A stretch of 64,000 nucleotides of DNA, taken from the IMG/VR virus record IMGVR_UViG_3300018004_000004, positions 1 to 64,000 of that record; one strand, written 5' to 3'. A program made the translations under genes and the position numbers. This document shows, piece after piece, positions 1 through 64,000 of the stretch. How positions within the stretch are numbered: the stretch's first letter is position 1; every line of letters begins with the position of its first letter. The notes beneath the pieces are model-generated. The model was not told the origin of the DNA. It was given only the letters and a program-made list of their open reading frames with translations, and made no database searches.

Positions 1-1
1 C

Positions 2-187
2 CCTGAGCATCAGAAGGCTATCAAGCGGATATGGTCTGTTGACCGGCGCCGGGTGTTCTTCGAAGAGTGGATGAAGAAAGAGAACAAAGGGCTGAAGAAG
101 CCCTTAGTCAACACGCCAAGCCCTTATGACTTGGCCGGCCTTAAGAAGGAACACGCGAGGCAAAAAGGTAAGAAGCCCCGCGGCTGA
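2..187 (+). CDS. 3' end of a hypothetical protein (truncated by window edge)
   Basis: Open frame from position 2 to TGA at 185-187 (...KEHARQKGKKPRG). Confidence 0.55.
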   Translation, partial: PEHQKAIKRIWSVDRRRVFFEEWMKKENKGLKKPLVNTPSPYDLAGLKKEHARQKGKKPRG

Positions 188-243
188 TTTTTGGTTTTGG
201 CTACCCATTTCCCCTAACCTATAATGGAATGAGAGGATTTTGA

Positions 244-681
244 ATGGCATCGAAGATCGTTAGGCAGGTGGTGCTGCAGTGTATCGACCCGGCGGCCCAC
301 CATAATAAGTACTACGAGATCACAATCCGTCAGGCAGACAGTACCAAGGACAGTCATCGTGTTGACTGTCGCTGGGGCCGGATTGAACACTTCAAAGACG
401 GCAACCCACAGCAGCAGTGGAAGCTTCAAGGAGCCGACTATGATGAAGCAAATGCAGAGCTTGGACGTATCATGTTCTCCAAGCTTAAGAAAGGCTACAA
501 GGTCTTCAAGGACACAGCCAGTGGCCACCAAGCGATTGAGTATCCTGCAAAGGATAAAGTTAAGAAGGGCCCAGTGGCCTTCGAGACTGAGACGAAGTCT
601 TTTGAACGTACTGAGCATGTCGAGATCGCCATCAACTGGTGGAATAATCTTGGCGAAGCGATAGAGGATCGTGCAATATGA
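244..681 (+). CDS. WGR-domain protein; ends in C-terminal tag IEDRAI
   Basis: HNKYYEI...VDCRWGRI...KLKKGY matches WGR domain signature; GAGAGGA SD upstream. Confidence 0.8.
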   Translation: MASKIVRQVVLQCIDPAAHHNKYYEITIRQADSTKDSHRVDCRWGRIEHFKDGNPQQQWKLQGADYDEANAELGRIMFSKLKKGYKVFKDTASGHQAIEYPAKDKVKKGPVAFETETKSFERTEHVEIAINWWNNLGEAIEDRAI

Positions 682-871
682 GATGGAAGCTACCCGAACC
701 TCGGTATGAACCGCCTCATGCAGCTGAGAGACAAAGGGAAGTCTTTGTTTTGCTTCCGCATATAGCTACAGACAGGTATATTTATTGGATGGAGCGGCTC
801 TTGGTTAAAGAAGTGTACAGCCGACCCTTCCATGAGTGGTGTGCTACCGAGTACAGGTCATTGAGGTCCAA

Positions 872-1615
872 ATGAGGATACTAATCATAGAGTGTGGGTC
901 TAGCTTGCTCCCCCTGGCTCTTACGACTGAGGCAGCAAAGCTCTACCCGAAGCCAGAGATTGATACCTTGACGTTGAATCTGAAGTACGTCAAGTTTCCT
1001 GAGCTCAAGCTGGTTTTGAATCAGCAGGCTCCTGATGTGATCATTCTGAATCCGCCGGCCGAGCCAGCAAATGAAGCTGTCTTCGGCCAGCTGATCAAAG
1101 AACTTACTCGCTATAGTTCTATCATGAGCGCCAAGATCATGTTGATGTCTTCAGTGGAGGTATTAGGTGATACGACGCCGCGTTCCGAGGTGGCTATCCC
1201 CTTACCGAACAGCGAGATGGGTACGTTTCTCCGCATGGCAGAGACACGTCTGGAAACTGAAACATCACGCTATTATATATTTAGACTACCTTATACCTTG
1301 GAAAGCCCTCGCGTCAAGGAATGGTTATCCTGGACCGAACCAGCAGAAGATCCTGCCTGGCCTCCGAGACCCGATACTGTAGTAACGTTTGCCAGTATCC
1401 CTGAGGTAGCGCCAATCGTATTGGAGCGCATCCAGTCTGGTTGGTATGGTAAGTATCATGTTACGCCTAATGATTCAGTGTCTATTAGATACTTGATCTC
1501 AGGTGTGACCTTCAGTACGATCGGCAAAGTGACCGACAACTCTCTGGCGAGCAAGTATACCTGGGCGTTGAGCCCGACGCCGTACACTTGGTTCAAGTGG
1601 ACAAAGAAGCCATGA
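872..1615 (+). CDS. Degenerate RmlD/extended-SDR (dTDP-4-dehydrorhamnose reductase-like) protein
   Basis: MRILII start, PDVIILN, KIMLMSSVEVLG, P-x-P-x-S, YYIFRL, GKYHV follow RmlD order, but GxxGxxG and YxxxK are missing; start set at ATG 872. Confidence 0.55.
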   Translation: MRILIIECGSSLLPLALTTEAAKLYPKPEIDTLTLNLKYVKFPELKLVLNQQAPDVIILNPPAEPANEAVFGQLIKELTRYSSIMSAKIMLMSSVEVLGDTTPRSEVAIPLPNSEMGTFLRMAETRLETETSRYYIFRLPYTLESPRVKEWLSWTEPAEDPAWPPRPDTVVTFASIPEVAPIVLERIQSGWYGKYHVTPNDSVSIRYLISGVTFSTIGKVTDNSLASKYTWALSPTPYTWFKWTKKP

Positions 1616-1872
1616 GAACTGTTGTCTCTAACTTTGCGACTGGCACCCAGAAGTTCACCTCTGGAAGAGGAGATGCTTCCTTCATGATTACACACGGCGT
1701 TATCGTTTACACCGTGGATATCTATGGGAATGTTCTCTCTCCTGTTGGGGCTACATTGGATTACGATCACTCGGATACAATGCAAGGCCTTCAGAGTGGA
1801 GTCATTGGAAGAGTAAAGGACTTCTTGACCGTCGATCCTTCAATGGATTCGCCGGCCTCGAAGTTGTGGTGA
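1612..1872 (+). CDS. Hypothetical protein
   Basis: ATGA-coupled ORF. Confidence 0.6.
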   Translation: MRTVVSNFATGTQKFTSGRGDASFMITHGVIVYTVDIYGNVLSPVGATLDYDHSDTMQGLQSGVIGRVKDFLTVDPSMDSPASKLW

Positions 1873-1875
1873 TCT

Positions 1876-2178
1876 ATGGACCCACATTCGTTTGAAGCTT
1901 CAGCAACTGATGCTGATCGCTGTAAGTTCTGCGATGATTTCAGGAGTGCAGATCAACATCAGGCGTGGCCTCCGCGTGGCTATGTAGATTGCCGCAATGA
2001 ACGCGCTGTGTTTGTATTTGACCAGTGTAAGTGTGGTCAGCAGTATACGATGAATATTATGATTCCTCATCAGTGTCCTGACTGCAATCGCAAATGGCTC
2101 TACCCACCAGACGGAGTTAAGCCGGTGCCCCTATGGCAACAAGCGTGGTCGTTCCTGCAGTCACTGTGGAAGAAGTAA
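1876..2178 (+). CDS. Cys-rich (zinc-ribbon) hypothetical protein
   Basis: CKFC, CKC, CPDC motifs. Confidence 0.6.
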   Translation: MDPHSFEASATDADRCKFCDDFRSADQHQAWPPRGYVDCRNERAVFVFDQCKCGQQYTMNIMIPHQCPDCNRKWLYPPDGVKPVPLWQQAWSFLQSLWKK

Positions 2179-2361
2179 CCTTTCGTCCGCCTGCTCCTGA
2201 GCCCGGCGCTGAGTGGAAAGGAATAGCAGAGAAGTGTTATGCTTGCAAGGGCCCTAACGGGGTCTACGCTAAGCATGTAGACGGTAAATGGAGACCCTAC
2301 TGTTGGACGTGCATCAAGCCGCCCCTCACCGAGGTTGAAATCAGAGTAGTCAAGAGGAAAG

Positions 2362-2838
2362 ATGACAACATATCTGACAGTACAGTTCAGCCCACCCGAG
2401 TTGAACTGGCTCCAGTGGATGCTCCAGCAACTGAACGAAGAGAAGTGGCCGGGAAGCCGGGACGTAAAACAGATGGGCCAGCAAGAGCATCTGTGGTTCC
2501 AAGACTTCCTAAACAAAGTAAGGCAGTGCATCATGAACCCGCGCGGAAGCGTGGTGTTCACCGACAAAGCGCAGCTTGATTTTATCAAGAACATCTTTAT
2601 CATGTTCAAGAACAACGCCGGTGAATATATCTTCACTGGTGTGTGGGGGAACAACGTCCGTATAGGACAGTTTCCTACTGGCACTGGCTCCGCCAACCAG
2701 AACTTCACAGCACAGGGTGAGTTCCCCGAGGAACAGTTCCTTAGGGGAGCAGACATCTTCAATAACATCCTGCACAAGTTGGGTACTGTTATCTACCCGC
2801 CATACGATCAGGTCTATCATGATGCAGGATCAACGTAA
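2362..2838 (+). CDS. Hypothetical protein, double-repeat family member 1
   Basis: VQFSPPELNWLQ / VVFTDKAQLDFIK repeats; GAGG SD. Confidence 0.7.
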   Translation: MTTYLTVQFSPPELNWLQWMLQQLNEEKWPGSRDVKQMGQQEHLWFQDFLNKVRQCIMNPRGSVVFTDKAQLDFIKNIFIMFKNNAGEYIFTGVWGNNVRIGQFPTGTGSANQNFTAQGEFPEEQFLRGADIFNNILHKLGTVIYPPYDQVYHDAGST

Positions 2839-2986
2839 TGAATCCAGACGGCTGTAGGATAATCAACCTCAGAAGAGTTCTTAGCAGTGTCTGGGTCTTC
2901 TGTTGGGTACGTGCTGTTCCTGAACAATACTTGAGTCGTATGGTTAATCGGCGCCACTTTTGGTATAGCCGTAATGGGAGGGACTA

Positions 2987-3418
2987 ATGTCAGCCCCTTA
3001 TGAATCCGTTGTATTTATCCCTGCGGAAGCGCAGTTCGTTCAGAACACAATGTTCCAGTTCTCGCAGAACCAGGCCGTGGCAAACAACACGGATGCTGGT
3101 GGTGCTACACCTATTACGCAGGCCGAGCGGCTTAAAGCGCTTGACATAGTAGGTAAGGTACGCAAGCAGATCACTGATCCAACGCACGCTCCTATTGCAT
3201 TCACCGAAGCTGAAGCTCAGCTGATGCAACGTCTCTATGTACAATACATTCAGGTCCATGGTAAACCACAAGGTGATCTGGACTGGACGTATTGGGTTCA
3301 TTTTGATGACAGCTCTAGGCAGCTAGTTATCAATGTGATCAGGAAGGTGGGTGGTTTGATGCCCAATCTTCCGGCAAGTAGTTATCCGCAAGGTTACAAT
3401 CCTTTTGTGAGGTTGTAA
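2987..3418 (+). CDS. Hypothetical protein, double-repeat family member 2
   Basis: VVFIPAEAQFVQ / IAFTEAEAQLMQ repeats; GGAGG SD. Confidence 0.7.
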   Translation: MSAPYESVVFIPAEAQFVQNTMFQFSQNQAVANNTDAGGATPITQAERLKALDIVGKVRKQITDPTHAPIAFTEAEAQLMQRLYVQYIQVHGKPQGDLDWTYWVHFDDSSRQLVINVIRKVGGLMPNLPASSYPQGYNPFVRL

Positions 3419-3807
3419 TGGCAAAGCGTGTGTTGGATTTTCTTGTGCGCTGGCATGACAAGAGAAGGAACTGGAATACATGGAATACAGCACAAGTATG
3501 TGATTACCCTGCCATACGTGATGGTATGATGACGTTGCGCAAGGCACACTACCATGTGATCAGGCGCCCAATAATGATGATCGAGTTCAATGATGATCAT
3601 TATGTGGGTAACCCCACTCGATTCTTGTTCTGTCGGCCTACCGGCTTTACATATCTAGATATTATGGCTTGTGTTTACAAAGCCTACTCCAAGATGTACA
3701 AAGACATAAGGAAGTACGGCATCTGGGGTCATGGTATAGGAGATCTCTTTCTTGAAGGTCTACGAATCAATGGACCCGGAAAGTATGAACTGGTGATCGG
3801 ATCATGA
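3418..3807 (+). CDS. Hypothetical protein
   Basis: Coupled ORF ending YGIWGHGIGDLFLEG...YELVIGS. Confidence 0.7.
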   Translation: MAKRVLDFLVRWHDKRRNWNTWNTAQVCDYPAIRDGMMTLRKAHYHVIRRPIMMIEFNDDHYVGNPTRFLFCRPTGFTYLDIMACVYKAYSKMYKDIRKYGIWGHGIGDLFLEGLRINGPGKYELVIGS

Positions 3808-4199
3808 GCAACTCTTTGACTTTTGATGGCTGGGAGCTGCAGTATTTGCAGAGCACGCTAACGAGGTGGCATGATTACAAAGGACACGGTGCTGGCGGAG
3901 GAACGTTCTCGGATGCGGAGCGACAGCTTGTACTCTCCATCCGCACCAAAGTGCAGGTGGTTGAAGGCTCTTCTGTATCTTTTACAGCCCAAGAGAATAA
4001 CTTTCTCCAGAGTATTCTTTATGAGAGCCGGCAGAACTATGGACGGGGTTCCGGTGGATCCGTTTTCGAAACGGGTGTGCGACAACAGGTACAGCAACGA
4101 GCTGTTTATCTTAATGCAGCTATCCTCGCCAAGCTTCGCGCCAACTTGCCGCCTATTATAGCACCACTCGAGCAGTCAGATCCAGGAGCTATGTCATGA
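3804..4199 (+). CDS. Hypothetical protein, double-repeat family member 3
   Basis: LTFDGWELQYLQ / VSFTAQENNFLQ repeats. Confidence 0.7.
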   Translation: MSNSLTFDGWELQYLQSTLTRWHDYKGHGAGGGTFSDAERQLVLSIRTKVQVVEGSSVSFTAQENNFLQSILYESRQNYGRGSGGSVFETGVRQQVQQRAVYLNAAILAKLRANLPPIIAPLEQSDPGAMS

Positions 4200-4311
4200 T
4201 CAAGTGGTGGTATCGCTTCGCTTGGTCAGGATTCCGCGAACGTTGGGGTGGTCCGTGTATTATAATCCACTCACGTCATTGGTACCGTAAGCACTTTAAG
4301 GGAGCCCATCT

Positions 4312-4743
4312 GTGAGTCTCATTGAAACTACAGGAGATATTTGGACGTATGTCCCAACACATCGGATTGTTATCCCGACGAATACGCTCGGGGTTATGGG
4401 TGCCGGGCTTGCTCTGGCGGCTAAGCAGCGCTACCCGGGTATTCAGGCGGCTTACCAGCATGCGCTCAACTCTCTTCCGGATCCAAGAGTACCCTGGTGG
4501 AGCGACAGTTTTCCCGATCTCGTCCTGGCGCCGACAAAGAGGCACTGGGTAGACGACAGCAGGCCTCAAGATGTGGCTAACGTATTGCTTAAGCTTTCCA
4601 AGATGCAGGGTGGTCCGTTTGCTCTCCCAGAAATGGGCTGCGGTTTGGGACGTCTCACTTGGGGCGTCACGAAAGGATTTTATAAGGTATTCGAGGAAGT
4701 ACCCACGGAGTGGGTGGTCGTTCACCCGTGTAAGAACCGGTAA
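4312..4743 (+). CDS. Macro domain (ADP-ribose binding/hydrolase) protein
   Basis: GDIW, IVIPTN-x-LGVMGAGLA, PTKRHW, ALPEMGCGLG motifs. Confidence 0.88.
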   Translation: MSLIETTGDIWTYVPTHRIVIPTNTLGVMGAGLALAAKQRYPGIQAAYQHALNSLPDPRVPWWSDSFPDLVLAPTKRHWVDDSRPQDVANVLLKLSKMQGGPFALPEMGCGLGRLTWGVTKGFYKVFEEVPTEWVVVHPCKNR

Positions 4744-4765
4744 GCCTTGGTACTGAAAGGAAACC

Positions 4766-5059
4766 ATGCAGAAGAAGACAGTTATTGAGATGGAGTACGG
4801 CGAGCTCGAGAAACTAATCGAGAAGACGTATGGATTCGAAGAGTATTCCATACCAGCCGAAGAAGAGATGGGGAACTACTGTTCCTATACTACCGAGCTG
4901 ACCAAAGACGAAGTGCTCGATGGGTATGACAAGGAAGACCTTGAGAAGATGAAGACCTCCAAGAAGCCTATGCAGTGGCGTACTCACCTCTTGATGCAGG
5001 ATATGTGCAACAATGGTATCCTGGAGCCTGGCGATTACGTAGTCAAGATCTTCTGGTAA
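4766..5059 (+). CDS. Hypothetical acidic protein
   Basis: AAAGGA SD, clean ORF. Confidence 0.75.
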   Translation: MQKKTVIEMEYGELEKLIEKTYGFEEYSIPAEEEMGNYCSYTTELTKDEVLDGYDKEDLEKMKTSKKPMQWRTHLLMQDMCNNGILEPGDYVVKIFW

Positions 5060-5144
5060 CTATGTGGTGGCGCTGGCGGTGTGCTAGGCGGGCCTGGAAG
5101 GGTGGCCCAGGGTTTTGGTCCTGGATTCTACTCGGGAGATACCG

Positions 5145-5480
5145 ATGAGCATCAAGCTGCAGATTGAGGGCTACCTAGGAAAGGATCCCTATGTTCAAAC
5201 GATTGGCAACGTGGAGGTTACAGTACTCTCTGTGGCTTGCCGGCGTGGCGCCTCCCGTCATGCCGATTGGATCACGGCTACTATTTGGAACCCGAGGCTC
5301 CAGAACTTTGTACGATCTACCCTCAAAAAGGGAGATAAGATCCAAGCCTTTGGCGTCTTAGGTAAACTTGGTGTATACTATGATGGTGCTGGCAAAGCAA
5401 AGCCAGGCCTTGATATGTTCATCAATACCATCGGCTTCGTGAACCACACAGAAGAGAGGGCATATGACCCAGGTGCTTAA
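5145..5480 (+). CDS. ssb: Single-stranded DNA-binding protein (OB fold, no acidic tail)
   Basis: IEGYLGKDP, LSVA, ADWITATIW, LKKGDKI motifs; start at ATG 5145 after GGAG. Confidence 0.8.
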   Translation: MSIKLQIEGYLGKDPYVQTIGNVEVTVLSVACRRGASRHADWITATIWNPRLQNFVRSTLKKGDKIQAFGVLGKLGVYYDGAGKAKPGLDMFINTIGFVNHTEERAYDPGA

Positions 5481-5892
5481 GGGCATGTCCCACGTCGTCA
5501 TTCTATTCAATACAGTCGAGAAGCTGAAGAGGACTGGCGTGGCGGCCATGGCAAGTATCTGTTTTGGTGCGGATGATTGCGCGATCACACAGATACTCTA
5601 CAGGATTCCGGAGGGCAACTCAACTCCACGTTGGGTGCTGCCTACACGTTCGAAGGTGCAAGATGGCAAGGTGATTGATACCTATGACATCTTTACAGGT
5701 AAGATTAGCGATGAGCTGTTGTCGTTGGCCGGCCGCGCGGTCGAGCGGCTGAAGCAGCCTGGTGCTGTGCAAGGTAAGGTAGCAGGGAGGACGTTCCGTG
5801 TCACGAAAGTCGGTGTCGAAGAAGTCGTACCCGAAGCCCCGGTTACTACAACCAACGCCACTGTGCCCACGACCAACACAGTCAACACATGA
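5464..5892 (+). CDS. Possible SpoVG-like nucleic-acid-binding protein
   Basis: AMASICFG..CAITQI...WVLPTRSKVQDGKVID..IF pattern resembles SpoVG. Confidence 0.4.
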   Translation: MTQVLKGMSHVVILFNTVEKLKRTGVAAMASICFGADDCAITQILYRIPEGNSTPRWVLPTRSKVQDGKVIDTYDIFTGKISDELLSLAGRAVERLKQPGAVQGKVAGRTFRVTKVGVEEVVPEAPVTTTNATVPTTNTVNT

Positions 5893-6434
5893 GAGCCGTG
5901 TGTATGGGCTTGGTGCAAAGCTACTTTCTTCCTTGGAGGAGAGTAGACTTCCTCGCGACGATGAAAACGTTAAAGGCATTGGGTGGTTTCTGGTCTGTGT
6001 TGGGGAATCGCTTGAGAGAGGATCCCTCCTACGGGCTCGGCAGATTAGATCACAAGGTGATCTTTCCAAAGGTGAAGTGCCCAAGGTCACAAGCCTTGCG
6101 GTAGCGTTTTGTTTAGCTGGCGATGACATGATGAACTGGGGCGCTGCCCTATTCAATCGGAGAAGGAATGAAGACCAAGGAAAGAATCAAGCTCGTTAAG
6201 AAAGCCAAGAAGGAAATCGATGCGCTGAGTAAGAAGCGTGACAAGGTTTTTGATCACCTTCTTCGGAAGCTCGGCATCGATCCTGTTATTGGAGATGATG
6301 AACTCCTGTTCGACTATCTCTACAATAACTGTGGCACTGCTACATCTACCGTGAAAGGCACTGAGTTTCCGAAGTAACACGCGAGTCTGAAAAGCTAGAA
6401 GCCCCTCGGGCAATCTTTCAAAAGAGGAATCGAA

Positions 6435-6695
6435 ATGCCTATCTACGTGTATCACTGCCCTGTTTCCAAGCCAGAGGATGAGAAGCAAGAGGGTCATGAC
6501 TTTGAGCTACTACTCCCGATCTCTACGGGAGATACACCTCAGCCCTGCCCAGGGCATGGTGGTTCGTGCGAGAAGATTCTGTATCCTGGATGCTCTTGGG
6601 TGTGGGGCTACAATGAAATCCACTGGAGTGCTGGTACGAGTGGGAACCTTATGGGTTTGAACCACGCGGCCAGTCCAAAGAAGCTAACCAAGTGA
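6435..6695 (+). CDS. FmdB-like zinc-ribbon protein
   Basis: MPIYVYHC...HDFELL...CP..GG; GAGG SD. Confidence 0.7.
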   Translation: MPIYVYHCPVSKPEDEKQEGHDFELLLPISTGDTPQPCPGHGGSCEKILYPGCSWVWGYNEIHWSAGTSGNLMGLNHAASPKKLTK

Positions 6696-7117
6696 AGCCA
6701 GTCAGTGAGATAGTTAAAGCAGGTGCCTTCATCGTCTTGACTGAAGGAGAGGCTAACAACTTCTGGTTTCTGTGCAAGGGCTATGTGCACCTGATGTACT
6801 TCATTATGAATAGAGGTGGGAACGTTAGAACCCATCTCTATATCTTCAATCCCACCACGAACAAAGACGCTTTCATCAGCACCAACACTCAGAAATCCCT
6901 CAACAAAATGCGTAAGACAGGGTATAATGCTACTAGGAAACAGTTCGCTGACCTAGCTGGGCAGCTTGGTGTGCCCTGGGAGCCTGTGTTCGCTGCTTAC
7001 ATTGAAGCTTATCTGAAACCCAGGCCTAAGTATTCCTGGAATGTCTATCCAGATACGTGGCTTGATAAAGAATGGAGTAAGCTACAGCATGCCGAAGTAC
7101 AGTGTGACAGTGTATGA
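6692..7117 (+). CDS. Hypothetical protein
   Basis: GTGA-coupled ORF. Confidence 0.65.
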   Translation: MKPVSEIVKAGAFIVLTEGEANNFWFLCKGYVHLMYFIMNRGGNVRTHLYIFNPTTNKDAFISTNTQKSLNKMRKTGYNATRKQFADLAGQLGVPWEPVFAAYIEAYLKPRPKYSWNVYPDTWLDKEWSKLQHAEVQCDSV

Positions 7118-7349
7118 AGTTTACCGGATCACGCGGACCGTTGAGGCGGATGATGTTGATGAGGCCAAGCGGGACGCAGAAGACGGTCAGGGAGAAGAAG
7201 TCTGCCGTGTGTACGACGGCAACCTCGAGGCTAGTACTGAAGCGGAGGAAGTTTCCTAGAGGTAAGAACTGGTGTCGACAGATTGTGCATAACTTCTGCC
7301 GGCACATGAGAACAATCTACCCACAGATTAGATATTGGAGGTACGGCTG

Positions 7350-7712
7350 ATGCCAGTCTTCACGTTTAGATGTGAGTGTGGTAATGAGTTCGACAAGATA
7401 GTCCACAACAAACACACCATAAGTAAGTGGTGCAAGCATTGCCAAGCACTAACGGTGTGGGAGGAGATCAAGGATCCACATGACGTCTGCTATCTCGAGA
7501 CCGTCTGTAGCCTCTGTCTTGGGAGTGAACACAAACCTCCTCTCGAGACCCCTTTGGTTGCTGCGCCTGAAGACAATACTGAGGCGGAATGCCCCAGTTG
7601 TGGCAAGATGGCCCCGCACGTCCTAGCTATTGCTACGTACGGTAGCACAGCTACAGGTCCGAACATGTATTGTTCTTCGTTGGGTTTCAGATTCAACTAC
7701 CAGGAGCCATAA
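7350..7712 (+). CDS. FmdB-like zinc-ribbon protein with extra CxxC pairs
   Basis: MPVFTFRCECGNEFD...CKHC...CSLC...CPSCG. Confidence 0.7.
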   Translation: MPVFTFRCECGNEFDKIVHNKHTISKWCKHCQALTVWEEIKDPHDVCYLETVCSLCLGSEHKPPLETPLVAAPEDNTEAECPSCGKMAPHVLAIATYGSTATGPNMYCSSLGFRFNYQEP

Positions 7713-8455
7713 TGGAATACCAAACACCTACCGACAATCTGCCTTCGCAGTCTCTTCAGCCTCAAGTAGGTAAGCTGAAGGTGTATGATTCGACAGTGCC
7801 TGTGGTTACTATTCCCCAGGCAATCGATACTCCTCGTCTGCGGCGCCAGCGCTATTCGAAGAACACTATTCGCCAGTGGCTGGAGAGCATGAGTGATCCC
7901 TATCCGGAACAGTATGTTCCTTTCCATGATGATCACCTGGACTTCGATCACGTCTGTGCCGGCGCCAAGCACCACCATTGGTGGAGAGGTGGCATGGCCG
8001 ACCATGTGAAGGAGATGATTGGGTACAGCCTGGACTTGTTAGACCTCTATCCCGGGGACCTGAAGGACAAGGTTACTAAGGATGAGATCATCCAGGCCTG
8101 CTATCTCCATGACTTCGCCAAGGTCTGGACCTATGAAGAGATCACGGAAGAAGACCGCGAGAAGGATCCCAAGAGGTACCTTGCGCAGCAGGTCTTCCGT
8201 CCTGTCTATGGAGCATTCGACATTGTAGATGAAGAGTCTAAGACTCTGTTGGAGCTGGGGCGCTGGGGTATAGTGCCCAGCGAAGCAGTGTGGTCAGCTG
8301 TGTTGTTTGCCGAAGGTGGCTATGCCGATCGCAACTTCACGATCAATGGCATCTCCAAGACAGGAGACACAGTCATGAAGAGGAATCCTCTGGCTGTGAT
8401 CATCCACATGGCTGATATGTATTCGTCCCAGATCCTGGGCCGGAGCTTGATTTGA
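7712..8455 (+). CDS. HD-domain phosphohydrolase (YhaM-like HD region)
   Basis: AKHHH..GGMADH, YLHDFAK, IIHMADMYSS; start at ATG 7712 after AGGAG. Confidence 0.8.
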   Translation: MEYQTPTDNLPSQSLQPQVGKLKVYDSTVPVVTIPQAIDTPRLRRQRYSKNTIRQWLESMSDPYPEQYVPFHDDHLDFDHVCAGAKHHHWWRGGMADHVKEMIGYSLDLLDLYPGDLKDKVTKDEIIQACYLHDFAKVWTYEEITEEDREKDPKRYLAQQVFRPVYGAFDIVDEESKTLLELGRWGIVPSEAVWSAVLFAEGGYADRNFTINGISKTGDTVMKRNPLAVIIHMADMYSSQILGRSLI

Positions 8456-8914
8456 AACACTGGTCTAGGCTCATCCTAGCTTTATGGTGCAAGCCTAGCC
8501 TCCGTGTCTTCCGGCTGTGTAAGTATCTCCGAGACTCATGGTGGTGGAAAAGTGTTTAGATCGCTGATGCATTTCAGGGATTGGACTCATCCGCCGCGCG
8601 GCAAATGGCGGACATGGATCCCGGGACTGTATAGGTACTATGTTATCCGTGGCAAGAACATGAACATCGGAAGGAGAATCAGATGAGCTGTGAACATTGT
8701 AGGATGTCCTGTCCTCATTGTAATGCAGACATGAGCCCTATGGATCACGGCGTCTGTCCATCATGCAGGAAATATTGCGGATGCTCATTCAGTCCTACGA
8801 GCAGCAACGACTTTTGCAGTCATCACCGGCCGAGGGCTTGGTCAACGAAGTCGAGCCCTGGGAAGCGGAAGTAGATGACATGGAAGATACTAAGTTGCTA
8901 AGGTCACTAGGTTT

Positions 8915-9079
8915 ATGACACCTCCCGTTAGTTGGAACTGGGGTCTTATCCTAGGCTCGGCACAGGTTATCCTGTGCTTCAGTGCTGGTATTGGTTATTG
9001 CTTCGTGAAAGACTGGAAGCATGCTGCTTACTTTGTTCTGGCAGCTGCTATCACAGCAGTAGTTACCTGGTGGTTCTAG
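8915..9079 (+). CDS. Small two-helix membrane protein (not in ORF track)
   Basis: MTPPVSWNWGLILGSAQVILCFSAGIGYCFVKDWKHAAYFVLAAAITAVVTWWF. Confidence 0.55.
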   Translation: MTPPVSWNWGLILGSAQVILCFSAGIGYCFVKDWKHAAYFVLAAAITAVVTWWF

Positions 9080-9087
9080 GAGAGACC

Positions 9088-10077
9088 ATGAATGCCGAAA
9101 CCATTAACACCGCCACCCGTAACCTTGCCGTGGATCTACGGCCCAGCACCTTTGATGAGTTCATTGGGAGTCCCTCGATCGTCAACCAGATTAGGACCCA
9201 GTTACGCTCAGGCCGTGTGCCGACTGCAATACTCTTATCGGGACCCACAGGGTGTGGCAAGACTACGTTGGCACGGTGCATTAACGCCGAGCTTAATGGA
9301 GAGCTTGTCGAGAAGAATGCCGCAGACGACACGGGGGTGGATGCTGCAAGAGCAGCTGGAGAAGAAGCTGCGCACCGACCACTTATGGGCGACTTTAAGG
9401 TCATTGTATATGATGAGGCACATCAGCTAACAAAGCAGGCACAAAATGCTCTCCTTAAACACGTGGAGGATGCTCCGCCGAGTACTGTATGGATCTTTTC
9501 CACAACCGAACCTGCTAAGATTATACCGACACTCCGCGGCCGATGTATATCGTTCGCACTCGCAGGCCTTACGCTCGAAGGTATTAGGATTCTAGTTCAG
9601 CGGGCGCTGAAACACTTAGGGAAAGGAAGGATGGATACAGGCAGTGACTTCTACAAAGCAGGGGCTTGGGATCAGAAGGTTGAAGAGTTCGCTCAGAGCC
9701 TATTTAGAGAGAACGTTACAGCCCCGCGAGCCATACTTATGGCTACTGAACGCTTCGCAGGGGGAATGGATCCCCTTGGAGCCATCTTCGGAACGCAGGA
9801 TGCACCGCAGGCTTTTGAGGTTGCTAAGGCTGTCGCCAAGAAAGACTGGGACGCCGTTCGAACAGCTCTTTCACAAGCCACGAATGAAGAAGCAACGGCC
9901 ATTCGGCTGGTTGTAGTCAACTATTTGAAGTCTATGCTGCTCAGAGACTCCGACGTCAAGAAGAGTATCTTCGTAAGTGAGGCAATCATTGAACTTACGG
10001 AGCATATTCCGGCCATAGAAGCCTTTGGCATCTCAGAACTTTCTGCTAGACTATATAATGTCTGCAGAAGGTCTTAA
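9088..10077 (+). CDS. dnaX: Clamp-loader ATPase, DNA pol III gamma/tau-like
   Basis: LRPSTFDEFIG, GPTGCGKTT, KVIVYDEAHQLT..AQNALLK, TLRGRC; AGGAG SD before ATG 9088. Confidence 0.88.
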   Translation: MNAETINTATRNLAVDLRPSTFDEFIGSPSIVNQIRTQLRSGRVPTAILLSGPTGCGKTTLARCINAELNGELVEKNAADDTGVDAARAAGEEAAHRPLMGDFKVIVYDEAHQLTKQAQNALLKHVEDAPPSTVWIFSTTEPAKIIPTLRGRCISFALAGLTLEGIRILVQRALKHLGKGRMDTGSDFYKAGAWDQKVEEFAQSLFRENVTAPRAILMATERFAGGMDPLGAIFGTQDAPQAFEVAKAVAKKDWDAVRTALSQATNEEATAIRLVVVNYLKSMLLRDSDVKKSIFVSEAIIELTEHIPAIEAFGISELSARLYNVCRRS

Positions 10078-10109
10078 CTTTAATCGCAGGCGAACAAAAG
10101 GAGAACGTT

Positions 10110-10832
10110 ATGGAGTTCGATTTGGTGAAAGAGAAGTACACTGAGCTTAGGATCAAGGCTATCCTCGATAAACTAGAGGAGCCGTTTGATCCAGATCTGA
10201 TCTACTGGAAGCCTCAGGCGATCAGTAAGAACAAAGAGAAGGCAATCGCTGCTGCTTATGCTGACCCGCGCGCATATTCAGATCGATTGAATGATGTTGT
10301 GACGCCAGCAGGATGGAGCACAAAGTATGAAGTCTTCTGTATTCCCCCTATTGCCGGACCAGTTCCCAGCGATTGGAAAAACAAGTTCAGCTATAAGGGC
10401 AAGGTCTTGGTTGTGGCTACCCTTATCATTGAAGGTGTCGGCAAGAACTCGGGGACTGGTGAGTCCGACGCTGTGGATGAAAATGCTATCACTTCCGCCG
10501 AAGCTCAAGCCTTCAAGCGAGCCGCAACTCGTTTTGGCCTGGGACGATACCTTTATGATCTACCAAAGAATCAATGGGTTCCATACGACGATACCTCTCG
10601 GCGCATCACGGAACCTCCGGAGCTTCCTGATTGGGCTATTCCAAAGAAGGAATGCGACGACTGCCACGCCAAGATAGAACCTTATCAGCACGGCGATCGT
10701 GTGATCAGCATCAGTGAACTCATTGCCAATGGACAGCGCAAGTACAAGAAGCAGTTGTGCGTTGCCTGTCAGAAGGCACGAGTGAAGCCTGTCGTTGATA
10801 AGCCAGGCGCCAAAGAAGCAATGAGTGCCTGA
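10110..10832 (+). CDS. Rad52/Rad22-family single-strand annealing protein with C-terminal zinc finger
   Basis: AYADPRAYSDRLNDV, AEAQAFKRAATRFGLGRYLYDLP, CDDC...CVAC. Confidence 0.85.
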   Translation: MEFDLVKEKYTELRIKAILDKLEEPFDPDLIYWKPQAISKNKEKAIAAAYADPRAYSDRLNDVVTPAGWSTKYEVFCIPPIAGPVPSDWKNKFSYKGKVLVVATLIIEGVGKNSGTGESDAVDENAITSAEAQAFKRAATRFGLGRYLYDLPKNQWVPYDDTSRRITEPPELPDWAIPKKECDDCHAKIEPYQHGDRVISISELIANGQRKYKKQLCVACQKARVKPVVDKPGAKEAMSA

Positions 10833-10985
10833 TGTTCTGGCCACGTAGGTGGATTACTATAGGGTCCAATACCGATTGGTTGCGGGCCCTATATCTATTC
10901 TTGAAGTGCGGTCGCGGTCCGTATGGATACATGCGGACAGATAATGCAGGAAGAGCGGTGATGGTTTGGCAAGCAAGGAGCAAGA

Positions 10986-11288
10986 GTGACTGAGATAAGG
11001 AAGCTTAAAGTAGAGCTTCCCCTTAATGATAGAGTGGAGACAGGCCCGGTACAGTTCAATGAGGACTGGCCGGGTTTCTTCATTAGAGGGGACAATGCAT
11101 TTGCTCTGCGCATGGCTATTGCCAACTACGTTGTTAATCATAATGACGTATTGGCTGGCATGCAGCTGAGAGCATGGGTGCAGATGTTGGATGGCTGTAA
11201 TGTGAATCAGAACCTGGTAAAGGAGATGCAAAGTGGGCCTATCGGTGGAAAAGAAGGAACACTACACAGTTCAGATCGTAGTTCCTGA
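10986..11288 (+). CDS. Hypothetical protein
   Basis: RVETGPVQFNEDWPGFFIRGDNA; AAGGAG SD. Confidence 0.7.
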   Translation: MTEIRKLKVELPLNDRVETGPVQFNEDWPGFFIRGDNAFALRMAIANYVVNHNDVLAGMQLRAWVQMLDGCNVNQNLVKEMQSGPIGGKEGTLHSSDRSS

Positions 11289-11398
11289 GGGTGCATATAC
11301 AGGAGCCGACGAGCTGATCGAAGATCTGACCTCGCTGGTCGAAGGCAATAGCGAGATCGAGATTGTGTCTGCGGAACTATCCCAAGAAGGAGCGTGAA

Positions 11399-12586
11399 AT
11401 GCAAGCCAAGATTAAGATTGGTGACTTGCGCGAAGCTATCACCCAGGCATCTTATACCCTTGATTCCAAAGCATCTAGTGTGGGATCATGGATGTATCTG
11501 ATTGCCATGGCTGCAACAGAGAAGGACGAGTCCAGGATGTATGTCTATACCAGTAACCTGGGTATGGCACGTACGCTATTGAAGATACCTGCTGATGTAA
11601 TCAAGAGCGGGTATGCTTTGATTGTTCCTCGGCTGCTCGGCCAGACGATCGGTAACCTACCTGCCGAAGAGGAGATCGAGATAGGCTTGAGTGCCTCCGG
11701 CGCCAAGCTACAGGTGAAGTATGGCACACTCAAAAGTGAAATCGCAGTTCATGCGGATGGTCAGAAGGCAAGCGAAGTACTTTCGTCTATTCCATTCAAT
11801 GCCAAGCCTTGTTTTACTGTATCCGCGGCAACGTTGGTTGACCTCATCAATCGAACAGCCTTTTGTACTGCCTCGGGGTCGAATGCGATCACGGAGGGAC
11901 CATGGCTTTCGTCAGTACTGTTGGAGGCTAGCAACGGCGCTCTCGTGGGAACGGCTACCAATCGAATCATTGCCGGCCAGTGTGAAGTACATGATCCGTT
12001 GGTTACGAGCGTCTTCAGCGGGGGCATACATCGAGATGCTCTTGTGGCCCTCAAGGCCATTCTCTCCCGAAAGAAAGAAGAAGAGGTGACCGTCACCAAT
12101 GCTACCTCTAACACCGGTGCAACGAACGAGATCCTTTTTCGCTTTTCGGATGCTATCCTGGGTATTCGGCAGCTCGCGAAACCCTACCCAAAGGCGGTGG
12201 CGAAGATTTTCACCGTGCCTGGTGAACATCGAACAGCCACCATCAATAGAGCCCAGCTCATCAACGTGCTGGCTCGACTCTCGGCCTACGCAGAGAAAGG
12301 AACACTTTCTCTCACGTTCAACGGTTCGACAGTGGTCTGTGCTACCCGGGGGTATGGTAGCGCATTCCAAGAGAGTGTGGCCAAGACCGAAAAGTCCGAA
12401 GGACCAACGACTGTCGGCCTTGGCTTGTCGGATTTATCCAATGTCCTCTCTGTTATGAAGAGCGAAGACGTTGTCTTCCGCTATGGATCGGACTCGGATC
12501 ACATCCACGTACAGGAAGGAGAATCGAACTTCAAGTACGTACTGTCGCCGGCTGAGATCGAGTGGGGCAACAAAGGAAAGAAATAA
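11399..12586 (+). CDS. dnaN: DNA polymerase III beta-like sliding clamp
   Basis: About 395 aa three-domain pattern: LVDLINRTAFC, LVGTATN, KPYPK..KIF, INRAQLINVLARL, LSNVLSVM, FKYVLSP. Confidence 0.75.
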   Translation: MQAKIKIGDLREAITQASYTLDSKASSVGSWMYLIAMAATEKDESRMYVYTSNLGMARTLLKIPADVIKSGYALIVPRLLGQTIGNLPAEEEIEIGLSASGAKLQVKYGTLKSEIAVHADGQKASEVLSSIPFNAKPCFTVSAATLVDLINRTAFCTASGSNAITEGPWLSSVLLEASNGALVGTATNRIIAGQCEVHDPLVTSVFSGGIHRDALVALKAILSRKKEEEVTVTNATSNTGATNEILFRFSDAILGIRQLAKPYPKAVAKIFTVPGEHRTATINRAQLINVLARLSAYAEKGTLSLTFNGSTVVCATRGYGSAFQESVAKTEKSEGPTTVGLGLSDLSNVLSVMKSEDVVFRYGSDSDHIHVQEGESNFKYVLSPAEIEWGNKGKK

Positions 12587-13626
12587 TGAAGCATATTCTA
12601 CAGTTCATTCTGTGGAAGCTTCGCAGTAAGGATTTCTGGTTGCTCGTGCTCGGCTCCTTCGCCATGTATCTAGGTTGGATGCTGCGCGCGAACATGAGAG
12701 AATCAATCTGGCAGTCCTATCAGCAAGGCCCGATAGGAAAGAGCACGGTGCACTTCTAATGTATAATCGAGCTGCTGCTAAGGTCAAGATAGTCTTGAGA
12801 GACAATAGTGATTATGCCAGAGAGCATGTCTATCTCAGGGCCGTCTTGACTCTCCATAATAGTTGGCTTGAAGTCAAAGGTATTCATGTAACGAAAGACT
12901 ATAAGCCAAAGAGCGGACCTTGGGACCCGGCTGAGCGTGGTACACGCAAAGCTAAGCCTGTGAATCGTATTTATCCTGAGGCTGCGGTGCGGTATGTTGA
13001 GATCAACAACGAGAAGGTTGATCTACGTAAGTTCAAGAAGGAGGCCTGATGGGTTGGTCACGACCACACTCCATTGTTGTTGAGGAGAGGCTTCTCAGTT
13101 GGTTCCTTACCAAGAGAACCTTTCCCATGACGTTGGATCAGCTGGCCGAGGTAGTGCGAAACACTTCCGGCCCAGCTCATATCAAGAACTATACTGAGTA
13201 CCTTACCTTGCAGAAGCAGATAAGGGAGCTCAACAATCCGAAGCTGAGTGGAGTTGTCCATGCCAAGTAAGGTCATGGTAATGTGGCGCCTTTGCGACTG
13301 GTACTTGAAGTCCAATGTACCTATGCCGCAAGACCAGCTGATTGAGATCTTCAAGGCTATTACCAAGCCAACGAAGAGACCTTACTTGGATGAGCACGGT
13401 GAGCCTTTGTCGTGGGACGACAAGGTAAACAAGGAGACCATTGCGACCTGGCAGAAGGTTGCTGCCATGGTTCGCTACATGTATGGCACTCTCCTGAAAA
13501 GGAAGACCGACAGTTGGGACCTTCATTGGATTTGGATCAATCATCGGCATGAGTTCCCTAAGCTCTTCGATGAAGACGAAGTTAAACAGGACTTGAAGAA
13601 GGCCAAGAAGCTGGAGGCCAAGCAAA

Positions 13627-13902
13627 ATGTTTCTGAATGAGGTGAAGTTTGGAGCCGTTGTTCGCTATAATACCGGCTACTATAGAGTCACAGGACTTCG
13701 TGAAGTGAACGGCGAGATTCGTGTCGAGCTGGCACTGCCAGCAGGCACGGAGCTGTACGTTGTCTCTCCGAAAGAGCTGTTCCATCTGACACCTATTGAG
13801 AGAGAAGAAGGACCTGAAATCAGGAACATATTTGAAGTGGAGATCGCAGAGACAGTAGCTAGACAACTAGCTAGTAGTGGTCATCTAGATCGGGAGGTCT
13901 GA
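13627..13902 (+). CDS. Small beta-rich hypothetical protein; ends in tag HLDREV
   Basis: GGAGG SD; C-terminal motif. Confidence 0.7.
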   Translation: MFLNEVKFGAVVRYNTGYYRVTGLREVNGEIRVELALPAGTELYVVSPKELFHLTPIEREEGPEIRNIFEVEIAETVARQLASSGHLDREV

Positions 13903-14597
13903 TGCTAGACTTCGGAGAGGATCTCTTTGAGAAGGAAAACGTTCTGGCAGTCATTAAAGACCTATCGGTTCCTTGTTATGATTGCCGGCTGGGACATTGC
14001 CAGAAAGCCAAACAGAATCGTGGGCTTGTCTGGCGTGGGAATCCGACGTCTCGAATCGCTGCAGTCTCTATCATGCCTGGTCCCACGGAGATGGAGACAG
14101 GTAAGCCCCTTACTGGCAAGTCCGGCAAGTTATTCGACAAGTGGTTCAAGTACATCAATCTTGACACCAACTCCGACTGTCTTGTCATCAACGTCGTCCA
14201 GTGTAAGCCGCCGGACGTCGAGAAGAAAGACGGGGAGGTAAGTCAACGTGAACCTGAGCTTGATGAGCTCGCCGTTTGTTTTCCGAATCGTTGCCTCCGC
14301 ATCCTCAGGGCAATGCCTAATCTCGAAGTCGTTGTTACTATGGGTTGGTCCGCAGCAAAATGCTTGCTCGGTGGAGACCCCAAAGACACCAGTCACATGG
14401 GGCATTGGTATGCCACTACTGTGCTGCCCGGTAAAGCTATTTACTGCTTGCCGCACCCAGCCGCGCTTCTCAGGGAGCCCGACAACCTTGACAAAAAGTA
14501 CAAGCTGATCAAGTGCCTCGATCGTTTCAAGCGTCAGTACCTGGATGTAGATAAGGTGGTGGAACTTGCCGCAGAAGTCTATCAAAATCACTCGTAA
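13902..14597 (+). CDS. Uracil-DNA glycosylase, family 4 (Fe-S type)
   Basis: CYDCRL, PG..E.ETGKPLTGKSGKL, NVVQCKPP, HPAALLR. Confidence 0.88.
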   Translation: MLDFGEDLFEKENVLAVIKDLSVPCYDCRLGHCQKAKQNRGLVWRGNPTSRIAAVSIMPGPTEMETGKPLTGKSGKLFDKWFKYINLDTNSDCLVINVVQCKPPDVEKKDGEVSQREPELDELAVCFPNRCLRILRAMPNLEVVVTMGWSAAKCLLGGDPKDTSHMGHWYATTVLPGKAIYCLPHPAALLREPDNLDKKYKLIKCLDRFKRQYLDVDKVVELAAEVYQNHS

Positions 14598-15375
14598 AGA
14601 TCCCACGCCTGGGACCTGTTATATCCATACAGGTTCCGGCTGGAACTCTCACAACAGTCCTCCGGACTATAAGAGCTGTGAGATTGAGTTCAAAGGCCCT
14701 CGTGGTAAGCGTCAGCATACACAGTACTTAACTGGTGCTGACTTCAGGAAGTTCGCTCAGCTTCTTACTACTTGCGGCGCGGCCGACAAGAAGGTCAAGG
14801 AAGATCTGCTCGAGCTTCTATGTTATCTATACTTCCAGTCAGGGAAGAGGGTAGCAATGTACCTGGATAATGCCCAGGAGATAGCTGCAGTATTGAACAT
14901 GTTCGCCGACGAGTTGGAGAAGAAGCTTGGGCATCCTCTATGACTCCTGAAGAACAGAAGTTAGGATTTGAGAGGATCTATATCGACGTCTCTTGTGCCG
15001 GTCTAGGAGAGAAGAGGGCCCGTAACTATGGGCTCGGGTTTCGTAGGACACAAGACGGCCAGATAGAAGTATCGATTGGTCGTAAAGGTTCTACTTACTA
15101 TCATTCACCTACTCTGGCTACTGCCTGGGCTAAGCTCCTGCCTTCTCAAGCACATGAGATGTGCTGTGCTATTATGCACTTGATTGGGAAGGAGTTCCCT
15201 TGTGAGGGTGAGGGTGTGCTGCAGAAAGGTAATCATCAGGCAAATCTGCGCATGAATCTAGACTTCACAGTGGATCTCTGCTCGGTATTGAAGAACCCCG
15301 ATGCAGTAAAGACGGAGATCTTGAAGCAAGTGACACAGAAGCTGAACGGAGTTAGTATACTTTCGGAGGCAAGCA

Positions 15376-15978
15376 ATGCAAAAGCAGTATGACTTTACTA
15401 TTCCCATGGTTGAGGAACGAGATGGGAATCGCATCAAGGTATACGATATCTTCTCGTTGCTGAACAAGGAAAGGATCGTCATGATTGGTACTCCGATCAT
15501 GGACTACACCGCGGCGATCGTGGTGGCACAGCTCCTGTTCCTCGAGAAGGAAGACAAGACCAAGCCGATCATGCTCTACATCAATAGCCCAGGTGGAGAC
15601 ATCACTGCTGGGCTGGCGATTAGAGATACGATGCGGTTGATTCGGCCGTCTGTTCATACCATTGGGTTTGGACAGTGTGCCTCTATGGCGGCTACCTTGC
15701 TGACTGCCGGCGAGAAGGGACACCGTTATGTTCTGCCTAGCACGCGCGTCCTGATCCACCAACCGTGGTCTGGTGGCGGTGGCGGACAGCAAAGCGACGT
15801 GGAACTCCAAGCCAAGGAGCTCCGCCGCATGAGAGACCAGATCGAGAAGTATCTGTCACAGGATACCGGCCAGACCCTAGAGAAGATCCACGCCGACTGC
15901 GATCGTGACTACATTATGGAGGCCGAAGAGGCAGTGGCTTATGGCATCGCCGACAAAGTCCTCACAAAGCGTACATAA
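15376..15978 (+). CDS. clpP: ATP-dependent Clp protease proteolytic subunit
   Basis: DIFSLLNKERIV, YINSPGG, CASMA (catalytic Ser), LIHQP (His), DRD. Confidence 0.96.
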   Translation: MQKQYDFTIPMVEERDGNRIKVYDIFSLLNKERIVMIGTPIMDYTAAIVVAQLLFLEKEDKTKPIMLYINSPGGDITAGLAIRDTMRLIRPSVHTIGFGQCASMAATLLTAGEKGHRYVLPSTRVLIHQPWSGGGGGQQSDVELQAKELRRMRDQIEKYLSQDTGQTLEKIHADCDRDYIMEAEEAVAYGIADKVLTKRT

Positions 15979-16155
15979 GTCCCGTTATGTGTTGTACATG
16001 CGGCTAGCAAGGATTGGCCCCAAGAAAGAGTGGCCCGATAAGGCTACTCGTACAACAGTTTATTGTGCTAAGACTGTAGATCCTAACTTCCTTCTGTCCG
16101 AAGCTACGGATATGACTCAGCGTTTGCTTTCTAAAATCAACCAGGTGGTAAAGCC

Positions 16156-17229
16156 ATGCAAGCAAAAGACATTGCCGAAGCCAACCTGATTTACAAGGTG
16201 AGGTGCGGTAGCCATGCCTACGGGACTAATCTCCCTACGTCTGATGAAGACTTTGCTGGTATTTTCATTCCGCCCATTGAGTACTACTTCGGACTACGGG
16301 CCTTCGATCTGCTGTCAGAGCAGAGTGAAGAAGACCGCAGTTATTACTCGCTGCGGAAGTATGCAACGCTGGCAGTTGCTAATAATCCAAACGTGCTCGA
16401 GTTGCTCTTCGTGGACCCAAGCGATGTACTCCTATGCCTTCCTGAAGCAAAAGCGCTGCGGGAAATACGTCATAGGTTCCTGAGTCAGCGGGCCCAGAAG
16501 ACGTTCGTTGGTTATGCTAAGGCCCAGCTCCATCGGATCCGTACGCATACCAAGTGGCTACAGCAAGAGATGGATGACATGGCTAAGCTGGAGCCTCTTG
16601 TTCGCGCGGGGAACGTCTCGAAAGAATGGGTAGCCTGGCGCTTCGGCGAGAATATGCTGGAGCGTGTGAAGGATATGTGGGACAATAAATCGATCTTGTA
16701 TCTGAAGTCAGAGACGGAGGTCCTGGAGATCTTTCGAACGTCCAACATCATTTGCCCTGAGAGGAACGATCAAAAGTTCTTCAAGCTTGGTCAACCTCGT
16801 ATGTTCAATGGCAATATTGATCAGACGTGGGAGTTTCAGAAGCACATTTACGATGAAGCAAAGAAGAAGAGGGATCAATATGTTACTTGGATGGCTGAAA
16901 GAAACTCTGACCGGCATGAAACAGAGATACGGTTTGGGTACGACACTAAGCATGCTATGCATCTGGTCCGCCTGCTTCGTTCTGGTTATGAGATACTTAC
17001 CACAGGCGATCTGCTGGTTCGCCGGCCCGACGCACAGGAACTCCTTTCTATTAGGGCTGGTAAGTGGTCTTATGACCAGGTGGTAAGCTACGCCGATGAA
17101 ATGGTGGCAAAGATCGATAGTATTCCACCTGAACAGTTTAAGGTACCAGCTACGCCTGACCTCGAGACGATATCGAAAACGATTGTCGACATGACATCTG
17201 AGTATCTGTTCTTTGGAGATCGCAGATGA
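16156..17229 (+). CDS. Pol-beta superfamily nucleotidyltransferase (YcgL/RlaP-like)
   Basis: GSHAYGTN.PTSDED.GIF, NNPNVLELL, GYDTKHAMHLVRLL, ELLSIRAG. Confidence 0.85.
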   Translation: MQAKDIAEANLIYKVRCGSHAYGTNLPTSDEDFAGIFIPPIEYYFGLRAFDLLSEQSEEDRSYYSLRKYATLAVANNPNVLELLFVDPSDVLLCLPEAKALREIRHRFLSQRAQKTFVGYAKAQLHRIRTHTKWLQQEMDDMAKLEPLVRAGNVSKEWVAWRFGENMLERVKDMWDNKSILYLKSETEVLEIFRTSNIICPERNDQKFFKLGQPRMFNGNIDQTWEFQKHIYDEAKKKRDQYVTWMAERNSDRHETEIRFGYDTKHAMHLVRLLRSGYEILTTGDLLVRRPDAQELLSIRAGKWSYDQVVSYADEMVAKIDSIPPEQFKVPATPDLETISKTIVDMTSEYLFFGDRR

Positions 17230-18071
17230 ACAACGAGCGAATCAACAGCTGGCTCGCAGCTATGAAGCCTATAGAGGAGGTGCAGCAGGATACCTATCCT
17301 ACACTGCACCTATTGAATGAAGAGGGATGGAATGCCTCCCATTTGGAAGAGCCACTGGGCAGTAACTCCATTCATGAGAAGTGGGGTCAACTCAGCAAAG
17401 ACTCTCGCACTGTCGTGACGGATGTCGTCCTGAAAGCGAATGACGAGGACCTGCTCGAGGTTCAGGACATGACAGACAAGGAGCTTCGAACCCGTAAGGG
17501 AATGGTACTCCTGGAACAGACGCGCGATAAGGTCTGTTCACAGATTAACAATACCTACATCCAGCTGCTTAAGTATCAAGCAGTTAGGGAGCATGGGCTC
17601 TTTGAAGTGGAGCGGCGCCACCGCTGTAAGCTGATCAGGGAAGGGCACATGGCTGATAACCTAGATGCTTTCACTTCCCGATTCTTGTTCGGCGATAAGC
17701 CGGCGCCATACACGAATAACTCTAAGCCTGCGAGGCCACGCGACTTCGTTGTCTGCCGTACTCCGACTGGCAAGAACGTTGCTGTGGAAGAGATCTGGTT
17801 TGACTTCCCGTCGATGTACAACAAGACAATGCTGGATCTCCTCGAGACAGCAAACTTGTACAAGAAACCCAGCTACTATTACGAGGGGTATGAGCATGAC
17901 ATTCCTCATCGTGTGCATATGCCAATCGCGCAGTTTTATTACAAGTATGGGTTTAAGCCCAAGAAAGAGGTGACCGGCTACTTCAAGATCACTCGCTGGG
18001 GTTATGATGACTCCTGGCATTTGTCTCACACAAGATCCTACAAGACGTCGGAGCTGGTGCCTCTAGACTAA
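17226..18071 (+). CDS. Hypothetical protein
   Basis: 281 aa coupled ORF. Confidence 0.7.
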   Translation: MNNERINSWLAAMKPIEEVQQDTYPTLHLLNEEGWNASHLEEPLGSNSIHEKWGQLSKDSRTVVTDVVLKANDEDLLEVQDMTDKELRTRKGMVLLEQTRDKVCSQINNTYIQLLKYQAVREHGLFEVERRHRCKLIREGHMADNLDAFTSRFLFGDKPAPYTNNSKPARPRDFVVCRTPTGKNVAVEEIWFDFPSMYNKTMLDLLETANLYKKPSYYYEGYEHDIPHRVHMPIAQFYYKYGFKPKKEVTGYFKITRWGYDDSWHLSHTRSYKTSELVPLD

Positions 18072-18889
18072 TGGCCAAGAAGAAGCAAGACTCTATTCCC
18101 GGGCCGCCGGTGCCTTCTGGAGGGTATTCCCTGCCTCTGATAATGATTGGGCAGATGGAGAACTTCGTTAAGGAAGTTGGCGCCAAGACAGTAACGACTA
18201 CGGTGCCTCCTCTGCCTCCGCTTAAGAAGTTCGAAGACGAGATCAAGCCCAAGCCTGTCATCGTTATCAAGAAAAAGAAGAAGGTCACTAAGAAGAAGGT
18301 GGCCAAGAAGAAAGAGAAGCCCAAGGAAGAGCCGGAACGGCCAAGTCCTTTCAAGCCTGGCGATGAAGTCTGGGTCGAGTGTGGCAGCGAGTGGAAGAAG
18401 TTCAAGGTTGTGAAGTGCGGCAAGCCACAGAAAGGTTCCAAGGATTGGACCTATGACCTTAAGAATGAGCGAGATGAGGCCCGCAGCAGTAACGAATGCG
18501 AGATGATACCCGCCCAGGTCTTTACCTTGATAGCAACCGACGCCGTCAAGATGAAGGAGCCTGGCTGGACTGCCGCCTTGAATGATCAGTTCGACGGCAA
18601 GGCCAAGATCTTTGCCGTGTACCGCAAAGGTCAGAAAAGACCTTGGTGCTATTATGTCATTCCGGATCCTGAAAAGGTCTGGAAGGAATACAAATGGAAA
18701 GGCAAGAACTATTATGGCGCCACGGAAGACATGACAGCTACACTTCAAGTGCATTCTTCCTCTCACCAAATGCTTCGCCTTATCCCCATTGCCTCGGCGC
18801 CCAGCGAAATCCTGAGCTACTTGGGCCTTAAGGTTTACAACCGCCAGTACAAGAGAGATGACAATGGTGAAGATACTGAGGCAGGATAG
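18071..18889 (+). CDS. Lys/Pro-rich hypothetical protein
   Basis: 272 aa coupled ORF with basic low-complexity segment. Confidence 0.7.
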   Translation: MAKKKQDSIPGPPVPSGGYSLPLIMIGQMENFVKEVGAKTVTTTVPPLPPLKKFEDEIKPKPVIVIKKKKKVTKKKVAKKKEKPKEEPERPSPFKPGDEVWVECGSEWKKFKVVKCGKPQKGSKDWTYDLKNERDEARSSNECEMIPAQVFTLIATDAVKMKEPGWTAALNDQFDGKAKIFAVYRKGQKRPWCYYVIPDPEKVWKEYKWKGKNYYGATEDMTATLQVHSSSHQMLRLIPIASAPSEILSYLGLKVYNRQYKRDDNGEDTEAG

Positions 18890-19622
18890 ACCTCCCGAGT
18901 ATAGGGAAGGTCAGATGTTCGACCTCAGTTTCATGTACAGTAAGCAGTGCGACTTGTCGTGCTCCTTCTGTATGTACTCCTCAGGTCCTCAGGTCTACGA
19001 TCGTATGGACCTGCAGAAGTTTCGGAGTTGGATGAAGACCGTCCGTTGGGGTTTGATCAACGGTATTGGAATCTATGGAGGAGAGCCCTCTCTATTCCTG
19101 AAAGAGAACTCTATTATCCTTGAGCACACCAACAGTGTCCCTCGATTCTGCATCACGAACGGGACATGGAGCAAAAGTCCTGTCTCTACTGCGGCGTTCA
19201 TGCTTTGGGCCCTTGGCTGGAAGGTCCAGGTGTTCGTCTCTGGTACTGATCAGCACGTCGCCTTTCAGGATCGCGCAATGCTTGAGTATCTATCGCACAC
19301 TTATCCTACCATGGTGCGGCTTAAAGCCCCAGACACCCAAATCCTCCCTATGGGAAGACTTATTGGGGAACAAGTGAAGTGCACCGTTAAGTGCATGAGA
19401 CCGCGGTACATAGCTCCCACTCGTATTGCCGTCCAGCCGGACGGAACAATCATTTATCAGTCTTGCGATGGAGTCTATCCTGTGATAGGATCATGGGATA
19501 CAGATACGTTCGACGACATCGTGAAGAAGGTGGACGAATACACCCAACAGGGATTCCGTGCTGTGTGTCCCTACTATGAGGAGAGATGTCGGATAAAAAG
19601 CCTTTCGCAGGTTACCACGTAG
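18858..19622 (+). CDS. Radical SAM protein with partial SPASM/twitch-like C-terminus
   Basis: CDLSCSFC (CxxxCxxC), YGGEP, ITNG, C...IAVQPDGTI...C. Confidence 0.85.
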   Translation: MTMVKILRQDRPPEYREGQMFDLSFMYSKQCDLSCSFCMYSSGPQVYDRMDLQKFRSWMKTVRWGLINGIGIYGGEPSLFLKENSIILEHTNSVPRFCITNGTWSKSPVSTAAFMLWALGWKVQVFVSGTDQHVAFQDRAMLEYLSHTYPTMVRLKAPDTQILPMGRLIGEQVKCTVKCMRPRYIAPTRIAVQPDGTIIYQSCDGVYPVIGSWDTDTFDDIVKKVDEYTQQGFRAVCPYYEERCRIKSLSQVTT

Positions 19623-20140
19623 GCCAGACTATCTGGCAGCATGCGTCGTATTCGAAGGACGCATGGAGAGGATGTACTATCACAAGCATAGATCATACCG
19701 GCAATAGCGGGTATGGTAGTATGCGGGTGAAGCAGTTAGAGGGTACAAAGCAGGCTACTTTGTATGGCGGGTCTTATCATGCCATGACTCCTTTTGGAGT
19801 GGCCGGCCATGTGCCTCTTCATACCATCTACCTATTAGGTACTGGTATCGGAGAGCATTTCAACTGGCGCTTCGGTACAGACTTTGAAGTCTATACCTGC
19901 TGCACCCGGATGATTACGCCAGGTAAGGCACTGGGATTCTTGATCATACCTGAAGGTAGTCTGTACTCAGCTACGGAGGTGTACAAACATCCGGCCTACA
20001 AGACCTGGGTGGTAGCACCGAACCTGAGTGAGCTCTTCAGTTTTCTGGGCAACAAGTTGCCCGAGATCGCAGAGGTACATGAGCTAATCAATGGGAAGCA
20101 AAAAGCCAGCGTTCCAGACAATATCGTCCAAGCAGATTGA
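19586..20140 (+). CDS. Hypothetical protein
   Basis: GAGGAG SD, clean ORF. Confidence 0.7.
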   Translation: MSDKKPFAGYHVGQTIWQHASYSKDAWRGCTITSIDHTGNSGYGSMRVKQLEGTKQATLYGGSYHAMTPFGVAGHVPLHTIYLLGTGIGEHFNWRFGTDFEVYTCCTRMITPGKALGFLIIPEGSLYSATEVYKHPAYKTWVVAPNLSELFSFLGNKLPEIAEVHELINGKQKASVPDNIVQAD

Positions 20141-21476
20141 GGAGCACATTGATGTGCCCTTCCATGTCATTGGTACACCGGAGTGGATAGATGGATCTAT
20201 CGCTGAAGGAGCTGTTGCGGATTCGGCTATCACCAAGGTTCATTCTAAGAATGACCTATCTGCACCGCTTGCGTGGCTTACCAAACAACAAGAGCTTGGT
20301 ATCGACTCTGAGACTGGGGGAGAGAATAAACGCGACGGACTGGACCCCATATCTGAATCGTCCAAGATGCTTCTATTCCAGCTGGGTACTACCAAGATGG
20401 TTTACCTTATTGAACCAAAGCTGGTACCGGAGTTTAAGGGAATCCTGGAGGATCAAGACAGGCTCTTCCTAACTCAGAACGGAGTGTACGACTTTAAGTT
20501 CTGCCTGTCTAAGTATGGCGTGCACTTCATTAACTATCACTACGATGATAAAACCAAGGTATACATCCCCAGCCTGTACGATACGATGCTGGCGGAGCAA
20601 CTACTCACGGCGGGTTTATACGGAGTTCAGGTCGGTCTTGAAGAACTATCGGAGAAATACCCTCCACACTATCTTATCTCCAAAGCCGTCCGTCGCGAGT
20701 TTATTAACATGTCTGGCGTACTACAATACCGACACCTTTACTACGCCGCTCGTGACGTGTTCCTACTGTTTCCCATCAAGCAAGAGCAGATGAAGGAGAT
20801 CAAGAAGCACAAGGGGATGTGGGAGAGGATTCAAATAGAGTTCTGTGCTATGGCCGGCACGGCCGACGCAGAGCTGACAGGCTTTGACCTTGATGAACAA
20901 CGCATTGAGTCCACGCTGGATTACTGGCGCGCCAAGGCGAAGAACATCAGAGACAAAGCCATGAAGATTTATGATGATGCCCTCGACAAGGCAGGGAAGA
21001 AGCGTAACTTCCTCCTGCCTGATACGATGGAAGAGTTCGATATCAACTCCGCTACCAAGAAGTTGGCGGCTCTTCACAAGATGGGCTTTGATGTAAAGGA
21101 TACTAAGAGGGAGACGCTTCTTGCCTTAGAGACCGAGTTTGCTGATCTCTTGGGAGAGTACACTGAGTGTACCAAGATCATTTCAACTTATGGCGAAAGG
21201 ATGCTTGCTCGTAGGTCTACTACTGACGGTCGTCTGCACCCTGAGTTTAATCAGCTTGGGGCTGGCGATTTGGAAAAGCGTAAAGGCGGGGACAAAGCCA
21301 CGACTATTGCTACTGGAAGGTGGTCGTCGGACGCACAGCAGTTTCCCCGGCCGGATCACATCTTAGACCCTGTCGTTGGGGATGCGGCAGAGCATATCAA
21401 GCTTTTGTTCCCCGAGCAGTATCAGAAGGCTGTGGAGAAGTTCAATCAACCGGAGGTTGCCAGTGGCAAGAAATAG
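20091..21476 (+). CDS. polA: Family A DNA polymerase, N-terminal half (3'-5' exonuclease, thumb, start of palm)
   Basis: ExoI IDSET, ExoII QNGVYD, ExoIII YAARD, DGRLHPEFNQ, ATGRWSS. Confidence 0.88.
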   Translation: MGSKKPAFQTISSKQIEEHIDVPFHVIGTPEWIDGSIAEGAVADSAITKVHSKNDLSAPLAWLTKQQELGIDSETGGENKRDGLDPISESSKMLLFQLGTTKMVYLIEPKLVPEFKGILEDQDRLFLTQNGVYDFKFCLSKYGVHFINYHYDDKTKVYIPSLYDTMLAEQLLTAGLYGVQVGLEELSEKYPPHYLISKAVRREFINMSGVLQYRHLYYAARDVFLLFPIKQEQMKEIKKHKGMWERIQIEFCAMAGTADAELTGFDLDEQRIESTLDYWRAKAKNIRDKAMKIYDDALDKAGKKRNFLLPDTMEEFDINSATKKLAALHKMGFDVKDTKRETLLALETEFADLLGEYTECTKIISTYGERMLARRSTTDGRLHPEFNQLGAGDLEKRKGGDKATTIATGRWSSDAQQFPRPDHILDPVVGDAAEHIKLLFPEQYQKAVEKFNQPEVASGKK

Positions 21477-21918
21477 AGTTATCCGTACCACGAAGTACAA
21501 GCTGACGGAGATCAAGGAATCACATCCTGAGATCTATCAGGAAGCGACAGAGCTGTTCACCGAGTATGAGCGCTATCGCACCACACTCGTTGAAGAGTAT
21601 CGTAAGCTTCAAGAGGCTGTGGCAGATTTTGATATCTCCCGCGCCATGACAACCAAGTCTGCTGGTCGCTTCTTCCGCAAGGTCGGCGAAGCCATCGGCC
21701 TGGTTCGAGTGGAACCCCAATGGTGGGTGTATCGCGACAAGGAAGGCAACATCATTCTCGAGTCTGCGTTCACTGAACGTGACTATCGGAATGCTGCGCG
21801 CGCACAGAAGGCTGGTCTGTCTCGTGAAGTTCAGTCGGAAGACGGCGCCGAGCTCTTCGAACAAGATGAAACTGAAGATGGGAAGCACGAGGACGAAAGC
21901 ATCGGCTTCCAACCGTAA
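21463..21918 (+). CDS. Hypothetical protein inserted between the two polymerase halves
   Basis: GGAGG SD then GTG 21463; acidic tail; no nuclease motif seen. Confidence 0.7.
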   Translation: MARNRVIRTTKYKLTEIKESHPEIYQEATELFTEYERYRTTLVEEYRKLQEAVADFDISRAMTTKSAGRFFRKVGEAIGLVRVEPQWWVYRDKEGNIILESAFTERDYRNAARAQKAGLSREVQSEDGAELFEQDETEDGKHEDESIGFQP

Positions 21919-21927
21919 GGAGATGAC

Positions 21928-22914
21928 ATGGCCGGCGTAAAACCAGAGCTGTTAGGTATCAGCAACGGAAGGGAGTATTATCTCTGCCCGGCCGATAAGA
22001 AACATCCACAGCCATGGATAGCCTGGCGAGTCCCTGATATCCGAGAGGGTATCAGGGCTCGTGCGGGCTGGAAGATCCTAGGCGCGGACTACAGTCAGAT
22101 CGAAGTCCGTATCATGGCCTGGGAATCCCAGGATGAGTGGTTGCTGGAGGCTTTGAACTCGGGTAAAGACATCCATTGCTATATGGCATCGGACGTTCAT
22201 GGGGTACCCTACGACGACTTCTTCTATGCATACAAACATGAAGACCATCCCTTATACAATCTCTATTATGGCTGGCGGTCGGAGATTAAGACCACAACAT
22301 TCGGTGTGCCGTATGGCGCGGGCGCAAAGCAGGTGGCTCGACAGATTAATATGTCGAGAAAACCAGGAGACACCTCTCCACCTTACACCGAAGAACAAGC
22401 CGAGCAGCTGATCGAAGACTACTTCAAGAAGGCGAAGGGTCTAAAGATCTGGCTGGACAAACAAGGCAAGCATGGCCTTAAGTATGGCTGGTCCAAGTCT
22501 CTGGGCGGCCACTACAGGTTCTATCAGATTCCGTTCAAGGATCCCGAGGGTGGAAAGGAAGAGAAGGATCGTTACAATGAGATTATCAGTCAGATCAAAA
22601 GATACACAGGTAACCACCCCATTCAAGCGGCATGTGCTGACGCCCTTAAGATGGCTGTCAGTAAGATCTATCTCGATCTCCGCGGGGGTCAATCCTCTGG
22701 CCCACTCGTTCACGAAGCACATTTCCTCCTTTTTGTCCACGATGAACTCGTACTCACTTGTCCAGACAGCGAGGTCGATGCGGTCAACAAGATCATGGTG
22801 GACGGGATGCAGTGGGCATACAATCAGTTGATCCCGTCTGAGGGACAGACGAATCATGATCACATTATTCACAAGACGGACGTGACCGTTGCTGATTACT
22901 GGAAGAAAGGGTAA
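21928..22914 (+). CDS. polA: Family A DNA polymerase, C-terminal half (motifs A, B, C)
   Basis: ADYSQIEVR, RSEIKTTTFGVPYG, NHPIQ..AD..K, FVHDEL; own AAGGAG SD. Confidence 0.92.
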   Translation: MAGVKPELLGISNGREYYLCPADKKHPQPWIAWRVPDIREGIRARAGWKILGADYSQIEVRIMAWESQDEWLLEALNSGKDIHCYMASDVHGVPYDDFFYAYKHEDHPLYNLYYGWRSEIKTTTFGVPYGAGAKQVARQINMSRKPGDTSPPYTEEQAEQLIEDYFKKAKGLKIWLDKQGKHGLKYGWSKSLGGHYRFYQIPFKDPEGGKEEKDRYNEIISQIKRYTGNHPIQAACADALKMAVSKIYLDLRGGQSSGPLVHEAHFLLFVHDELVLTCPDSEVDAVNKIMVDGMQWAYNQLIPSEGQTNHDHIIHKTDVTVADYWKKG

Positions 22915-23128
22915 GCCTCCTAACTGGGCGTATTGGACGATCGTTAAGTTCTGCGCACAGCAGAGAAGGTATTGGAGATGGAAGCATGGTCTGTAGAAAC
23001 TGGAGTACCAATCCATTGGTGCGGGGACGAAGGTGGGTTATGAAAGCACCTATCTCACAGTTGTTCCCCGGTTTGTGGTTGTTACGTCAGGGATTCTTCG
23101 TGAGATGGTCCCTAAGGCAGCCACTCTA

Positions 23129-23482
23129 ATGCCAGGTAAACTACGAGCTGGTAAGGCTTTACTCGCACAACGCCTGGTCGATCAGCTTGGTTATTCCCAA
23201 CGGAAAGCAGCTAAGCTGGTCGATCAGGTCGTAGAGGTATGGAAGAAGGCCATCAAGGAAGGCCGAGATGTAGACGTCGAAGGACTGGGTACCTTGACGA
23301 TCGTTAAGAGGAAGAAAGGCCATCGCTTTATCAATGGGTTGGCCGGTCCTGCCAAGACGATCGTGGAAGCATACAAGTTCAACACAGTCCGGCTGAAGAC
23401 CGATGTGAAGTTTGAGGAGGTTGAGAATGCCCGGGATGAGCAAGAACCCGTTCGGGGGCCAGAAGAGCCTCAACAATCTTGA
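23129..23482 (+). CDS. HU/IHF-like DNA-binding protein
   Basis: KALLAQRL...SQRKAAKLVDQV...IKEGRDVDVEGLGTLTIVKRK. Confidence 0.8.
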   Translation: MPGKLRAGKALLAQRLVDQLGYSQRKAAKLVDQVVEVWKKAIKEGRDVDVEGLGTLTIVKRKKGHRFINGLAGPAKTIVEAYKFNTVRLKTDVKFEEVENARDEQEPVRGPEEPQQS

Positions 23483-24116
23483 CGACGATTTCATGGCATC
23501 GTTGTTCAAGGGAGAGTTAAATGTGGAACAAACTATCGCACTCAGAATCATCAAGATGTCCGTCAGGGACTACTTATATTTTGGACTGGGGCGCAACGGG
23601 GTTACGCCCGAAAAGTTCCTCGAAGTTTACTATTACTTGTACCGGGCCCGCGGGAACGATTCCTGGACTTGGGGCGACCTGCGTACTACCCAGCGGTATC
23701 GGGGTGTGGATGGTAAACTCGTCTCTACTACGCGCTCGCTATCACCTAAGGAAGTCCTATGGCGCTGCTTCGACACGCATTATAGTCTATGTGCCTTGCC
23801 TGACGCATTGCCCATGAAGAAGTTCTTGGATCAAATCAAGGCGAAGAGAGAGGCAATCCTACAAGCCAATGAGAAGCAGGTACTTACGTATATGGATAAA
23901 TACCGTGCACAGGAATGGAAACGGCTTAATCGGAGAAAAGGTAAGCATGCTTTCCCTCGGGTCAATCCTATTCCACTCCTTGTTGCTCCGGACGACGTCA
24001 AGGCGTTTGCGCAGCTCTATCTCTTCGGCCGAGCTCCTAAAAAGGAAGTGGTGGGCAAAATGCTTACGCGCGGAAAGCGAACGTACAAGTCTTTCCTGTT
24101 CACGGAGTTAGAATGA
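23427..24116 (+). CDS. Hypothetical protein
   Basis: GAGGAGG SD before ATG 23427. Confidence 0.7.
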   Translation: MPGMSKNPFGGQKSLNNLDDDFMASLFKGELNVEQTIALRIIKMSVRDYLYFGLGRNGVTPEKFLEVYYYLYRARGNDSWTWGDLRTTQRYRGVDGKLVSTTRSLSPKEVLWRCFDTHYSLCALPDALPMKKFLDQIKAKREAILQANEKQVLTYMDKYRAQEWKRLNRRKGKHAFPRVNPIPLLVAPDDVKAFAQLYLFGRAPKKEVVGKMLTRGKRTYKSFLFTELE

Positions 24117-24294
24117 ACTATGTGAAATGGGGTTGGGTCGTTGGTGGGATCATCATTGCATCCATCATCGATCTCGTCTACATGTTCTGGTCTCGTTCAA
24201 GCCCGGGACATAACTTCCATAGGGCCGGCTGGCAAGCTGGAACCCTAGGGAAGGGTCGGTATGATATCATGAAACTAGGGAAGGTTCTGCACCG

Positions 24295-27200
24295 ATGAAG
24301 AAAATCGAGTACGTAAATGCACTTGATTTCGATCTCGATGAGGTAGAAGTGGAACAGAATGATCAACAGTCCTCACCCGTACAGCCTTATGTTCCGCCCG
24401 CTCCGGTGGTTAAGAAAGCGAAGGTTCATAAAGCAGTGGTGCCCCTCGGAGTATCTGATCATCCATCCGTTACTCTTCACAAGGGTGGCGGCAAGATCGT
24501 CATTACACCGAACGACGTCCATGCCGCAGTTGCCCTTATCGAAATCAGAGAACGAATCGCCCAGCTTGCTAACCCGGTTCTTACGGCTACTCGGGAGAAG
24601 CTAGAGATTCAGTTGCTGCCGGATGTCCAGCCTATGGACTTTGCTCGGGCCACCAGGGCCTGGAGCTTGGTCAATGTGAAGCTGGACGAACATCCGATGG
24701 TAAGACTGCTCGCGCGCTATCACCTGGACGTGACAATCTCTCCATCGTTGGGTAACTGGGTCAAGAAGGAAGAGAAGCGCCTGGCTAAGGAGCTGACTCC
24801 TTTCCTGCTGCCCGACTTCAAGGATGAACGGTCTCTATTCGAGAAGGTAGAGGCTGGTATGGTCCTTGAATGTACCAAGAACTTTGACTTTGATAACCAA
24901 AGGATCTTTACCAAGGGCCAGCGGTATCAGGTGGTTGACACAGCCCGTGGCGGACAAGGTGGAGGCAACGCCGAGGACGCGAAGGAACACCAAGACGGCA
25001 TGGTGAAGATCAGCAAGGTGGCTATTGCACCCGGCTGTAAGATTATCATGGCAGATGACACCGTCTTCCCGTGGACAGTGTTCAACGGCGATTTGGAGAA
25101 CAACTTCCACTATGAAGAGAAAGTCATCTATGAACCTTCTAAGTGTGTACCCGCCAAGTATCCCGGCCTCTTGGCTATGTACCAAAAGCGACTGGATGCG
25201 ATGGGTCTCGAGCTGTACGACCACGTCAAAGTCGACGCTGTACAAGAAGCTCTTAAGCGTGGCACCCTCAATGGTAAACTCATGCGCATGGGAAAGACGT
25301 CGGAGTCTATCGTCTGTGCCATGTTTTGGGGCAGTAAGCGTGTGGCTATTGTTGCGCCACGCAATGCTCGCCTATTCACGGTCAAGGAGTTCGAGAGGCT
25401 CGGGCTCAAGAACTACGTCATTGTTGACAGCATGGAGGACCTCAAGAAACCTGGAACGTTCTATCTCCTGACTTACAGCTGGATGAAGAAGACGTTCGAT
25501 CCTCATCGTGTCTTCCGGCGCAAGGGCCAAAGCTATTTGCACCGGACATACACGGAGAACAAGAAAGAGATCATCGTCGAGCACAAGTGTCCGTTCTGTA
25601 AGCGCTCGCTTGAACGCCTCGAGATTAAGAAGAACAAGACTGAAGGTGGGTTCCTAGTCGAGAAGACTGTTGGCTGGACCAAGGAACGCGGCTATATTTG
25701 CAGGAATCAACTTTGCGACTGCAAGGCCAAGTTCGCTTCTCGTACGGGCGCCCCGATTAATGGTGCAGCCTGGGGATATACGATCGACTCGACGACTCGC
25801 AAGATCAAGAGAGCGAAGCCGATAAAGCTCGGTGGTAAGACTGTTAACATCACATCTTTCACCGGCGCTAAGGTCGATCAGATCGTCCAGAAGAAAGGCA
25901 AGGTCAAGAACGACGAAGGAAAGATGGTTGACGGTCTCATCGAAGAGACCATAACCTTCCAGGATAACTACGTTGGTTGGATTGACTGGGGCCTGAAGTT
26001 CCACAAGGACTGCAAGGACAAGAATACCAAGGGCCGGTATTGCCACGAATGCCACCAAGCAGACGCGGTCTGGATTCCGGCGCCCTACAAGCAGAGAATA
26101 ACTACTGACCGTGGGAAGAAGGTCCATCTCAAGGACTACTTCACCGGAGCAATCATCGATGAGATACATACAATCAAATCATTGGACTCTGACACGGGGA
26201 AAGCAATACGCTCTATACGGGCCAAGCGCCGCATGGGCCTTACTGGGACCCTTATGCCCAATACTCCTGCGGACGCGTTTTGGCCGCTTCATTGGGTGTT
26301 TAAGGGAGGATCAGCGGCATTCCCGTACCATCAGAAAGATGGAGCCACAGAGTTCTACGATCGCTTCTGCGAATACATCAACATCAAGCGTGGGCACGGG
26401 CTGAAAGATAGTCGTAAGATGTTACCCTACTTGAAGAATCCAGTTGCCTTCTGGGAGCTGATGTCTTCAAAGATGGTCCGGAGGAACTACGAAGATGAAC
26501 TCGTTAAAGCCTCTCTCGCAAAGGCCAATCGATACTACCCGAATGTTGAGTTTCATCGCGTGGAATCGGTTATGGATCCAAAGCAAGCGCAGCTCATGGT
26601 GGCTGCAATCAACCACTTCGAGTCGAACTTTAATCAGTACTCTGCTCAGGTACAACAGGCTGGGCATCTCCTCAACCAGGCAATGGTTGTCTCGCAAATG
26701 GTCTACCTCCGAATCGGAGCGACCTGCCCCGAGTACTTCAACGTTAAGCTGAAGAAGGTTGGGAAGGCAGCAGTATATGATGGACCCCTGGGTGGCGGCA
26801 AGATGGCTGATATTCAGAACATCTGTGCCACCAAGGTCGCGGCCAATGAAAAGGTCGTGGTCCTCACTGACTTTGTGGAGATGAGAAAATCACTGGCGAA
26901 GATGCTGTCGGAACATAATCCGATCGTCTTCGATGGTACATGGGATGACGATGAGAGAAACGAGAACTTCGAGGCTTTCCTTGAAGACCCTACTCGGAAA
27001 ATATTCATTGCAGGAACACGTCAGATTCGGGAAGGGACTAACCTGTCTGCCGCCAACACAGTTATTTGTTGCGATCTTTTGTGGGAGCCAGGCCTACAGC
27101 AACAGGCATGGTCTCGTGCGTTTACTCCTACCTCTGAGAATCGTACGTGCAATGTCTACGTCTTGATGGCGAAGAATAGCATCGACGAACATGTCTACAA

Positions 27201-27408
27201 CACTTTTTATGCTAAAGTGGCGGCTGCTGAACAAGCACTTGATCGTAAGGTCATTAACCGTCGCGCTCACCAGATCGATTTGCGTTGGTTCGTTGACCGG
27301 GTGCTTAGCGATCGCGAAGGGCTACTCTCTTACCTTAAGGAAGAAGGAGAGAAAGGCATCTTCGTAACTGAGAAGACCTTCCAGATGATCGAGGATCGAG
27401 ATGTCTAA
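24295..27408 (+). CDS. SNF2-like SF2 helicase/translocase with Cys-rich insert; ends in tag IEDRDV
   Basis: MRMGKT, IIDEIH, LTGTLMPN, EKVVVLT, EGTNLSAANTVI, WEPG..QQAWSR. Confidence 0.85.
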   Translation: MKKIEYVNALDFDLDEVEVEQNDQQSSPVQPYVPPAPVVKKAKVHKAVVPLGVSDHPSVTLHKGGGKIVITPNDVHAAVALIEIRERIAQLANPVLTATREKLEIQLLPDVQPMDFARATRAWSLVNVKLDEHPMVRLLARYHLDVTISPSLGNWVKKEEKRLAKELTPFLLPDFKDERSLFEKVEAGMVLECTKNFDFDNQRIFTKGQRYQVVDTARGGQGGGNAEDAKEHQDGMVKISKVAIAPGCKIIMADDTVFPWTVFNGDLENNFHYEEKVIYEPSKCVPAKYPGLLAMYQKRLDAMGLELYDHVKVDAVQEALKRGTLNGKLMRMGKTSESIVCAMFWGSKRVAIVAPRNARLFTVKEFERLGLKNYVIVDSMEDLKKPGTFYLLTYSWMKKTFDPHRVFRRKGQSYLHRTYTENKKEIIVEHKCPFCKRSLERLEIKKNKTEGGFLVEKTVGWTKERGYICRNQLCDCKAKFASRTGAPINGAAWGYTIDSTTRKIKRAKPIKLGGKTVNITSFTGAKVDQIVQKKGKVKNDEGKMVDGLIEETITFQDNYVGWIDWGLKFHKDCKDKNTKGRYCHECHQADAVWIPAPYKQRITTDRGKKVHLKDYFTGAIIDEIHTIKSLDSDTGKAIRSIRAKRRMGLTGTLMPNTPADAFWPLHWVFKGGSAAFPYHQKDGATEFYDRFCEYINIKRGHGLKDSRKMLPYLKNPVAFWELMSSKMVRRNYEDELVKASLAKANRYYPNVEFHRVESVMDPKQAQLMVAAINHFESNFNQYSAQVQQAGHLLNQAMVVSQMVYLRIGATCPEYFNVKLKKVGKAAVYDGPLGGGKMADIQNICATKVAANEKVVVLTDFVEMRKSLAKMLSEHNPIVFDGTWDDDERNENFEAFLEDPTRKIFIAGTRQIREGTNLSAANTVICCDLLWEPGLQQQAWSRAFTPTSENRTCNVYVLMAKNSIDEHVYNTFYAKVAAAEQALDRKVINRRAHQIDLRWFVDRVLSDREGLLSYLKEEGEKGIFVTEKTFQMIEDRDV

Positions 27409-27914
27409 CTACGTTTGGATTGTTGAACATAGAGAGTGGCAGCCATGTCATTGCATGGATTGCACTACCATCTACATTGGCTCCACTCTCCAGATAGCTG
27501 AGCATCTAATGAGGTTCAGCCCGGGATTGGATGACAAGAACTGCTGGTATGCTATTTACCCGGAGGTTGTTGATCATCCTAACTTCGGAGATGTGCCCTA
27601 TCCTCCAGAGGTAATGGAAGAGAATGGCCGTATGGTGCTCAACTTCTATGATGAGCACTACAATCAGATTGAAAACCAACCGGAGGATCCATATCCGTAT
27701 GTCGACGACACCACAAGCAATAACGAAGGAGCAGTTCCTGGAGCAGCTGGCGGAGAAGGCAGCCCAGAAAGTATTAGACGGGCTGGACGACACGTCCAGG
27801 AGACTGTTGCTGCCGGCGTGGACACGAATCATCAGGGAGGAAATGAAACCAATCCTCCAGCTGATCAAGTAAGTCCCCTCATGCAATGGTTCAAGCCCAT
27901 CTGGAGAGACTTCT

Positions 27915-28391
27915 GTGGGCAATCATGAGGGGTATGTGGTTCTGATCAAGAAGCCTGGTGATCCTCTGTTGTATGGGCCGGTAGAATATTCGTTCAGTCT
28001 AGGTGTCCTGCCGAATGAGACGCAGTTGTTGTATGGGCCGGTAGAATATTCGTTCAGTCTAGGTGTCCTGCCGAATGAGACGCAGTATTGGTGGGGCGCC
28101 CTGAACTATTGGGGCCCAGGCAAGCACATAGATGGGCTGAAGAGGGCCCAGGATAGCTTGGACTACTGGAAGAAGGGTCATCCTGACTGGGAGTTCAAGA
28201 TCTGGGACCTGAAAGATCCCATGTTGCCTATCATCATTGATTGGGCATTGTATGAGGATGCCGGGCAACCAGCACAAACGATTAGTGGGGTGAAGGATAA
28301 ATACCATCGTAGAAATCTATCCTTTGCCATGAAGACTGGCCATGATTTTGCTGCCAGCGTCGCGGAGGCTACACGTGATCAAGCCAAGTAA
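27915..28391 (+). CDS. Hypothetical protein with exact 20-aa tandem duplication
   Basis: LLYGPVEYSFSLGVLPNETQ x2. Confidence 0.65.
   Translation: MGNHEGYVVLIKKPGDPLLYGPVEYSFSLGVLPNETQLLYGPVEYSFSLGVLPNETQYWWGALNYWGPGKHIDGLKRAQDSLDYWKKGHPDWEFKIWDLKDPMLPIIIDWALYEDAGQPAQTISGVKDKYHRRNLSFAMKTGHDFAASVAEATRDQAK
27967..28086. repeat. Perfect 60-bp tandem duplication (2 copies)
   Basis: 27967-28026 identical to 28027-28086. Confidence 0.95.
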
Positions 28392-29023
28392 GGATGGTAC
28401 CAAGCTCTGGTTCCTCCCTTATGAGGGGAGCCATGAGCAAGAGATAGAGTTCCCTCTTGTCTATGCACATACCTGTCCCAAGTGTGGTAACCTGGTACAG
28501 GCCTTGTTCCTGACTGATAAGCGGGTCGATCCCAAGCCTTGGGAAGAGATCCTGACTCACCAGCTGGAGAAGGATGGGAAGTACAAGAGGATTATACCTG
28601 GTCGGTCCGACAGGTTCCGTAGCCGTTACACGATCCAGACCATTGGACGAGGGTCCTCCGTCAACGCCGAGCTGATACGCTTCGGCGAACACTTTGAGCG
28701 GAGGGAGGACGTCATCAACGGTAACATCTGTAACTTCATGGCGATAAGCTCGACTATCCCCGAGTACCGGGTGTATGACATGCTTTTGGCTTTGGGCAAG
28801 AATCCTATACAATATGCTATAAAGGATGAGCACTACGAGGGCATCAAGAATAGCCTATTGAATAAGTATGCAGGTAAGGATCAATACGCTTTCGAGCCGG
28901 CCGTCGGCAATGGCCCGGAGTTAGTGCTGATTTCGCGAACCGCATATGGATGGTTCATGGACGAAGCATGCATCAAGTATTACAAGCCGTATCAACCCCC
29001 TGTGAAACCTTAAGGAGACACAC

Positions 29024-29446
29024 GTGAGTGCATATAACGAGATCGAAACACAGTTCTCGGATCAAGACTGTCTAGTTGAAGCCCTGAAGGAGATGGGCTA
29101 TCAACCGCAGGTCAGTGAGAAGCCCCAGAATCTGGAAGGCTATCACGGCGACAAGCGCGAACAGAAGGCCGAGATCATCATTCCGCGGCGCCAGGTTGGC
29201 GGAGCGAGCAATGACGTCGGGTTCAAGAAGAATGCCGATGGGACGTTCACTGCTATTATCAGCGACTATGATAAGAGCACGAACTTCAATCTGAAGAAAC
29301 AGAAAGAACTCAAGGCGAAGTACGCCGAGAAAGTTGCCATGAAGCAGGCCAAGAGAAATGGTCTGAAGTTCATTGGCAAGAAACAGGTCACGGACCAGAA
29401 GACTGGCAAGCCTGTACAGCGCCTACAGTTCGTGACGACCCGATGA
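29024..29446 (+). CDS. DUF1257 (Ycf35-like) protein
   Basis: MSAY..IETQFSD.DCLVEALKEMGY, AEIII, NDVGF.KN.DGTF..IISDYD, YA. Confidence 0.8.
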   Translation: MSAYNEIETQFSDQDCLVEALKEMGYQPQVSEKPQNLEGYHGDKREQKAEIIIPRRQVGGASNDVGFKKNADGTFTAIISDYDKSTNFNLKKQKELKAKYAEKVAMKQAKRNGLKFIGKKQVTDQKTGKPVQRLQFVTTR

Positions 29447-29943
29447 GTAACGGACGCTCGAGACCAAAGGTCTATCTTGCCGGCCCTATCTCCGGGCTGA
29501 CTTATGACCAAGGTCAAGACTGGAGAGTGAAGGTAGCTGAATCGTTGGACCAGCTAGGCATAGATGGTTATTCGCCTCTGCGCGCGAAGAGCTACCTCAA
29601 GAACTTCGGTACGTTGGAACAATCCTACCAGCTGAAAGACCAGCCTGTGGCTTGTCTTTCCTCTGACCGCGGGCTTATGACTCGCGATCGTTGGGATGTT
29701 ACCACGTGCGATGCTATTCTCGTCAATCTTGTTGGTGCCACCCGCATTAGCGTAGGCACCATGATAGAAGTAGGTATGGCTGACATTCTGCGTAAGCCTC
29801 TCGTCCTTGTAATGGAGGAAGGCAATCCGCATGATCATCCAATGCTTCGGGAAGCCACTGGCTTCCGAGTGCCTGATCTGGGAACAGCAGTGGAAGTCCT
29901 GGACAGAATCCTGAATCCAAATATCGGAGGGAATCGTGGCTAA
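29443..29943 (+). CDS. Nucleoside 2-deoxyribosyltransferase-like protein
   Basis: KVYLAGPI, RD..DV..CDAILVNL, SVGTMIEVGMA. Confidence 0.82.
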   Translation: MSNGRSRPKVYLAGPISGLTYDQGQDWRVKVAESLDQLGIDGYSPLRAKSYLKNFGTLEQSYQLKDQPVACLSSDRGLMTRDRWDVTTCDAILVNLVGATRISVGTMIEVGMADILRKPLVLVMEEGNPHDHPMLREATGFRVPDLGTAVEVLDRILNPNIGGNRG

Positions 29944-30124
29944 GACAGTCAACGTTGACATCGATGAAGAGGGAAATGTTTCCGTCGACATCATCGGAGC
30001 TATTGATGGGACCTGTAAGCACGTTGCTGATGCTTTCAAGAAGATCGGCAAGGTGACCAAGGACGTCAAGAAGCCCGAGTATTACAAGCAGCCGAACCAA
30101 AACGTGATTAAGACCGGTCGATAA
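29936..30124 (+). CDS. DUF2997 family protein
   Basis: V.IDEEGNVSVDIIG..DGTC......F..IG.V....KKPEYY. Confidence 0.78.
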   Translation: MAKTVNVDIDEEGNVSVDIIGAIDGTCKHVADAFKKIGKVTKDVKKPEYYKQPNQNVIKTGR

Positions 30125-30311
30125 CTCCGGCCGGCGGGAGGAGCGATGGGGCTAGTGAGCTTGCTTCAAGGTAACACTGTTTACACCCGTCAGGGTACCG
30201 GTAAGGAAGAACTCGATCGCCTTATCGATATGCTTGATGAGCAAGAGATCGAGATTGCGATTGATTATCTGAGCAATCTTTTGCTGTCCCGAGCTCCTAA
30301 GATCCGGAACC

Positions 30312-30647
30312 ATGCCCAACCAAGAAGTTAGTGTCGTCGTTCGCGATGACGGGACTGTGGTCTGCTTGGATCACCCTGAATGCAAATGCTTTAGGGAGAT
30401 GGGATCTGTAAAGACTCGGAGAGCCAGCCATGTGGAACCGTATACGAGAGGCTATCGTATGAGCTTCCACCTACTGAGATGGATTTTCGGGGATCAAGGG
30501 CGAGTATCAGACTGGACCAGGAGTTGGGACGTACTATGGAGAGTGAATCTTACTCCTGTAGGTGGTCCTATTCTGCCTGGCGCCACGATCCTAAGGGAGG
30601 CAGCCCTCAGACGAGAAGTCGAGTGGCTGAATAAGAACCTAACATGA
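30312..30647 (+). CDS. Conserved hypothetical protein of the type often found beside DUF1257/AAA modules
   Basis: VVRDDGTV, RRASHVEP, W.V.L.PVGGPIL, REAAL..EVEWL. Confidence 0.65.
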   Translation: MPNQEVSVVVRDDGTVVCLDHPECKCFREMGSVKTRRASHVEPYTRGYRMSFHLLRWIFGDQGRVSDWTRSWDVLWRVNLTPVGGPILPGATILREAALRREVEWLNKNLT

Positions 30648-30931
30648 ACGTTCCAATCGTAGATGTTTCATTTACGATCGTCGGCCGTGTCAAGTTGGAC
30701 ACTGACCGCGCAATGGAAGATCCCTGGTGGGACCAGTCCGTAAAGGGCTTGAACTTGGATGATAAGATCCAGTTCCAACAGGCGATCTCTAACTACATTT
30801 CGGCCTACTTACGACATGAGAATCTCCTGAGTGAGGTTCCTTGGTCTTGTGGGCCCGCTGATGTATACTCAGTCACAGTTGAGGTGAATAATGGCGGAAG
30901 CAACAACGCAGCCGACGAACGGAGCGTCTGA
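30644..30931 (+). CDS. Hypothetical protein; ends in tag-like ADERSV
   Basis: ATGA-coupled ORF. Confidence 0.65.
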   Translation: MNVPIVDVSFTIVGRVKLDTDRAMEDPWWDQSVKGLNLDDKIQFQQAISNYISAYLRHENLLSEVPWSCGPADVYSVTVEVNNGGSNNAADERSV

Positions 30932-32870
30932 ACATCCTGCATTCATTCAGACTTTCTTCGATAGCTACCGGGCTAAGGAAGCTCACGTCTTCATTTTCCA
31001 TGGAAACGTGAACGACTTCCCGAATAACTCCGGCCGGCGCGGTGATCTGCGCAGGGCTCTCGCTCTATCTTGCGATACTCCAACGATGATGCTGGAGTGC
31101 AAGGACGACGAGCAGAAGAAAGAAGTGAACAAGGTGGCTCGTATTCTGGCGTATTATACGATGTCCAATGGCCTTGAGTTCGCTAGCCCGGAGAGCAACA
31201 ATCTCTGGCGCCAAGTCATGAAGCAGTACATCAAGGACATGATGCCCGCTACGAGCGACACAGCCCTCGATGATCAGATCAAGGATCTGGAAAAGCCGTC
31301 GAACTTTGACATGGCTTTGAACACCTTGAACATCTGGTTCACTGCCTCCAAGAGATTGCATCAACACAATCAGAAGGTTGATGCCTCCAAGAAGGGGAGT
31401 AAGCTCCCTGATCCTCTGTTTACGATCGTGTTCTTCGATGGCGATGCTATCTTCCCGGCCGGCCAGATGTCTCAGCTGGCTAGCGATCGCGCGTCCATTG
31501 TGAACATTCGAAGCTGGGCCCGTGATGAAGCGCTTGGTAACAAGAACCGTGTCATCATAGTGACCCGACATATCTCTGATATCCATGAGTCTATTCGCGG
31601 TGGCGAGTCTGGTGTCAGGGCCATCCTGATTCCCAAGCCCACCTTGAAAGACCGTGAAGAGTGGTTGACCAACTTTGACGCCAGCTTGAAAGAGCGCGCC
31701 CAGAAGGGCTCTCCTCAGAAGCTGGGAGGCAAGGAAGTGACCTGTATTGAATACGCGCCTGGGTTTGATGCCCATACGTTTAGCATTCAAGCGGCAGGGC
31801 TTTCGCGCAAGCAGATGGAAAACATCTTCATGCGTGCCCAGTTGGATCATGAACCCATTGACTTCCCATTGGTCAGAGCTTTGAAGACCAAGGCACTGGA
31901 GGAAGAGTATGGTGGTCTCGTGGATTTCCGCGAACCCGAACACGGGTTTGATAAAGTTGGGGGGCACGAACACCTCAAGCGCTACTTTCAGCGGAAGATT
32001 ATTGCTCCGCTCAAGAAGGGTGACAAGAGGACTTGTTCCCGTGGGGTACTTCTCACTGGACCTCCGGGCACTGGAAAGACGGCCATCACTCTGGCTATGG
32101 CGAAGGAAGCTGGTGTAAACTTCATGATCGCGCACCTCGCGCGATTGTTCGGAGGTCTCGTTGGAGAGACAGAAAGTAACACTCAGAAGTTTATCGAGGC
32201 TGCTGACTCCGCGGCTCCCGTTATCGTATTTATTGATGAACTTGAGTCGGTGCTTTCGGCTGGCCGCACATCTGTCGGTGACTCGGGGACATCGTCTCGT
32301 GTATTCAACTCGATCATGACATGGTTGTCCGATGAATCCCGTTCGGGTCGTATCGTCGTTGTTGGCGCCACGAACCGTCCGGACCTATTGGACTCCGCCT
32401 TGATTCGTTCTGGTCGTTTCGATGCCATTCTGCCCGCGCTGCCACCCGCAGCTGGCGATGCCAAAGGGCGGTTGGAGATCTTAAAGGCCCTGACGAAGAA
32501 ACAAGGATTCAAGTTTGCTCCTGAGCTCTCCAAGACTTTGGAGTCTCATGAGGAAGGTATTGGAAAGATGCTGCATGATCAACGGATATGGACTGGAGCT
32601 GAGATGGAGGTGGTCCTGAAAGAGGCCATCGACAACGCATGCTTCGACAATCGTGGGGCCGTCGGCCTCGCCGATTGGAATCAGGCCTTCCATGACGTGC
32701 TGCCATCTACACGTGAAGTGGAAAAGATGATCGACCTGTCGCTTCTGTTCGTGAACCATCTGGGCTACTGTCCAGAAGATTGGCGTGAACGCGCGCAGAA
32801 GAAGGGTGAGATCATGAGCTCGATCAAATCGGGCTACGAAGACGGGACGATCTCGGACAGAGACGTCTAA
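30891..32870 (+). CDS. AAA+ ATPase (classical clade, Ycf46-like layout: degenerate N-terminal module plus active C-terminal module); ends in tag ISDRDV
   Basis: GPPGTGKT, pore loop GLVGETE, FIDELE, ATNRPDLLDSALIRSGRFD. Confidence 0.92.
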   Translation: MAEATTQPTNGASEHPAFIQTFFDSYRAKEAHVFIFHGNVNDFPNNSGRRGDLRRALALSCDTPTMMLECKDDEQKKEVNKVARILAYYTMSNGLEFASPESNNLWRQVMKQYIKDMMPATSDTALDDQIKDLEKPSNFDMALNTLNIWFTASKRLHQHNQKVDASKKGSKLPDPLFTIVFFDGDAIFPAGQMSQLASDRASIVNIRSWARDEALGNKNRVIIVTRHISDIHESIRGGESGVRAILIPKPTLKDREEWLTNFDASLKERAQKGSPQKLGGKEVTCIEYAPGFDAHTFSIQAAGLSRKQMENIFMRAQLDHEPIDFPLVRALKTKALEEEYGGLVDFREPEHGFDKVGGHEHLKRYFQRKIIAPLKKGDKRTCSRGVLLTGPPGTGKTAITLAMAKEAGVNFMIAHLARLFGGLVGETESNTQKFIEAADSAAPVIVFIDELESVLSAGRTSVGDSGTSSRVFNSIMTWLSDESRSGRIVVVGATNRPDLLDSALIRSGRFDAILPALPPAAGDAKGRLEILKALTKKQGFKFAPELSKTLESHEEGIGKMLHDQRIWTGAEMEVVLKEAIDNACFDNRGAVGLADWNQAFHDVLPSTREVEKMIDLSLLFVNHLGYCPEDWRERAQKKGEIMSSIKSGYEDGTISDRDV

Positions 32871-32877
32871 TAGGAAA

Positions 32878-32907
32878 GGGGCCCAGGAAGAATCGAGCCT
32901 GGGCTCC
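32878..32907 (+). other. Intergenic hairpin (possible terminator or processing site)
   Basis: GGGGCCCAGG-10 nt-CCTGGGCTCC just after the AAA stop. Confidence 0.5.
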
Positions 32908-32915
32908 TACTATTT

Positions 32916-33224
32916 ATGTTCCTCATACACGGCGGTTGTAGTAGCAAAGAGAGCTTCGAGAGATATAAAAAGTGGATAGCTGATGCTTGTCCCAAGGATT
33001 ATAAGTTCCATGAGACTTCTCATCCTGAAGATCCCACGTTTCCTTGTTTGGCTATCACTTTAGTGGATAACATTAACTTTCATCTGACATGGGATGTGAA
33101 GCACACAGTCGTGTCTAAGGATGCTTTGCTTACAGCCTTGGGTCTAAGTACTCAAGAGCTAGAGGTAAAGCTCGGAATGGTTTCAGATCCCGCACTGGAT
33201 GTAGTAGAATCGAGAGAGGTTTAA
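32916..33224 (+). CDS. Hypothetical protein; ends in tag VESREV
   Basis: ORF with C-terminal motif. Confidence 0.7.
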   Translation: MFLIHGGCSSKESFERYKKWIADACPKDYKFHETSHPEDPTFPCLAITLVDNINFHLTWDVKHTVVSKDALLTALGLSTQELEVKLGMVSDPALDVVESREV

Positions 33225-33875
33225 ATGGTATTGCTCATTTCCAACATAGCAAACTGGAATGCTGCATGCAAGAAGTATAAGATCGTTACCTCAGTGCCTG
33301 GGCAGTTCCCGGTAATGATCAGCTTCACCAAGCCTGGCAGTGATACAGATGATATAGATTACGAGCCGAATGCGACTAACATCTGTATTATGTATCCTGT
33401 CCATGCATGCAAGCTCCTGGCCGCCTGCTCCCAACAGCACTTGGGCGCCGCGGTAGATGGTATTACCCTGGTGAAAGCTGCTGCCTCTCTTAAGCCCTGG
33501 CATCAAGGCCTGGGTGGTATAGGCATGCAGAACGTTCAGAAGGCTCCGGCTGGTATCTCTGGTAAGCCGGCGTATGTGCTTGAGAACGAAGAGGATGGCA
33601 CTAAGTCGACGATCACATCCGACAAAGAATACATGGTCGGTGATGTGGTTCTGGTTGACGGAGTCGAGTATACAGTCACGGAAATAACGAAGGTCTTGTC
33701 TGATGGTGTGACGCAAGTCAAAGAAGACAGTGACCTGGACATCATGCCAGAGAAGCCTGGCATGCCCGGCATGGAAGAAATGCCGATCGATCCTACTCTG
33801 TTGGACCAAGCCTCTACGAAGATCGCCGAGGTCGGAGATCAGGGACACGTACTCGACGTCGAGAGAGACGTCTAA
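33225..33875 (+). CDS. Hypothetical protein with acidic C-terminal region; ends in tag DVERDV
   Basis: ORF with C-terminal motif. Confidence 0.75.
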   Translation: MVLLISNIANWNAACKKYKIVTSVPGQFPVMISFTKPGSDTDDIDYEPNATNICIMYPVHACKLLAACSQQHLGAAVDGITLVKAAASLKPWHQGLGGIGMQNVQKAPAGISGKPAYVLENEEDGTKSTITSDKEYMVGDVVLVDGVEYTVTEITKVLSDGVTQVKEDSDLDIMPEKPGMPGMEEMPIDPTLLDQASTKIAEVGDQGHVLDVERDV

Positions 33876-34087
33876 TGTATCCGCCTCTTGGGCCACCTAT
33901 TCCAATGCCTGGTAATCCAAAGATGGGAGTGTTATATCAACACCCCACCGATGGGGAAATAGGTTATTACGGAGAGTTAGGGAGATGGATCCCCTTGAAT
34001 AAAGTAACTACTCCTATTCCCATGGATGCGTTGAGAGTTGAGGAAGTATTGCTCGACAGAGAACTCATTGAAGAGAGAGATGTCTAA
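33875..34087 (+). CDS. Small protein with tail-fibre-like PxxPxxGxLY...W motif; ends in tag IEERDV
   Basis: PGNPKMGVLYQHPTDGEIGYYGELGRWIPL. Confidence 0.7.
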   Translation: MYPPLGPPIPMPGNPKMGVLYQHPTDGEIGYYGELGRWIPLNKVTTPIPMDALRVEEVLLDRELIEERDV

Positions 34088-34416
34088 TGACAGACTGGCA
34101 ACATTATGAGGGGAAGACCTGGAACCAGAAGTATTGGGAGACGTATGATGATGTGCCTTTTGGTCCGCCTCCCAAGCCTAAGCCTCCAGGCGTTCCTAAG
34201 TTTCCACCTCCTCAGAAACCGGATCCAGATCTCGTAGAGAAGTACAAGAAGTATCTCGATGAGCTGGAGAAGAATACGGAGAAGTTTGTACCGTGGGTGC
34301 CGTCAAAGCCCAAGCCGAAACCGAAGCCTAAGCCTAAGAAGAAGCGGAAGCCAAAGGCAGAGAAAGTAGCGCCTCCTCCGCCTCATGATGATACAATAGA
34401 AGAGAGGCAAATATGA
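34087..34416 (+). CDS. Pro/Lys-rich low-complexity protein; ends in tag IEERQI
   Basis: KPKPKPKPKP tract; C-terminal motif. Confidence 0.7.
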   Translation: MTDWQHYEGKTWNQKYWETYDDVPFGPPPKPKPPGVPKFPPPQKPDPDLVEKYKKYLDELEKNTEKFVPWVPSKPKPKPKPKPKKKRKPKAEKVAPPPPHDDTIEERQI

Positions 34417-34576
34417 GTCACTTCCCACACATATGCCACTATTGCCATAGGATTATCTGGCCGTGGCAGGCTATTACCTGGAATCCTCTGTGGAACATCT
34501 GGAACGTCTATGATTACTTCCACCGGCCGACGTGCTGGGAGAAGTGGTTGGACCAGCACGGAACCAAGGGGTCAGA

Positions 34577-35683
34577 ATGATCCGTCTTTGCATGATGGTT
34601 AAGAACGAGTCCGAGAGGATTCGCCCGGCTTTGCAATCCGCCAAGCCTTTTATAGGGCGCTGGTTGATCATCGACACCGGGTCCACGGATGACACCAAGA
34701 ACATTATCCTGGATGAGATGCATGGAATCCCGGGTAATCTTGTTGACCGGCCGTGGGTCGGTTGGACACACAATCGCAATGAGCTCATTGAGATTGCCAA
34801 GGAACCCAGTCCGGCGGACTTCCTAATGCTGCTGGATGGCGATCAAGTAATCGTTCCGCAGACTACCGGCGAGTTGAAGTTGGATCCTGACGTAGCCTAT
34901 TGGGCTATTCATCGCCAGGGAACCACAGAGTTCAAGAAGCCATTCATTATACCGGCCAAGTACAACTGGCATCATGTTGGTGCCACACATGAGTACTTGA
35001 CGTGTGAACCGGATAAACCTAAGGTAGAGTTACTACCTATCGTTATCCAGGAGTCCGGCCGGCCAAAGACGACGGAGTATTTCCTGAACGACGCCAAGAT
35101 CCTCGAGGCGGAGCTGGAGAAGGATCCGAACAACTCTCGGAATGTATTCTACCTGGCTCAGAGCTATCGGGATGCCGGGTCCTACAGCAAAGCCATAGAG
35201 CTCTATCTGAAGAGGGCTACTATGGGTGGCTGGTACGAAGAAGTATGGTATTCTTTGTATCAGGTCGCGGTCCTTGAGATGAAGAGAGGGGACACCTGGA
35301 ACATAGTCATTGCAGATTTCCTGCATGCTTATGACTTCAATCCAAATAGGTCCGAGTCCTTGGGTGCCCTCGCGCGGTATTGCCGGGAGAAGAAGATGTA
35401 CAACCTGGCATACATATTCGCCGAGAAGGCTTGTCAGATTCCCCTCGCAGATGATAAGCTCTTCATGGATAAGAGCTTCTGTGAGTGGCGGAATCGAGAT
35501 GAATATGCCTTGGCTGCTTTCTTCACCGGCCGATTTCATGAGGCAGCCAACACGTGGGCATCTTTGTTAATGGGAGTGAAGGAAGGTCAACATCTTCCTG
35601 ACTCTGAAAAGGAACGTGTTCAAAAGAACTATGAGTTCGCGCGCGAGAAAGTGTTCGCGAGCCCAAGCGTGGAGAAAGCATGA
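34577..35683 (+). CDS. GT2-family glycosyltransferase with C-terminal TPR repeats
   Basis: LCMMVKNE, IDTGSTDDT, RNE, LLDGD, RNVFYLAQSYRD and following TPR helices; start at ATGA 34577. Confidence 0.88.
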   Translation: MIRLCMMVKNESERIRPALQSAKPFIGRWLIIDTGSTDDTKNIILDEMHGIPGNLVDRPWVGWTHNRNELIEIAKEPSPADFLMLLDGDQVIVPQTTGELKLDPDVAYWAIHRQGTTEFKKPFIIPAKYNWHHVGATHEYLTCEPDKPKVELLPIVIQESGRPKTTEYFLNDAKILEAELEKDPNNSRNVFYLAQSYRDAGSYSKAIELYLKRATMGGWYEEVWYSLYQVAVLEMKRGDTWNIVIADFLHAYDFNPNRSESLGALARYCREKKMYNLAYIFAEKACQIPLADDKLFMDKSFCEWRNRDEYALAAFFTGRFHEAANTWASLLMGVKEGQHLPDSEKERVQKNYEFAREKVFASPSVEKA

Positions 35684-35863
35684 CGGATATGGAAGACAAG
35701 AAGAAAGCGAAGAAGAAGAAGTTCAACATCGCCGGCAGTTCGAAGAGCCCTGGCAAGCAACTGATTCAAGCGAAGCAGATTACTACCAGTAAGGCCTCTC
35801 GTGGATTTAGCACGAAGAAGCCCGTGAAGACTCACTCTAGTTATCCTCTATAAGGAGAGAATC

Positions 35864-36343
35864 ATGGAACTGTATGTCAAGAAACTACAGGAGCATGCGA
35901 AGCTGCCCCAGAGAGCGCATCCTGGGGATCTCGGGTTTGATCTTTTCGCCCTCGAGACGGTGGCTGTACAGCCCGGTCAAACTGTTGCGGTCAAGACAGG
36001 CATTGCTTGCGAGTTTCCGGAGGGCTGGGGCGGAATCATTAAAGCTCGTAGCTCACAAGGGAAGGCTGGCATCGATGTCTTCGGAGGCGTGGTTGACAGT
36101 GGTTACAGGGGTGAAATCACTGTCCTGTTGTACAACTCGAACGCGCCGATAGAGTTCCGCGGTTCAGGAGGTCCACTTGGACCCAACGATTTCTATCAAT
36201 ATGACCCAACGGTCATTTACAACCATGGAGACAAGGTTGCTCAACTGGTATTGGTTCCGGTGTTTCCCGGCACTATTCAGGAAGCTACCACTCTGGGTGA
36301 GAGTTCTCGGGGTACACAAGGCTTTGGCTCGACAGGGCGGTAA
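35864..36343 (+). CDS. dut: Trimeric dUTPase
   Basis: GFDL, ARSS, GVVDSGYRGEI, AQLV, RGTQGFGSTG. Confidence 0.95.
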   Translation: MELYVKKLQEHAKLPQRAHPGDLGFDLFALETVAVQPGQTVAVKTGIACEFPEGWGGIIKARSSQGKAGIDVFGGVVDSGYRGEITVLLYNSNAPIEFRGSGGPLGPNDFYQYDPTVIYNHGDKVAQLVLVPVFPGTIQEATTLGESSRGTQGFGSTGR

Positions 36344-36382
36344 GGGTAAACTGGTTTACATACAGCGGATCAGGAGAACGGA

Positions 36383-37099
36383 ATGAAAGGTCGATTGATT
36401 ACGTTCGAAGGTGTTGACGGTACAGGCAAGACCACTCAAATGGAGATGCTTGGCGCCCGGATGAGGGAGGAAGGCTATGGAGTCGTCGTTACTAAGGAGC
36501 CTGGCAGCCCGGTGGATCCTACCGACCTGGGTAGTGCGATACGCCAGGTTCTGTTCCACACGGTTACGACTCACAACATGGCTCGGGGAGTGGCTGATTG
36601 CCTATTCCTCGCCGATCACATTCAGCATGTGGCAAAGGTGGTTGAGCCGGCCCTTGAAAAGGGTTTAGTGGTCCTGTCCGATCGCTATGCGGATTCTGAA
36701 TGGGCTTACTCGACTGTGAAGAACACGCCAGGTGCTATCCTGGATGCCTTCCAGGCGTTCTTTGGCCCTATTCCGGACATCACTGTGCTCTTCGTAGCAT
36801 CAGATGTGGATGCTTTCCTCGAGCGCGCGCGAGCACGCAGAGGGGACAACAACAAGCAAGCTGGCAAGAAGTGGAATGACACGCAAGACCAGCTGCGCAT
36901 CCAACAGGAGTATCTGAATAGACTCGTAGGTCAGGATCGCACGATCGTGATCACCGTCTATCCGGACCAGACTCCTGGACAAGTATTCGAGATGGTCTGG
37001 GAAGCTATACAAGACCGTCTGCAGAAACCTGTGGAGTATATTGAAGGCGAGCAATCTCACGTTGTTGCTGTGAGCGACGCCGTTCCACAGGTCGACTGA
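36383..37099 (+). CDS. tmk: Thymidylate kinase
   Basis: ITFEGVDGTGKTTQ, TKEPG, LFLAD, VLSDRYADS. Confidence 0.93.
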   Translation: MKGRLITFEGVDGTGKTTQMEMLGARMREEGYGVVVTKEPGSPVDPTDLGSAIRQVLFHTVTTHNMARGVADCLFLADHIQHVAKVVEPALEKGLVVLSDRYADSEWAYSTVKNTPGAILDAFQAFFGPIPDITVLFVASDVDAFLERARARRGDNNKQAGKKWNDTQDQLRIQQEYLNRLVGQDRTIVITVYPDQTPGQVFEMVWEAIQDRLQKPVEYIEGEQSHVVAVSDAVPQVD

Positions 37100-37101
37100 T
37101 A

Positions 37102-37240
37102 TTAGGGCAGCTGTAGGTGGGTTGGACACTGCAATGTCCATACTAATATGATATCCGATTGCCCAGGAAGCGTCGGCACCTAGTTTAGTGGTGACAATAC
37201 TAACTTTCGGACCGCTTTGGATCCACCCACCTTGCCCTAA
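37102..37240 (+). ncRNA. Candidate structured ncRNA of unknown family
   Basis: Ends pair: TTAGGGCA/TGCCCTAA and AGGTGGGT/ACCCACCT; internal TGGACA/TGTCCA, CCGAT/GTCGG, CACC/GGTG stems; intergenic. Confidence 0.5.
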
Positions 37241-37248
37241 CTCTCTTT

Positions 37249-37348
37249 CCCTGAGTGGTGTATTGGTTTTTGGGCAATCATGCAGGCCGTCCATGGAGCA
37301 CGTCGGTCCTGAATACCGAAGGGCAAGGTTCGAATCCTTGCTTGGGGA
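37249..37348 (+). tRNA. Atypical or degenerate tRNA-like cloverleaf with about 30-nt D-loop insertion; anticodon loop CCTGAAT
   Basis: Acceptor CCCTGAG/CTTGGGG, D-stem GTG(T)/(G)CAC, anticodon stem TCGGT/ACCGA, T-arm CAAGG-TTCGAAT-CCTTG; no encoded CCA. Confidence 0.6.
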
Positions 37349-37356
37349 ATATTCTT

Positions 37357-37623
37357 ATGCCATCACTAATAGCAAATCAACACGATTTACCAGGCCCTGA
37401 ACCACAAGACTACACCAAGATGTTCTCCATTCCTTTGGAGGAACGTTGTGATGCCTGTGAAGGCATGGGTTTAGTTAGGTGGCGCCATTCAATGAATGGC
37501 CTTGACTGGATGAAGTGCTGGATCTGTCATGGGTCTGGACGCGCGCCGGCCGAGATGCTGGAAGCAATGGCCAAAGATAGAGCTCACAAGGCCGAGGTTG
37601 GAGAAGATGACAGAGCAGTCTAA
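37357..37623 (+). CDS. DnaJ-type CxxCxGxG zinc-finger protein; ends in tag-like EDDRAV
   Basis: CDACEGMG and CWICHGSG. Confidence 0.65.
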   Translation: MPSLIANQHDLPGPEPQDYTKMFSIPLEERCDACEGMGLVRWRHSMNGLDWMKCWICHGSGRAPAEMLEAMAKDRAHKAEVGEDDRAV

Positions 37624-37896
37624 AGGCTGGTCGGAGCAAGAAGAAGCAAAGATCGCCGAGCTAATGAAGGAAGACAAGCTTACTCGCATCCAAGCTATCC
37701 ATAAGATGCAGAGACTAAAGCAGGATAAGAAGTGGAGGCCTACCGATGCGTAAACTTTGGTGTCGTGTCTTCCACAAGCATGTCCGAATCCCTTTGCGTT
37801 TCGCAGGGATGTATGTTAGACTGTGTACCAGGTGTGAGCAAGATCAAATCAACGAGCTCTTTCGTATAGAGCACATTACCGGCGCCAAAGGAAACA

Positions 37897-39153
37897 ATGT
37901 TCAAACTGTTTGAGCACCTCGACAAAGCACTTGTAGGTATGGAGAAGCGTGATGACTGGACAAGCAAATCTGCCAGACTCTGGCCTTCGGAAAGTTCGGC
38001 TGTCCTGCTCGAACCCACAGTTGCGGGTTTTGCCGGGGGCTGTGGACGAAAGGTGTATTACAGGCTCACAGGGGAGAAGACTACCAGCCAAATGGACCCT
38101 GTCGGTGCGCGACGGGTTCGTACTGGAAAGGCTGTCGAAGAAGACACTACGCTCCAGGCTATGGAGGCCGGTCTGCACGTTGCCTCTGGGGTCAGACACT
38201 ACGTGCCAAACATTGATCTGGCCTTTGAGCTGGACCTTGTTGTCCTAGATCCACAATCCAGCCAACCGGTGATATGTGAAAACAAATCGATCTACGGCTA
38301 TATGGCCCAGAAGGAAATCATTGGTGGCCCTTATGCGAAGGGCAAACCAAAGCTCGAGCATGTTCTCCAGACACTCATTTATATCAACGAGATACGTTCT
38401 GGTGCCAACCTCAAGCAAATCATTGCAACTGCGCAAGCGGATAAACCAACTAATCCGCGCAACCGAGTCCGGGTCACAGACGTGAACCTGGGGATGATCA
38501 AAGATGATGCGACCGTGTATGGCAAGATCTGCTACGAGACACGAGACACCTGCCTCACTGCGGAGTTCGATATCGAAATCTACGAGGATTATGATGGCCT
38601 CCACTATCCTCAAGTCAACGGCGATGTTTGGCGCATTTTCACGGTGGAGTCGATTTATGAACGCTTCGAACAGATCCAGGGTTACTTTAACCGATCACAG
38701 GCTGAAGCGATCCGGAGGCTCCAGGAGCAAGGGACAATCCGTCCAGCCTCCTTGCCCGCGGAAGCGTCGGAAGAGGCTGTAATCGCCTGGAAAGGCCAGG
38801 AAAAGGCCTTCTGGGAGAGGGTCGGGGAGGAGATGAGACGCCTACCGGTGTCCTACCTACCCCCAGCAGACTACCGCTACCGGTATACGGACATAGCCAT
38901 CGAAAGCTTTGCTGAGAAGGGCTTTATCGGCAAGACCAAGTTCGCCGAATGGAAGTCCTGGAAGAACGGCAAGAGCCGGAAGTGGAAGGAGTCCAAGATC
39001 GGACCTATCATTGGGGACTGGCAGTGTCGGTACTGCCCCTATAAGTTCCCTTGTATTGCTCTGGAGTACCCAGACCTGGCGCCCATGGTCAACGACGTCC
39101 TGGCCGCCCAGGCAGATGAAGAAGAGTCGGAAGACGCAGAGAGGAAAGTCTAA
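37897..39153 (+). CDS. Cas4/RecB-like PD-(D/E)xK exonuclease with probable Fe-S cysteines; ends in tag-like DAERKV
   Basis: GCGRKVYY, ELDLVV, ENKS, QTLIY, CRYCPYKFPC. Confidence 0.75.
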   Translation: MFKLFEHLDKALVGMEKRDDWTSKSARLWPSESSAVLLEPTVAGFAGGCGRKVYYRLTGEKTTSQMDPVGARRVRTGKAVEEDTTLQAMEAGLHVASGVRHYVPNIDLAFELDLVVLDPQSSQPVICENKSIYGYMAQKEIIGGPYAKGKPKLEHVLQTLIYINEIRSGANLKQIIATAQADKPTNPRNRVRVTDVNLGMIKDDATVYGKICYETRDTCLTAEFDIEIYEDYDGLHYPQVNGDVWRIFTVESIYERFEQIQGYFNRSQAEAIRRLQEQGTIRPASLPAEASEEAVIAWKGQEKAFWERVGEEMRRLPVSYLPPADYRYRYTDIAIESFAEKGFIGKTKFAEWKSWKNGKSRKWKESKIGPIIGDWQCRYCPYKFPCIALEYPDLAPMVNDVLAAQADEEESEDAERKV

Positions 39154-39440
39154 TGTCATTCAACGAACAGCAGTTCGAAGGCATCGTGGCCGAGCTCAAG
39201 AAAGAGCTGGAGTATGCCAACAATCTTTGGGGCACTGAGTTCGACGATAAGAACACAGCCAATGATTGGGCGGCCTACATCGGGATCTACACCGGCCGCG
39301 CAGTAGAGATGGATCGCACTACCCGCCTATTCAACCCTATCCGTTTCCGTAAGGATATGTTGAAGGTAGCTGGGCTAGCTATATCGGCTATCCAGACTTT
39401 GGATCGGCAAGGTATTGCTAAGCGGCACTACGATAAGTAA
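39153..39440 (+). CDS. Small all-alpha protein, possibly MazG-like NTP pyrophosphatase fold
   Basis: E..Y....WG...D.....W...I...........DMLKVAGLAISAI; similar to 57507-57773. Confidence 0.45.
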   Translation: MSFNEQQFEGIVAELKKELEYANNLWGTEFDDKNTANDWAAYIGIYTGRAVEMDRTTRLFNPIRFRKDMLKVAGLAISAIQTLDRQGIAKRHYDK

Positions 39441-40051
39441 GCGTCCTCTCGCTGCTGTCTGCGGACTCGCGGTCTTCTCGCAGTCACTTCGCGGGCACCG
39501 CCGAATGCGTCGTTAACGGGCATTCGGCTTCTGCCCGCCCGCTCCTTTAGAAGACCTTAGTCCTTGACAGCGACTCGAGTCCCATGAAAGAAGTCATTCG
39601 CGAGCTAACAGATAAACCGTATGCAATCAGGGAAAGATTTTGGGGATGTATGACCAATATCTTCTCCTGGCATTGGTGGCTTAGGATGAGATCATGGCAG
39701 GCGCCCTACAGAAGAATGACCTAGTACTTCGGACTCGCTACACGGCGTCCGCTTGGGTCGTCTTGTTATCACAAGACTCCCCTCGCTACCGCCCGTTCCG
39801 CCATTCCTCAGTGTGTCTACGGAAGTAGTCTGGCTGGGAATCGGCTCCGCTTTCATCTAGTAGTTCCATCCTCGCCCTGCTGCGCCGCAAACGACGTGAG
39901 CTTTTTGAACAAATCAAGGATTTGTTCAAAACGTTTGTGTGCTCGCCACGGGCTGCGACGCTTCGCCGATGTTACCCTTAGTCCATAGTTGTAATCAATA
40001 GCCCTGTGTTATCCATCGGATAACACAGGGTTTGCCTTTTAGGAGAGACTC
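39441..40051. other. Largest gap free of long ORFs, rich in inverted repeats (candidate origin or ncRNA)
   Basis: Hairpins at 39491-39538 and 39760-39777; perfect 13-bp inverted repeats at 39903-39931 and 40002-40030. Confidence 0.55.
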
Positions 40052-40435
40052 ATGCCTGAAGTAACCAAGACGTATGTTGAGTTCATGTATCCAGGTGCTC
40101 TGTTTGCAGAGACCGAGGACAAAGAAGTGAAAGACCGGGACGTTAAGAAAGTCCTGAAGATCCTGCCGAAAGGAGCGTTCTGCTTTCGGTTCTATGATAG
40201 GACATCGAAAGATGTTACGATCGATGGAGAGAAGGAGACTGTCTATGGGAAGGAGAAGAACAAGTCGGGGAAGTACTACCCGGGAGCTACTCCTTATACC
40301 CTAGAACAAGTCAAGAAGATGGGGAAGGACTTCTCCATCCTGGCGAGTAATATGGAGTGCAATAACTGGCCGAAGGTTATCAAGACTCGTCGTGGTAACT
40401 TCCAGCCGTTGGAGAAAGGAGATATCATTCTGTGA
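40052..40435 (+). CDS. Conserved phage hypothetical protein
   Basis: AGGAG SD; YVEFMYPG...FRFYD...SGKYY...TRRGNFQP. Confidence 0.75.
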   Translation: MPEVTKTYVEFMYPGALFAETEDKEVKDRDVKKVLKILPKGAFCFRFYDRTSKDVTIDGEKETVYGKEKNKSGKYYPGATPYTLEQVKKMGKDFSILASNMECNNWPKVIKTRRGNFQPLEKGDIIL

Positions 40436-41500
40436 GCGACTGGGTTGTTGTCAATGAAGGTAGTGATTATTACACTCGCTGCCGGCGAGTCAGTACTCAC
40501 ACTACCAAGATAGTGATTGTTGAGTGGCATCATCCCAATATGGGATGGTCTGACGCCGGCGTGTTTGTCCGGTTCGCCCACTCTCTGAGTGGCATCAACG
40601 GCTGGGAGCTATTGCATAGCGCCAGCTGGTTGGATGATACTAACGCTGCTGAGTTTGTGGATCAGTTCCCTAAGTTCAAGAAGCTATTTAGGGACTGACA
40701 TGAAGCGGCTCTGCGTCTTTTATAAGCAAGCCAGCCAGTGGATTGGCAATAAGAAAGTTGAGTGGATCATCTGCAAAGGATGTCAGAAGAAGCTGCGCAA
40801 TGGCGTCCGCCTGAGGATTCATCTAGGCGGAGGCTTTCGAGATCACAGTGAACGCTGTCTCCAGTGTGGTGGTGATTGTATGTGTTATTCGTGGTGTCCT
40901 AACAGGGAGTAGATGATGATTAAGATTCCTCGTATCAAGGTCGATCGTGTTGCACCTATTCTTGATTTGCCGGGCGCCTTTATGGTTCGTGTGAAGCATC
41001 CTTACTTCACATCCAAGAGCTACGGGCCGATGGAAGACAAGACATGGGCCATTGCTGGACTCATTCGTACTGCTGTCCAGAAGGTCCTCGATAAGAAAGG
41101 AGGCAATACATGTCCTACCCATTCAGACCGAGTCAAGAAGCGGAAAGGCTCCATCTAATATGGGAGATTTACAACTGGACTGGGAGCCAGGCCAGTGGTA
41201 AGTGCTACAACTCGGGTTCTTACGGGCATCCTAATCACCCTCTCAATAAGAATCGAGAGCTTCCTTTTGCTTGGGACCTGGCTCACATATTTGCCGCTAT
41301 AGCCGGCGGCTACATCATAGAGCTCAGCCCTCACTACAAGGGAGTACAGTGTATCCGCAAGAACAAGGATCTGTGGGAGCGGGTATCTAAGTATGTCAAG
41401 CTCAAGATCGGTCAAGGATGTCTGCCGTACGATATCGGCAATGTCGGCGAGCGCTGGGAGCATATCAACAACGTCAGCTTTATGTCAGGAGATGCTCACA

Positions 41501-41932
41501 GTGCCTAACTGGTGTGAGAATGAACTAACTATCCGCGGTAAGGGAGCGGATAAAGTAGTTGAGTTCCTTAAGGGCAGCCAGGGCGCCTTGGATTTCAACA
41601 AGGTCGTCCGTCAAGTGAAAAGGTGGTGGCCTTTTAAGAAGCAAGACTACTGGTACAACTGGCGTTGTACTTATTGGGGTACCAAATGGAACGTAGGTGA
41701 GGAAGTTCGGACGGTTCCGATGTCCAGGGGCGCTGTAAAGCTATGTTTCGACACGGCTTGGGCGCCGCCAGCACCTATCGTTGGACGGTTATCTGACCGG
41801 TTCCCGAATAACACTTTCACTCTGAAATATTGGGAGGGTGGAATGGGTTTTCGTGGTAAACTAGTAGTGAAGGACGGAGAAGTTCTTGAGAACTCTTCTT
41901 CGGACTCATACAAAGGACATCGTGGAGGTTAG
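41501..41932 (+). CDS. DUF1281/YubB ferredoxin-like family protein
   Basis: MPNWCEN.L, WYNWR..WGTKWN, FDTAWAPP, YWEGGMGF.G; GTG 41501 after AGGAG. Confidence 0.78.
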   Translation: MPNWCENELTIRGKGADKVVEFLKGSQGALDFNKVVRQVKRWWPFKKQDYWYNWRCTYWGTKWNVGEEVRTVPMSRGAVKLCFDTAWAPPAPIVGRLSDRFPNNTFTLKYWEGGMGFRGKLVVKDGEVLENSSSDSYKGHRGG

Positions 41933-41933
41933 T

Positions 41934-42389
41934 ATGCAAAGCATTAAAGAGATTTTCAAGATCAACTCAATCGAAGAGCTTACCGCTGCGCGCGATCAGT
42001 TCGAAGGAGAGATCAATGAGCGGATCAGCCCGCTGGTGGCTGCACTCGAGAAGAATGTTCTGTCCTCTGACGTGGCAAGCCTTGAACAGCATATGGCCTA
42101 TGTTGAATCCTGGCGAGCAAGACTGGTTAGATTTCACTCTTTCGCATCCGCATTCACCGATCATGCGAAAGATAGCACTTTTCTGTCGTCAAAGACTACA
42201 GATATCACGGGCGAATCCAAGCGCATTCCAGAGATTGAAAGAGATGCGTATCGCCGTAAACTGTCTGGAGGATTTTCAGCGATCCAGTCGTACTTGGAAG
42301 GCTTGATCGATTGCGTTGACTCGCGAGTCAACTTGGCTAAGAAGATGTTGGGCATCGAAGTCGACGCCCCGCGCAAGAAGACGGTCTAA
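41934..42389 (+). CDS. Helical hypothetical protein (weakly UvsY-like)
   Basis: GGAGG SD; coiled-coil character; near recA. Confidence 0.55.
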   Translation: MQSIKEIFKINSIEELTAARDQFEGEINERISPLVAALEKNVLSSDVASLEQHMAYVESWRARLVRFHSFASAFTDHAKDSTFLSSKTTDITGESKRIPEIERDAYRRKLSGGFSAIQSYLEGLIDCVDSRVNLAKKMLGIEVDAPRKKTV

Positions 42390-43538
42390 TGGCTAAGATT
42401 CCTAGCTCTAGGTTTCCCAAACCTTCTCATGTTGAGACTCCTCCGGTTGGAGATCTCACCCTTAAGGATGAAGACTTCCTCAAGATCTGGAAGAAGCATC
42501 TGTCGGTTATGAAGCAGCTCGAGGTCATCTTAGCACCCGCTACCGATGCCATCAAGCAGCGCTTCTTCAAGCGACAGCCGGCGATTGTGAAGTGGGGCGA
42601 CACCGAGCTTCATTCGAAGGACAACGTTAACTACAACGTTGTCATCACTGTAGAATGGTTCGAAGATCGGCGTGGTGAGATGGATGAGAATGCTTATACT
42701 ATTCCATTACATGCGGCCCTCGCCGGCACGAAAGCGGTGAACGATTTCTTCGACGAAGAAGATCGGAAGCAACAGGAAGAAGCCAAGAGACTTGGTCTCC
42801 TGAAGGAAGCACGTGATAAAGATCAACGTCGTGAGCTCTACCTTAAGCTCAAAGCCGAGTTCGACAATGAAGAAAAACCAGAAGGAACCACGGACCTGGC
42901 CACACTGCGACCAGCGAGTGCTCCATGCACCCGGTGAGTGTGAGATCTGCGACGAGTACGCCCAGGATCTGCAAGAGATACGCGCAGCCTGGGGTATAAA
43001 CTTCACTGGTCATCATGATTTAGAGACGGAGAATGGGACTCCTTTGCTCCCTTGTCCGGCCGAGGTGGCACGTCCACTCGATATCATCAACGCTTGGAGT
43101 CGCAATCGCGCGGCAACAAAAGAATCCCTTGAGCAGACAGCTAAAGATGTAGCTGAAGCGCTCAAGATGTTCAGAGGAGAAGCTAAAGGTGGTTAGAGGA
43201 ATGAAAGCATTCCGCGTGGACAAGAACGGCAATCTCCGTTTCTTGTTCCACACGTATGACGGGACGTCCATTGTGCCTTTAGATAGGTGGATTGAGACTA
43301 CTCGCCCTTGGGTGACGGACGGTCAGCGACAGAAGATGTATCGCTCTGCCTTCCATTTCCTCCGAGATAAGGATCGGATCCGGAAGTTTGATGCACTGAC
43401 AAAGGGGAAGTATGTTATACTTCCTATTAGGGCACAAGATGTCGAGCCTAAGCCCAGGACCAATGTTGGTTCTTGGCTGGCCAAGCGGATCTACATTTCA
43501 TCTGCCGACGTCCGTAGTGCACTGCAAACAAAGGGGTT

Positions 43539-44603
43539 ATGATGGCTAAGAAAGAAGAGCAAGTGGACTTGAACGAGGAGTTGGAGACGGAGCTCGCACA
43601 GTACAACTTCGGCGATATGTTGGAACTCGCCGAGAACATTACAGACATGTCAGTCGAGTGTACTCCGACGGGATTTCCGCAGCTGGATAAGATCCTACAT
43701 GCATCCCTCAACGGACTTCCACATGGACGTGACATCGAGATATTTTCTAAGGAACCTGAAGTAGGCAAGACATCTCTTGGCCTTCAGATTCTCCAGCATT
43801 GGCAGAGCATGGGTAAGAGAACACTCATCATTGACGTTGAACGGACAATCACAATCGAGTTTCTCGCGCAACTGGGGATCGTTACGACGCCGGGCAACCC
43901 GGGAGTTATTCCAGTTCGTGTTTCCCGACCGCCTGATGCGTTTACTGCAGAGCAAGTCCTGGATCTGGTACGCGACGCCTCAAAAGTGTTCGACCTCGTT
44001 GTGGTGGACTCTATAGCCGCAATGGATATCAAGGCCAACCTTGAGAAGGACACTGATGAGAGTGCCAAGATTGGAGCTGTAGCCCTATTGATGTCCAACT
44101 TCCTGCGCAAGAACGTTGCCAAGCGCGCTACTGTCATCTGGATCAACCAGACCCGACAAGTAGTGGGTGGCTACAATCCCACAGGACAGATTCGATATCA
44201 GACTATGGGTGGCCGAGCGCTGCCTTTCTTCGGTACTATCCGGTTGGATATCTCGATCATCGAGAAGCTGAAGAAGGAAGAGGATGGAGAAGAGACTGTC
44301 TACGCGTTGAAGACTAAGGTCTACACCACGAAGAACAAAGTCTCTCCACCGTACAAGCAGGCAATCCTGACTTACGTCCTGGGTGAAGGATTCTCAGTCC
44401 ACTATGATTACTTCGAGCTGGGTTTGAAGCTGGGAGTAATCATCAAGAAGGGTGGCTGGTATCAGTTTGGCGACGCCAAGATACAAGGCGACCTGAACTT
44501 CTATAAAGCCATGAAGAAGAACGAAGAGCTCTTCAACGGAATCAAGAAAGCTATTGGTGAGGAGCTGGCCAGTCATGGCGCAGCCGCAATCACTGAAGGA
44601 TAA
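43539..44603 (+). CDS. recA: RecA-like recombinase
   Basis: PTGF..LD, GLPHGRDIEIF, GKTS, VVVDSIAA, IWINQTR, GGRALPFF, KNKVSPPYK, IIKKGGWY. Confidence 0.93.
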   Translation: MMAKKEEQVDLNEELETELAQYNFGDMLELAENITDMSVECTPTGFPQLDKILHASLNGLPHGRDIEIFSKEPEVGKTSLGLQILQHWQSMGKRTLIIDVERTITIEFLAQLGIVTTPGNPGVIPVRVSRPPDAFTAEQVLDLVRDASKVFDLVVVDSIAAMDIKANLEKDTDESAKIGAVALLMSNFLRKNVAKRATVIWINQTRQVVGGYNPTGQIRYQTMGGRALPFFGTIRLDISIIEKLKKEEDGEETVYALKTKVYTTKNKVSPPYKQAILTYVLGEGFSVHYDYFELGLKLGVIIKKGGWYQFGDAKIQGDLNFYKAMKKNEELFNGIKKAIGEELASHGAAAITEG

Positions 44604-45198
44604 TCCACTCTCAGTCTTCGCTATAACAACTGAGCCTGTGGCATGCATCGAGGGGGAGAAGTGTGCAAACTCCCCCTCACATAGTTCCCATCCAGAATGT
44701 AATAACTGCAGGTTTTCGCCTGGGGCGCCGTACTTTATTCGTACGCACCACTGGAAGCCTATGCTGGAGGGTTGGCACCATCGCAAGCTTGAAGAGGAGA
44801 AGCGTCATGCCAAGCGTCAGGCAGCCATTGCTCGTCAAGAGGCCAAAAAGGCGAAAGATCCCACCAAGCAGGCCCGTGTTCGCGCGGCCGCAAGGGCAGA
44901 ACGCAAAACCAATGACCATATCATTAAGTCTACCCGGAACTCAGGGAGGGTAAACCGTGACGGTGATCATCTGTTGTTTGATTCTGTCGTGGTGGATACG
45001 AAACTGCAATCAACGGCCACGGAACCCGTGATTCATCTCAGGGAGTTGGACAAGGTAAGACAAGATGCTAGACGAAATGGCAGGTGTTGCGGGGCTCTTT
45101 GCCTACAAAACAAGACTGGAAGAAGCGTTATTGTGGTTGACGCAGCCGATTTTGCTGCGCTCACCCGCGGCCTCAATCTGGATCAAAAAGGCCTCTGA
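44575..45198 (+). CDS. Zinc-finger plus putative PD-(D/E)xK (Hjc-like) nuclease
   Basis: C..C / C..C N-terminus; NSG..N.DGD....VVVDTK. Confidence 0.5.
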   Translation: MAQPQSLKDNPLSVFAITTEPVACIEGEKCANSPSHSSHPECNNCRFSPGAPYFIRTHHWKPMLEGWHHRKLEEEKRHAKRQAAIARQEAKKAKDPTKQARVRAAARAERKTNDHIIKSTRNSGRVNRDGDHLLFDSVVVDTKLQSTATEPVIHLRELDKVRQDARRNGRCCGALCLQNKTGRSVIVVDAADFAALTRGLNLDQKGL

Positions 45199-45463
45199 CG
45201 ATCCCGATCGCTATTGGGCTCGGCGTATCGGTAGTCAGGATTGGTTTCCAGTGACGGCCGACTGGTTGTACAGTCGTGAGTATGTTTGGTTGTACAGTCG
45301 TGAGTATGTTGAGGTAGATAAACCGTATGCATCTACCTTAGAGTCGGCGCTCAGAGATGATGGAGCCTATACTCTGGCAGGAGAACCTATCAGCATGCCT
45401 GTGAAGGCTAAGGAAGCTACTCCTAAGTACATTCCACCTCTGTTCGAAGAGAGGGAAGTATGA
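45065..45463 (+). CDS. Hypothetical protein (start uncertain); ends in tag FEEREV
   Basis: Contains WLYSREYV x2; C-terminal motif. Confidence 0.65.
   Translation: MLDEMAGVAGLFAYKTRLEEALLWLTQPILLRSPAASIWIKKASDDPDRYWARRIGSQDWFPVTADWLYSREYVWLYSREYVEVDKPYASTLESALRDDGAYTLAGEPISMPVKAKEATPKYIPPLFEEREV
45263..45310. repeat. Perfect 24-bp tandem duplication
   Basis: TGGTTGTACAGTCGTGAGTATGTT x2. Confidence 0.95.
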
Positions 45464-45933
45464 GCAACCCTCACATGGATCCGATTACTGGCGAGTTTTT
45501 AGTGGATGATAAGATCGGCGAGTATCAAGATCACCAGAAGATGAAGACCGAGGCGGATTTCAAATCGTATACAGAGCTGTATAAGAATGTTGAGTCATAC
45601 GGTCTGACAGGTACGATTCCAGTGGGTGGTTTGACTGGGCCGGTGTTCCGGTGGCGCTGGATGCCTCATACTATCTACAAGTTAGGAGAAGTCGTTCTGG
45701 ACTTCTTCAACAGGATGCAATCCTGTAACCAATATGGTGTATCCGGAATGTATGAGCCGATGTGGCACAACAACTACGGCTCTATTACGCATGATGGTGG
45801 TATTAACTGGATAGACTATGGACTTCCAGTCACATTCCAACAGCCGATCATCAATATCCCTCCGAACTTGAGCTTCAAGAAGGAAGAGGAGTCGCAACCT
45901 ATGACAGATTTCATCGAGGAGCGCGAGGTATGA
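45460..45933 (+). CDS. Protein with CBM5/12-like (W.P.T.Y..G..V...C...G.SG..EP.W) module; ends in tag IEEREV
   Basis: WMPHTIYKLGEVV...CNQYGVSGMYEPMW...THDGGINW. Confidence 0.65.
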   Translation: MSNPHMDPITGEFLVDDKIGEYQDHQKMKTEADFKSYTELYKNVESYGLTGTIPVGGLTGPVFRWRWMPHTIYKLGEVVLDFFNRMQSCNQYGVSGMYEPMWHNNYGSITHDGGINWIDYGLPVTFQQPIINIPPNLSFKKEEESQPMTDFIEEREV

Positions 45934-46150
45934 AGAAGGAAAAGGAACCTATTCCTTTCAGGACAGACATCTTCGAAGCCGAAGATAAGCTTTTGCAAGA
46001 GCTCCAGAAGAGTGATAATATTGAAGATCAGCTCACCGCTATCTTGATGGAGCCTCATGTGCAGAAGACTCCTGAAGATAATGAGGATAGTGTGGGGTTG
46101 TGGTCTAACTGCGCGCGAGCAAAGGCACAACAGATCCTCAAGAGATTCGA

Positions 46151-46450
46151 ATGCAAACCAAAACAGTGGCAGTTAACCTTCATACGCAGCCTTATGATGT
46201 TTACATCGGCCGCGGATCGAAGTGGGGGAATCCCTATACCCACAAGAAGTCGGCGTTCAAAGATGTGGTGATGGTGGCAACTCGAGAAGAAGCCATAGCC
46301 AGGTATCGCGAGTATATCAAGTCGAAGCCTGAGCTGATGGCCGCCCTGAAAGAACTGAAGGGCAAGAGATTGGGCTGCTTTTGCAAGCCCTTGTCGTGTC
46401 ATGGAGACGTATTAGCGGAGCTAGCAGATGATAACCAAGTGGGATCGTAG
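46151..46450 (+). CDS. DUF4326 family protein
   Basis: YIGRGSKWGNPY, LKGKRLGCFCKPLSCHGDVL. Confidence 0.88.
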   Translation: MQTKTVAVNLHTQPYDVYIGRGSKWGNPYTHKKSAFKDVVMVATREEAIARYREYIKSKPELMAALKELKGKRLGCFCKPLSCHGDVLAELADDNQVGS

Positions 46451-46880
46451 ATACCTGGAGCTGGCCAGCCTCGTTGCGAGCTGGTCGAAGGACCCAAGCA
46501 CCAAAGCCGGAGCGGTGATCATCCGCCCTGACCGCACAGTTGTGTCAGTGGGGTTCAATGGCTTTCCGAAGAACATGCCAGACAACCCAGAGTGGTACGC
46601 CAACAGGGAAGAGAAGTATTCCCGCGTGGTCCATTGTGAAATCAATGCGATGATCCACTCGTATGAGAACCTGAAGGGTTATACCCTCTATACTTATCCC
46701 TTTGCTCCGTGCGACCGCTGTGTCGTGCAGATGCTGCAGGCTGGTATAGTGAGGTTCGTATTCCCGGAGCCGTCAGCAGACGCTCTTACTCGCTGGGCCG
46801 AGGCCTTCGTGAAGACGAAGAAGTACATTACAGAGTCCGGCGCCGAGTGGGAGGAAGTCCTTCGGGACTCAGTGAGCTAA
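46428..46880 (+). CDS. dCMP deaminase
   Basis: SKDPSTKAGAVI, GFNG, HCEINA, PCDRC. Confidence 0.92.
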   Translation: MITKWDRRYLELASLVASWSKDPSTKAGAVIIRPDRTVVSVGFNGFPKNMPDNPEWYANREEKYSRVVHCEINAMIHSYENLKGYTLYTYPFAPCDRCVVQMLQAGIVRFVFPEPSADALTRWAEAFVKTKKYITESGAEWEEVLRDSVS

Positions 46881-47121
46881 TGGGAGCTCCAGCTCGGTAT
46901 TCAGTCACAGATGTGACTCCAGAGAGTATTACTATCAAGGACTTAGGTCCTTGGAATAGACATCTGACCATAACCAACGACGCTGAAGGTGTAGTGAAAC
47001 GGATGGTCCCTCATTTGAAGGGCCGCCGTTTGTTCTACATTGACAGCGAAGGCGAGACCGATGAGTTGGTGATCAAGAAGGGTCAGTTTGCTGGATTCAA
47101 ACCGGGCCCAGGAAGGAAAGG

Positions 47122-47775
47122 ATGAAGATCATAGAGCCTACCTTTGAGATCCTAAACCCCCAAGACTTGCTAGATGGTATAGCCAAGCTGCAGTTCATAG
47201 AGAAGATGGCACGTATTAGCCATCGATCGGAAGATTTGCAGACAGATGACAGCTATAAGAGATTTATCAAGTTTGTGGTGATGGAGAAAGGCGACTGGAG
47301 TGTGGTAGAACATGCTTATGCGACCGTTATCTTCCGCGTGGACCGTGGGGTTACTCACGAACTGGTTCGACACCGCCTCTTTAGCTTCACGCAAGAAAGT
47401 ACTCGCTTCGTCAACTATGGCAAAAAGGGCGATATGGATTTCATCGTCCCAGTGGGAATCAATGCAAATGATCCCGACTTCCAGTTGGCCTATAAAAGTG
47501 CCGAAGCGGAATATCTTGCACAGCTTTCAGCTGGGAGACCGCCACAAGTTGCACGGGCTGTGCTACCTAATGGTCTTGCCTCCACAATCGCAGTGACTGG
47601 TAACCTTCGTAACTGGCGCCATATACTGATTATGCGCACTACGAAGGAGACTCATCCGGACTTCAGGCGGGTAATGATTCCATTGCTCGCCGAAATGCAG
47701 CAACGCATTCCAATACTGTACGACGATATCATTCCAGAGCAGAAGCAGAGCGAAGCTCTATCTAAACCGAGGTAA
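47122..47775 (+). CDS. thyX: Flavin-dependent thymidylate synthase
   Basis: SVVEH, THELVRHRLFSFTQESTRF, ARAVLP, NLRNW. Confidence 0.95.
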   Translation: MKIIEPTFEILNPQDLLDGIAKLQFIEKMARISHRSEDLQTDDSYKRFIKFVVMEKGDWSVVEHAYATVIFRVDRGVTHELVRHRLFSFTQESTRFVNYGKKGDMDFIVPVGINANDPDFQLAYKSAEAEYLAQLSAGRPPQVARAVLPNGLASTIAVTGNLRNWRHILIMRTTKETHPDFRRVMIPLLAEMQQRIPILYDDIIPEQKQSEALSKPR

Positions 47776-47781
47776 TCTACC

Positions 47782-49683
47782 ATGGGTCCAACCCCTGTTG
47801 TTGATGTAAGCCGTCTGTATTCAGATTTTGTGTACAAATCTCGTTATTCAAGGTGGCTTTATGACCTCGAGCGAAGGGAAAACTGGAGTGAAACTGTCGA
47901 CAGGTATATTAAGTTCTTCGCAGTACGTATTCCGAAGCGGTTTCGTAAAGAGGTTTCGGAGGAACTGCGGGATGCGATCTTCAACTTCGAAGTCATGCCC
48001 TCCATGCGGGCGATAATGACCGCTGGAGAGGCACTCGAGAAGGATAACTGCGCAGGTTACAACTGTAGTTACATTGCTGTGAACAATCAGAGAGCCTTCG
48101 ATGAGGCCATGTACATCTCGATGTGTGGCACGGGCGTTGGCTTCTCAGTAGAGAGGCAGTATGTCAACGAACTCCCCACTATCGCAGAAACCTTCTATCC
48201 TTCAGCAGTTACTCTTAAGGTCAAGGATAGCAAGATTGGCTGGGCGACATCGTTTAAAGAGCTCATTGCGTTACTATATACTGGAATGGTCCCCAAGTGG
48301 GACCTTAGTGAGCTTCGTCCGGCGGGCGCCCCGCTCAAAACCTTCGGTGGAAGATCCTCTGGGCCGGCTCCTTTGGACGAACTCTTTAAGTTCACTGTCG
48401 AAACATTTAAACGAGCAGCTGGACGCAAGCTTACCTCGATCGAATGTCACGACATCATGTGTAAGGTGGGGGACATCGTCGTCGTTGGAGGTGTCCGCCG
48501 GAGTGCTATGATCTCATTGTCCAATCTATCGGATGATCGTATGCGCGCGGCCAAGACTGGTGAGTGGTACAACAGTAACCCTCATCGGCGCCTGGCTAAC
48601 AACTCCGCTGTCTATACCGAGCGCCCCGAAATGGGAATCTTCATGAAGGAGTGGCTATCACTGTATGACTCCAAAAGTGGTGAGCGAGGAATATTTAATA
48701 GACAGGCTGCAGTACTTAAAGCAAAAGCGTCTGGTAGACGAAAGACAGAGAAGATTGAGTTTGGTACGAATCCCTGTGGAGAAATCATCCTGCGTGATAT
48801 GGGCTTTTGCAACCTTACTGAAGTTGTCATCCGTCCTGACGACACGCCGAGGTCTCTACGGAAGAAGGTACGTCTCGCTACGATACTCGGAACCCTACAG
48901 TCCACGCTGACTAACTTCCGATATCTGCGGGCAGGGTGGAAAAAGAATGCCGAAGAAGAAAGGCTCCTGGGTGTATCGCTTACCGGTATCATGGACAACC
49001 CGCTTACGGCTAATCCTCATGAGGCGTTTCTACGTTCGCTCAAGAAAGTGGCACTTGAAACGAATGCCGAATGGGCCAAGCGGCTTGGGATCAACCAGGC
49101 TGCGGCTGTCACTTGTGTTAAGCCGTCCGGAACGGTCTCGCAGCTGGTTAACTCGAGCTCTGGGATACATCCGCGGTACGACACGTACTTCATACGCGCG
49201 GTCAGGCAAGATAAGCGAGATCCTATCTCCGCTCTTCTGAGAGACTCCAAGGTCCCCAATGAAAGTGATATTACGCAAACCAACGACGTGGATGTTTTCT
49301 ACTTTCCACTTAAGAGTCCGGCGCATTCTGTCACGCGCCTGGAACTCACCGCAATACAGCAGCTTGAAATATACCTCAAGTATCGTCAATGGTGGTGTGA
49401 ACATAATCCATCATGCACGGTCTACGTGAAGGAATCTGAATGGCTGTCTGTGGGTGCTTGGGTCTACGAGCACTTCAATGAGATCGGTGGGATTTCATTC
49501 CTGCCTTATAGCGATCACATCTATAAGCAGGCACCATATACGCCCATCACTAAGGAAGACTACGACAAAGCGGTCGCTGCCTTCCCGAACATCGACTGGT
49601 TGCTTCTCACTAAGTATGAGAAGGACGACCGCACACTAGGCGCTCAAGAGCTTGCATGCACTGCAGGTTATTGTGAAGTATAG
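47782..49683 (+). CDS. nrdJ: Class II (B12-dependent) ribonucleotide reductase
   Basis: PSMRA, YNC, GGVRRSA, TNPCGEI, CNL, VKPSGT, C-terminal CTAGYC; no nrdB in window. Confidence 0.9.
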   Translation: MGPTPVVDVSRLYSDFVYKSRYSRWLYDLERRENWSETVDRYIKFFAVRIPKRFRKEVSEELRDAIFNFEVMPSMRAIMTAGEALEKDNCAGYNCSYIAVNNQRAFDEAMYISMCGTGVGFSVERQYVNELPTIAETFYPSAVTLKVKDSKIGWATSFKELIALLYTGMVPKWDLSELRPAGAPLKTFGGRSSGPAPLDELFKFTVETFKRAAGRKLTSIECHDIMCKVGDIVVVGGVRRSAMISLSNLSDDRMRAAKTGEWYNSNPHRRLANNSAVYTERPEMGIFMKEWLSLYDSKSGERGIFNRQAAVLKAKASGRRKTEKIEFGTNPCGEIILRDMGFCNLTEVVIRPDDTPRSLRKKVRLATILGTLQSTLTNFRYLRAGWKKNAEEERLLGVSLTGIMDNPLTANPHEAFLRSLKKVALETNAEWAKRLGINQAAAVTCVKPSGTVSQLVNSSSGIHPRYDTYFIRAVRQDKRDPISALLRDSKVPNESDITQTNDVDVFYFPLKSPAHSVTRLELTAIQQLEIYLKYRQWWCEHNPSCTVYVKESEWLSVGAWVYEHFNEIGGISFLPYSDHIYKQAPYTPITKEDYDKAVAAFPNIDWLLLTKYEKDDRTLGAQELACTAGYCEV

Positions 49684-49715
49684 CCTTATTTTATGCGGTT
49701 GAGCGGTCGCTAATG

Positions 49716-49730
49716 TGTTATACTAATCAG
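49716..49730 (+). promoter_or_regulatory. Candidate extended -10 promoter TGTTATACTAATCAG
   Basis: Intergenic, just upstream of primase-helicase; near-identical copies at 61267 and 62917. Confidence 0.55.
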
Positions 49731-49740
49731 AAGGAAACCC

Positions 49741-52395
49741 ATGACAAACAGTATCCTAAGCAAGTATAACGTAGCCAAGGATCAGCTACGCGAGTATCTT
49801 GTTCAGTACCTTGAATCACAGGGCCGCCACATCAAGAGCGGCAAACTGTTCACCTGTTTGAACCCTGAGCATTCAGATGATGATCCCTCCTGCGGTATCG
49901 TTCCTGATTCGCAGGGTCGTTACTTTCATTGCTTCGGCTGCGGTTGCACCGGGGATATCTTTACCGCGGCCTACTTCCTAGAACAGCGGGCGCTATCCGG
50001 CGCCGGCTTCATCCATGACAACCTGAAGTATCTCGCTGACACGTTTGGGGTTGAGGTGCCTATTGAGGAACCAAATCCCGAAGAGCAGTATGAGATGGAT
50101 ACGTATCGCGCTTACCGCGACGCTGCGCAGATCCTTCTCTTCTCGAAGTTTAGCGATCGCGTAGAAGCGAAGCTTGCTGACTACGGCTGGTCGAAAGAGA
50201 CGCGCATGGCACTTGGCGTCGGCTCGGTGGAATCGTATGACAAGTTCATTGAGCGTATGAAGAAACAGCACGGCTGGACAGACGCCTTCATGAAGGAAGT
50301 CGATCTGCACCGTAGGAGTATGTTCAATGAAAACAATCTCGTCTTTACTGTTAAGGATGAGAATGCCAACCCAGTTGGTTTTGCATGTCGCAACCTGTTA
50401 TACGAAGAAGAAGCCAAACAGTACGAATCTGCTAAGGCCAATGTACTGGCTACGACTGCGGAGGATAGCGACGAGCGTAAGCTGGGACTATTGGAACTCA
50501 AACGGCCAGCGAAGTACATAAACTCAATGGAGTATGCTGGTGAAGAAACAGCCATTCGGAATCGAATATACCAGAAGTCGAAAAGACTATTCGGCCTGCA
50601 CAGGGCCCGGAAGTATACTCCTCCGCTGTACGTCTTTGAGGGGTATTCCGATTGCGTCACAGCTGTCAACGCAGGACTACAGAACAGCTGTTCGATTGGG
50701 TCGACGTCGTTCACGCGAGACCATCTCGAACTTATTCTCGGCCTTGGTATCAAGCACATTGTCTTTGTGCTCGACGCTGACGACGCAGGAGAAGCTGGCA
50801 CTGATCGGTTTGTCAAGCTTTTGGAGGAGTCTGTTGGAGGAAACATTGGCCTCCGCGTTGAAATCGTAGCGATGCCGGAAGGCACAGATGATCCCGATAA
50901 CTATATTAGAAAGATGGGCGGTCTCAAAGCTTTTCGTACCTTGGAAAAGGTCGATATTTTTGGCTGGTCATTACATAAAGCCGTCAAGATGGGTGAGGAT
51001 CCGACGTCTCTCGCTGAGAGAATGGTCCCCCTTATCGTCAATGATCAATCAAACTTTGTCCGGCTCCGTAAAGCAGAGCAGCTAGCTAAAGCTACTGGCA
51101 TTGCCCAGGATGTAGTCTGGCGCGAGGTTACAAGGCTAGTTGACAGTGAGGTAGCTCAGGTTAATGAGGAGACTACCCTGCTGGCACAGCAGGCAGCTAA
51201 GCAGCTCCAACTAAAGCCGTTAGAAGCTCTGACGGTATTGTCTACCACTATGGAGAAGATCGAGAAGGCTCAACAGCGTAGGGCTGGTTATAGTGTATCA
51301 GCTACGATGCGCTATCTCGATGAGATCAAGACCATCCAGGAAAGTGACGCTAATATGGTTGAGCTTTCCGTTGGTAATGATTGGCCTCTCTTCAACAAGT
51401 GGATCGGTGGCATTCCGCGGTCGGAGTGCTTTGTTACCATCCCGGGCAAGATGAACCAGGGCAAGTCTTCATTTCTTGCTAACCTGGCGTGGCGCCTGAT
51501 TGATAACAATCCGAACGAATGCATGGTTCTCTACCATACGGTAGATGATTCCCTGCCTATCTTCCTGCCTCGGCTGTGGGGATCCAAGTTCGAGCAGGTT
51601 AGCTACTGTGATGCCAAGCTCAATGACGACGGACATAAGTCCGGCTGGTATTCGAATGACTTCAAGAAGGCTGGCTATGCGTTAGATCGCTGGCCGGAGT
51701 TCCAGGAAGTCTACCAGCAAGCCATGGCTTGGACCCAGGAGAAGATCGAGCGTGAGCTATTCATCCCAGAGGACGTTTCGACACTGGCTGCTTCGCTGCC
51801 GGCTCTGGAGAACCGCATTAAGGCACTACGTCAGAAGTTTCCCGAGCGAAAGCTCGTTGTCATCGGAGACAACTTTCATCTTTATGATTTTCCAGGCTTT
51901 CAGGACGGAGAGGCTAAGACACGCCACATGTCGTCTTTTGTTAAGGGTCTTGCGAACAAGTACCACGCGACCATTATCATGACCATGGAGCTGCCTAAGA
52001 CGTCTCTTCAGCCGGGCGTTCGTCCGCGCGTGCGGAACATCAAAGGTACCGGTGGTATCTCATACGATTCATCCCTAAACATCGGTGTTTACAACGACAT
52101 CAAGGACTTTGGGGATGATGCTACGCTGGTGGATCCGGATCAAGATCACAAGGATCCTATCACCAACGCTCCACCTTATCGTAAGCCTGTCTTGGAACTG
52201 GTATTCGATAAGTCGAAGATCAACTCCTTTGACGGCACGATCTATTACAGATTTGAGCCCCGATCAGGGCGAATGGATGAGTGTAGTCTGGACGACCAGG
52301 CTAAATATCATAAGCTCGCCAATGAATACAAGGCTACCGCCAAGAATACTGACCCTACAATAAGTAGCCAAGCGGCTCACAAAGAACCGTTCTAA
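49741..52395 (+). CDS. DnaG-type primase fused to DnaB-like helicase
   Basis: CHC2 zinc finger (C..PEH.D..PS, FHCFGC), KYINS, Toprim FEGY.D, LDADDAG, DPD; helicase GKMNQGKSS, VIGDNFH. Confidence 0.9.
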   Translation: MTNSILSKYNVAKDQLREYLVQYLESQGRHIKSGKLFTCLNPEHSDDDPSCGIVPDSQGRYFHCFGCGCTGDIFTAAYFLEQRALSGAGFIHDNLKYLADTFGVEVPIEEPNPEEQYEMDTYRAYRDAAQILLFSKFSDRVEAKLADYGWSKETRMALGVGSVESYDKFIERMKKQHGWTDAFMKEVDLHRRSMFNENNLVFTVKDENANPVGFACRNLLYEEEAKQYESAKANVLATTAEDSDERKLGLLELKRPAKYINSMEYAGEETAIRNRIYQKSKRLFGLHRARKYTPPLYVFEGYSDCVTAVNAGLQNSCSIGSTSFTRDHLELILGLGIKHIVFVLDADDAGEAGTDRFVKLLEESVGGNIGLRVEIVAMPEGTDDPDNYIRKMGGLKAFRTLEKVDIFGWSLHKAVKMGEDPTSLAERMVPLIVNDQSNFVRLRKAEQLAKATGIAQDVVWREVTRLVDSEVAQVNEETTLLAQQAAKQLQLKPLEALTVLSTTMEKIEKAQQRRAGYSVSATMRYLDEIKTIQESDANMVELSVGNDWPLFNKWIGGIPRSECFVTIPGKMNQGKSSFLANLAWRLIDNNPNECMVLYHTVDDSLPIFLPRLWGSKFEQVSYCDAKLNDDGHKSGWYSNDFKKAGYALDRWPEFQEVYQQAMAWTQEKIERELFIPEDVSTLAASLPALENRIKALRQKFPERKLVVIGDNFHLYDFPGFQDGEAKTRHMSSFVKGLANKYHATIIMTMELPKTSLQPGVRPRVRNIKGTGGISYDSSLNIGVYNDIKDFGDDATLVDPDQDHKDPITNAPPYRKPVLELVFDKSKINSFDGTIYYRFEPRSGRMDECSLDDQAKYHKLANEYKATAKNTDPTISSQAAHKEPF

Positions 52396-52663
52396 TGGTA
52401 TAATGAGGTAGGTGGCAATATGACCGGCGACGAAATGGAAATCATTCACCCCGAAACGGGGAAGAACAAAGGGTTTGTGGACTCTGAAAACAAAGTCCAC
52501 GAAGCGCACGAATGTGAGTTTCACGGCGACCATTCAAAAGGTCTGGACGTGGACGACAAGTGCGTAATATGTGGAAAGACTCTGGGCGATTTTATCGCTG
52601 AGGACTTCGATCCCACGAGGGTCCATATCCCCATAATCATCGATCCCGAGGAGGACGATAATC

Positions 52664-53125
52664 ATGAGCAACAGTCCAAGTAACGCTGCTGCGCGAATAC
52701 AAGCCCAGCAACGAGCGATGGCAGGCAAAGATGTTGTCTGCGAACGTTGTGGTGGATCTCACTTCTATGAAGTGCAGGTTACCAAGTATCTAGCTGGAGG
52801 GTCCGGTTCTGTTGAAATCCTGGCAGATCCAAATGAACAAGTGTTCCCTCTTTTGATCTGCCCGTGTGGTTTCCCGACGCTTCCCAAGCCGGCAGTTGGT
52901 CGCCGTGCTGGTGGCATCTACGAGACTTCACACAAGCTGATGCGTGACTCCGTCACGAAGGCTCAGGCCTATCTGAATAGTCAGACCACGAACGCTGTCA
53001 AGGGTGAAGTGCTCGAGTCTGCTGCTGGCAAGTTCGTCGAGACCCGCGTCGAGGACGTCACGAAGCGCGTGGATAAGATCGAAAGCGATCTTTACAGCAA
53101 GGCCAATGCAAAAACAGGAAGTTAA
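52664..53125 (+). CDS. Zinc-ribbon hypothetical protein
   Basis: CERCGG...ICPCG. Confidence 0.7.
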   Translation: MSNSPSNAAARIQAQQRAMAGKDVVCERCGGSHFYEVQVTKYLAGGSGSVEILADPNEQVFPLLICPCGFPTLPKPAVGRRAGGIYETSHKLMRDSVTKAQAYLNSQTTNAVKGEVLESAAGKFVETRVEDVTKRVDKIESDLYSKANAKTGS

Positions 53126-53584
53126 TCTCAACCCACTCCTGGCCGGTCGGAAGATCGACCAGGAGTTTCTGTCTCAACTCGAGGTGACGGATGAGCGTCA
53201 ATATCCTATGCCCGGCGCGATCTGCAAGAACCCGGGAGATCTTCGTATCAATCTGGCTTCCACGGTTGCGAAACCGAGTAATGAACTCGTGCTTGCAGAG
53301 CATCTCGCAACTATCCGTCACAAAGCATCCGGCCGTGTATTCATCGTTTACCGGGACACAGTCGATGCCCTTTTCCTTGAGAGTCAAGACATAAAGAAAT
53401 ATCCTAAGTGGTTGATGGACGACCCGCGCAAGCAAAATGAGAGGTCGATTCGCATCAATGAGATGTTAAGGGCTCCCGCAGACAAGTATGATCGTGCTTG
53501 GCTTGGCGGGGACCTCGATGACAAAACATACGATACCTTAGCTTACTTCTTGTACCAACTTAGAACAAGCTAAGAGGAGGCTAC

Positions 53585-54868
53585 ATGTCGAAAGGCATGA
53601 ATAAGGACGAAGCTATCTTCAACCTAAAGCAGAACTGGGATGAAATGCATCCCAAGACTAAGAAGGACCTGGTATATTCCCTACTGGGCCATCGAATGAA
53701 GTTCACGGAGATCGCAGAAAAGGTCGGCCGTTCGGTTGAAGAAGTGAAGGAAGCGTGGAAGGGAATCATAGTCGAGGTTGCTCCTCCGGAACCTCAGACT
53801 AACTCCGTCCTCCCAGAGGATTGTGGCAGTTCACATACCTATCAAGGCATGGTGGCGCCAACCTGTTGTGGTGGATCTGGTTGTAAGAAGTGCTGGGATA
53901 TCTTCAGCACGGTGAACAACATGGATACAAGTGTTGTGAGCCCTAAAGTGGTTGAAGTATCTCCCATGAAGACGATGTACGCCAAGAACTTTGATGAGAT
54001 CCTGGCGGAGTATCGTGATTGGGTAGGCTGGCATAGCTGGCCGGCCGGCACTGAAACAGGTAAGGGCCCTGGGAATCCTGATTACCTAGAAGGTTTGATC
54101 GTTAGCGACATCCATGCTCCATTCCACGATGAAGCTCGCTTCGATAAGATGATCGCTGACACCGCTGGCAAGGTAGATATCTGCATCCTCGCTGGTGACG
54201 GCCCTGATTATCATAACTACAGCAAGTACATGAAGTATGGGCAGCACTTCTCTGTTCGAGAAGAGCACAAGGCCTTCTTGCTGATTCTCAAGAAGCTTTC
54301 TGCAGCTTATCCCGAAGTCATTATGATGCCCGGGAACCATGATGAGCGCACTCGAAAGAAGTTCGCTCAGCTATTGCCCGCGGATCTCTATCAGAGTCTA
54401 TTGGACTTCCATGGACCTGATGCTTTTGACTTCGCCGAGCTGCAAACCAAGCAGTTTGAGAACATAGTCATTCCTGAAGTGCCTACGGATGGCTTCGCCG
54501 AGTATCGATTCGTCTATCAGTGTGGCGATATCGTCATCGGTCATCCAGAACTCTACTCGCGCATTCCCAACAAGAGTGTCGGTGGGTTCATTGATTGGGT
54601 CTACAAGAAAGCTATCCCAGTAGGCCTGGTTCATCTTCCCGTCTCTGCGGCCGTAATGGGTCATACCCACATGGCTGGCAAGACCTGGAACGATTATCAG
54701 GTTATTGGCATTGAGAATGGCTGTATGTGTCTGACTCCAGACTATGACGCTGGTCCCAAGCTTGCCGGGGCGCCACGTCCTTTGACCCGCGGTTACACCT
54801 TGTTCCGTACGAACAAGAAGACGGGTCTCACCGCAACGAATGACATCAACTTCGTTGAGGTTGCATAA
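53585..54868 (+). CDS. Calcineurin-like metallophosphoesterase with N-terminal HTH and Cys cluster
   Basis: SDIHAP, AGD, GNHD, GHTH; FTEIAEKVGRS. Confidence 0.85.
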   Translation: MSKGMNKDEAIFNLKQNWDEMHPKTKKDLVYSLLGHRMKFTEIAEKVGRSVEEVKEAWKGIIVEVAPPEPQTNSVLPEDCGSSHTYQGMVAPTCCGGSGCKKCWDIFSTVNNMDTSVVSPKVVEVSPMKTMYAKNFDEILAEYRDWVGWHSWPAGTETGKGPGNPDYLEGLIVSDIHAPFHDEARFDKMIADTAGKVDICILAGDGPDYHNYSKYMKYGQHFSVREEHKAFLLILKKLSAAYPEVIMMPGNHDERTRKKFAQLLPADLYQSLLDFHGPDAFDFAELQTKQFENIVIPEVPTDGFAEYRFVYQCGDIVIGHPELYSRIPNKSVGGFIDWVYKKAIPVGLVHLPVSAAVMGHTHMAGKTWNDYQVIGIENGCMCLTPDYDAGPKLAGAPRPLTRGYTLFRTNKKTGLTATNDINFVEVA

Positions 54869-54877
54869 CTTGTAAGC

Positions 54878-54922
54878 CGGGAGAGGGTAGACTTCCTATA
54901 TCGGAGCTCTGCCCTCCTTCCC
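54878..54922 (+). other. Long intergenic hairpin followed by TGGTATACT (54939)
   Basis: GGGAGAGGGTAGA...TCTGCCCTCCTTCCC. Confidence 0.5.
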
Positions 54923-54970
54923 AATAGTCTCTCTTCTGTGGTATACTAGGTATAAGAATGTGAGGGGCTT

Positions 54971-55786
54971 ATGTCTTTAGTTAGGCCAAAGATGTCAGAA
55001 TGGTTGGAATGGGATCTTATTGAACAGAGTCCTCTCAATCTAACATATTGGTGGATGGCATTCAGCTGTTTTGATTGTATTCATCAAGGTAAGCGGGTAA
55101 TGTTTCTGCTCCCGCGGCTGTCGCTGGTTGACTACATAAATAAAGAGATAGCCAGGCCGAAAGGTCAAAAGAAACTGCACTGTAATAAAGTGCCTGGTCT
55201 TCGTAATGGTAAGACTTACGTACGAGCATGGGGATACAGTATTAATCCCTTTGATATCGATGGACGTATTGTAGTACCATTCACTGAGGACATGGAGGAT
55301 TGCTACCAGAAGTGTAAGGCGATGCTCGGTAACGATCCTATGGATGAAACCTGGCTGGGAGACACTGGAGAGAAGGTAGCTCGTGTTTACTTCTCTAAGA
55401 ACCTAAAGCTTCAAGTCTCCAAGAAAGACCCTACTCTTGATCAAGAGTATAAAGGACATGATTTTTATGTTGAGGATTCAAAGTGGGGTATCATCCAGGC
55501 CAAGTGCCGCGCGGAAGATCAATCTTATGTGCTTTCAGTAAACGGTGGTCCCACTAAGTTACCTTCAAAGGTAGCTACTGTTGTTGATTCGCAAGGCGAC
55601 ATGATACCAATGATCTTCTTGCAAATGTACGAACGAAATAAAGAAGGGATCAGTTCCAAAGGAAAGAAACATGACGGAAAAAAGAATCATAATGCCGGGG
55701 GATCCGGAGTGGAACACACAGTTGTCACCGGATCAGGAATACTCGACCCAGTCGCAGCAGATTATGCCGTCGCAAAAGCTGCCTGA
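54971..55786 (+). CDS. Hypothetical protein with putative C-terminal PD-(D/E)xK nuclease motif
   Basis: GDTGEKVA...KGHDFYV...IIQAK. Confidence 0.5.
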   Translation: MSLVRPKMSEWLEWDLIEQSPLNLTYWWMAFSCFDCIHQGKRVMFLLPRLSLVDYINKEIARPKGQKKLHCNKVPGLRNGKTYVRAWGYSINPFDIDGRIVVPFTEDMEDCYQKCKAMLGNDPMDETWLGDTGEKVARVYFSKNLKLQVSKKDPTLDQEYKGHDFYVEDSKWGIIQAKCRAEDQSYVLSVNGGPTKLPSKVATVVDSQGDMIPMIFLQMYERNKEGISSKGKKHDGKKNHNAGGSGVEHTVVTGSGILDPVAADYAVAKAA

Positions 55787-56297
55787 TGAAGTCTTAGAGG
55801 CGGCATTCCAAGAGGCTGTGCAAGAAGTAAAAGAAAAGCTTGAAGTAGCACAAGAAGCACCGCCGGAAGCCCCTACGCCAGGGCCCCCGACGGCCAGTTA
55901 TCGGTTCCACCGGCCGGCAAGGCAGAAATCCTTTTCGATTCCTGTGCCGAAGGCCATAGACGCTACTCTATTGGAGGACTTGCCGCGGAGATGGGAACGC
56001 CAGTGCTACGTGGGCGATGTGGAATACGTATCGGTAGAAGGTAGTGAGTTCAAGATGCGTGTTCGTCGCCCAGGATTTAAGAAGGGTGAGCATATCACCC
56101 TGGATTCAATGACGTTTTACCCTGGGATAGGAGCGCTGTATGGATTCGCCGAAGGAAAGCGTGGATCGTTTGCTGTCCGTCCGGACCAGGTTAGCTTTCA
56201 GATGCCTGAGAACCCTCCAGTGGCGCCGGAAGTGGCGAGCGTACAAGAAAAAGAGGTGAGCGATGCAACCGTGGATGGACAAGACCCTCAAGTATAA
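55671..56297 (+). CDS. Hypothetical protein
   Basis: AAAGGA SD; 208 aa. Confidence 0.7.
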   Translation: MTEKRIIMPGDPEWNTQLSPDQEYSTQSQQIMPSQKLPDEVLEAAFQEAVQEVKEKLEVAQEAPPEAPTPGPPTASYRFHRPARQKSFSIPVPKAIDATLLEDLPRRWERQCYVGDVEYVSVEGSEFKMRVRRPGFKKGEHITLDSMTFYPGIGALYGFAEGKRGSFAVRPDQVSFQMPENPPVAPEVASVQEKEVSDATVDGQDPQV

Positions 56298-56967
56298 CCA
56301 ACATGGCCGGCCAATAACTGATAACCCGAAGGACAAGCTCTACGTCGTTAGTTCTGACGTGGATGGTGTTCTATGCAACTGGGTGACCGGGTTCTTGGGA
56401 GTCTTCAACGAACTGAATGGCACTCAGCTGACTGAAGATCAGTGGGTGAATGATGAGCCCTGGAAGGCTGACAATCCAATCATGACGAAGGAGCAGTTCG
56501 AGACTGCCTTCGATGCTATGCTTAAGATCCCGGAGTTCTATTTGAACCTCGAGCCTTATCATAACGTAGACTTCGTCGCTATTAACAACGATTTGGACGA
56601 TGCATTGTACAACATGTACGCTGTCACCGTCCGTGTTAATCTCCTAGCCAAGGAGGGTATTCAGGATACCACTCAGCTCCTTTCGCGTTGGATTCGCAAC
56701 CAAGGAGTGCCCCTGATTACCGGCTGCAACGCCGGCGGAGACGACCGTCCTGCCCTCCTTGAGCAGCTGGGAGTGGATTACCACTTGGATGATTTCCACA
56801 AGCAAGTGAAGGAGATCAACAAGCACGGCAAGACCAAGGCCTATCTTATGGACCGGCCGTGGAATAGGCAGTACACGGAACTCGATGATGTGCGCTGCAC
56901 ATCGTTCGATGATTTCCTGATGAAGACCATATTCGCAGATAGAGAGGTAGAAGCACGGAGTGAGTAA
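56263..56967 (+). CDS. HAD-family 5'(3')-deoxyribonucleotidase-like protein
   Basis: DVDGVL, VTVR, HLDD, LMDRPWN. Confidence 0.82.
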   Translation: MQPWMDKTLKYNQHGRPITDNPKDKLYVVSSDVDGVLCNWVTGFLGVFNELNGTQLTEDQWVNDEPWKADNPIMTKEQFETAFDAMLKIPEFYLNLEPYHNVDFVAINNDLDDALYNMYAVTVRVNLLAKEGIQDTTQLLSRWIRNQGVPLITGCNAGGDDRPALLEQLGVDYHLDDFHKQVKEINKHGKTKAYLMDRPWNRQYTELDDVRCTSFDDFLMKTIFADREVEARSE

Positions 56968-57269
56968 TGCTACCAGCTCAGCTGATAGTGGACGTGTTTA
57001 GTTGTTTGGCTGACCTCCTGATTGTGGTATTCTTTATCATAGAGCTGCGGGATAGCTTCGCGCACGCTCGAGAAGAAAGGATTCGACATAAGGAAGCCAA
57101 GGAACAGTCGAAGAAGATGATTGAAGTGCTGGAAGCGCTTCATAAAGTCTTGGCCGCTAAGGCCGAGCAAGAAATAGAAGTACTAGAAGATGTGCATGCT
57201 GAGCTGAGTGAGATCAATGATCAGCAACAGGAAATGCTCAGCGAAGAACCAGACGCAACCCCCGCCTAA
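56967..57269 (+). CDS. Membrane-anchored coiled-coil protein
   Basis: N-terminal hydrophobic helix followed by heptad-rich segment. Confidence 0.6.
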   Translation: MLPAQLIVDVFSCLADLLIVVFFIIELRDSFAHAREERIRHKEAKEQSKKMIEVLEALHKVLAAKAEQEIEVLEDVHAELSEINDQQQEMLSEEPDATPA

Positions 57270-57506
57270 AAGGAGGTCCTCGTGGCCGACAAACCAAAGA
57301 AACTACAAACCTATTGCATCCAGGCCAAACTGAACTTGATGGTCTCAATCGAGGTCTCGGCTCACGACCTGGATGAAGCTCTCGCTATGTCGAAGGAGAA
57401 AGAAGTATCCGACTTCGTCGACATTCACGGCGACTACATTGATGGCAACATGCGCGTCACTGGTGTTTACATAGCAGATTGGGATTTGGGGAAATAAGGA
57501 GGAACC

Positions 57507-57773
57507 GTGGCCCTAACACGAGAACAGGTTTTCAAGATCATCGATACCGAGCGGCAATATCAAGACAACTTGTGGCCGCCACACGATGGTCACAAGAACT
57601 CAGAGCATTGTCTAGCTCTGGCTCAGTGCTATGTGCGCAAGGCTGAAGATGCGTGGCTCAATGCCCGCGACGAAGTCTCCACATGGCAGCAACTGGCTAA
57701 GCTCGCCGCTATTATCACGCGCGCTCTGGAAGTTGGCAACGAAACCGAGGCGCTCCTAAACGGATTGCGCTAA
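57507..57773 (+). CDS. Small all-alpha protein, possibly MazG-like; similar to 39153-39440
   Basis: IDTERQYQDNLW...LAKLAAIITRALE. Confidence 0.5.
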   Translation: MALTREQVFKIIDTERQYQDNLWPPHDGHKNSEHCLALAQCYVRKAEDAWLNARDEVSTWQQLAKLAAIITRALEVGNETEALLNGLR

Positions 57774-57974
57774 GAACATGGAAAGAAAGACGTTCGAAAA
57801 GAAAGATGGAACTCCTGTGCTGATGCAGGATCTGAAGCTCGGTGACATCTTTCACTGCATAGACCCAACGGAAGATCAGACCTGGGTCATGGCAACTGGA
57901 ACTCCTTATGTCGTCATGCAGGATGCTGTTGGTGACGTCTGGGGTATTCCGGTCGAGAAAGCACCGGAGTAATC

Positions 57975-58610
57975 ATGGCTTACCTTACTTACACAGGTCA
58001 GAAAGTCACCCCAGAAGGTGGCGTTCCGATCCTGGAAGACATTGCCTGGCAGCTCCTGCACGTTTGCCGATATGCAGGAGCATGCCGCGTCAACTACACT
58101 GTCGGAATCCACTCTATGTTGGTGGCCGACTTTGTAGCACACACTCACCCTGAGCTCGAGTTCCCTGCGCTAATGCATGATGGGACCGAGTCTTGTGTGG
58201 GTGACATACCTAAACCCTTTAAATCCCAGGAGATGCGGCAGATAGAAGACATTCTGGGAGATAGGATTTGGGAGCAGTTCGGATTGCCACAGCTTGATGA
58301 AGCAGCTCATGTCATCATCAAGCGTGCAGATATTCGAGCACTCTGTGCAGAAGCCGCCTTAATAGGCCCTCCGGGGCTCGTAGAGGACGGAACGAAGAAC
58401 GGCTGGTATGAACATAGGCCGGAAGACGTAGAGAAGCTCAAAGGCTATCTCTCCAAGTATGGAGTTCATGCTTGGGGGATTCAAGAAGGAGACCTCGCCC
58501 AGTGGGATTTCACTGCCCGCGCGCGAGCCTGCCTCGAGTATAATAAGACCCATGCGGTATCTAAGAAAGGGGAGTATCATCCCAAAGTTGTCTACACTAA
58601 AGTCGCCTAA
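57975..58610 (+). CDS. HD-domain 5'-deoxynucleotidase (YfbR-like)
   Basis: LEDIA..L...CRYAG, YTVGIHS, LMHD..E...GDIPKPFK, IKRAD. Confidence 0.88.
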   Translation: MAYLTYTGQKVTPEGGVPILEDIAWQLLHVCRYAGACRVNYTVGIHSMLVADFVAHTHPELEFPALMHDGTESCVGDIPKPFKSQEMRQIEDILGDRIWEQFGLPQLDEAAHVIIKRADIRALCAEAALIGPPGLVEDGTKNGWYEHRPEDVEKLKGYLSKYGVHAWGIQEGDLAQWDFTARARACLEYNKTHAVSKKGEYHPKVVYTKVA

Positions 58611-58611
58611 T

Positions 58612-59145
58612 ATGGTCTTAGGCATCACAGGGCATCGGCCTAATAAACTAGGTGGATACAACGATGCAACGAATCGATCGACAGCTATCAAAGCTGTCCT
58701 GAGAATGCTTTATGCTCAAGGACAGCCTAACTGTGTCGTTTCGGGCATGGCCCTGGGTGTCGACCAGTGGGCTGCGGAAGTAGCCCTCGAGATGGGAATC
58801 AAAGTTCTTGCGTTGATCCCTTGCGCAGGCCAGGATGCTATGTGGCCTGAGGAATCCAAGAAGAAGTACGCTGAGCTGCTAGCTCGTATTGCGCAGGCCA
58901 ACGGGTCTGTTGAATACGTGAGCACTCAGTCGTACAAACCTGAACTTCAGCAGATGCAGAAGCGCAATCAAGCGATTGTAGACTACTCTACGCACATATT
59001 CGCTGTCTGGGATAGGTCTTGGGGTGGAACAGGGAGTTGTGTACGTCTGGCTAAGAAGGCCTCCAGGCCAATAACTATCCTCCATCCCACCACTATGGGG
59101 CTGGTCACTCTTGAGCCACCCGATTATAAGGAGCCGGAGGTTTAA
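58612..59145 (+). CDS. SLOG/YspA (DUF1273)-like protein
   Basis: ITGHRP.KL, SGMALGVDQWAA, MQKRN..IVD, GGT..CV. Confidence 0.85.
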   Translation: MVLGITGHRPNKLGGYNDATNRSTAIKAVLRMLYAQGQPNCVVSGMALGVDQWAAEVALEMGIKVLALIPCAGQDAMWPEESKKKYAELLARIAQANGSVEYVSTQSYKPELQQMQKRNQAIVDYSTHIFAVWDRSWGGTGSCVRLAKKASRPITILHPTTMGLVTLEPPDYKEPEV

Positions 59146-59534
59146 CATGACAAAACCAGATCCTCTTTGGGTCCATGGACAATGTGATAGGATACTCTAC
59201 ACCCTCATTCGATGGGCGTGGAACTATCATAAAGGTAAGGTGTCCGCCACAGGCAAGTATTTGACGAAACCTGGGGAGTTGGGCCCGTCGCCACAAGAGA
59301 TAGATAAACCTACACGCTATGCTAATGAAATAGCTTGGCGCAAAGATGATCTGGAATGTCTTACGAAGATACTGGAAGCTAAAGTGCCTGACTGGCCTGT
59401 GACATGGGATTTCCGTACTAATCTTCCTCGGTGGAGGAACGGTATTATAACCAAAGATGGCGCTAGAGTGGTTACCATGGACCTATACTTCCAGAATCTG
59501 GTGGAGATCATTCGGCTGTTGGAGGCAATGAGAG

Positions 59535-60116
59535 ATGGCAAAACAAAAGAAAGCAGAGAAGACCTCGCTGGTATTGACCTCTCCAAATACTAAGCGCATT
59601 CTGGGCTTGGATTTGAGCTTGACTGGCACCGGGTGGGTCCTGTGGACATCGGATTACACCTGGGATTCTGGTCTCATCGACACTGATGGGATGTCCGATC
59701 TGACTCGTATGGATCACATCCTAACGGAGATCTCGAATAAGATCCCTGTCAATGAACTCAAGCAGAGTGATACTCTGGTTGTCATGGAGGACTTCTCCTT
59801 CGCAAGTAAAGGAGCGTCTCTGTTTCAGATCGCCGGCCTGGGCTTCCTCATCCGTCATTGGTTGTGGAAGCACGACGTTCAGTTCGTTCTCGTGCCGCCT
59901 ACAGTACTGAAGAAGTTCGTTGGTGGCGCCGGCAACATAGACAAGAACCTCATGCTCCTGAAGACCTACAAGCTCTGGGGTCAGGAGTTCAGTGACGACA
60001 ACATCTGTGATGCGTACGGTCTGTCTCGTATCGGCCGCGCGCTCCTGTCCTGGGATAACGATCTTACGGCTTATCAGCACGATGCTCTTAAGCAGCTAGG
60101 GAAGAGTAAAGAGTAA
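59535..60116 (+). CDS. RuvC-like Holliday junction resolvase
   Basis: ILGLDLSLTGTG, VMED, PP.VLKKF..G.GN..K, DDNICDA. Confidence 0.85.
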   Translation: MAKQKKAEKTSLVLTSPNTKRILGLDLSLTGTGWVLWTSDYTWDSGLIDTDGMSDLTRMDHILTEISNKIPVNELKQSDTLVVMEDFSFASKGASLFQIAGLGFLIRHWLWKHDVQFVLVPPTVLKKFVGGAGNIDKNLMLLKTYKLWGQEFSDDNICDAYGLSRIGRALLSWDNDLTAYQHDALKQLGKSKE

Positions 60117-60151
60117 GGTACAGCATCCTAAATGGGGATTTAGGATACTAA

Positions 60152-61288
60152 ATGCCAAATACAATCAGCATTGATAGGGCTCACTATGCGTCTAACTGGG
60201 CGCTACCAAAAGATAGTGAGTTCAACGACCTACAGGTCGTCAATCAGGCGGGAATAGACTATGCATTCATGCCTGATGGGCCCGAGAAAGAAGACAAGCT
60301 TCTCGAGCTGGTAAAGTACTTTCACGGCTATGTGTACAAGTACACTGATCTCATTGTGGCCGGGCACCTCCCGCAAATGCACTACTACAATGGGGATACA
60401 CGCCGCTTCCTTAAGTACTTTCTCCCCAAGACAGAGACTCCGGATAAACAAGCCTTCGCCAGGGTGGCAAAGCACTTGCACCTGGCATTCCCACAACACA
60501 CAGCAACGGACGTCTACGACGTTCTGAACACGTTGCTCCTTCGATGCATCAAGAAGTACGATCCGAGCTACGTCGACAAGATCAAAGAGATCGTACAGGT
60601 GATCAACAAGCTCAAGAAGAACAAGCACATTACTCTCGATCAGATCCAGAAGAAGGTCAAGTATGACCCAACTGGTTCTGTTCGATTGCTCGCGCGGAAG
60701 GGCTACATCCATGCCATCCGCGGCGCCGGCAAGAAGCTGATCGGATACCAGACCACTGAACAGTGGCCACCAAGTAAAGAGTTCCTTTCTTCAGGTCCGA
60801 TCGGCTTCGTATACTTCGTCCAGACATGGTTCCGTTACTATCTGCAGGAACACATCGATGAACAGATGAAGACTCTTGAAGCGCGCGCGTGGGAGAAGAT
60901 GCTCCAACTCGAGCATCGGACCGCGGGCGGAGAAGATATGGACTACACTGGTGATGTTCCTCATGCAGATGGTGATCTCACTGATGGTAGTGGTCATTCC
61001 TGGGCGGCTGACATGTCTATGGTAACAAAGTGTTTGGACCTGTCTGCCATCACGCCGGCTTGGGTAGAAGGTACAACAGATCCTCTATTTGCCAACATGA
61101 CCTATAGAGAAAGACATCTGATCTACTTGTACTACGTACAGGAAATGCCCTGGAAGCAGATCTCCGAGACCATGAAGATGTCAATCAACCAGGTACAACG
61201 GATCCATAACGACATTCTTCAGTTCCTGAAGTCCAAGTTTAAGGTCCCTGTGCCAACCCCAGCGCCTGCTATACTAATCAGCTCTTGA
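60152..61288 (+). CDS. Phage sigma-70-like RNA polymerase sigma factor with internal insertion
   Basis: Region 2-like LLELVKYF/IKKYDP; region 4 HTH MTYRERHLIYLYY..EMPWKQISETMKMS...V.RI. Confidence 0.72.
   Translation: MPNTISIDRAHYASNWALPKDSEFNDLQVVNQAGIDYAFMPDGPEKEDKLLELVKYFHGYVYKYTDLIVAGHLPQMHYYNGDTRRFLKYFLPKTETPDKQAFARVAKHLHLAFPQHTATDVYDVLNTLLLRCIKKYDPSYVDKIKEIVQVINKLKKNKHITLDQIQKKVKYDPTGSVRLLARKGYIHAIRGAGKKLIGYQTTEQWPPSKEFLSSGPIGFVYFVQTWFRYYLQEHIDEQMKTLEARAWEKMLQLEHRTAGGEDMDYTGDVPHADGDLTDGSGHSWAADMSMVTKCLDLSAITPAWVEGTTDPLFANMTYRERHLIYLYYVQEMPWKQISETMKMSINQVQRIHNDILQFLKSKFKVPVPTPAPAILISS
61267..61281 (+). promoter_or_regulatory. Candidate extended -10 promoter TGCTATACTAATCAG
   Basis: 14/15 identity to 49716-49730; 20 nt before ATG 61301. 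Confidence 0.55.
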
Positions 61289-61300
61289 GGACATAGCCCG

Positions 61301-62440
61301 ATGACTAACATGAAGGTAATCACCAAGAAAGTCGTCCAGATGACAGACGATCCTGCTGTCTATCTTCCTGTATCTGAGGACTCTTACCAGTATTCTGGTC
61401 CTGTTGAGTTGGCTGTGGGTTATACCGTTTCCGGAACCATTGTTGACGGCAGTACCAACCCGATCTCAGGTGTCACAGTTGCTTGCACAGGTCAAACAAG
61501 TGCAACCACAGGCGCACCTGGAACTTTCAGTTTCGGCGGCCTCACAGGCACCGTCACTGTAACACCAACCAAGACTGGCTGGACATTTGTCCCAGTCAAC
61601 ATAGTAGAGACAACTACTGATCTTGCATGCAACTTCGTTGGGACACAATCATCTTTGGCCACACCGACGTTTAGTCCTGTTGCCGGGCTGTACGCTGGAA
61701 CACAGACAGTAACTCTTACCAGTGCCAATGCAACTCATTTCTTTTATTCGGTTGATGGCACCACTCCTACTGAAGTAGGTGGTGTAGCTGGCCCAAGCAC
61801 CTTCAAAATACTGGCTGCGACTACAGTTCAAGTACCACACGGTCTTACTCTGAAAGCCCTTGCTTATGACAGCACGGCTACTTATTTGGATAGTGCTGTA
61901 GGCTCCGCGGTATACAAGATCCTCGCGATCTCTGCTATCAGCCCATCCAGCGCACAGATCGATGAAGCTGGACAGACATTACTGCTTGCTGGTGGCGTGG
62001 TCACCGGCGGCACGACCAACGTAACAGATTGGTCTTCTTCGGTCACAGGTGTTGCAACTGTTGGAGCTCACACAGGACTGGTCACAGCAGTAGCACCTGG
62101 CTTGACAGTGATAACGGCCGCATCAGATGAAGTAGGCACCCTTACCACTACAGCAACGATTCAAGTAGGTTCGGTCGCAGCAGCAGATGTCACTTTCATA
62201 TCGAACTTCTTCCTTGGTTTGATCAAAGGCGTGGCTTCACCATTTGAAGCCACTCAACAGACAGCGATCCAAACGGCGGTGGCCCACATGCAAACAGGGA
62301 CCCTGACGACGGCTGATTTGAACTTGCTACAAAGTATCTTGAACGTGCAGTACCAGCAGTTGAATACAGCAGGACCGTACCAAGCCGGCCAGTTGGCAGC
62401 AGTAAAGCAAGCCTTGGCGGACATACGATCTCTGTTATAA
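61301..62440 (+). CDS. Thr/Gly-rich Ig-like multi-domain (probable virion surface) protein
   Basis: Carboxypeptidase-regulatory-like YTVSGTI...VTPTKTGWTF; chitobiase/FN3-like ATPTFSP..YSVDGTTPT; Big_2-like WSSS..VATV..GLVTAVAPG. Confidence 0.8.
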   Translation: MTNMKVITKKVVQMTDDPAVYLPVSEDSYQYSGPVELAVGYTVSGTIVDGSTNPISGVTVACTGQTSATTGAPGTFSFGGLTGTVTVTPTKTGWTFVPVNIVETTTDLACNFVGTQSSLATPTFSPVAGLYAGTQTVTLTSANATHFFYSVDGTTPTEVGGVAGPSTFKILAATTVQVPHGLTLKALAYDSTATYLDSAVGSAVYKILAISAISPSSAQIDEAGQTLLLAGGVVTGGTTNVTDWSSSVTGVATVGAHTGLVTAVAPGLTVITAASDEVGTLTTTATIQVGSVAAADVTFISNFFLGLIKGVASPFEATQQTAIQTAVAHMQTGTLTTADLNLLQSILNVQYQQLNTAGPYQAGQLAAVKQALADIRSLL

Positions 62441-62916
62441 TAGGACTTAGGGGATAGAGGGCCCCAAGGTCCTCTCTAGACCCAGCGTAGTTAGGCCTTG
62501 GATGCCCTTCCTGGGCGCGCTGAGCGACAAAGGTCTGGAGATTGACCTTGAAGCCATCCTGCAATGGTTGGGGCCTCCCAAAGGCCCACAGTAAGGACGA
62601 GCTGATTAAGCTTGTGAAGCAGACGTTATCCTTACAGCCAGACTACTCAGTTATTGATCTGGACCTCCCCTCTAATCAACATGCCTGCCCACCTGACTCC
62701 GATCTCGGAGTCTGGTTGGATACATGGCATCTATTTGTAGACATCCTAGGCTCGAGTGATGACGCAGAAGTTGGCATTCGGGCAGCTAGGCTTTTCCTCT
62801 TTGAGATTAGCACAAAGTGTGCTAGTATGTTATTCAGTGCCGATGCTAGTAAGCCGCCTCTGGATCAGTTTGGCTCGCCAGGCAAGTGCCTAGAGCTGCT
62901 GTTCAATGAGAGCTCG

Positions 62917-62928
62917 TGTTATACTAAT
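62917..62928 (+). promoter_or_regulatory. Candidate extended -10 promoter TGTTATACTAAT
   Basis: Third copy of motif, about 100 nt upstream of ATG 63026. Confidence 0.45.
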
Positions 62929-63025
62929 ATCAGGCCCATTGCTATTTACAAGGGTCGAAAAGTTTACCTGGGCACGGAGCCCTCATCAACAAAGTCTTAC
63001 ATTCCTTAAGGAGGAACGAGATCAA

Positions 63026-63247
63026 ATGATTACTTTAGGAGTTTTCGTAGCAGTAGCAGTTGCAGAGCTCGCAGTATTCTGCGGCGGTTTCTACGCTGGT
63101 GTGAAGTTGGGCATCGGTGAGCCGGAGAAGCTGTTGGCCGAACTTAAGAACGATGTTCTCGTTCTTCATACCAAGGCTACGGCAGATGTCGAAGTTGCCA
63201 AGACTTGGGTTCTCGCTGAGGTCGCAAAGATCAAGGCAAAGTTGTAA
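63026..63247 (+). CDS. Small membrane protein
   Basis: AAGGAGG SD; N-terminal TM helix and amphipathic tail. Confidence 0.7.
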   Translation: MITLGVFVAVAVAELAVFCGGFYAGVKLGIGEPEKLLAELKNDVLVLHTKATADVEVAKTWVLAEVAKIKAKL

Positions 63248-63256
63248 ATCGTAATC

Positions 63257-63595
63257 CCCTCCAGCAGGCGCTCCCGCCTGTCGATGGAGGGAAATGGCCG
63301 CGACCTTAAGACGCGGCAACAGTGGAGCAGCGTAGAGGTCATTCCTCTCTGTGAACCACTCGAAATGAACGTGGCGGAATAGTTCGTCCTAGCTATACAA
63401 TAACGTCGGCAAGGCCCGGGCGGTAGCCTTAAAAAGCGCTGTCCGGTTGAATCAGGGCCGGGGTCAAGGCTGGGGGAAGTAAACGCGCGGGGATAAAGCG
63501 GGCTGGCCTTATGGTCAGTACTCATCGGAACCCGTGACCGTCGGTTGAGAAAAGGTCATTGCGTGGTGGAGACGGGAATCCACGCCGTTCATTTC
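63257..63595 (+). ncRNA. Candidate large structured ncRNA upstream of tRNA
   Basis: Three 5' hairpins, then a 234-nt domain closed by GAAATGAACG/CGTTCATTTC containing a possible pseudoknot AGCCTT/AAGGCT. Confidence 0.55.
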
Positions 63596-63609
63596 ATTTC
63601 ATTTTCTGT

Positions 63610-63698
63610 TGCGGGGTCGACTAGTCAGGCCGATGTCGCCAGTCTCATAAACTGGAACCGAAAGGGCACCGTGGGTTCGAATCCCACCTCCGCTACCA
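63610..63698 (+). tRNA. tRNA with CAT anticodon (Met or Ile2), long variable arm, U1:U72 mismatch
   Basis: TGCGGGG/CTCCGCT-A-CCA; anticodon arm CCAGT-CTCATAA-ACTGG; T-arm GTGGG-TTCGAAT-CCCAC. Confidence 0.85.
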
Positions 63699-63712
63699 TC
63701 TTAGTTGTAAGC

Positions 63713-63785
63713 CTAGGGGTAGCTTAAGATCGAAAGCCCCGGATAGTACCGGGAGATACCGGACCGAGACCGGGCCCCTAAACCT
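63713..63785 (+). ncRNA. Degenerate tRNA-like cloverleaf
   Basis: CTAGGGG/CCCCTAA, TA, D-stem GCTT/AAGC, CCCGG-ATAGTA-CCGGG, CCGG-ACCGAGA-CCGG; ends ACCT. Confidence 0.5.
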
Positions 63786-63799
63786 TTAAGGAGACGACC

Positions 63800-63997
63800 A
63801 TGAAACGAGTCGCAACTGTAGTTGCTAATGATGGAAACACACGTACGAAAATCACGATCGAAGTGAACAACAAGGGACGTGATTTGACGCGCGACGAAGT
63901 GAAGCATGTAGTTGATCGCCTCACTGGTGACGTCTTCGCCGCGGTACAGAAGACTCCATACAGCAACTATCCCGTCACCGAAATCAAGGTGAAATAA
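63800..63997 (+). CDS. Hypothetical protein
   Basis: AAGGAG SD. Confidence 0.7.
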   Translation: MKRVATVVANDGNTRTKITIEVNNKGRDLTRDEVKHVVDRLTGDVFAAVQKTPYSNYPVTEIKVK

Positions 63998-64000
63998 GTT

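Follow-up and report, generated by a model that had tools for sequence, protein, structure and literature searches.

A short C-terminal peptide ending in acidic-Arg-x-Val/Ile shared by about one in twenty proteins of an uncultured jumbo phage

Why should proteins of a phage that have little else in common end in the same few residues? The preliminary description of the first 64 kb of virus record IMGVR_UViG_3300018004_000004 (64,000 nucleotides, referred to as the window) listed at least 10 unrelated proteins with near-identical C-termini. It proposed that selection acts on the peptide rather than on the DNA, and that the peptide is an address label analogous in logic to ssrA degrons, HbYX tails, EEVD-TPR ligands or PDZ ligands. 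To determine whether the observation holds, we extended the analysis to the complete single-contig record (215,395 bp), belonging to an uncultured phage and designated G000, and to five related genomes (G001 to G005) and additional relatives (designated L).

The observation was confirmed and proved stronger than first described. All 13 listed C-termini were found at the stated stop coordinates, and five additional tagged genes were detected outside the span first examined. One ends at position 64586 (FERVV), and four are located on the minus strand, at 157734-158375 (EEREI), 159737-160054 (DDRQV), 160422-160781 (EERKI), and 160781-161407 (EEREI). Depending on the analysis, 17 to 18 of about 340 called genes end in [D/E]-R-x-[V/I]-stop against 0.2 to 0.5 expected (P of about 1e-20 to 1e-26). 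The pattern [DE]R.[VI] at the stop was present in 17 of 342 called genes, against 0.23 expected from its internal frequency (P = 2e-26), and an unbiased scan of all 2- to 3-position patterns in the last five residues ranked acidic-R-x-aliphatic first (17 versus 0.5 expected, P = 9e-21). In comparison, 147 unrelated viral loci comprising 2,464 genes contained 5 such tails (0.2%). The pair [DE]R with Arg exactly three residues from the end (position -3) occurred 18 times, against about 1.6 at every other offset. Arg was present exactly at this position in 18 genes of G000 and 17 genes of G001, against about 1.7 at other offsets. Internal occurrences were at the chance level (43 observed, about 40 expected). 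These results indicate that the register of the motif is fixed relative to the free end of the protein.

Some entries of the original list required correction. The tagged proteins are not all unrelated, since the products of 159737-160054 and 160422-160781 are weak paralogues, as is one pair in G001, leaving at least 13 independent families in G000. Three proteins listed as weaker variants may be chance or recent occurrences, since their tails are not conserved in orthologues about 50 to 70% identical. The first, a 95-aa protein (30644..30931, plus strand; ADERSV at 30911-30928), has a tail that is kept in relatives 97% identical and lost in orthologues 57% and 49% identical. The second, a 122-aa zinc-ribbon-like protein with a weak DnaJ_CXXCXGXG match (37255..37623, plus strand; EDDRAV at 37603-37620), has a tail that is absent in orthologues 62% identical. 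The third, a 418-aa PD-(D/E)XK/Cas4-like exonuclease according to its feature annotation and structure neighbours (37897..39153, plus strand; DAERKV at 39133-39150), has a tail that is kept at 96% identity but not in orthologues about 60 to 70% identical in L005 and L006 or in G001 to G005. Finally, the ADREV sequence of the HAD protein is internal and was not counted.

The largest tagged protein of the window is an SNF2-family helicase of 1037 aa (24295..27408, plus strand; IEDRDV at 27388-27405) containing Helicase_C and SNF2 domains (phrog_62). Among its 52 closest homologues, 34 end in [DE]R followed by one or two residues, in contrast to 1 of 92 more distant SNF2 proteins. The motif is thus the ancestral tail of the SNF2 helicase of this phage family, present well beyond this genome, which had not been anticipated. 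The second large carrier is a p97/Cdc48-like tandem AAA ATPase of 659 aa (30891..32870, plus strand; ISDRDV at 32850-32867) predicted to combine a degenerate D1 and an active D2 (PF00004, E = 8e-33). PDB hits were VAT/p97 D2 (E = 2.5e-62), and a Foldseek search aligned 620 to 700 columns to p97, Cdc48, and Rix7. In the tree of the AAA proteins, the ER-type tail is confined to one clade. In AlphaFold models, the tails of both proteins are placed on flexible extensions, as residues 1020-1037 of the helicase, following the last helix, and residues 650-659 of the ATPase had pLDDT values below 50.

The AAA gene is followed by a run of four tagged genes on the plus strand. The first encodes a 102-aa protein (32916..33224; VESREV at 33204-33221), whose orthologue, 34% identical, ends in LEQREI. 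The second encodes a 216-aa acidic protein (33225..33875; DVERDV at 33855-33872), whose orthologues, only 28 to 31% identical, keep HVLD[DT]ER[DA][VI] with an Arg codon varying among AGA, CGC, CGA, CGG, and AGG. The third encodes a 70-aa protein (33875..34087; IEERDV at 34067-34084), a position occupied in relatives by other small genes with the same tail. The fourth encodes a 109-aa protein (34087..34416; IEERQI at 34396-34413). Small genes at this position in L005 and L007 end in IEEREV and IEERQV, respectively, whereas the N-terminally homologous gene of L003 is longer and untagged. In the G000 clade, the AAA gene is followed by 3 to 6 tagged small genes, nearly all consecutive, whose content differs between relatives while the tail stays. 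In the window, the run is directly followed by an untagged gene (34592..35683, plus strand) encoding a GT2 glycosyltransferase plus TPR protein (Pfam Glycos_transf_2 and TPR_17).

The remaining tagged genes of the window, on the plus strand, encode a 145-aa WGR-domain protein (244..681; Pfam WGR, E = 2.7e-9; IEDRAI at 661-678), a 91-aa protein (13627..13902; HLDREV at 13882-13899), a 132-aa protein (45065..45463; FEEREV at 45443-45460), and a 157-aa protein (45460..45933; IEEREV at 45913-45930). The orthologue of the WGR protein in G001 is 34% identical and ends in YADRVV. The 91-aa protein had no Pfam or PHROG match, and the only relatives covering it are identical. The 132-aa protein had no Pfam match. 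Homologues of the 157-aa protein that are 73% and 50% identical end in IEEREV and IEEREI, respectively.

We next assessed whether selection acts on the peptide or on the underlying DNA. As originally claimed, all six Arg codons are used. In 17 orthologue comparisons, Arg was invariant although its codon switched among CGA, AGA, AGG, CGC, and CGG. Eleven of the 18 tagged genes are translationally coupled to the next gene, compared to 65 of 324 untagged genes (P = 3e-4), and several tails contain GAGG or GGAG. However, seven tagged genes have no coupled downstream gene, including the AAA gene, as had been proposed (gap of 45 nucleotides), and the 65 coupled genes without the tag have diverse tails. 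Together, these results indicate that selection acts on the peptide. The proposed interpretation was therefore supported in part: the motif is selected as a peptide and behaves as a C-terminal address label, but the analogies that had been named do not fit by sequence, since HbYX tails require a penultimate Tyr, EEVD tails end in Asp, and the common classes of PDZ ligands do not have Arg at position -2 (the last residue being 0).

Comparison of the six genomes showed that the motif has spread over many proteins only in two related lineages, G000 and G001 (19 and 14 acidic-R tails by a looser pattern), which are also the only two that encode ClpP. This restricted spread had not been anticipated either. 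The canonical ClpP subunit of G000 (15376..15978, plus strand; PF00574, E = 4.6e-71) is untagged. Its best PDB ClpP hit scored E = 3.9e-58 over nearly the full length, with the Ser, His, and Asp motif segments aligned. A divergent ClpP-like gene is likewise restricted to these two genomes. The four relatives lacking ClpP have 0 to 3 acidic-R tails each, and the AAA ATPase carries the tail only in the clade that holds the two ClpP-encoding genomes. The sister lineages G002 and G004 instead carry the ssrA-like (ssrA/ClpX-type) Ala-Ala ending on 38 of 303 and 29 of 228 proteins, respectively (12 to 13%; about 3 expected), including the AAA orthologue in G002. G000 also encodes a tmRNA with a tag ending in PLAA, peptide deformylase, and PTH2.

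Based on these observations, we propose that the tails are a genetically encoded C-terminal short linear motif, with the consensus hydrophobic-[D/E]-[D/E]-R-x-[V/I/L]-COOH, which is read from the free carboxyl end and would dock many unrelated non-structural proteins to one common partner. In agreement with the latter restriction, none of the 63 genes of the structural block is tagged, in contrast to 17 of 239 genes elsewhere (P = 0.03). In this view, the motif began on the SNF2 helicase and was copied, in two related lineages, onto the AAA ATPase, a WGR protein, and a changing set of small proteins including the run located after the AAA gene. The most likely partner would be AAA+ unfoldase/protease machinery, which could be the phage ClpP working with a host Clp unfoldase, the phage p97-like AAA ATPase, or both, and the tag would act as a degradation or tethering signal controlling the lifetime or delivery of early and middle proteins. 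The existence of the motif, its selection as a peptide, its fixed register, its flexibility, and its distribution across relatives are established by the analysis, whereas binding to a single partner, the proteolytic nature of this partner, and the fate of tagged proteins are inferred. We found no description of this motif.

This reading remains tentative, with a confidence of about 0.4. G000 and G001 are closer to each other than to the other genomes, so that the association with ClpP represents at most one or two evolutionary events, and sixteen other gene families share the same presence pattern. GC content also tracks the split (50% against 41% or 57-59%), so that a host-specific factor fits equally well. 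The SNF2 tail is conserved in relatives without ClpP. The motif is charged and unlike known Clp degrons, and short C-terminal tags that work as autonomous degrons in E. coli are almost all ssrA-like (PMC10862746). The Ala-Ala-tagged set of G002 and G004 (PolA, RecA, clamp-loader-like, and others) overlaps the acidic-R set only at the AAA ATPase, so the two tags need not be equivalent. A self-tagged unfoldase is also awkward if that same unfoldase is the reader.

Among known systems, the ssrA tag and natural C-terminal ClpX degrons (LAA-COOH) are likewise short peptides read together with the free carboxylate and found on many unrelated proteins. The present motif co-occurs with ClpP and a tmRNA, but it is charged rather than non-polar, is encoded in the genes rather than added by tmRNA, and has a role in degradation by inference only. 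The SspB XB tail (LRVVK-COOH) and the UmuD motif (LREI) tether adaptors and substrates to the N-domain of the ClpX AAA+ unfoldase through a C-terminal peptide containing R-x-[V/I] on a flexible tail. This would fit a run of small, variable, adaptor-like proteins next to an AAA gene. However, the residue preceding Arg is Leu instead of acidic and the spacing to the end differs, and this similarity is a lead only. HbYX tails are C-terminal tripeptides shared by unrelated 20S-binding proteins, including AAA unfoldases such as proteasomal ATPases, and their carboxylate docks into a protease ring. The p97-like AAA protein carries the tail only in the clade containing the two ClpP-encoding genomes, but ClpP is known to be docked through IGF-type loops rather than tails, and the SNF2 tail exists without ClpP. 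PDZ-binding motifs (x-[S/T]-x-V-COOH), including those of animal viruses, resemble the logo of the present motif, in which positions 0 and -2 are fixed, -1 is free, and -3 is acidic, as expected for β-strand addition plus carboxylate binding, although no PDZ domain was found in the phage proteins scanned.

The best surviving alternative, although unlikely, is docking of DNA-handling proteins to a replisome or recombination hub, a conserved phage DNA-metabolism protein such as the split family-A polymerase, RecA, the clamp-loader-like protein, DUF1257, or DUF2997, in the manner of the acidic C-terminal tails of T7 gp4 and gp2.5 that bind the polymerase, of the SSB tip (DDDIPF), or of clamp-binding motifs (QL[SD]LF), which recruit unrelated DNA-metabolism proteins to one hub through sequences different from the present one. 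The ancestral carrier is a helicase encoded next to PolA, DUF1257, DUF2997, and the AAA gene in all relatives seen, with a tail kept in lineages without ClpP. Other carriers include the WGR protein and, weakly, the PD-(D/E)XK exonuclease, and tagged genes lie in the replication and nucleotide-metabolism region. However, most carriers are small proteins of unknown function not recognizable as DNA enzymes, one carrier is a p97-like unfoldase, and PolA, RecA, SSB, and primase are untagged in G000. The phage SSB uses the ordinary DEDIPF tip, a separate hub system, and no sliding-clamp domain was found.

Docking to the TPR domain of the GT2-TPR protein, as EEVD tails of Hsp70/Hsp90 bind TPR co-chaperones, possibly followed by glycosylation or assembly of the bound proteins, is less likely. 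The gene abuts the tagged run in the window and in L003, L004, L005, and L007. The tails are acidic, follow a hydrophobic residue (IEEVD compared with IEEREV), and need a free C-terminus, and the gene is present in G000, G001, and G002 without any hit in G003, G004, or G005, of which G003 and G005 are tag-free. Nevertheless, G002 has the gene but only 2 to 3 such tails, the gene of G001 lies far from the AAA gene and the tags, L006 has the run without the gene next to it, the motif ends in Val/Ile/Leu with an invariant Arg at -3, the TPR match is weak (E of about 4e-6), and the glycosyltransferase may act on DNA or sugars.

Hijacking of a host protein specific to the hosts of the two lineages, which would make a set of early phage proteins converge on one host hub through mimicry or evolved binding, is about as doubtful. 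Multi-protein tagging follows GC-defined, and so probably host-defined, lineages, and many carriers are small, fast-evolving early-region genes typical of host take-over functions. However, the SNF2 tail is shared across lineages differing in GC content, and the only hint to the host is that relatives are binned with Acidobacteriaceae MAGs.

Targeting to the virion or to an infection compartment, in the manner of a capsid-targeting, cargo-loading, or import signal, is improbable. Shared C-terminal cargo peptides occur with encapsulins, and four tagged genes sit at the upstream end of the long minus-strand block that holds the structural genes (157.7-161.4 kb), but the structural-block genes are untagged, the carriers include large replication-type enzymes, and no shell or import protein was recognized in about 190 proteins scanned. 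Finally, a nucleic-acid-level signal (a Shine-Dalgarno or translational-coupling constraint, a terminator, or a repeated DNA element that happens to encode the peptide) is already largely refuted by the codon switching, the uncoupled tagged genes, the diverse tails of coupled untagged genes, and the fixed frame and register described above, and the tail DNA is different again in G001.

The complete virus record, designated G000, is a single contig of 215,395 bp with a GC content of 50.7%, of which the window is the first 64 kb. Gene calling with a self-trained codon model gave 342 genes, and almost all genes of the window are on the plus strand. The window holds a replication and nucleotide-metabolism region including genes for UDG, ClpP, an RlaP nucleotidyltransferase, a family-A DNA polymerase split into two genes, an HU-like protein, the SNF2 helicase, DUF1257 at 29024-29446, a nucleoside deoxyribosyltransferase, a p97-like AAA ATPase, a GT2+TPR protein at 34592-35683, dUTPase, thymidylate kinase, a PD-(D/E)XK exonuclease, RecA, primase, RNR, ThyX, and Rad52-like and DprA-like proteins. 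The polymerase is encoded by an exonuclease plus N-terminal part (20091-21476) and a C-terminal part (21928-22914), separated by a gene for a 151-aa protein, and the same split is seen in distant relatives (loci L013 and L015). No cultured phage is close: megablast found no match, and tblastn with the AAA ATPase and SNF2 proteins gave at best 27% and 29% identity, respectively, over partial alignments.

The shared C-terminal motif reported in the preliminary description was confirmed, since every C-terminus that it named was found at the position given. Genome-wide, 17 genes end in [DE]R.[VI], or 18 if Ser is allowed at position -4, against 0.23 expected (P = 2e-26). A pattern scan with no prior ranked 'acidic-R-x-aliphatic' first among all C-terminal patterns (17 versus 0.5 expected, P = 9e-21). 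The dipeptide [DE]R occurs 18 times with Arg exactly at -3 and 0-3 times at each of the other eleven offsets tested (about 1.6 on average), whereas the motif is at chance level inside proteins. It closes 5 proteins among 2,464 genes from 147 unrelated viral loci. Five additional tagged genes lie outside the span initially described, one ending at 64586 and four on the minus strand at 157.7-161.4 kb. These results rule out chance. Common ancestry of the carriers was also rejected because, with tails removed, they share no detectable similarity except for one weak paralogue pair in this genome and one in a relative.

To determine whether selection acts on the peptide or on the DNA, we compared codon usage in the tails. 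All six Arg codons occur. In relatives from IMG/VR whose AAA protein is 84-97% identical, the SNF2 tail remains IEDRDV or LEDRDV while the Arg codon reads CGA, AGA, CGC, or AGG. The 216-aa protein is only 28-31% identical to its orthologues, yet it keeps HVLD[DT]ER[DA][VI]. The Arg residue is unchanged in all 17 comparisons. Homologues of the 157-aa protein at 73% and 50% identity end in IEEREV and IEEREI, respectively. Tagged genes are more often coupled to the next gene (11 of 18), but seven are not coupled, and 65 coupled untagged genes carry ordinary, diverse tails. In G001, a large relative, the DNA encoding the tail is different again. Thus, selection is on the peptide, and a Shine-Dalgarno or coupling artefact was rejected. 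Three weaker variants listed in the preliminary description, ending at 30931, 37623, and 39153, are lost in orthologues about 50-70% identical and are considered doubtful.

The anatomy of the motif was deduced from 31 tails of two genomes. Counting the last residue as -1, this position is V, I, or L, position -2 is free (E, V, D, Q, K, I, or A), position -3 is always R, position -4 is E or D (S in one case), position -5 is mostly E, and positions -6 and -7 are often I, L, or F. AlphaFold2 models of the SNF2 helicase (mean pLDDT of 77) and of the AAA ATPase (mean pLDDT of 84) place the tail after the last confident helix, with pLDDT below 50. The tail is therefore predicted to behave as a flexible extension, and a role as part of the folded domain was rejected for these two proteins. 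The combination of a fixed last residue, a fixed Arg two residues before it, a free residue between them, and a fixed register is what one expects of a peptide bound as an added strand together with its carboxylate, although this remains an inference.

The preliminary description had likened the motif to several C-terminal signals, which we examined in turn. Like ssrA-type ClpX degrons, the motif is located at the extreme C-terminus and, on sequence evidence only, appears to depend on the free end. However, its ending, [DE]-R-x-[VIL], is not the non-polar Ala-Ala or LAA typical of these degrons, and as to ClpXP- or ClpAP-dependent degradation only co-occurrence with ClpP is shown. The HbYX tail requires a penultimate Tyr, which was never observed in the 31 tails. 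In comparison to EEVD-type TPR ligands, which end in Asp and are bound by a TPR carboxylate clamp, the tails are acidic with a hydrophobic residue upstream but end in V, I, or L, and a TPR protein is encoded next to the tagged genes. For PDZ ligands, the last residue (position 0 in PDZ numbering) fits, but the invariant Arg at position -2 of that numbering fits none of the common classes, which have S/T, a hydrophobic residue, or an acidic residue. The consensus also differs from the SSB tip (DDDIPF) and from clamp-binding motifs of the QL[SD]LF type. No PDZ domain, ClpX, ClpS, or sliding clamp was found among about 190 phage proteins scanned with Pfam, a survey that left out the structural block and genes encoding fewer than 75 residues. 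The phage SSB (genome positions 208133-208531; L061:18133-18531) ends in the canonical bacterial tip, TDEDIPF, indicating that the phage probably also uses the ordinary SSB-tip recruitment system, which is a separate hub system.

To trace the origin of the motif, 1.8 billion representative proteins were searched with the SNF2 helicase. Of the 52 closest homologues (about 31-72% identity), 34 end in [DE]R followed by one or two residues: 20 end in V, I, or L, seven end in A, and six are one residue shorter. Only 1 of 92 more distant SNF2 proteins does so. The motif is therefore the old tail of this phage helicase. Five large relatives, G001 to G005, were then compared with G000. G001 (204.6 kb, GC content of 50%, SNF2 46% identical) has 14 tails of the same kind, with a preference for [DE]-R-[V/E]-[L/V/I] (P = 8e-15), including those of its SNF2, AAA, and WGR orthologues. 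G003 and G005 (GC content of 41%) have none, and a search for an alternative shared tail in these two genomes revealed only the generic mild excess of acidic or Lys-rich ends. G002 and G004 (GC content of 57-59%) have 2-3 acidic-R tails each, or 3 and 6 matches to a looser pattern that also allows S or Q before the Arg. On a tree of 105 AAA homologues, the ER-type tail is confined to one clade (97% support), which also contains tails one residue shorter. A multi-protein form of the shorter tail (...DRE) was not seen within 10 kb of the AAA gene in locus L234.

In the G000 clade, the AAA gene is followed by a run of 3-6 small tagged genes, nearly all consecutive, whose membership changes between close relatives while the tail stays (32916-35683 in the window). 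The run ends at the GT2+TPR gene in the window and in four of five relatives (loci L003, L004, L005, and L007). This organization looks like a variable cassette array with a constant C-terminal handle. For most of the tagged small proteins, searches of Pfam and PHROGs gave nothing, and a PDB sequence search gave nothing for the 216-aa protein or for the 418-aa protein. A 235-aa protein of unknown function (genome positions 158392-159099; L011:8392-9099, minus strand) is shared only by G000 and G001. In both genomes its gene sits directly among tagged genes (35424-36083 in G001, next to the tagged genes 36098-36565 and 36565-37095). An atlas search gave only weak and inconsistent leads for this protein.

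The tagged AAA protein is a p97/Cdc48-like type II tandem AAA ATPase of the classical clade with a degenerate first domain and an active D2. PDB sequence searches matched the D2 domain of VAT/p97 (E = 2.5e-62), and Foldseek aligned 620-700 columns to the D1-D2 domains of p97, Cdc48, and Rix7. The N-terminal half has AAA-like neighbours, and no p97 N-domain is present. ClpP occurs only in the two multi-tag genomes. The copy in G000 (15376-15978) is canonical, with a match to PF00574 (E = 4.6e-71) covering profile positions 5-181 of 182 and with the GxASMAA, IHQP, and DRD segments, which contain the Ser, His, and Asp motifs, aligned with solved ClpP structures. The copy in G001 is divergent, with only 27% identity to the first, so the two may have been acquired separately. 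This association represents at most two events, and sixteen other gene families share the same pattern, as do GC content and probably the host. In 15 loci from other ClpP-encoding viral contigs, no tags were found near ClpP.

G002 (L049-L059) and G004 (L063-L071) displayed a different proteome-wide ending. In these genomes, 38 of 303 and 29 of 228 proteins (12-13%) end in Ala-Ala, against about 3 expected (P = 1e-26 and 1e-21, respectively). All four Ala codons and all three stops are used. The ending is kept between orthologues, being present on PolA-exo, RecA, the clamp-loader-like protein, thymidylate kinase, and deformylase in both genomes, and on the AAA ATPase in G002. Unrelated loci show at most a three-fold excess, which comes from one repeated prophage family. 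Ala-Ala-COOH is, from established work on ssrA, the main ClpX determinant. G000 also encodes a tmRNA outside the window (genome positions 73138-73483; L012:9138-9483) with the tag peptide AEFEELPLAA, and G002 and G004 carry permuted tmRNAs whose tags end in YLAAA and GVLAAV.

Together, these results partly support the interpretation proposed in the preliminary description, namely that the peptide is a C-terminal address label. The existence of the motif, its selection as a peptide, its fixed register, and its distribution among relatives are established by the sequences, whereas docking, the identity of the partner, and any effect on degradation or delivery of the tagged proteins are inferred. 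We are confident (probability of about 0.85) that this is a C-terminal short linear motif that docks many non-structural proteins to a common partner. Our preference for AAA+ unfoldase/protease machinery as that partner is more tentative (about 0.4). It is based on the co-distribution with ClpP, the Ala-Ala endings in sister lineages, the tail on the p97-like AAA ATPase, the gene run beside it, and the absence of the tag from the structural block (0 of 63 genes versus 17 of 239 elsewhere). In contrast, the SNF2 tail exists without ClpP, the motif resembles no known Clp degron, short non-ssrA tags are poor autonomous degrons in E. coli (PMC10862746), and the Ala-Ala and acidic-R sets overlap only at the AAA ATPase. 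We cannot exclude the possibility that the partner is instead a replisome hub, the neighbouring TPR domain, or a host hub, or that the tail directs proteins to the virion or to a compartment, the least likely of these alternatives.

A broader hypothesis, which is doubtful but compatible with the evidence, is that this family of roughly 200-kb soil and peat phages uses lineage-specific C-terminal codes written into its genes across the proteome, [D/E]-R-x-[V/I/L] in one clade and Ala-Ala in another. These codes would hand a defined set of non-structural proteins to an unfoldase/protease system that the phage partly brings along (p97-like AAA, ClpP, and tmRNA). This would amount to a virus-encoded programme for protein lifetime or delivery, and the acidic-R motif would be a new class of degron or tether with its own reader.

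Shared C-terminal peptides that send unrelated proteins to one machine are a recurring principle (ssrA, HbYX, EEVD, and the SSB tip), and the logic of a shared C-terminal address is already known. Our literature searches found no case in which a virus writes such a peptide onto 5-13% of its own genes and nothing relevant on this consensus, on phage-encoded ClpP, on the SspB tail sequence, or on DUF1257/DUF2997 in this context. The consensus, its encoding across a viral proteome, and its lineage-specific alternation with Ala-Ala appear to be undescribed. If the reader is a protease or unfoldase, the motif would be a simple, portable degron or tether orthogonal to ssrA and a handle on how large phages time the removal of early proteins. 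If the reader is a replisome or host hub, the tail identifies in one step a whole set of unknown small proteins that act at the same place. In either case, a six-residue peptide gives a direct biochemical way into an uncultured phage family whose tagged proteins mostly have no annotation.

The closest AAA relatives in genome bins are on contigs (L235 and L236) binned with Terracidiphilus and Edaphobacter (Acidobacteriaceae) MAGs from peat and soil, which is only a weak hint at the host group. More distant cellular homologues (about 25% identity) occur in Acidobacteriota, Planctomycetota, and Bacteroidota. In related phages, several AAA and SNF2 homologues (P0169-P0171, P0197, P0208, P0250, and P0256; L234:690-4847) carry inteins or homing endonucleases (Hom_end, LAGLIDADG). 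G000 also encodes a large RNA-repair and anti-damage kit (16156-17229 in the window; genome positions 194049-195332, 200147-200854, 201885-202394, and others) comprising RlaP, two or three RNA ligases, Thg1, PNKP, a cREC_REC domain, NADAR, PTH2, and peptide deformylase. Several of these, namely RlaP, one RNA ligase, and Thg1, are shared only by G000 and G001. Finally, 31 tRNA genes were detected in the genome, about 24 of which form a dense array just past the end of the window (63610-63698 in the window and 64.0-72.5 kb of the genome; L012:10-8486), with one predicted pair overlapping on opposite strands at L012:1486-1574.

What the first reader, a model, noticed from the sequence alone, without database searches (positions are those of the whole stretch)
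20091..22914. Family A DNA polymerase split into two genes inside the palm, with no intein and an unrelated gene between
Seen: the first ORF stops about 40 aa after TGRWSSDAQQFPR. The second has its own AAGGAG SD and about 37 extra residues before IREGIRARAGWKILGADYSQIE. In E. coli Pol I-type enzymes these segments are only a few residues apart. Both halves keep catalytic motifs. No intein termini (N-terminal C/S block, HN-C/S/T) are visible, and readthrough of the TAG hits TGA 17 codons later. The 151-aa middle ORF has no recognisable endonuclease motif. Inference: a natural heterodimeric PolA whose new terminal extensions may form a dimerisation module; the middle gene could be an accessory subunit, or RNA splicing of an unrecognised type may occur.
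Basis: partly seen in the sequence, partly recalled or inferred. Interest (0 to 1): 0.62.

Follow-up and report, generated by a model that had tools for sequence, protein, structure and literature searches.

The report
Split phage DNA polymerase, three genes
A 215-kb peat phage encodes its only DNA polymerase as two separately translated halves with a small conserved gene of unknown function between them, an old and widespread natural "gene in pieces" rather than an error, an intron or an intein.

Summary
ORF N (20091-21476, 461 aa) carries the 3'-5' exonuclease, the thumb and the TGR motif. ORF C (21928-22914, 328 aa) carries polymerase motifs A, B and C. A 151-aa ORF M (21463-21918) lies between them. 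Nothing of the polymerase is missing: a phage polymerase profile runs from N into C with a 4-position gap. N's last ~41 residues and C's first ~38 are extra. No intron (Rfam blank, no non-coding space), intein motifs or conserved recoding site were found. Four independent peat runs are colinear with the window here.

The N-M-C order recurs in every relative examined. More than 100 protein clusters of each half have split-gene lengths, down to ~35% identity. More distant relatives are contiguous and lack both M and the extensions. One contiguous relative nested inside the split clade joins N tail to C head directly; its AF2 model puts the split point in a low-confidence loop of an ordered helix/hairpin insert.

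M is a distinct, always stand-alone family under purifying selection that co-diverges with the polymerase. Its role is unresolved. Best reading: a non-covalently assembled split family A polymerase, with M probably an accessory or assembly factor. It is a new member of a known kind.

The parts
20091..21476 (+). N half of the split family A DNA polymerase (461 aa): 3'-5' exonuclease, thumb, motif 2 (TGRWSS at 21312-21329)
   Evidence: Invariant exonuclease residues D72, E74, D134, Y218, D222 in an 87-sequence alignment.
21351..21473 (+). N tail: about 41 extra residues after ...FPRP, absent from contiguous outgroup polymerases; predicted helix
   Evidence: Outgroups join N residue 420 to C residue 39 with about 4 aa between. 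Pattern conserved in relatives. Equivalent to helix 425-442 in the AF2 model of contiguous P0135.
21451..21455 (+). GGAGG ribosome-binding site for M, inside N's last codons
   Evidence: GGAGG or AAGGAG 6-7 nt before GTG-GCA in the window, L006, L027, L029 and L030.
21463..21918 (+). M: 151-aa conserved protein of unknown function (basic N-terminus, ~56-residue helix, beta-hairpin, helix, acidic tail ending GF-Q-P)
   Evidence: dN/dS 0.084 against L003. A single copy in the 215-kb genome.
21917..21922 (+). AAGGAG ribosome-binding site for C, overlapping M's TAA stop (21916-21918)
21928..22914 (+). C half of the polymerase (328 aa): motif A (22081-22104), motif B (22276-22317), motif C (22735-22746)
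   Evidence: Invariant D54, R117, K121, Y129, H271, D272, E273.
21928..22041 (+). C head: about 38 extra residues before IREGIRA; conserved LGI..G.EYYL.PADK.H..P...WRVP; predicted beta-hairpin plus a strand
   Evidence: Equivalent to strands 454-459, 462-467 and 477-482, with pLDDT 85-92, in the P0135 model.

Best explanation
The only DNA polymerase of this 215-kb peat phage is a family A enzyme encoded in pieces. N (exonuclease, thumb, first palm elements) and C (rest of palm, fingers, all three polymerase motifs) are translated as separate polypeptides from one compact operon, N-M-C. M starts inside N's last codons, and C starts 9 nt after M's stop. N and C then reassemble non-covalently into one active enzyme. 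The break lies in a flexible loop of a roughly 70-residue insert between motif 2 and motif A. The N tail (a helix) and the C head (a hairpin plus a strand) are the two halves of that insert and most likely act as the interface that holds the pieces together. This parallels the tails of the split NrdA of phage Aeh1. The split is ancient and inherited vertically. At least one lineage reversed it by deleting M and fusing N to C's own start codon. M is a real protein that has stayed linked to the split gene. Most likely (about 0.45) it is an accessory or assembly factor of the split polymerase or replisome. Its long helix suggests oligomerisation, and its acidic tail with a conserved (D/E)-L-F-E motif suggests partner binding. 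Shown: the anatomy, conservation, selection, phylogeny and lack of splicing signals. Inferred: N:C assembly, the interface role of the tails, and any role of M.
For: Anatomy:
- Profile matches are contiguous across N and C, and catalytic residues are invariant in both halves.
- It is the sole polymerase in a record that CheckV rates 100% complete: one PolA, no PolB.

Distribution of the split:
- N-M-C is present in every relative examined: L003, L006, L007/L008, L027-L030, L033, L034, L042, L043 and the P0031 and P0169 contigs.
- 119 of the 120 listed N relatives are 359-489 aa; 118 of the 120 listed C relatives are 288-380 aa.
- Outgroups at about 27% identity are contiguous, without the insert or M.

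Re-fusion:
- Contiguous P0135 and P0239 carry N tail joined directly to C head, with C's Met retained.
- P0135 is nested in the split clade next to split P0169 and P0172, SH-aLRT 97.
- AF2 model of P0135: pLDDT 90.5. The insert is ordered (helix 425-442, strands 454-482) and the split point lies in the low-confidence loop 443-453.

M:
- dN/dS is 0.084 for M and 0.079 for C.
- M identities track N identities, r = 0.96 over 36 pairs.
- M is never fused to another protein among 1.84 billion representatives.

Precedents: split gp43 halves co-purify and are active (PMC2988022); Aeh1 NrdA tails are essential (PMC3045599).
Against: - No experiment or RNA data: none of the runs that hold the stretch is recorded as RNA.
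- N:C binding was not scored. The one complex job, with M as partner, gave score 0.00, which is no verdict.
- I saw only the secondary structure and confidence of the P0135 model, not its contacts, so tail-head packing is inferred.
- P0135 and P0239 persist without any M within 22 kb. M is therefore dispensable once the gene is contiguous, which also fits a passenger gene.
- The overlap between N and M is not universal: L033, L034 and L042 have gaps or an extra ORF.
Confidence: 0.8

Rival explanations
1. M is a selfish or neutral passenger, such as a domesticated remnant of the mobile element that split the gene. It has no role in the polymerase and is retained for another reason, for example expression coupling of C or an unrelated phage function.
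For: Lineages with a re-fused gene lack M. The junctions are hot spots for mobile genes: HNH endonuclease genes sit beside M in L007 and upstream of C in L029, and P0309 has an intein in motif A. M has no detectable link to any known replication protein.
Against: M is under purifying selection as strong as that on C. It co-diverges with N and C down to about 26-30% identity with no sign of recent mobility. It has no nuclease motif. Its position directly after N is kept even where other genes intrude.
Confidence: 0.3
2. The interruption is removed at the RNA level, by a group I or II intron, an unrecognised splicing system or ribosomal bypass, giving one polymerase chain.
For: Group I introns do interrupt phage polymerase genes, and the MEP401 authors raise this possibility for their split gene (PMC10580990). 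No RNA data exist here.
Against: A permissive Rfam scan of 19500-23500 found nothing. N overlaps M by 14 nt and M ends 9 nt before C, so no non-coding RNA core fits. The whole insert is an ORF under protein-level selection. N's stop and C's ribosome-binding site and ATG are conserved. The re-fused gene keeps C's initiator Met, as expected if C is normally initiated there.
Confidence: 0.03
3. N and C are ligated after translation by a split intein formed by the N tail and the C head.
For: The extension lengths (41 and 38 aa) are in the range of some split-intein pieces. Fractured genes with split inteins and a free-standing endonuclease are known (PMC2677866). A relative has a classical intein elsewhere in C.
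Against: There is no Cys or Ser at the start of the N tail. There is no His-Asn followed by Cys, Ser or Thr at the end of the C head, which ends ...WRVP then DIRE. In the contiguous P0135 both extensions are retained as part of the mature protein and fold as an ordered insert.
Confidence: 0.02
4. Recoding, a +1 frameshift at N's stop plus readthrough of M's TAA, makes an N-M-C fusion. M and C are in the same frame in the window.
For: M and C share a frame in the window, L003, L027 and L030 (coordinates). The sequence AAA-TAG-A at N's end could in principle shift +1.
Against: There is no conserved slippery site: the last codons before the stop are AAA, TCG and ACG in the window, L027 and L030. 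In L030 a second in-frame stop lies between M and C. L006 has M and C in different frames. Other genes intervene in L007, L029 and L034. No M-polymerase fusion exists among 1.84 billion representatives.
Confidence: 0.02
5. The polymerase gene is broken, as a decaying pseudogene or an assembly error.
For: In L043, a 3.26-Mb Acidobacteriaceae contig, N is spread over several frames.
Against: The structure is identical in many independent assemblies and runs. Catalytic residues are invariant and dN/dS is low. It is the only polymerase in a complete 215-kb genome.
Confidence: 0.02

Closest known systems
Split PolA of OM43 phages MEP401/MEP402 (gp13, gp14, gp15; PMC10580990)
   Same: Exonuclease plus N-terminal PolA in one ORF, a small ORF of unknown function, then C-terminal PolA. 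The split is also between motif 2 (...PNLQNF) and motif A, and the genes are tightly packed.
   Different: Probably an independent event. The polymerases are only about 24% identical over partial alignments. The break is some 12-15 residues further downstream, just before the motif A strand, with no large tail/head insert. gp14 (77 aa) is not an M homolog: the M profile finds nothing in that region.
Aeromonas phage Aeh1 nrdA split by mobE; tails essential for assembly (PMC3045599)
   Same: An essential replication-related enzyme is split into two translated pieces by an inserted gene. New C- and N-terminal tails arose at the break. No RNA or protein splicing is involved.
   Different: A different enzyme. 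There the inserted gene is an active homing endonuclease, whereas M has no nuclease signature. Here the tails are predicted to form one folded insert.
Split PolB gp43 (43A/43B) of T4-related Aeromonas phages (Petrov et al. 2010, as cited in PMC2988022)
   Same: A replicative polymerase encoded in two genes whose products co-purify and are active. An endonuclease gene or an untranslated spacer sits at the break.
   Different: Family B, not family A. There is no conserved third protein.
LUZ24-like phages and T7-like cyanophage clade B split PolA
   Same: Family A polymerase encoded in several genes, with an endonuclease VII gene between pieces in LUZ24.
   Different: The breaks are elsewhere: between the exonuclease and polymerase domains, and near the C-terminus in LUZ24. 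There is no M homolog.
Fractured genes with split inteins and a free-standing endonuclease (PMC2677866)
   Same: Two half-genes with an unrelated gene between them, often in replication proteins of phages and metagenomes.
   Different: Intein blocks are absent here, and the extensions stay in the mature contiguous homolog.

Membership tests
Family A DNA polymerase (Pol I / T7 type) | Match to the PF00476 polymerase domain and the PF01612 3'-5' exonuclease domain | tested here: met
   N: PF01612 at 3.2e-9 and PF00476 positions 7-123. C: PF00476 positions 140-364 at 2.4e-40. phrog_17 runs contiguously across N and C.
Family A DNA polymerase (Pol I / T7 type) | Catalytic motifs A (DYSQIE), B (R...K...F..YG) and C (HDE), and exonuclease motifs I-III | tested here: met
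   Invariant D54, R117, K121, Y129, H271, D272, E273 in C, and D72, E74, D134, Y218, D222 in N.
Family A DNA polymerase (Pol I / T7 type) | Klenow-like fold | tested here: met
   Tested on the contiguous relative P0135, not on the window proteins themselves. AF2 pLDDT 90.5. Foldseek hits Klenow, Bst, Pol theta and apPol with E of about 1e-27 to 1e-29 and target TM-scores of 0.75-0.79.
Phage 'genes in pieces' (gene split by an inserted ORF, products reassemble) | Relatives have one contiguous gene at the same place | tested here: met
   L009-L018 are contiguous, joining N residue 420 to C residue 39. P0135 and P0239 are contiguous.
Phage 'genes in pieces' (gene split by an inserted ORF, products reassemble) | Each piece has its own translation signals; no splicing element | tested here: met
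   Ribosome-binding sites and start codons are conserved. Rfam is blank. No intein motifs.
Phage 'genes in pieces' (gene split by an inserted ORF, products reassemble) | The intervening gene is a homing endonuclease | tested here: not met
   M has no Pfam, PHROG, PDB or fold match to any nuclease. HNH genes occur only as additional insertions in L007 and L029.
Phage 'genes in pieces' (gene split by an inserted ORF, products reassemble) | The pieces associate and give activity | not testable with these tools
   This needs co-expression and an assay. The one complex job asked about M and gave no verdict.
Intein / split intein | Cys or Ser as first intein residue; His-Asn followed by Cys, Ser or Thr at the C-terminal junction; blocks A, B, F, G | tested here: not met
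   The N tail starts P-D-H-I-L. The C head ends W-R-V-P before D-I-R-E. For contrast, P0309 has a true intein, C...SHN followed by S, in motif A.
Group I / group II intron | Structured ribozyme core matching Rfam models, and non-coding flanks | tested here: not met
   No Rfam match at E up to 1 in 19500-23500. N and M overlap by 14 nt, and the M-C gap is 9 nt.
MEP401-type split PolA | Homologous middle ORF and the same break point | tested here: not met
   The M profile finds nothing in the MEP401 region. The break is about 12-15 residues away.

The most novel reading that the evidence does not exclude
M is an obligate third subunit, so the replicase is a three-piece family A holoenzyme (N + M + C). 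M would act as the clamp or assembly factor that the split made necessary, or as a replisome adaptor that uses its acidic tail. This would be a new class of PolA accessory protein that co-evolved with a broken polymerase over a deep phage lineage.
Probability: 0.3. Interest if true: 0.65.

Novelty: new member of a known kind. Interest (0 to 1): 0.45.

Why it matters
Split replicative polymerases show how phages neutralise gene disruption without splicing. This clade offers a large natural data set: more than 100 diverged N/C pairs, a natural re-fusion, and extra endonuclease and intein invasions. It could be used to study how a polymerase tolerates a break next to its active site. The permissive site and interface could guide engineered split polymerases. 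It also flags a conserved, unannotated protein family (M) tied to a polymerase, and it warns annotators and PolA-marker surveys that these peat and soil phages carry half-length polA genes.

Tried and rejected
- **Complex prediction.** N + C + M with M as partner scored 0.00, which the tool calls no verdict. I do not use it for or against binding.
- **Fold and sequence searches on M.** Foldseek against PDB gave no match at E of 0.001 or better. VIA-align wide gave only generic coiled-coil matches to helix 18-78, Z up to 5.8. A PDB profile search gave nothing below E 0.49. The ESM Atlas gave only unnamed viral clusters at scores of 0.81 or less.
- **Terminase hit.** tblastn of M hit a 'terminase A' gene of Pseudomonas phage SC_8_H2H8_2017 at E 9e-5. 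M profiles do not reproduce it, so I rejected it as spurious.
- **Downstream ORF in the contiguous relative.** The 146-aa ORF after contiguous P0135 is not an M homolog.
- **Alignment A5.** Made from P0135 plus the half proteins, it was misaligned, with N halves laid on the C region. I replaced it with A6, which adds contiguous outgroups as a backbone.
- **Related-locus scans.** With A1 it returned only four close relatives.
- **RNA evidence.** None of the runs that hold the stretch is recorded as RNA, so splicing could not be tested directly.
- **Promoter and terminator scan.** It was at background level and has little weight.
Full report
**1. The observation**

The three ORFs are as described.

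- N is 20091-21476 (461 aa).
- M is 21463-21918. It is 151 aa from a GTG preceded by GGAGG at 21451-21455, and it overlaps N's last 14 nt.
- C is 21928-22914 (328 aa). Its AAGGAG overlaps M's TAA stop, and 5 nt separate it from the ATG.

Pfam places the 3'-5' exonuclease domain and positions 7-123 of the family A polymerase model on N, and positions 140-364 on C. The phage polymerase profile phrog_17 covers 667-990 on N and 995-1214 on C. No part of the enzyme is missing. About 41 residues at N's end and about 38 at C's start are additional.

- Exonuclease residues (D72, E74, D134, Y218, D222) are invariant in an alignment of 87 N halves.
- Polymerase motifs A (D54), B (R117, K121, Y129) and C (H271-D272-E273) are invariant in 92 C halves.
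- All polymerase catalytic carboxylates are in C. N contributes the exonuclease, the thumb and the TGR DNA-binding motif.

**2. Not an artefact**

- The window lies in a 215,395-bp virus record that CheckV rates complete.
- That record has this one PolA and no PolB.
- The 2.8-kb stretch is held nearly word for word by 20 public peat, wetland or soil runs from 18 studies.
- Contigs from four runs not marked as a possible source lie colinearly on 19800-23200 with no joints, insertions or deletions. One contig spans 20558-23124.

**3. No splicing or recoding signal**

- A permissive Rfam scan of 19500-23500 found nothing.
- There is no non-coding space for a ribozyme: N and M overlap by 14 nt, and the M-C gap is 9 nt.
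- Intein junction residues are absent. A relative's C half (P0309) does carry a textbook intein, Cys...His-Asn then Ser, inside motif A, so a typical intein is easy to recognise in this gene family.
- M and C share a reading frame in the window, but not in L006. In L030 a second in-frame stop intervenes.
- The codons before N's stop differ between relatives (AAA, TCG, ACG), so no frameshift site is conserved.
- Among 1.84 billion representative proteins, M-like sequences are all stand-alone proteins of about 130-170 aa or shorter fragments. The two long multi-stretch hits look like repeat proteins, which I did not check. None is fused to a polymerase.

**4. Relatives**

- Close and distant relatives show the same N-M-C order. 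These are L003 at about 95% identity, L006 at 70%, L007/L008 at 42%, L027-L030, L033, L034, L042, L043 and the P0031 and P0169 contigs.
- Of the 120 best N relatives, 119 are 359-489 aa, down to 35% identity.
- Of the 120 best C relatives, 118 are 288-380 aa.
- More distant polymerases, at about 27% identity (L009-L018), are contiguous. They join the equivalents of N residue 420 and C residue 39 with about 4 residues, and have neither the extensions nor M.
- The extensions are conserved within the split clade. The C head is strongly conserved (LGI..G.EYYL.PADK.H..P...WRVP). The N tail is less so.

**5. A natural re-fusion**

- P0135 (762 aa) and the N-truncated P0239 are contiguous. In both, the N tail runs directly into the C head, and a Met sits where C's initiator would be.
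- In a tree of 117 N-region sequences rooted on 8 contiguous outgroups, P0135 is nested deep in the split clade. It is sister to the split P0169 and P0172, with SH-aLRT 97.
- The P0169 contig has N (434 aa), a 162-aa gene and C (336 aa).
- One ancient split followed by a later deletion of M is the most parsimonious history.
- The P0135 locus has an integrase and bacterial flanking genes, and no M homolog within 22 kb.

The AF2 model of P0135 was built on an alignment checked for correct placement of the halves. It has pLDDT 90.5 and pTM 0.89 and a Klenow-like fold. In that model the insert comprises:

- a short strand (418-421) and a helix (425-442), which correspond to the N tail;
- a low-confidence loop (443-453), which is the split point;
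- a hairpin (454-467) and a further strand (477-482), which correspond to the C head, with pLDDT 85-92.

I could not inspect contacts in the model.

From memory only: Pol theta's insert 2 and an insertion in T7 polymerase lie in the same inter-motif segment, so this is a known permissive site. That is a lead, not a tested result.

**6. The middle gene**

- M has no Pfam, PHROG, PDB-sequence or fold relative.
- Its AF2 model (pLDDT 77) has a basic, conserved N-terminal segment (R-T-T-K-Y-K-L), one helix of about 56 residues, a beta-hairpin, a helix and a disordered acidic tail.
- Across 69 diverse members the conserved features are E-P-.-W..YR, FTERD.RNA.RAQ and a (D/E)-L-F-E motif in the tail. 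Close relatives end in G-F.
- dN/dS between the window and L003 is 0.084 for M and 0.079 for C.
- Over nine loci, M identities track N identities with r = 0.96. The pairs are not independent. This still argues for co-divergence and against recent mobility.

M is therefore a functional protein inherited together with the split polymerase. Its survival-neutral loss in the re-fused lineage shows that it is dispensable when the enzyme is one chain. That fits an assembly or accessory role tied to the split state, but equally a domesticated passenger. The complex prediction gave no verdict.

**7. Mobile elements at the junctions**

- L007 has an HNH-type endonuclease gene on the opposite strand between N and M. 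It has a second one immediately upstream of C, with a 54-aa ORF that duplicates the C head.
- L029 has the same endonuclease family upstream of C, and an ORF that begins with C's first residues.
- This makes it plausible that a mobile cassette caused the original split, but M itself shows no nuclease features.

**8. Comparison with known systems**

- The closest described case is the OM43 phage MEP401/402 polymerase: exonuclease plus N-terminal PolA, a small unknown ORF, then C-terminal PolA (PMC10580990). Its break is in the same motif 2 to motif A segment but about 12-15 residues downstream. It has no tail/head insert and an unrelated middle ORF.
- The mechanistic precedents are the Aeh1 split NrdA, whose insertion-derived tails are essential (PMC3045599), and the split gp43 of T4-related phages, whose halves co-purify and are active (PMC2988022).
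- LUZ24 and clade B T7-like cyanophages split PolA at other places.

**9. Verdict**

This is a real, ancient, widespread split family A polymerase, most likely working as a non-covalent N:C enzyme (confidence about 0.8). It is a new member of a known kind. The open and more interesting question is whether M is a third subunit (about 0.3-0.45). The host is probably Acidobacteriaceae: the module occurs on a Terracidiphilus MAG contig and on a 3.26-Mb Acidobacteriaceae contig.

Noticed in passing
P0309 (relative of C; no window coordinates): One relative's C half carries a classical intein inserted exactly in motif A (GADY, then C...SHN, then SQIEV). This polymerase family is therefore hit by inteins as well as by endonuclease genes.
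   Followed up: partly
L007:6274-6909 (-), 7533-7697 (+), 7716-8309 (+): In the 42%-identity relative, HNH/endonuclease VII-like genes (phrog_1035, phrog_3322) sit between N and M and just upstream of C. A 54-aa ORF duplicates the C head. This looks like the footprint of a homing event.
   Followed up: partly
L029:5877-7163: Two extra genes lie between M and C. The second is the same phrog_3322 endonuclease family as in L007. The first ORF begins with C's own first residues (MAGNKP...).
   Followed up: partly
L042 and L043 (genome contigs): The N-M-C module occurs on a Terracidiphilus MAG contig (SPRUCE peat) and on a 3.26-Mb Acidobacteriaceae contig, which suggests an Acidobacteriaceae host or a prophage. 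In L043 the N half is spread over several frames, either from decay or from long-read indel errors.
   Followed up: partly
window 23033-23482: An HU-like DNA-binding protein gene (PF00216) directly follows C. This order is conserved in relatives, and a roughly 1000-aa SNF2-type helicase gene follows (24295-27408). In L034 that helicase carries a weak LAGLIDADG_3 hit.
   Followed up: no
window 18858-19622: A radical SAM ORF lies just upstream of the polymerase module. Relatives have an RlaP nucleotidyltransferase gene a few genes upstream.
   Followed up: no
window 21246-21311 (N residues about 386-407); P0135 residues 384-415: A basic, Gly-rich loop of about 17 residues lies between FNQ and TGR. 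It is specific to this clade and predicted disordered (pLDDT under 50). This is a second clade-specific insertion in the polymerase.
   Followed up: no
window 63610-63698: A tRNA-Met (CAT) gene is the only tRNA found in the 64-kb window. All long ORFs of the window lie on the + strand.
   Followed up: no
L035 (P0135 locus): The contiguous, re-fused polymerase sits in an element with a tyrosine integrase next to bacterial ABC-transporter genes. That is a different lifestyle or context from the 215-kb phage.
   Followed up: partly

What the first reader, a model, noticed from the sequence alone, without database searches (positions are those of the whole stretch)
29024..34416. DUF1257-DUF2997-AAA+ module followed by a run of tagged genes: candidate reader and cargo locus
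Seen: DUF1257 (29024), DUF2997 (29936), a RRASHVEP-type conserved protein (30312) and a Ycf46-like AAA+ ATPase (30891) lie together. The ATPase and the next four genes all end in the tag, the gene before it ends in a variant, and the tagged SNF2 helicase is just upstream. Established: Ycf46/Ycf35(DUF1257)/DUF2997 co-occur in cyanobacteria and elsewhere with unclear function, and classical AAA+ hexamers thread polypeptides from a terminus. Inference: the module may be a tag-dependent unfoldase or translocase, with the small partners as adaptors and the ATPase carrying its own tag for docking or autoregulation.
Basis: partly seen in the sequence, partly recalled or inferred. Interest (0 to 1): 0.78.

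Follow-up and report, generated by a model that had tools for sequence, protein, structure and literature searches.

The report
Shared C-terminal tag in jumbo phage
A 215-kb phage puts the same short ending (…Glu-Asp/Glu-Arg-x-Val/Ile) on about 17 unrelated proteins, including a Ycf46-type AAA+ ATPase; the tag is real and evolves lineage by lineage, but nothing yet shows that this ATPase module is what reads it.

Summary
Observation confirmed. DUF1257 (29024), DUF2997 (29936, weak) and a Ycf46-like AAA+ ATPase (30891) are there. The ATPase, the next four genes and the upstream SNF2 helicase all end in [DE]-R-x-[VI].

The tag is real and acts on the peptide:
- 14 strict C-terminal matches against 0.11 expected, about 17 bearers genome-wide
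- all six Arg codons used
- bearers are not paralogs
- 7 of 16 have no adjacent downstream start

Relatives carry lineage-specific versions: …R-x-[LIV] in G002 (Leu in 5 of 13), acidic ends in G001, and "AA" on 23 genes in G003. SNF2 keeps E-[DE]-R-x-X in every lineage.

- The ATPase is two stacked AAA-type domains with no peptide-binding N-domain.
- It bears the tag itself.
- Rhizobium phage L338C has the full module but no C-terminal motif.
- The complex prediction gave no answer.

Unflagged and relevant: the phage encodes a cellular-type ClpP (15376-15978) and a tmRNA, while relatives lacking ClpP encode a Clp-type unfoldase instead. A clamp or other hub-docking motif remains a serious rival.

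The parts
24295..27408 (+). SNF2-family helicase, tagged (...MIEDRDV). It is the only protein whose E-[DE]-R-x-X ending is kept in every lineage examined.
   Evidence: Pfam Helicase_C and SNF2-rel_dom. Ortholog tails are EDRDV, EERSL, NERVL, EDRMD, VERED, EERAS, EERVA and EERLA.
28342..29013 (+). Conserved 223-aa orphan that always follows SNF2. It belongs to the conserved gene order and is untagged.
   Evidence: Orthologs in L004, L006, L013, L010, L009, G001, G002 and G003. No Pfam or PHROG hit.
29024..29446 (+). DUF1257 (Ycf35-like) protein, untagged.
   Evidence: PF06868, E 3.7e-13; phrog_20456. No solved relative. Present near the ATPase in all lineages.
29443..29943 (+). Nucleoside 2-deoxyribosyltransferase, inserted between DUF1257 and DUF2997.
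   Evidence: PF05014, E 1.9e-13.
29936..30124 (+). DUF2997-like 62-aa protein, untagged.
   Evidence: PF11211 at 19.6 bits, below the 24.1 cut-off; phrog_23133, E 8.5e-7. Genes at the same position in L010, L013 and L014 carry precomputed PF11211 hits.
30312..30647 (+). The 'RRASHVEP' protein, specific to the close clade.
   Evidence: The motif is kept only in L004 and L006. Other lineages have an unrelated zinc-ribbon-like protein at this position.
30644..30931 (+). Conserved ~95-aa partner whose gene abuts or overlaps the ATPase start in every lineage. Its ...ADERSV ending is not conserved.
   Evidence: Alignment A3: 27-60% identity, 10 invariant columns. Gene overlaps seen. AF2 model weak, pLDDT 66.
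30891..32870 (+). Ycf46-like AAA+ ATPase: a degenerate D1-like domain (about residues 17-340) plus an active D2-like AAA module (350-620), with a tagged flexible tail (...GTISDRDV).
   Evidence: PF00004. PDB profile hits to the D2 ring of VAT/p97 at E 1e-91. AF2 model pLDDT 88. Foldseek matches Ycf46 at TM 0.72-0.75 and tandem AAA proteins. Invariant Walker A/B, N495, R506 and R509.
32916..33224 (+). Tagged orphan, 102 aa (...VVESREV).
   Evidence: The L006 ortholog is 34% identical and ends ...LEQREI.
33225..33875 (+). Tagged orphan, 216 aa (...HVLDVERDV). Its last ~10 residues are far more conserved than the rest of the protein.
   Evidence: Orthologs are 28-31% identical overall but end ...HVLD[DV]ER[DA][VI].
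33875..34087 (+). Tagged orphan, 70 aa (...LIEERDV).
   Evidence: No family hit.
34087..34416 (+). Tagged orphan, 109 aa, Pro/Lys-rich (...TIEERQI).
   Evidence: No family hit.
244..681 (+). Tagged WGR-domain protein (...AIEDRAI). Its G002 ortholog is also tagged (...YADRVV).
   Evidence: PF05406, E 2.7e-9; ortholog tail.
13627..13902 (+). Tagged orphan, 91 aa (...GHLDREV).
37255..37623 (+). Tagged 122-aa protein with a DnaJ-type CxxCxGxG zinc-finger-like region (...GEDDRAV).
   Evidence: Weak PF00684 and PF15777 hits. The next start codon is 122 nt away.
37897..39153 (+). Tagged Cas4/PD-(D/E)XK-like 418-aa protein (...EDAERKV). The tag is present only in this phage; orthologs at 60-69% identity lack it.
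   Evidence: phrog_1706. Ortholog tails are ...GKKE...AGAA and ...DAAE.
45065..45933 (+). Two adjacent tagged orphans: 45065-45463 (...LFEEREV) and 45460-45933 (...FIEEREV).
15376..15978 (+). Cellular-type ClpP peptidase, untagged. It is a candidate effector of the tag system.
   Evidence: PF00574, E 4.6e-71, profile positions 5-181 of 182. The sequence shows the Ser, His and Asp motifs. Present on all large contigs of the close clade (one search matched). Nearest cellular ClpPs are 55-62% identical.
8932..12586 (+). Clamp loader (8932-10077), Rad52-family protein (10110-10832) and a probable beta sliding clamp (11363-12586). The clamp is a rival candidate reader.
   Evidence: PF13177 and PF04098. 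Atlas score 0.96 to DNA_pol3_beta clusters.
34532..35683 (+). GT2 glycosyltransferase with TPR repeats, directly after the tagged run. A speculative alternative reader.
   Evidence: PF00535 plus TPR families. Orthologs in G002 and G003 but not G001.

Best explanation
Two real features overlap at this locus.

(1) A Ycf46-type AAA+ ATPase. It has two stacked AAA-like domains, of which only the second is catalytic. Its conserved companions are a 223-aa orphan, DUF1257, DUF2997 and a ~95-aa protein that is probably co-translated with it. The set sits between the SNF2 helicase and RecA/primase in the replication region of a 215-kb phage.

(2) A C-terminal short linear motif, hydrophobic-x-E-[DE]-R-x-[VI]-COOH. 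It is encoded at the end of about 17 unrelated, mostly orphan, non-structural proteins, and the ATPase itself is one of them.

Shown:
- The motif is selected at the peptide level.
- It is ancestral on SNF2.
- It expanded in one clade of the phage family.
- Its last residue and its set of bearers change from lineage to lineage.

Inferred, and my preferred mechanism: the motif is a degron-type recognition signal. It exposes a flexible C-terminus to an AAA+ unfoldase, which feeds a Clp-type peptidase, so that a set of early and replication-associated proteins shares one route of timed removal. The phage's own cellular-type ClpP would be the peptidase.

The unfoldase or reader is unresolved. It could be a host Clp ATPase, which is the simplest option because the phage ClpP is about 60% identical to bacterial ClpPs. 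It could also be the Ycf46-like ATPase. That the ATPase carries the tag suggests it is under the same control, whether or not it also reads the tag.
For: The tag is real and acts on the peptide:
- 14 observed against 0.11 expected.
- Six Arg codons (8 CGN, 8 AGR) and five terminal codons are used.
- 7 of 16 bearers have no start codon within 45-494 nt downstream.
- 28 untagged genes in the window with the same tight junctions lack the motif.
- The bearers are not paralogs.
- The tail of the 216-aa protein is conserved while the rest of it is only 28-31% identical.

The signature is lineage-specific:
- G002 has [DE]R.[LIV] on 11 genes, and 5 of its 13 [DE]R.. endings finish in Leu, against 0 of 15 in G000.
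- L013 has three Leu-ended tags.
- G003 has 23 genes ending in AA against 3.0 expected, using all four Ala codons.
- ATPase tail classes form coherent clades.

Links to proteolysis:
- G000 and its whole close clade carry a full-length ClpP with intact catalytic motifs.
- G002 has a ClpP-like gene flanked by two tagged genes.
- G001 and G003 lack ClpP but encode a standalone AAA_2 + ClpB_D2-small unfoldase. It has a GYVG/GYIG pore loop and an MGF/LGF tripeptide where ClpA/ClpC/ClpX carry their ClpP-docking loop.
- G000 and G003 encode tmRNAs whose tags end ...PLAA and ...YLAAA. The AA signature of G003 therefore copies the classical ClpX degron end (established knowledge: ClpX reads the terminal Ala-Ala and the carboxylate of ssrA).

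Tags are gained and lost on otherwise conserved enzymes: Cas4-like here; RecA, thymidylate kinase and the clamp loader in G003. That fits a modulatory signal better than an essential docking site.
Against: - No degradation or binding has been measured.
- E-[DE]-R-x-[VI] resembles no known Clp, Lon or FtsH degron.
- SNF2 keeps an E-[DE]-R-x-X ending in lineages without ClpP.
- The ClpP/tag co-occurrence amounts to about one evolutionary event. It rests on four complete genomes; G004 and G005 are incomplete.
- Other large phages with full-length ClpP, and relatives of the G002-type ClpP, show no such tags nearby.
- The G002 ClpP is only 27% identical to that of G000 and appears to have Glu where Asp of the catalytic triad is expected (my reading of the sequence).
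- G000 encodes no Clp-type unfoldase, and the Ycf46-like ATPase has no conserved IGF-type ClpP-docking loop.
Confidence: 0.35

Rival explanations
1. The Ycf46-like ATPase, with DUF1257, DUF2997 and/or the 95-aa partner as adaptors, is itself the tag reader. It unfolds or translocates tagged proteins, and its own tail serves docking or autoregulation. This can overlap with the best explanation if the ATPase hands substrates to the phage ClpP.
For: - It is an unfoldase-class AAA module with intact catalytic residues.
- It is the only unfoldase-type AAA+ encoded in G000 and G002, which have ClpP but no AAA_2 protein.
- It is a core gene present wherever SNF2 carries the E-[DE]-R ending.
- It lies beside tagged SNF2 and, in the close clade, beside a conserved run of tagged genes.
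- The [DE]R-type ATPase tail is confined to the clade in which the tag expanded.
Against: - The module occurs without any tag in Rhizobium phage L338C.
- Ycf46 is cellular and plastid-encoded, and no tag has been reported there.
- There is no dedicated peptide-binding N-domain.
- Pore loop 1 is G-L-V-G, not aromatic.
- No IGF-type loop exists.
- G001 and G003 keep the module with few [DE]R tags.
- In G002 the tagged genes are not clustered at the module.
- The complex prediction gave no answer, which is neutral.
Confidence: 0.2
2. The tag is a non-proteolytic docking motif. It recruits replication, recombination and nucleotide-metabolism proteins to a common hub: the phage beta clamp, a TPR protein, RecA or SSB filaments, or a replication factory.
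For: - Bearers with a recognisable function act on DNA: SNF2, a WGR protein and a Cas4-like nuclease here; RecA, PolA-exo, the clamp loader and thymidylate kinase in G003.
- 13 of 17 bearers lie in the replication region.
- The phage has a clamp loader and a probable beta clamp.
- The motif hydrophobic-I-E-E-x-x-COOH recalls the IEEVD ending that TPR clamps bind (established knowledge), and a GT2-TPR gene follows the tagged run.
- Only positions 0 and -2 are strongly fixed, as in PDZ-type ligands.
Against: - The PolA pieces, the usual clamp clients, are untagged in G000.
- The tag is charged, unlike the hydrophobic QL[SD]LF-type clamp motifs (established knowledge).
- No PDZ domain is found in any of the four genomes.
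- The GT2-TPR protein also occurs in G003, which has a different signature, and is absent from G001.
- Tags come and go on conserved enzymes that work without them in sister lineages.
Confidence: 0.25
3. The tag is an address for packaging into the capsid or for entry into an infection compartment, comparable to encapsulin cargo-loading peptides or PTS1.
For: It is a short C-terminal signal shared by unrelated proteins, many of them small orphans. The AAA+/TPR/C-terminal-tripeptide combination recalls Pex1/6-Pex5-PTS1; Pex6 is among the fold matches of the ATPase.
Against: The bearers are replication-type enzymes and early-region orphans, not virion-module genes. No compartment or shell gene was identified, and there is no direct evidence.
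Confidence: 0.07
4. There is no protein signal. The shared ending is a by-product of a ribosome-binding site or translational-coupling sequence for the next gene, or of tandem duplication of one gene.
For: Nine of 16 tagged genes abut or overlap the next start codon, and AGR-coded versions (GAGAGR) look purine-rich like a Shine-Dalgarno site.
Against: - Half of the Arg codons are CGN.
- Seven bearers have no start within 45-494 nt.
- 28 untagged genes with the same junctions lack the motif.
- The reading frame is always the same (all).
- There is no paralogy among bearers.
- Tails are conserved across diverged orthologs.
Confidence: 0.02

Closest known systems
ssrA/tmRNA tag and natural C-terminal ClpX degrons (LAA-type; MuA RRKKAI-type)
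   Same: A very short C-terminal peptide in which the last residues matter, shared by many unrelated proteins and read by an AAA+ machine. The phage family carries tmRNA, ClpP or a Clp-type unfoldase. The relative G003 uses the very ending ...AA on 23 proteins.
   Different: Here the tag is encoded in each gene rather than added by tmRNA. Its sequence (E-[DE]-R-x-[VI]) matches no described degron class. Neither degradation nor a reader has been shown.
Cyanobacterial and plastid Ycf46 / Ycf35 (DUF1257) / DUF2997 gene set
   Same: The same three families occur together, and the ATPase model superposes on plastid Ycf46 over its full length (TM 0.72-0.75).
   Different: The phage version is embedded in replication genes and has extra conserved partners (223-aa and 95-aa proteins). 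Within one clade it carries a C-terminal tag. No tag is reported for the cellular module, whose mechanism is unknown (PMC13683863).
Vps4 MIT domain with ESCRT-III C-terminal MIM motifs; CbbX with the RbcL C-tail; katanin/spastin with tubulin tails
   Same: Classical-clade AAA+ ATPases that act on the C-terminal tails of their substrates.
   Different: Those ATPases have a dedicated reader domain (MIT) or a defined single substrate. This ATPase has only a degenerate D1-like domain in front of the motor.
Hsp70/Hsp90 IEEVD-COOH bound by TPR carboxylate clamps; PDZ-domain C-terminal ligands
   Same: An acidic hydrophobic-I-E-E-x-x-COOH ending. Positions 0 and -2 are fixed while position -1 is free. 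A TPR protein is encoded next to the tagged run.
   Different: The last residues differ (R-x-V, not V-D). No PDZ domain is present in the genome. The TPR protein does not track the tag across lineages.
HbYX C-terminal tails of proteasomal ATPases
   Same: An unfoldase-class ATPase with a conserved, flexible C-terminal tail in genomes that also encode a self-compartmentalised peptidase.
   Different: The peptidase here is ClpP, which is docked by IGF-type loops rather than by tails. The tail motif differs and is shared with many non-ATPase proteins. No proteasome or HslV gene is present.

Membership tests
Classical AAA+ ATPase (PF00004), Ycf46-like subgroup | Walker A, Walker B, sensor-1 and the second region of homology with arginine fingers | tested here: met
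   GPPGTGKT, D449/E450, N495 and R506/R509 are invariant across 61 homologs. PF00004 at E 8e-33.
Classical AAA+ ATPase (PF00004), Ycf46-like subgroup | Full-length architecture like Ycf46: an N-terminal non-catalytic alpha/beta domain followed by a single active AAA module | tested here: met
   AF2 model at pLDDT 88. The best full-length matches are plastid Ycf46 proteins, TM by hit 0.72-0.75 over residues 17-654. The N-half aligns with D1 of Pex6, Cdc48 and Rix7.
Classical AAA+ ATPase (PF00004), Ycf46-like subgroup | Aromatic pore loop 1, typical of processive unfoldases | tested here: not met
   Pore loop 1 reads G-L-V-G-E (L423, V424, G425), so the first position is Leu rather than an aromatic residue (sequence). 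This does not exclude threading.
DUF1257 (PF06868, Ycf35) | Profile match above the Pfam gathering score | tested here: met
   50 bits against a cut-off of 22.2; confirmed in the genome search.
DUF2997 (PF11211) | Profile match above the Pfam gathering score | tested here: inconclusive
   19.6 and 18.9 bits against a cut-off of 24.1. Supporting evidence: phrog_23133, and PF11211 hits on the genes at the same position in L010, L013 and L014.
ClpP (PF00574, peptidase S14) | Full-length profile match and the Ser-His-Asp catalytic motifs | tested here: met
   E 4.6e-71 over profile positions 5-181 of 182. The sequence contains GQCASMAA, VLIHQP and DCDRDY. It is 55-62% identical to bacterial ClpPs.
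C-terminal degron system of the ssrA/ClpXP kind | A short conserved peptide at the extreme C-terminus of unrelated proteins, under selection at the peptide level | tested here: met
C-terminal degron system of the ssrA/ClpXP kind | A cognate unfoldase and peptidase are available | tested here: inconclusive
   A phage ClpP is present. G000 has no phage Clp-type unfoldase, and the Ycf46-like ATPase lacks an IGF-type loop. The host is unknown.
C-terminal degron system of the ssrA/ClpXP kind | Tag-dependent degradation of the bearer | not testable with these tools
   This needs half-life or in vitro degradation assays.
Sliding-clamp-binding motif | A clamp is present, the motif resembles QL[SD]LF-type hydrophobic peptides, and the polymerase carries it | tested here: not met
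   A probable clamp and a clamp loader are present. However, the motif is charged and both PolA pieces are untagged.
PDZ-domain ligand | A PDZ-domain reader is encoded in the genome | tested here: not met
   PF13180 was not found in G000-G003. Only this one PDZ family was searched, and a host reader is not excluded.

The most novel reading that the evidence does not exclude
This phage family runs a private C-terminal address code that evolves over time. The tag (E-[DE]-R-x-hydrophobic) is read by the two-ring Ycf46-like ATPase together with its small partners (DUF1257, DUF2997, the 95-aa protein). The ATPase unfolds tagged early and replication proteins and passes them to the phage's own ClpP, forming a proteolysis system orthogonal to the host's. 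Sister lineages have re-coded it to ...AA plus a phage Clp unfoldase. If true, this would also give the first mechanistic function for the Ycf46/Ycf35/DUF2997 module of cyanobacteria and plastids.
Probability: 0.12. Interest if true: 0.9.

Novelty: new variant of a known kind. Interest (0 to 1): 0.66.

Why it matters
Short C-terminal signals read by AAA+ machines are well known: ssrA, MIM motifs and PTS1, for example. I found no report of a phage that writes one such signal into about 5% of its own genes, nor of sister lineages that swap the signal (R-x-V/I, R-x-L, ...AA) while also swapping which half of a Clp protease they encode.

If the tag is a degron, it would reveal proteome-wide, phage-programmed protein turnover. 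It would also provide compact orthogonal degradation tags for engineering.

Either way the tag supplies a ready-made list of co-regulated orphan proteins in an uncultivated jumbo phage.

Tried and rejected
- Ribosome-binding-site or translational-coupling artefact: rejected on codon diversity, junction distances and untagged controls.
- Paralogy of the tagged genes: rejected.
- Complex prediction of ATPase + DUF1257 + DUF2997 + the 70-aa tagged protein: no answer (score 0.01, partner pLDDT 45). Not used as evidence.
- Phage collection: no close relatives. The best ATPase hits cover only the AAA core at about 27% identity, and DUF1257 gave no hit. Mycobacteriophage Corndog has the ATPase but neither DUF1257 nor DUF2997.
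- Five distant Ycf46-like phage loci (L034, L036-L039) lack DUF1257, so they could not add to the 'module without tag' test.
- ClpP as a general correlate of the tag: not supported. There are 0 tags among about 380 genes flanking full-length ClpPs of other large phages, and none near relatives of the G002-type ClpP. The G002-type ClpP was not found on the other Leu-tag contigs.
- No proteasome/HslV and no PDZ_2 domain in G000-G003.
- DUF1257 has no solved relative and no informative fold neighbour.
- The model of the 95-aa partner was too weak for a fold search.
- The 235-aa protein that sits beside tagged genes in both G000 and G002 gave no informative match.
- tmRNA tag identity: the G000 tag ends ...PLAA, not the ERDV-type ending.
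- Literature searches found no description of such tags and no mechanism for Ycf46.

Full report
WHAT IS THERE. The window is the first 64 kb of a single 215,395-bp virus contig that carries about 31 tRNAs and a tmRNA. Nearly all genes of the window are on the + strand and encode replication, recombination and nucleotide-metabolism functions. These include a clamp loader, a Rad52-family protein, a probable beta clamp, UDG, ClpP, a split PolA, an SNF2 helicase, dUTPase, thymidylate kinase, a Cas4-like nuclease, RecA, ribonucleotide reductase and a primase-helicase.

The flagged genes check out:
- DUF1257 at 29024-29446 (E 3.7e-13).
- A weak DUF2997 at 29936-30124 (19.6 bits, below the Pfam cut-off). 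A PHROG match and the PF11211 hits on genes at the same position in other lineages support it.
- A classical AAA ATPase at 30891-32870.

The 'RRASHVEP' protein is conserved only in close relatives.

THE TAG IS REAL.
- The ATPase and the next four genes end ...DRDV...SREV...ERDV...ERDV and ...ERQI. SNF2 ends ...EDRDV.
- Genome-wide, about 17 of roughly 300 ORFs end in [DES]-R-x-[VI], usually preceded by E/D and a hydrophobic residue.
- The strict motif occurs 14 times at C-termini against 0.11 expected from its internal frequency. Arg at position -2 is the strongest positional signal (p 3.5e-7).
- Six tagged genes lie in a row (permutation p<1e-5), and 13 of 17 lie in the first 46 kb.

THE SELECTION IS ON THE PEPTIDE.
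- All six Arg codons are used (8 CGN, 8 AGR), along with five terminal codons.
- Seven of 16 bearers have no start codon within 45-494 nt downstream.
- 28 untagged genes in the window with the same overlapping junctions show nothing similar.
- The bearers are not paralogs.
- The 216-aa protein is 28-31% identical to its orthologs, yet keeps ...HVLD[DV]ER[DA][VI].
- The ...ADERSV 'variant' on the gene before the ATPase is not conserved.

THE ATPASE.
- A profile of 61 full-length homologs matches the D2 ring of VAT/p97/Cdc48 at E 1e-91 over residues 350-620.
- Walker A/B, sensor-1 and both arginine fingers are invariant. Pore loop 1 is G-L-V-G.
- The AF2 model (pLDDT 88, pTM 0.79) has a low-confidence tail.
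- It superposes best, over its full length, on plastid Ycf46 (TM 0.72-0.75). It also matches tandem AAA proteins, with its N-half falling on their D1 domain.

'Ycf46-like' is therefore right. It also means there is no separate peptide-binding N-domain. A ~95-aa protein whose gene abuts or overlaps the ATPase start is conserved in all lineages, so it is the most plausible cofactor. Its model was too weak to interpret.

THE FAMILY.
- Homologs of the ATPase down to about 40% identity sit on many 140-226-kb contigs.
- The gene order is conserved: PolA, SNF2, 223-aa protein, DUF1257 (one or two copies), DUF2997, usually a radical-SAM gene, the 95-aa protein, the ATPase, then RecA and primase-helicase.
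- ATPase tails fall into classes that form coherent clades. All [DE]R-type tails lie in one clade (19 of 61, support 100/98). AA tails occur in only one other well-supported clade (100/100; 12 of its 19 rows). Acidic tails fill most of the rest.

Whole genomes show matching genome-wide signatures:
- G000: [DE]R.[VI]; 15 genes ending [DE]R.., 1.7 expected.
- G002: [DE]R.[LIV]; 13 genes, 1.6 expected, 5 of them ending in Leu. Leu ends 0 of 15 in G000; my Fisher calculation from the counts gives p about 0.013.
- L013: three Leu-ended tags.
- G001: a few F-x-[DE]-R-x-[DE] endings.
- G003: 23 genes ending in AA against 3.0 expected, with all four Ala codons used.

SNF2 ends E-[DE]-R-x-X in every lineage. 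Other bearers differ between lineages, and tags come and go even among close relatives.

I found no positive evidence beyond adjacency, and several points weigh against it.
- Rhizobium phage L338C has AAA+, DUF1257 and DUF2997 together. It has no C-terminal motif: 0 [DE]R.. endings, and its best positional p-value is no better than the internal control.
- The ATPase always carries its own genome's signature, as a client would.
- G001 and G003 keep the module with few [DE]R tags.
- In G002 the tagged genes are dispersed.
- The single complex prediction returned 'no answer' and is not evidence either way.
- The converse test could not be run, because every family member found has the module.

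WHAT ELSE COULD READ IT?
- Window 15376-15978 encodes a full-length ClpP with catalytic motifs. It is present on all large contigs of the close clade, as shown by matching contig lengths. It is 55-62% identical to bacterial ClpPs.
- G002 has a divergent ClpP-like gene flanked by two tagged genes.
- G001 and G003 lack ClpP. Instead they encode a ~355-aa AAA_2 + ClpB_D2-small unfoldase, with a GYVG/GYIG pore loop and an MGF/LGF tripeptide at the position of the ClpP-docking loop.
- G003 also has a tmRNA whose tag ends ...YLAAA, so its 'AA' signature mimics the ssrA degron end.

Taken together this points to Clp-type proteolysis as the process the tags feed. The link is weak, however. G000 and G002 share one origin of the tag. 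G004 and G005 are incomplete. ClpP-bearing phages outside the family have no tags. SNF2 keeps its ending in genomes without ClpP.

A docking motif for a replication hub (probable beta clamp, GT2-TPR protein) is a serious rival. Against it, the PolA pieces are untagged, the motif is charged, no PDZ_2 domain was found, and the TPR protein does not track the tag.

VERDICT.
- The module is a genuine Ycf46-type set, with two extra conserved partners.

The literature searched describes neither such phage tags nor a mechanism for Ycf46.

Noticed in passing
window 15376-15978: A full-length cellular-type ClpP peptidase (E 4.6e-71) lies in the early/replication region, 55-62% identical to bacterial ClpPs. 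It is conserved on all large contigs of the close clade.
   Followed up: yes
G001:155380-156444 and G003:178401-179471 (L107:15380-16444, L130:18401-19471): Relatives without ClpP encode a standalone Clp/Hsp100-type unfoldase (AAA_2 + ClpB_D2-small) with an MGF/LGF loop. In both genomes a protein of about 1,645 aa follows. Among the four complete genomes, ClpP and this unfoldase are mutually exclusive.
   Followed up: partly
G003 (loci L122-L132), whole genome: 23 of 273 ORFs end in Ala-Ala (3.0 expected), including RecA, thymidylate kinase, a PolA-exo piece, the clamp loader and the Ycf46-like ATPase. The same genome has a permuted tmRNA whose tag ends ...YLAAA.
   Followed up: partly
genome 63.6-73.5 kb (tRNA-Met at window 63610-63698; tmRNA at 73138-73483, outside the window): A cluster of about 25 tRNA genes plus a tmRNA with tag peptide AEFEELPLAA. 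Six more tRNAs lie at 189-210 kb.
   Followed up: partly
window 30644-30931: A ~95-aa orphan is conserved in all lineages, with 10 invariant columns. Its gene always abuts or overlaps the ATPase start, so it is a likely cofactor of the ATPase that has no family assignment.
   Followed up: partly
window 8932-12586: A clamp loader (DNA_pol3_delta2), a Rad52-family annealing protein and a 407-aa orphan. Pfam misses the orphan, but it is most likely a divergent beta sliding clamp.
   Followed up: partly
P0015-P0017, P0043, P0054, P0096, P0102 (ATPase homologs); SNF2 orthologs in L008 and L013: Several homologs of the ATPase carry intein or homing-endonuclease insertions (Hint, LAGLIDADG) and are about 1,000 aa long. 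The SNF2 orthologs in L008 (1,377 aa) and L013 (1,295 aa) carry LAGLIDADG hits.
   Followed up: no
genome 157734-161407, minus strand (L012): A second small cluster of tagged orphans (...EEREI, ...DDRQV, ...EEREI) surrounds an untagged 235-aa protein. The only ortholog of that protein, in G002, also sits next to two tagged genes there.
   Followed up: partly
window 16156-17229 and 58459-59145; genome about 194.0-195.3, 200.1-200.9 and 208.7-209.4 kb (L133): RNA-repair and translation-related genes shared only with G002: an RlaP-type nucleotidyltransferase, a YpsA/DprA-like SLOG protein, an RNA ligase, a Thg1-like tRNA-His guanylyltransferase and a peptide deformylase.
   Followed up: no
window 20091-21476 and 21928-22914: DNA polymerase A appears split into separate exonuclease-side and polymerase-side genes, here and in the relatives (L009, L010, L013).
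   Followed up: no
window 34087-34416: This tagged 109-aa protein is largely Pro/Lys repeats (PKPKPK...KKKRKPK), so it is probably a disordered or nucleic-acid-binding protein.
   Followed up: no
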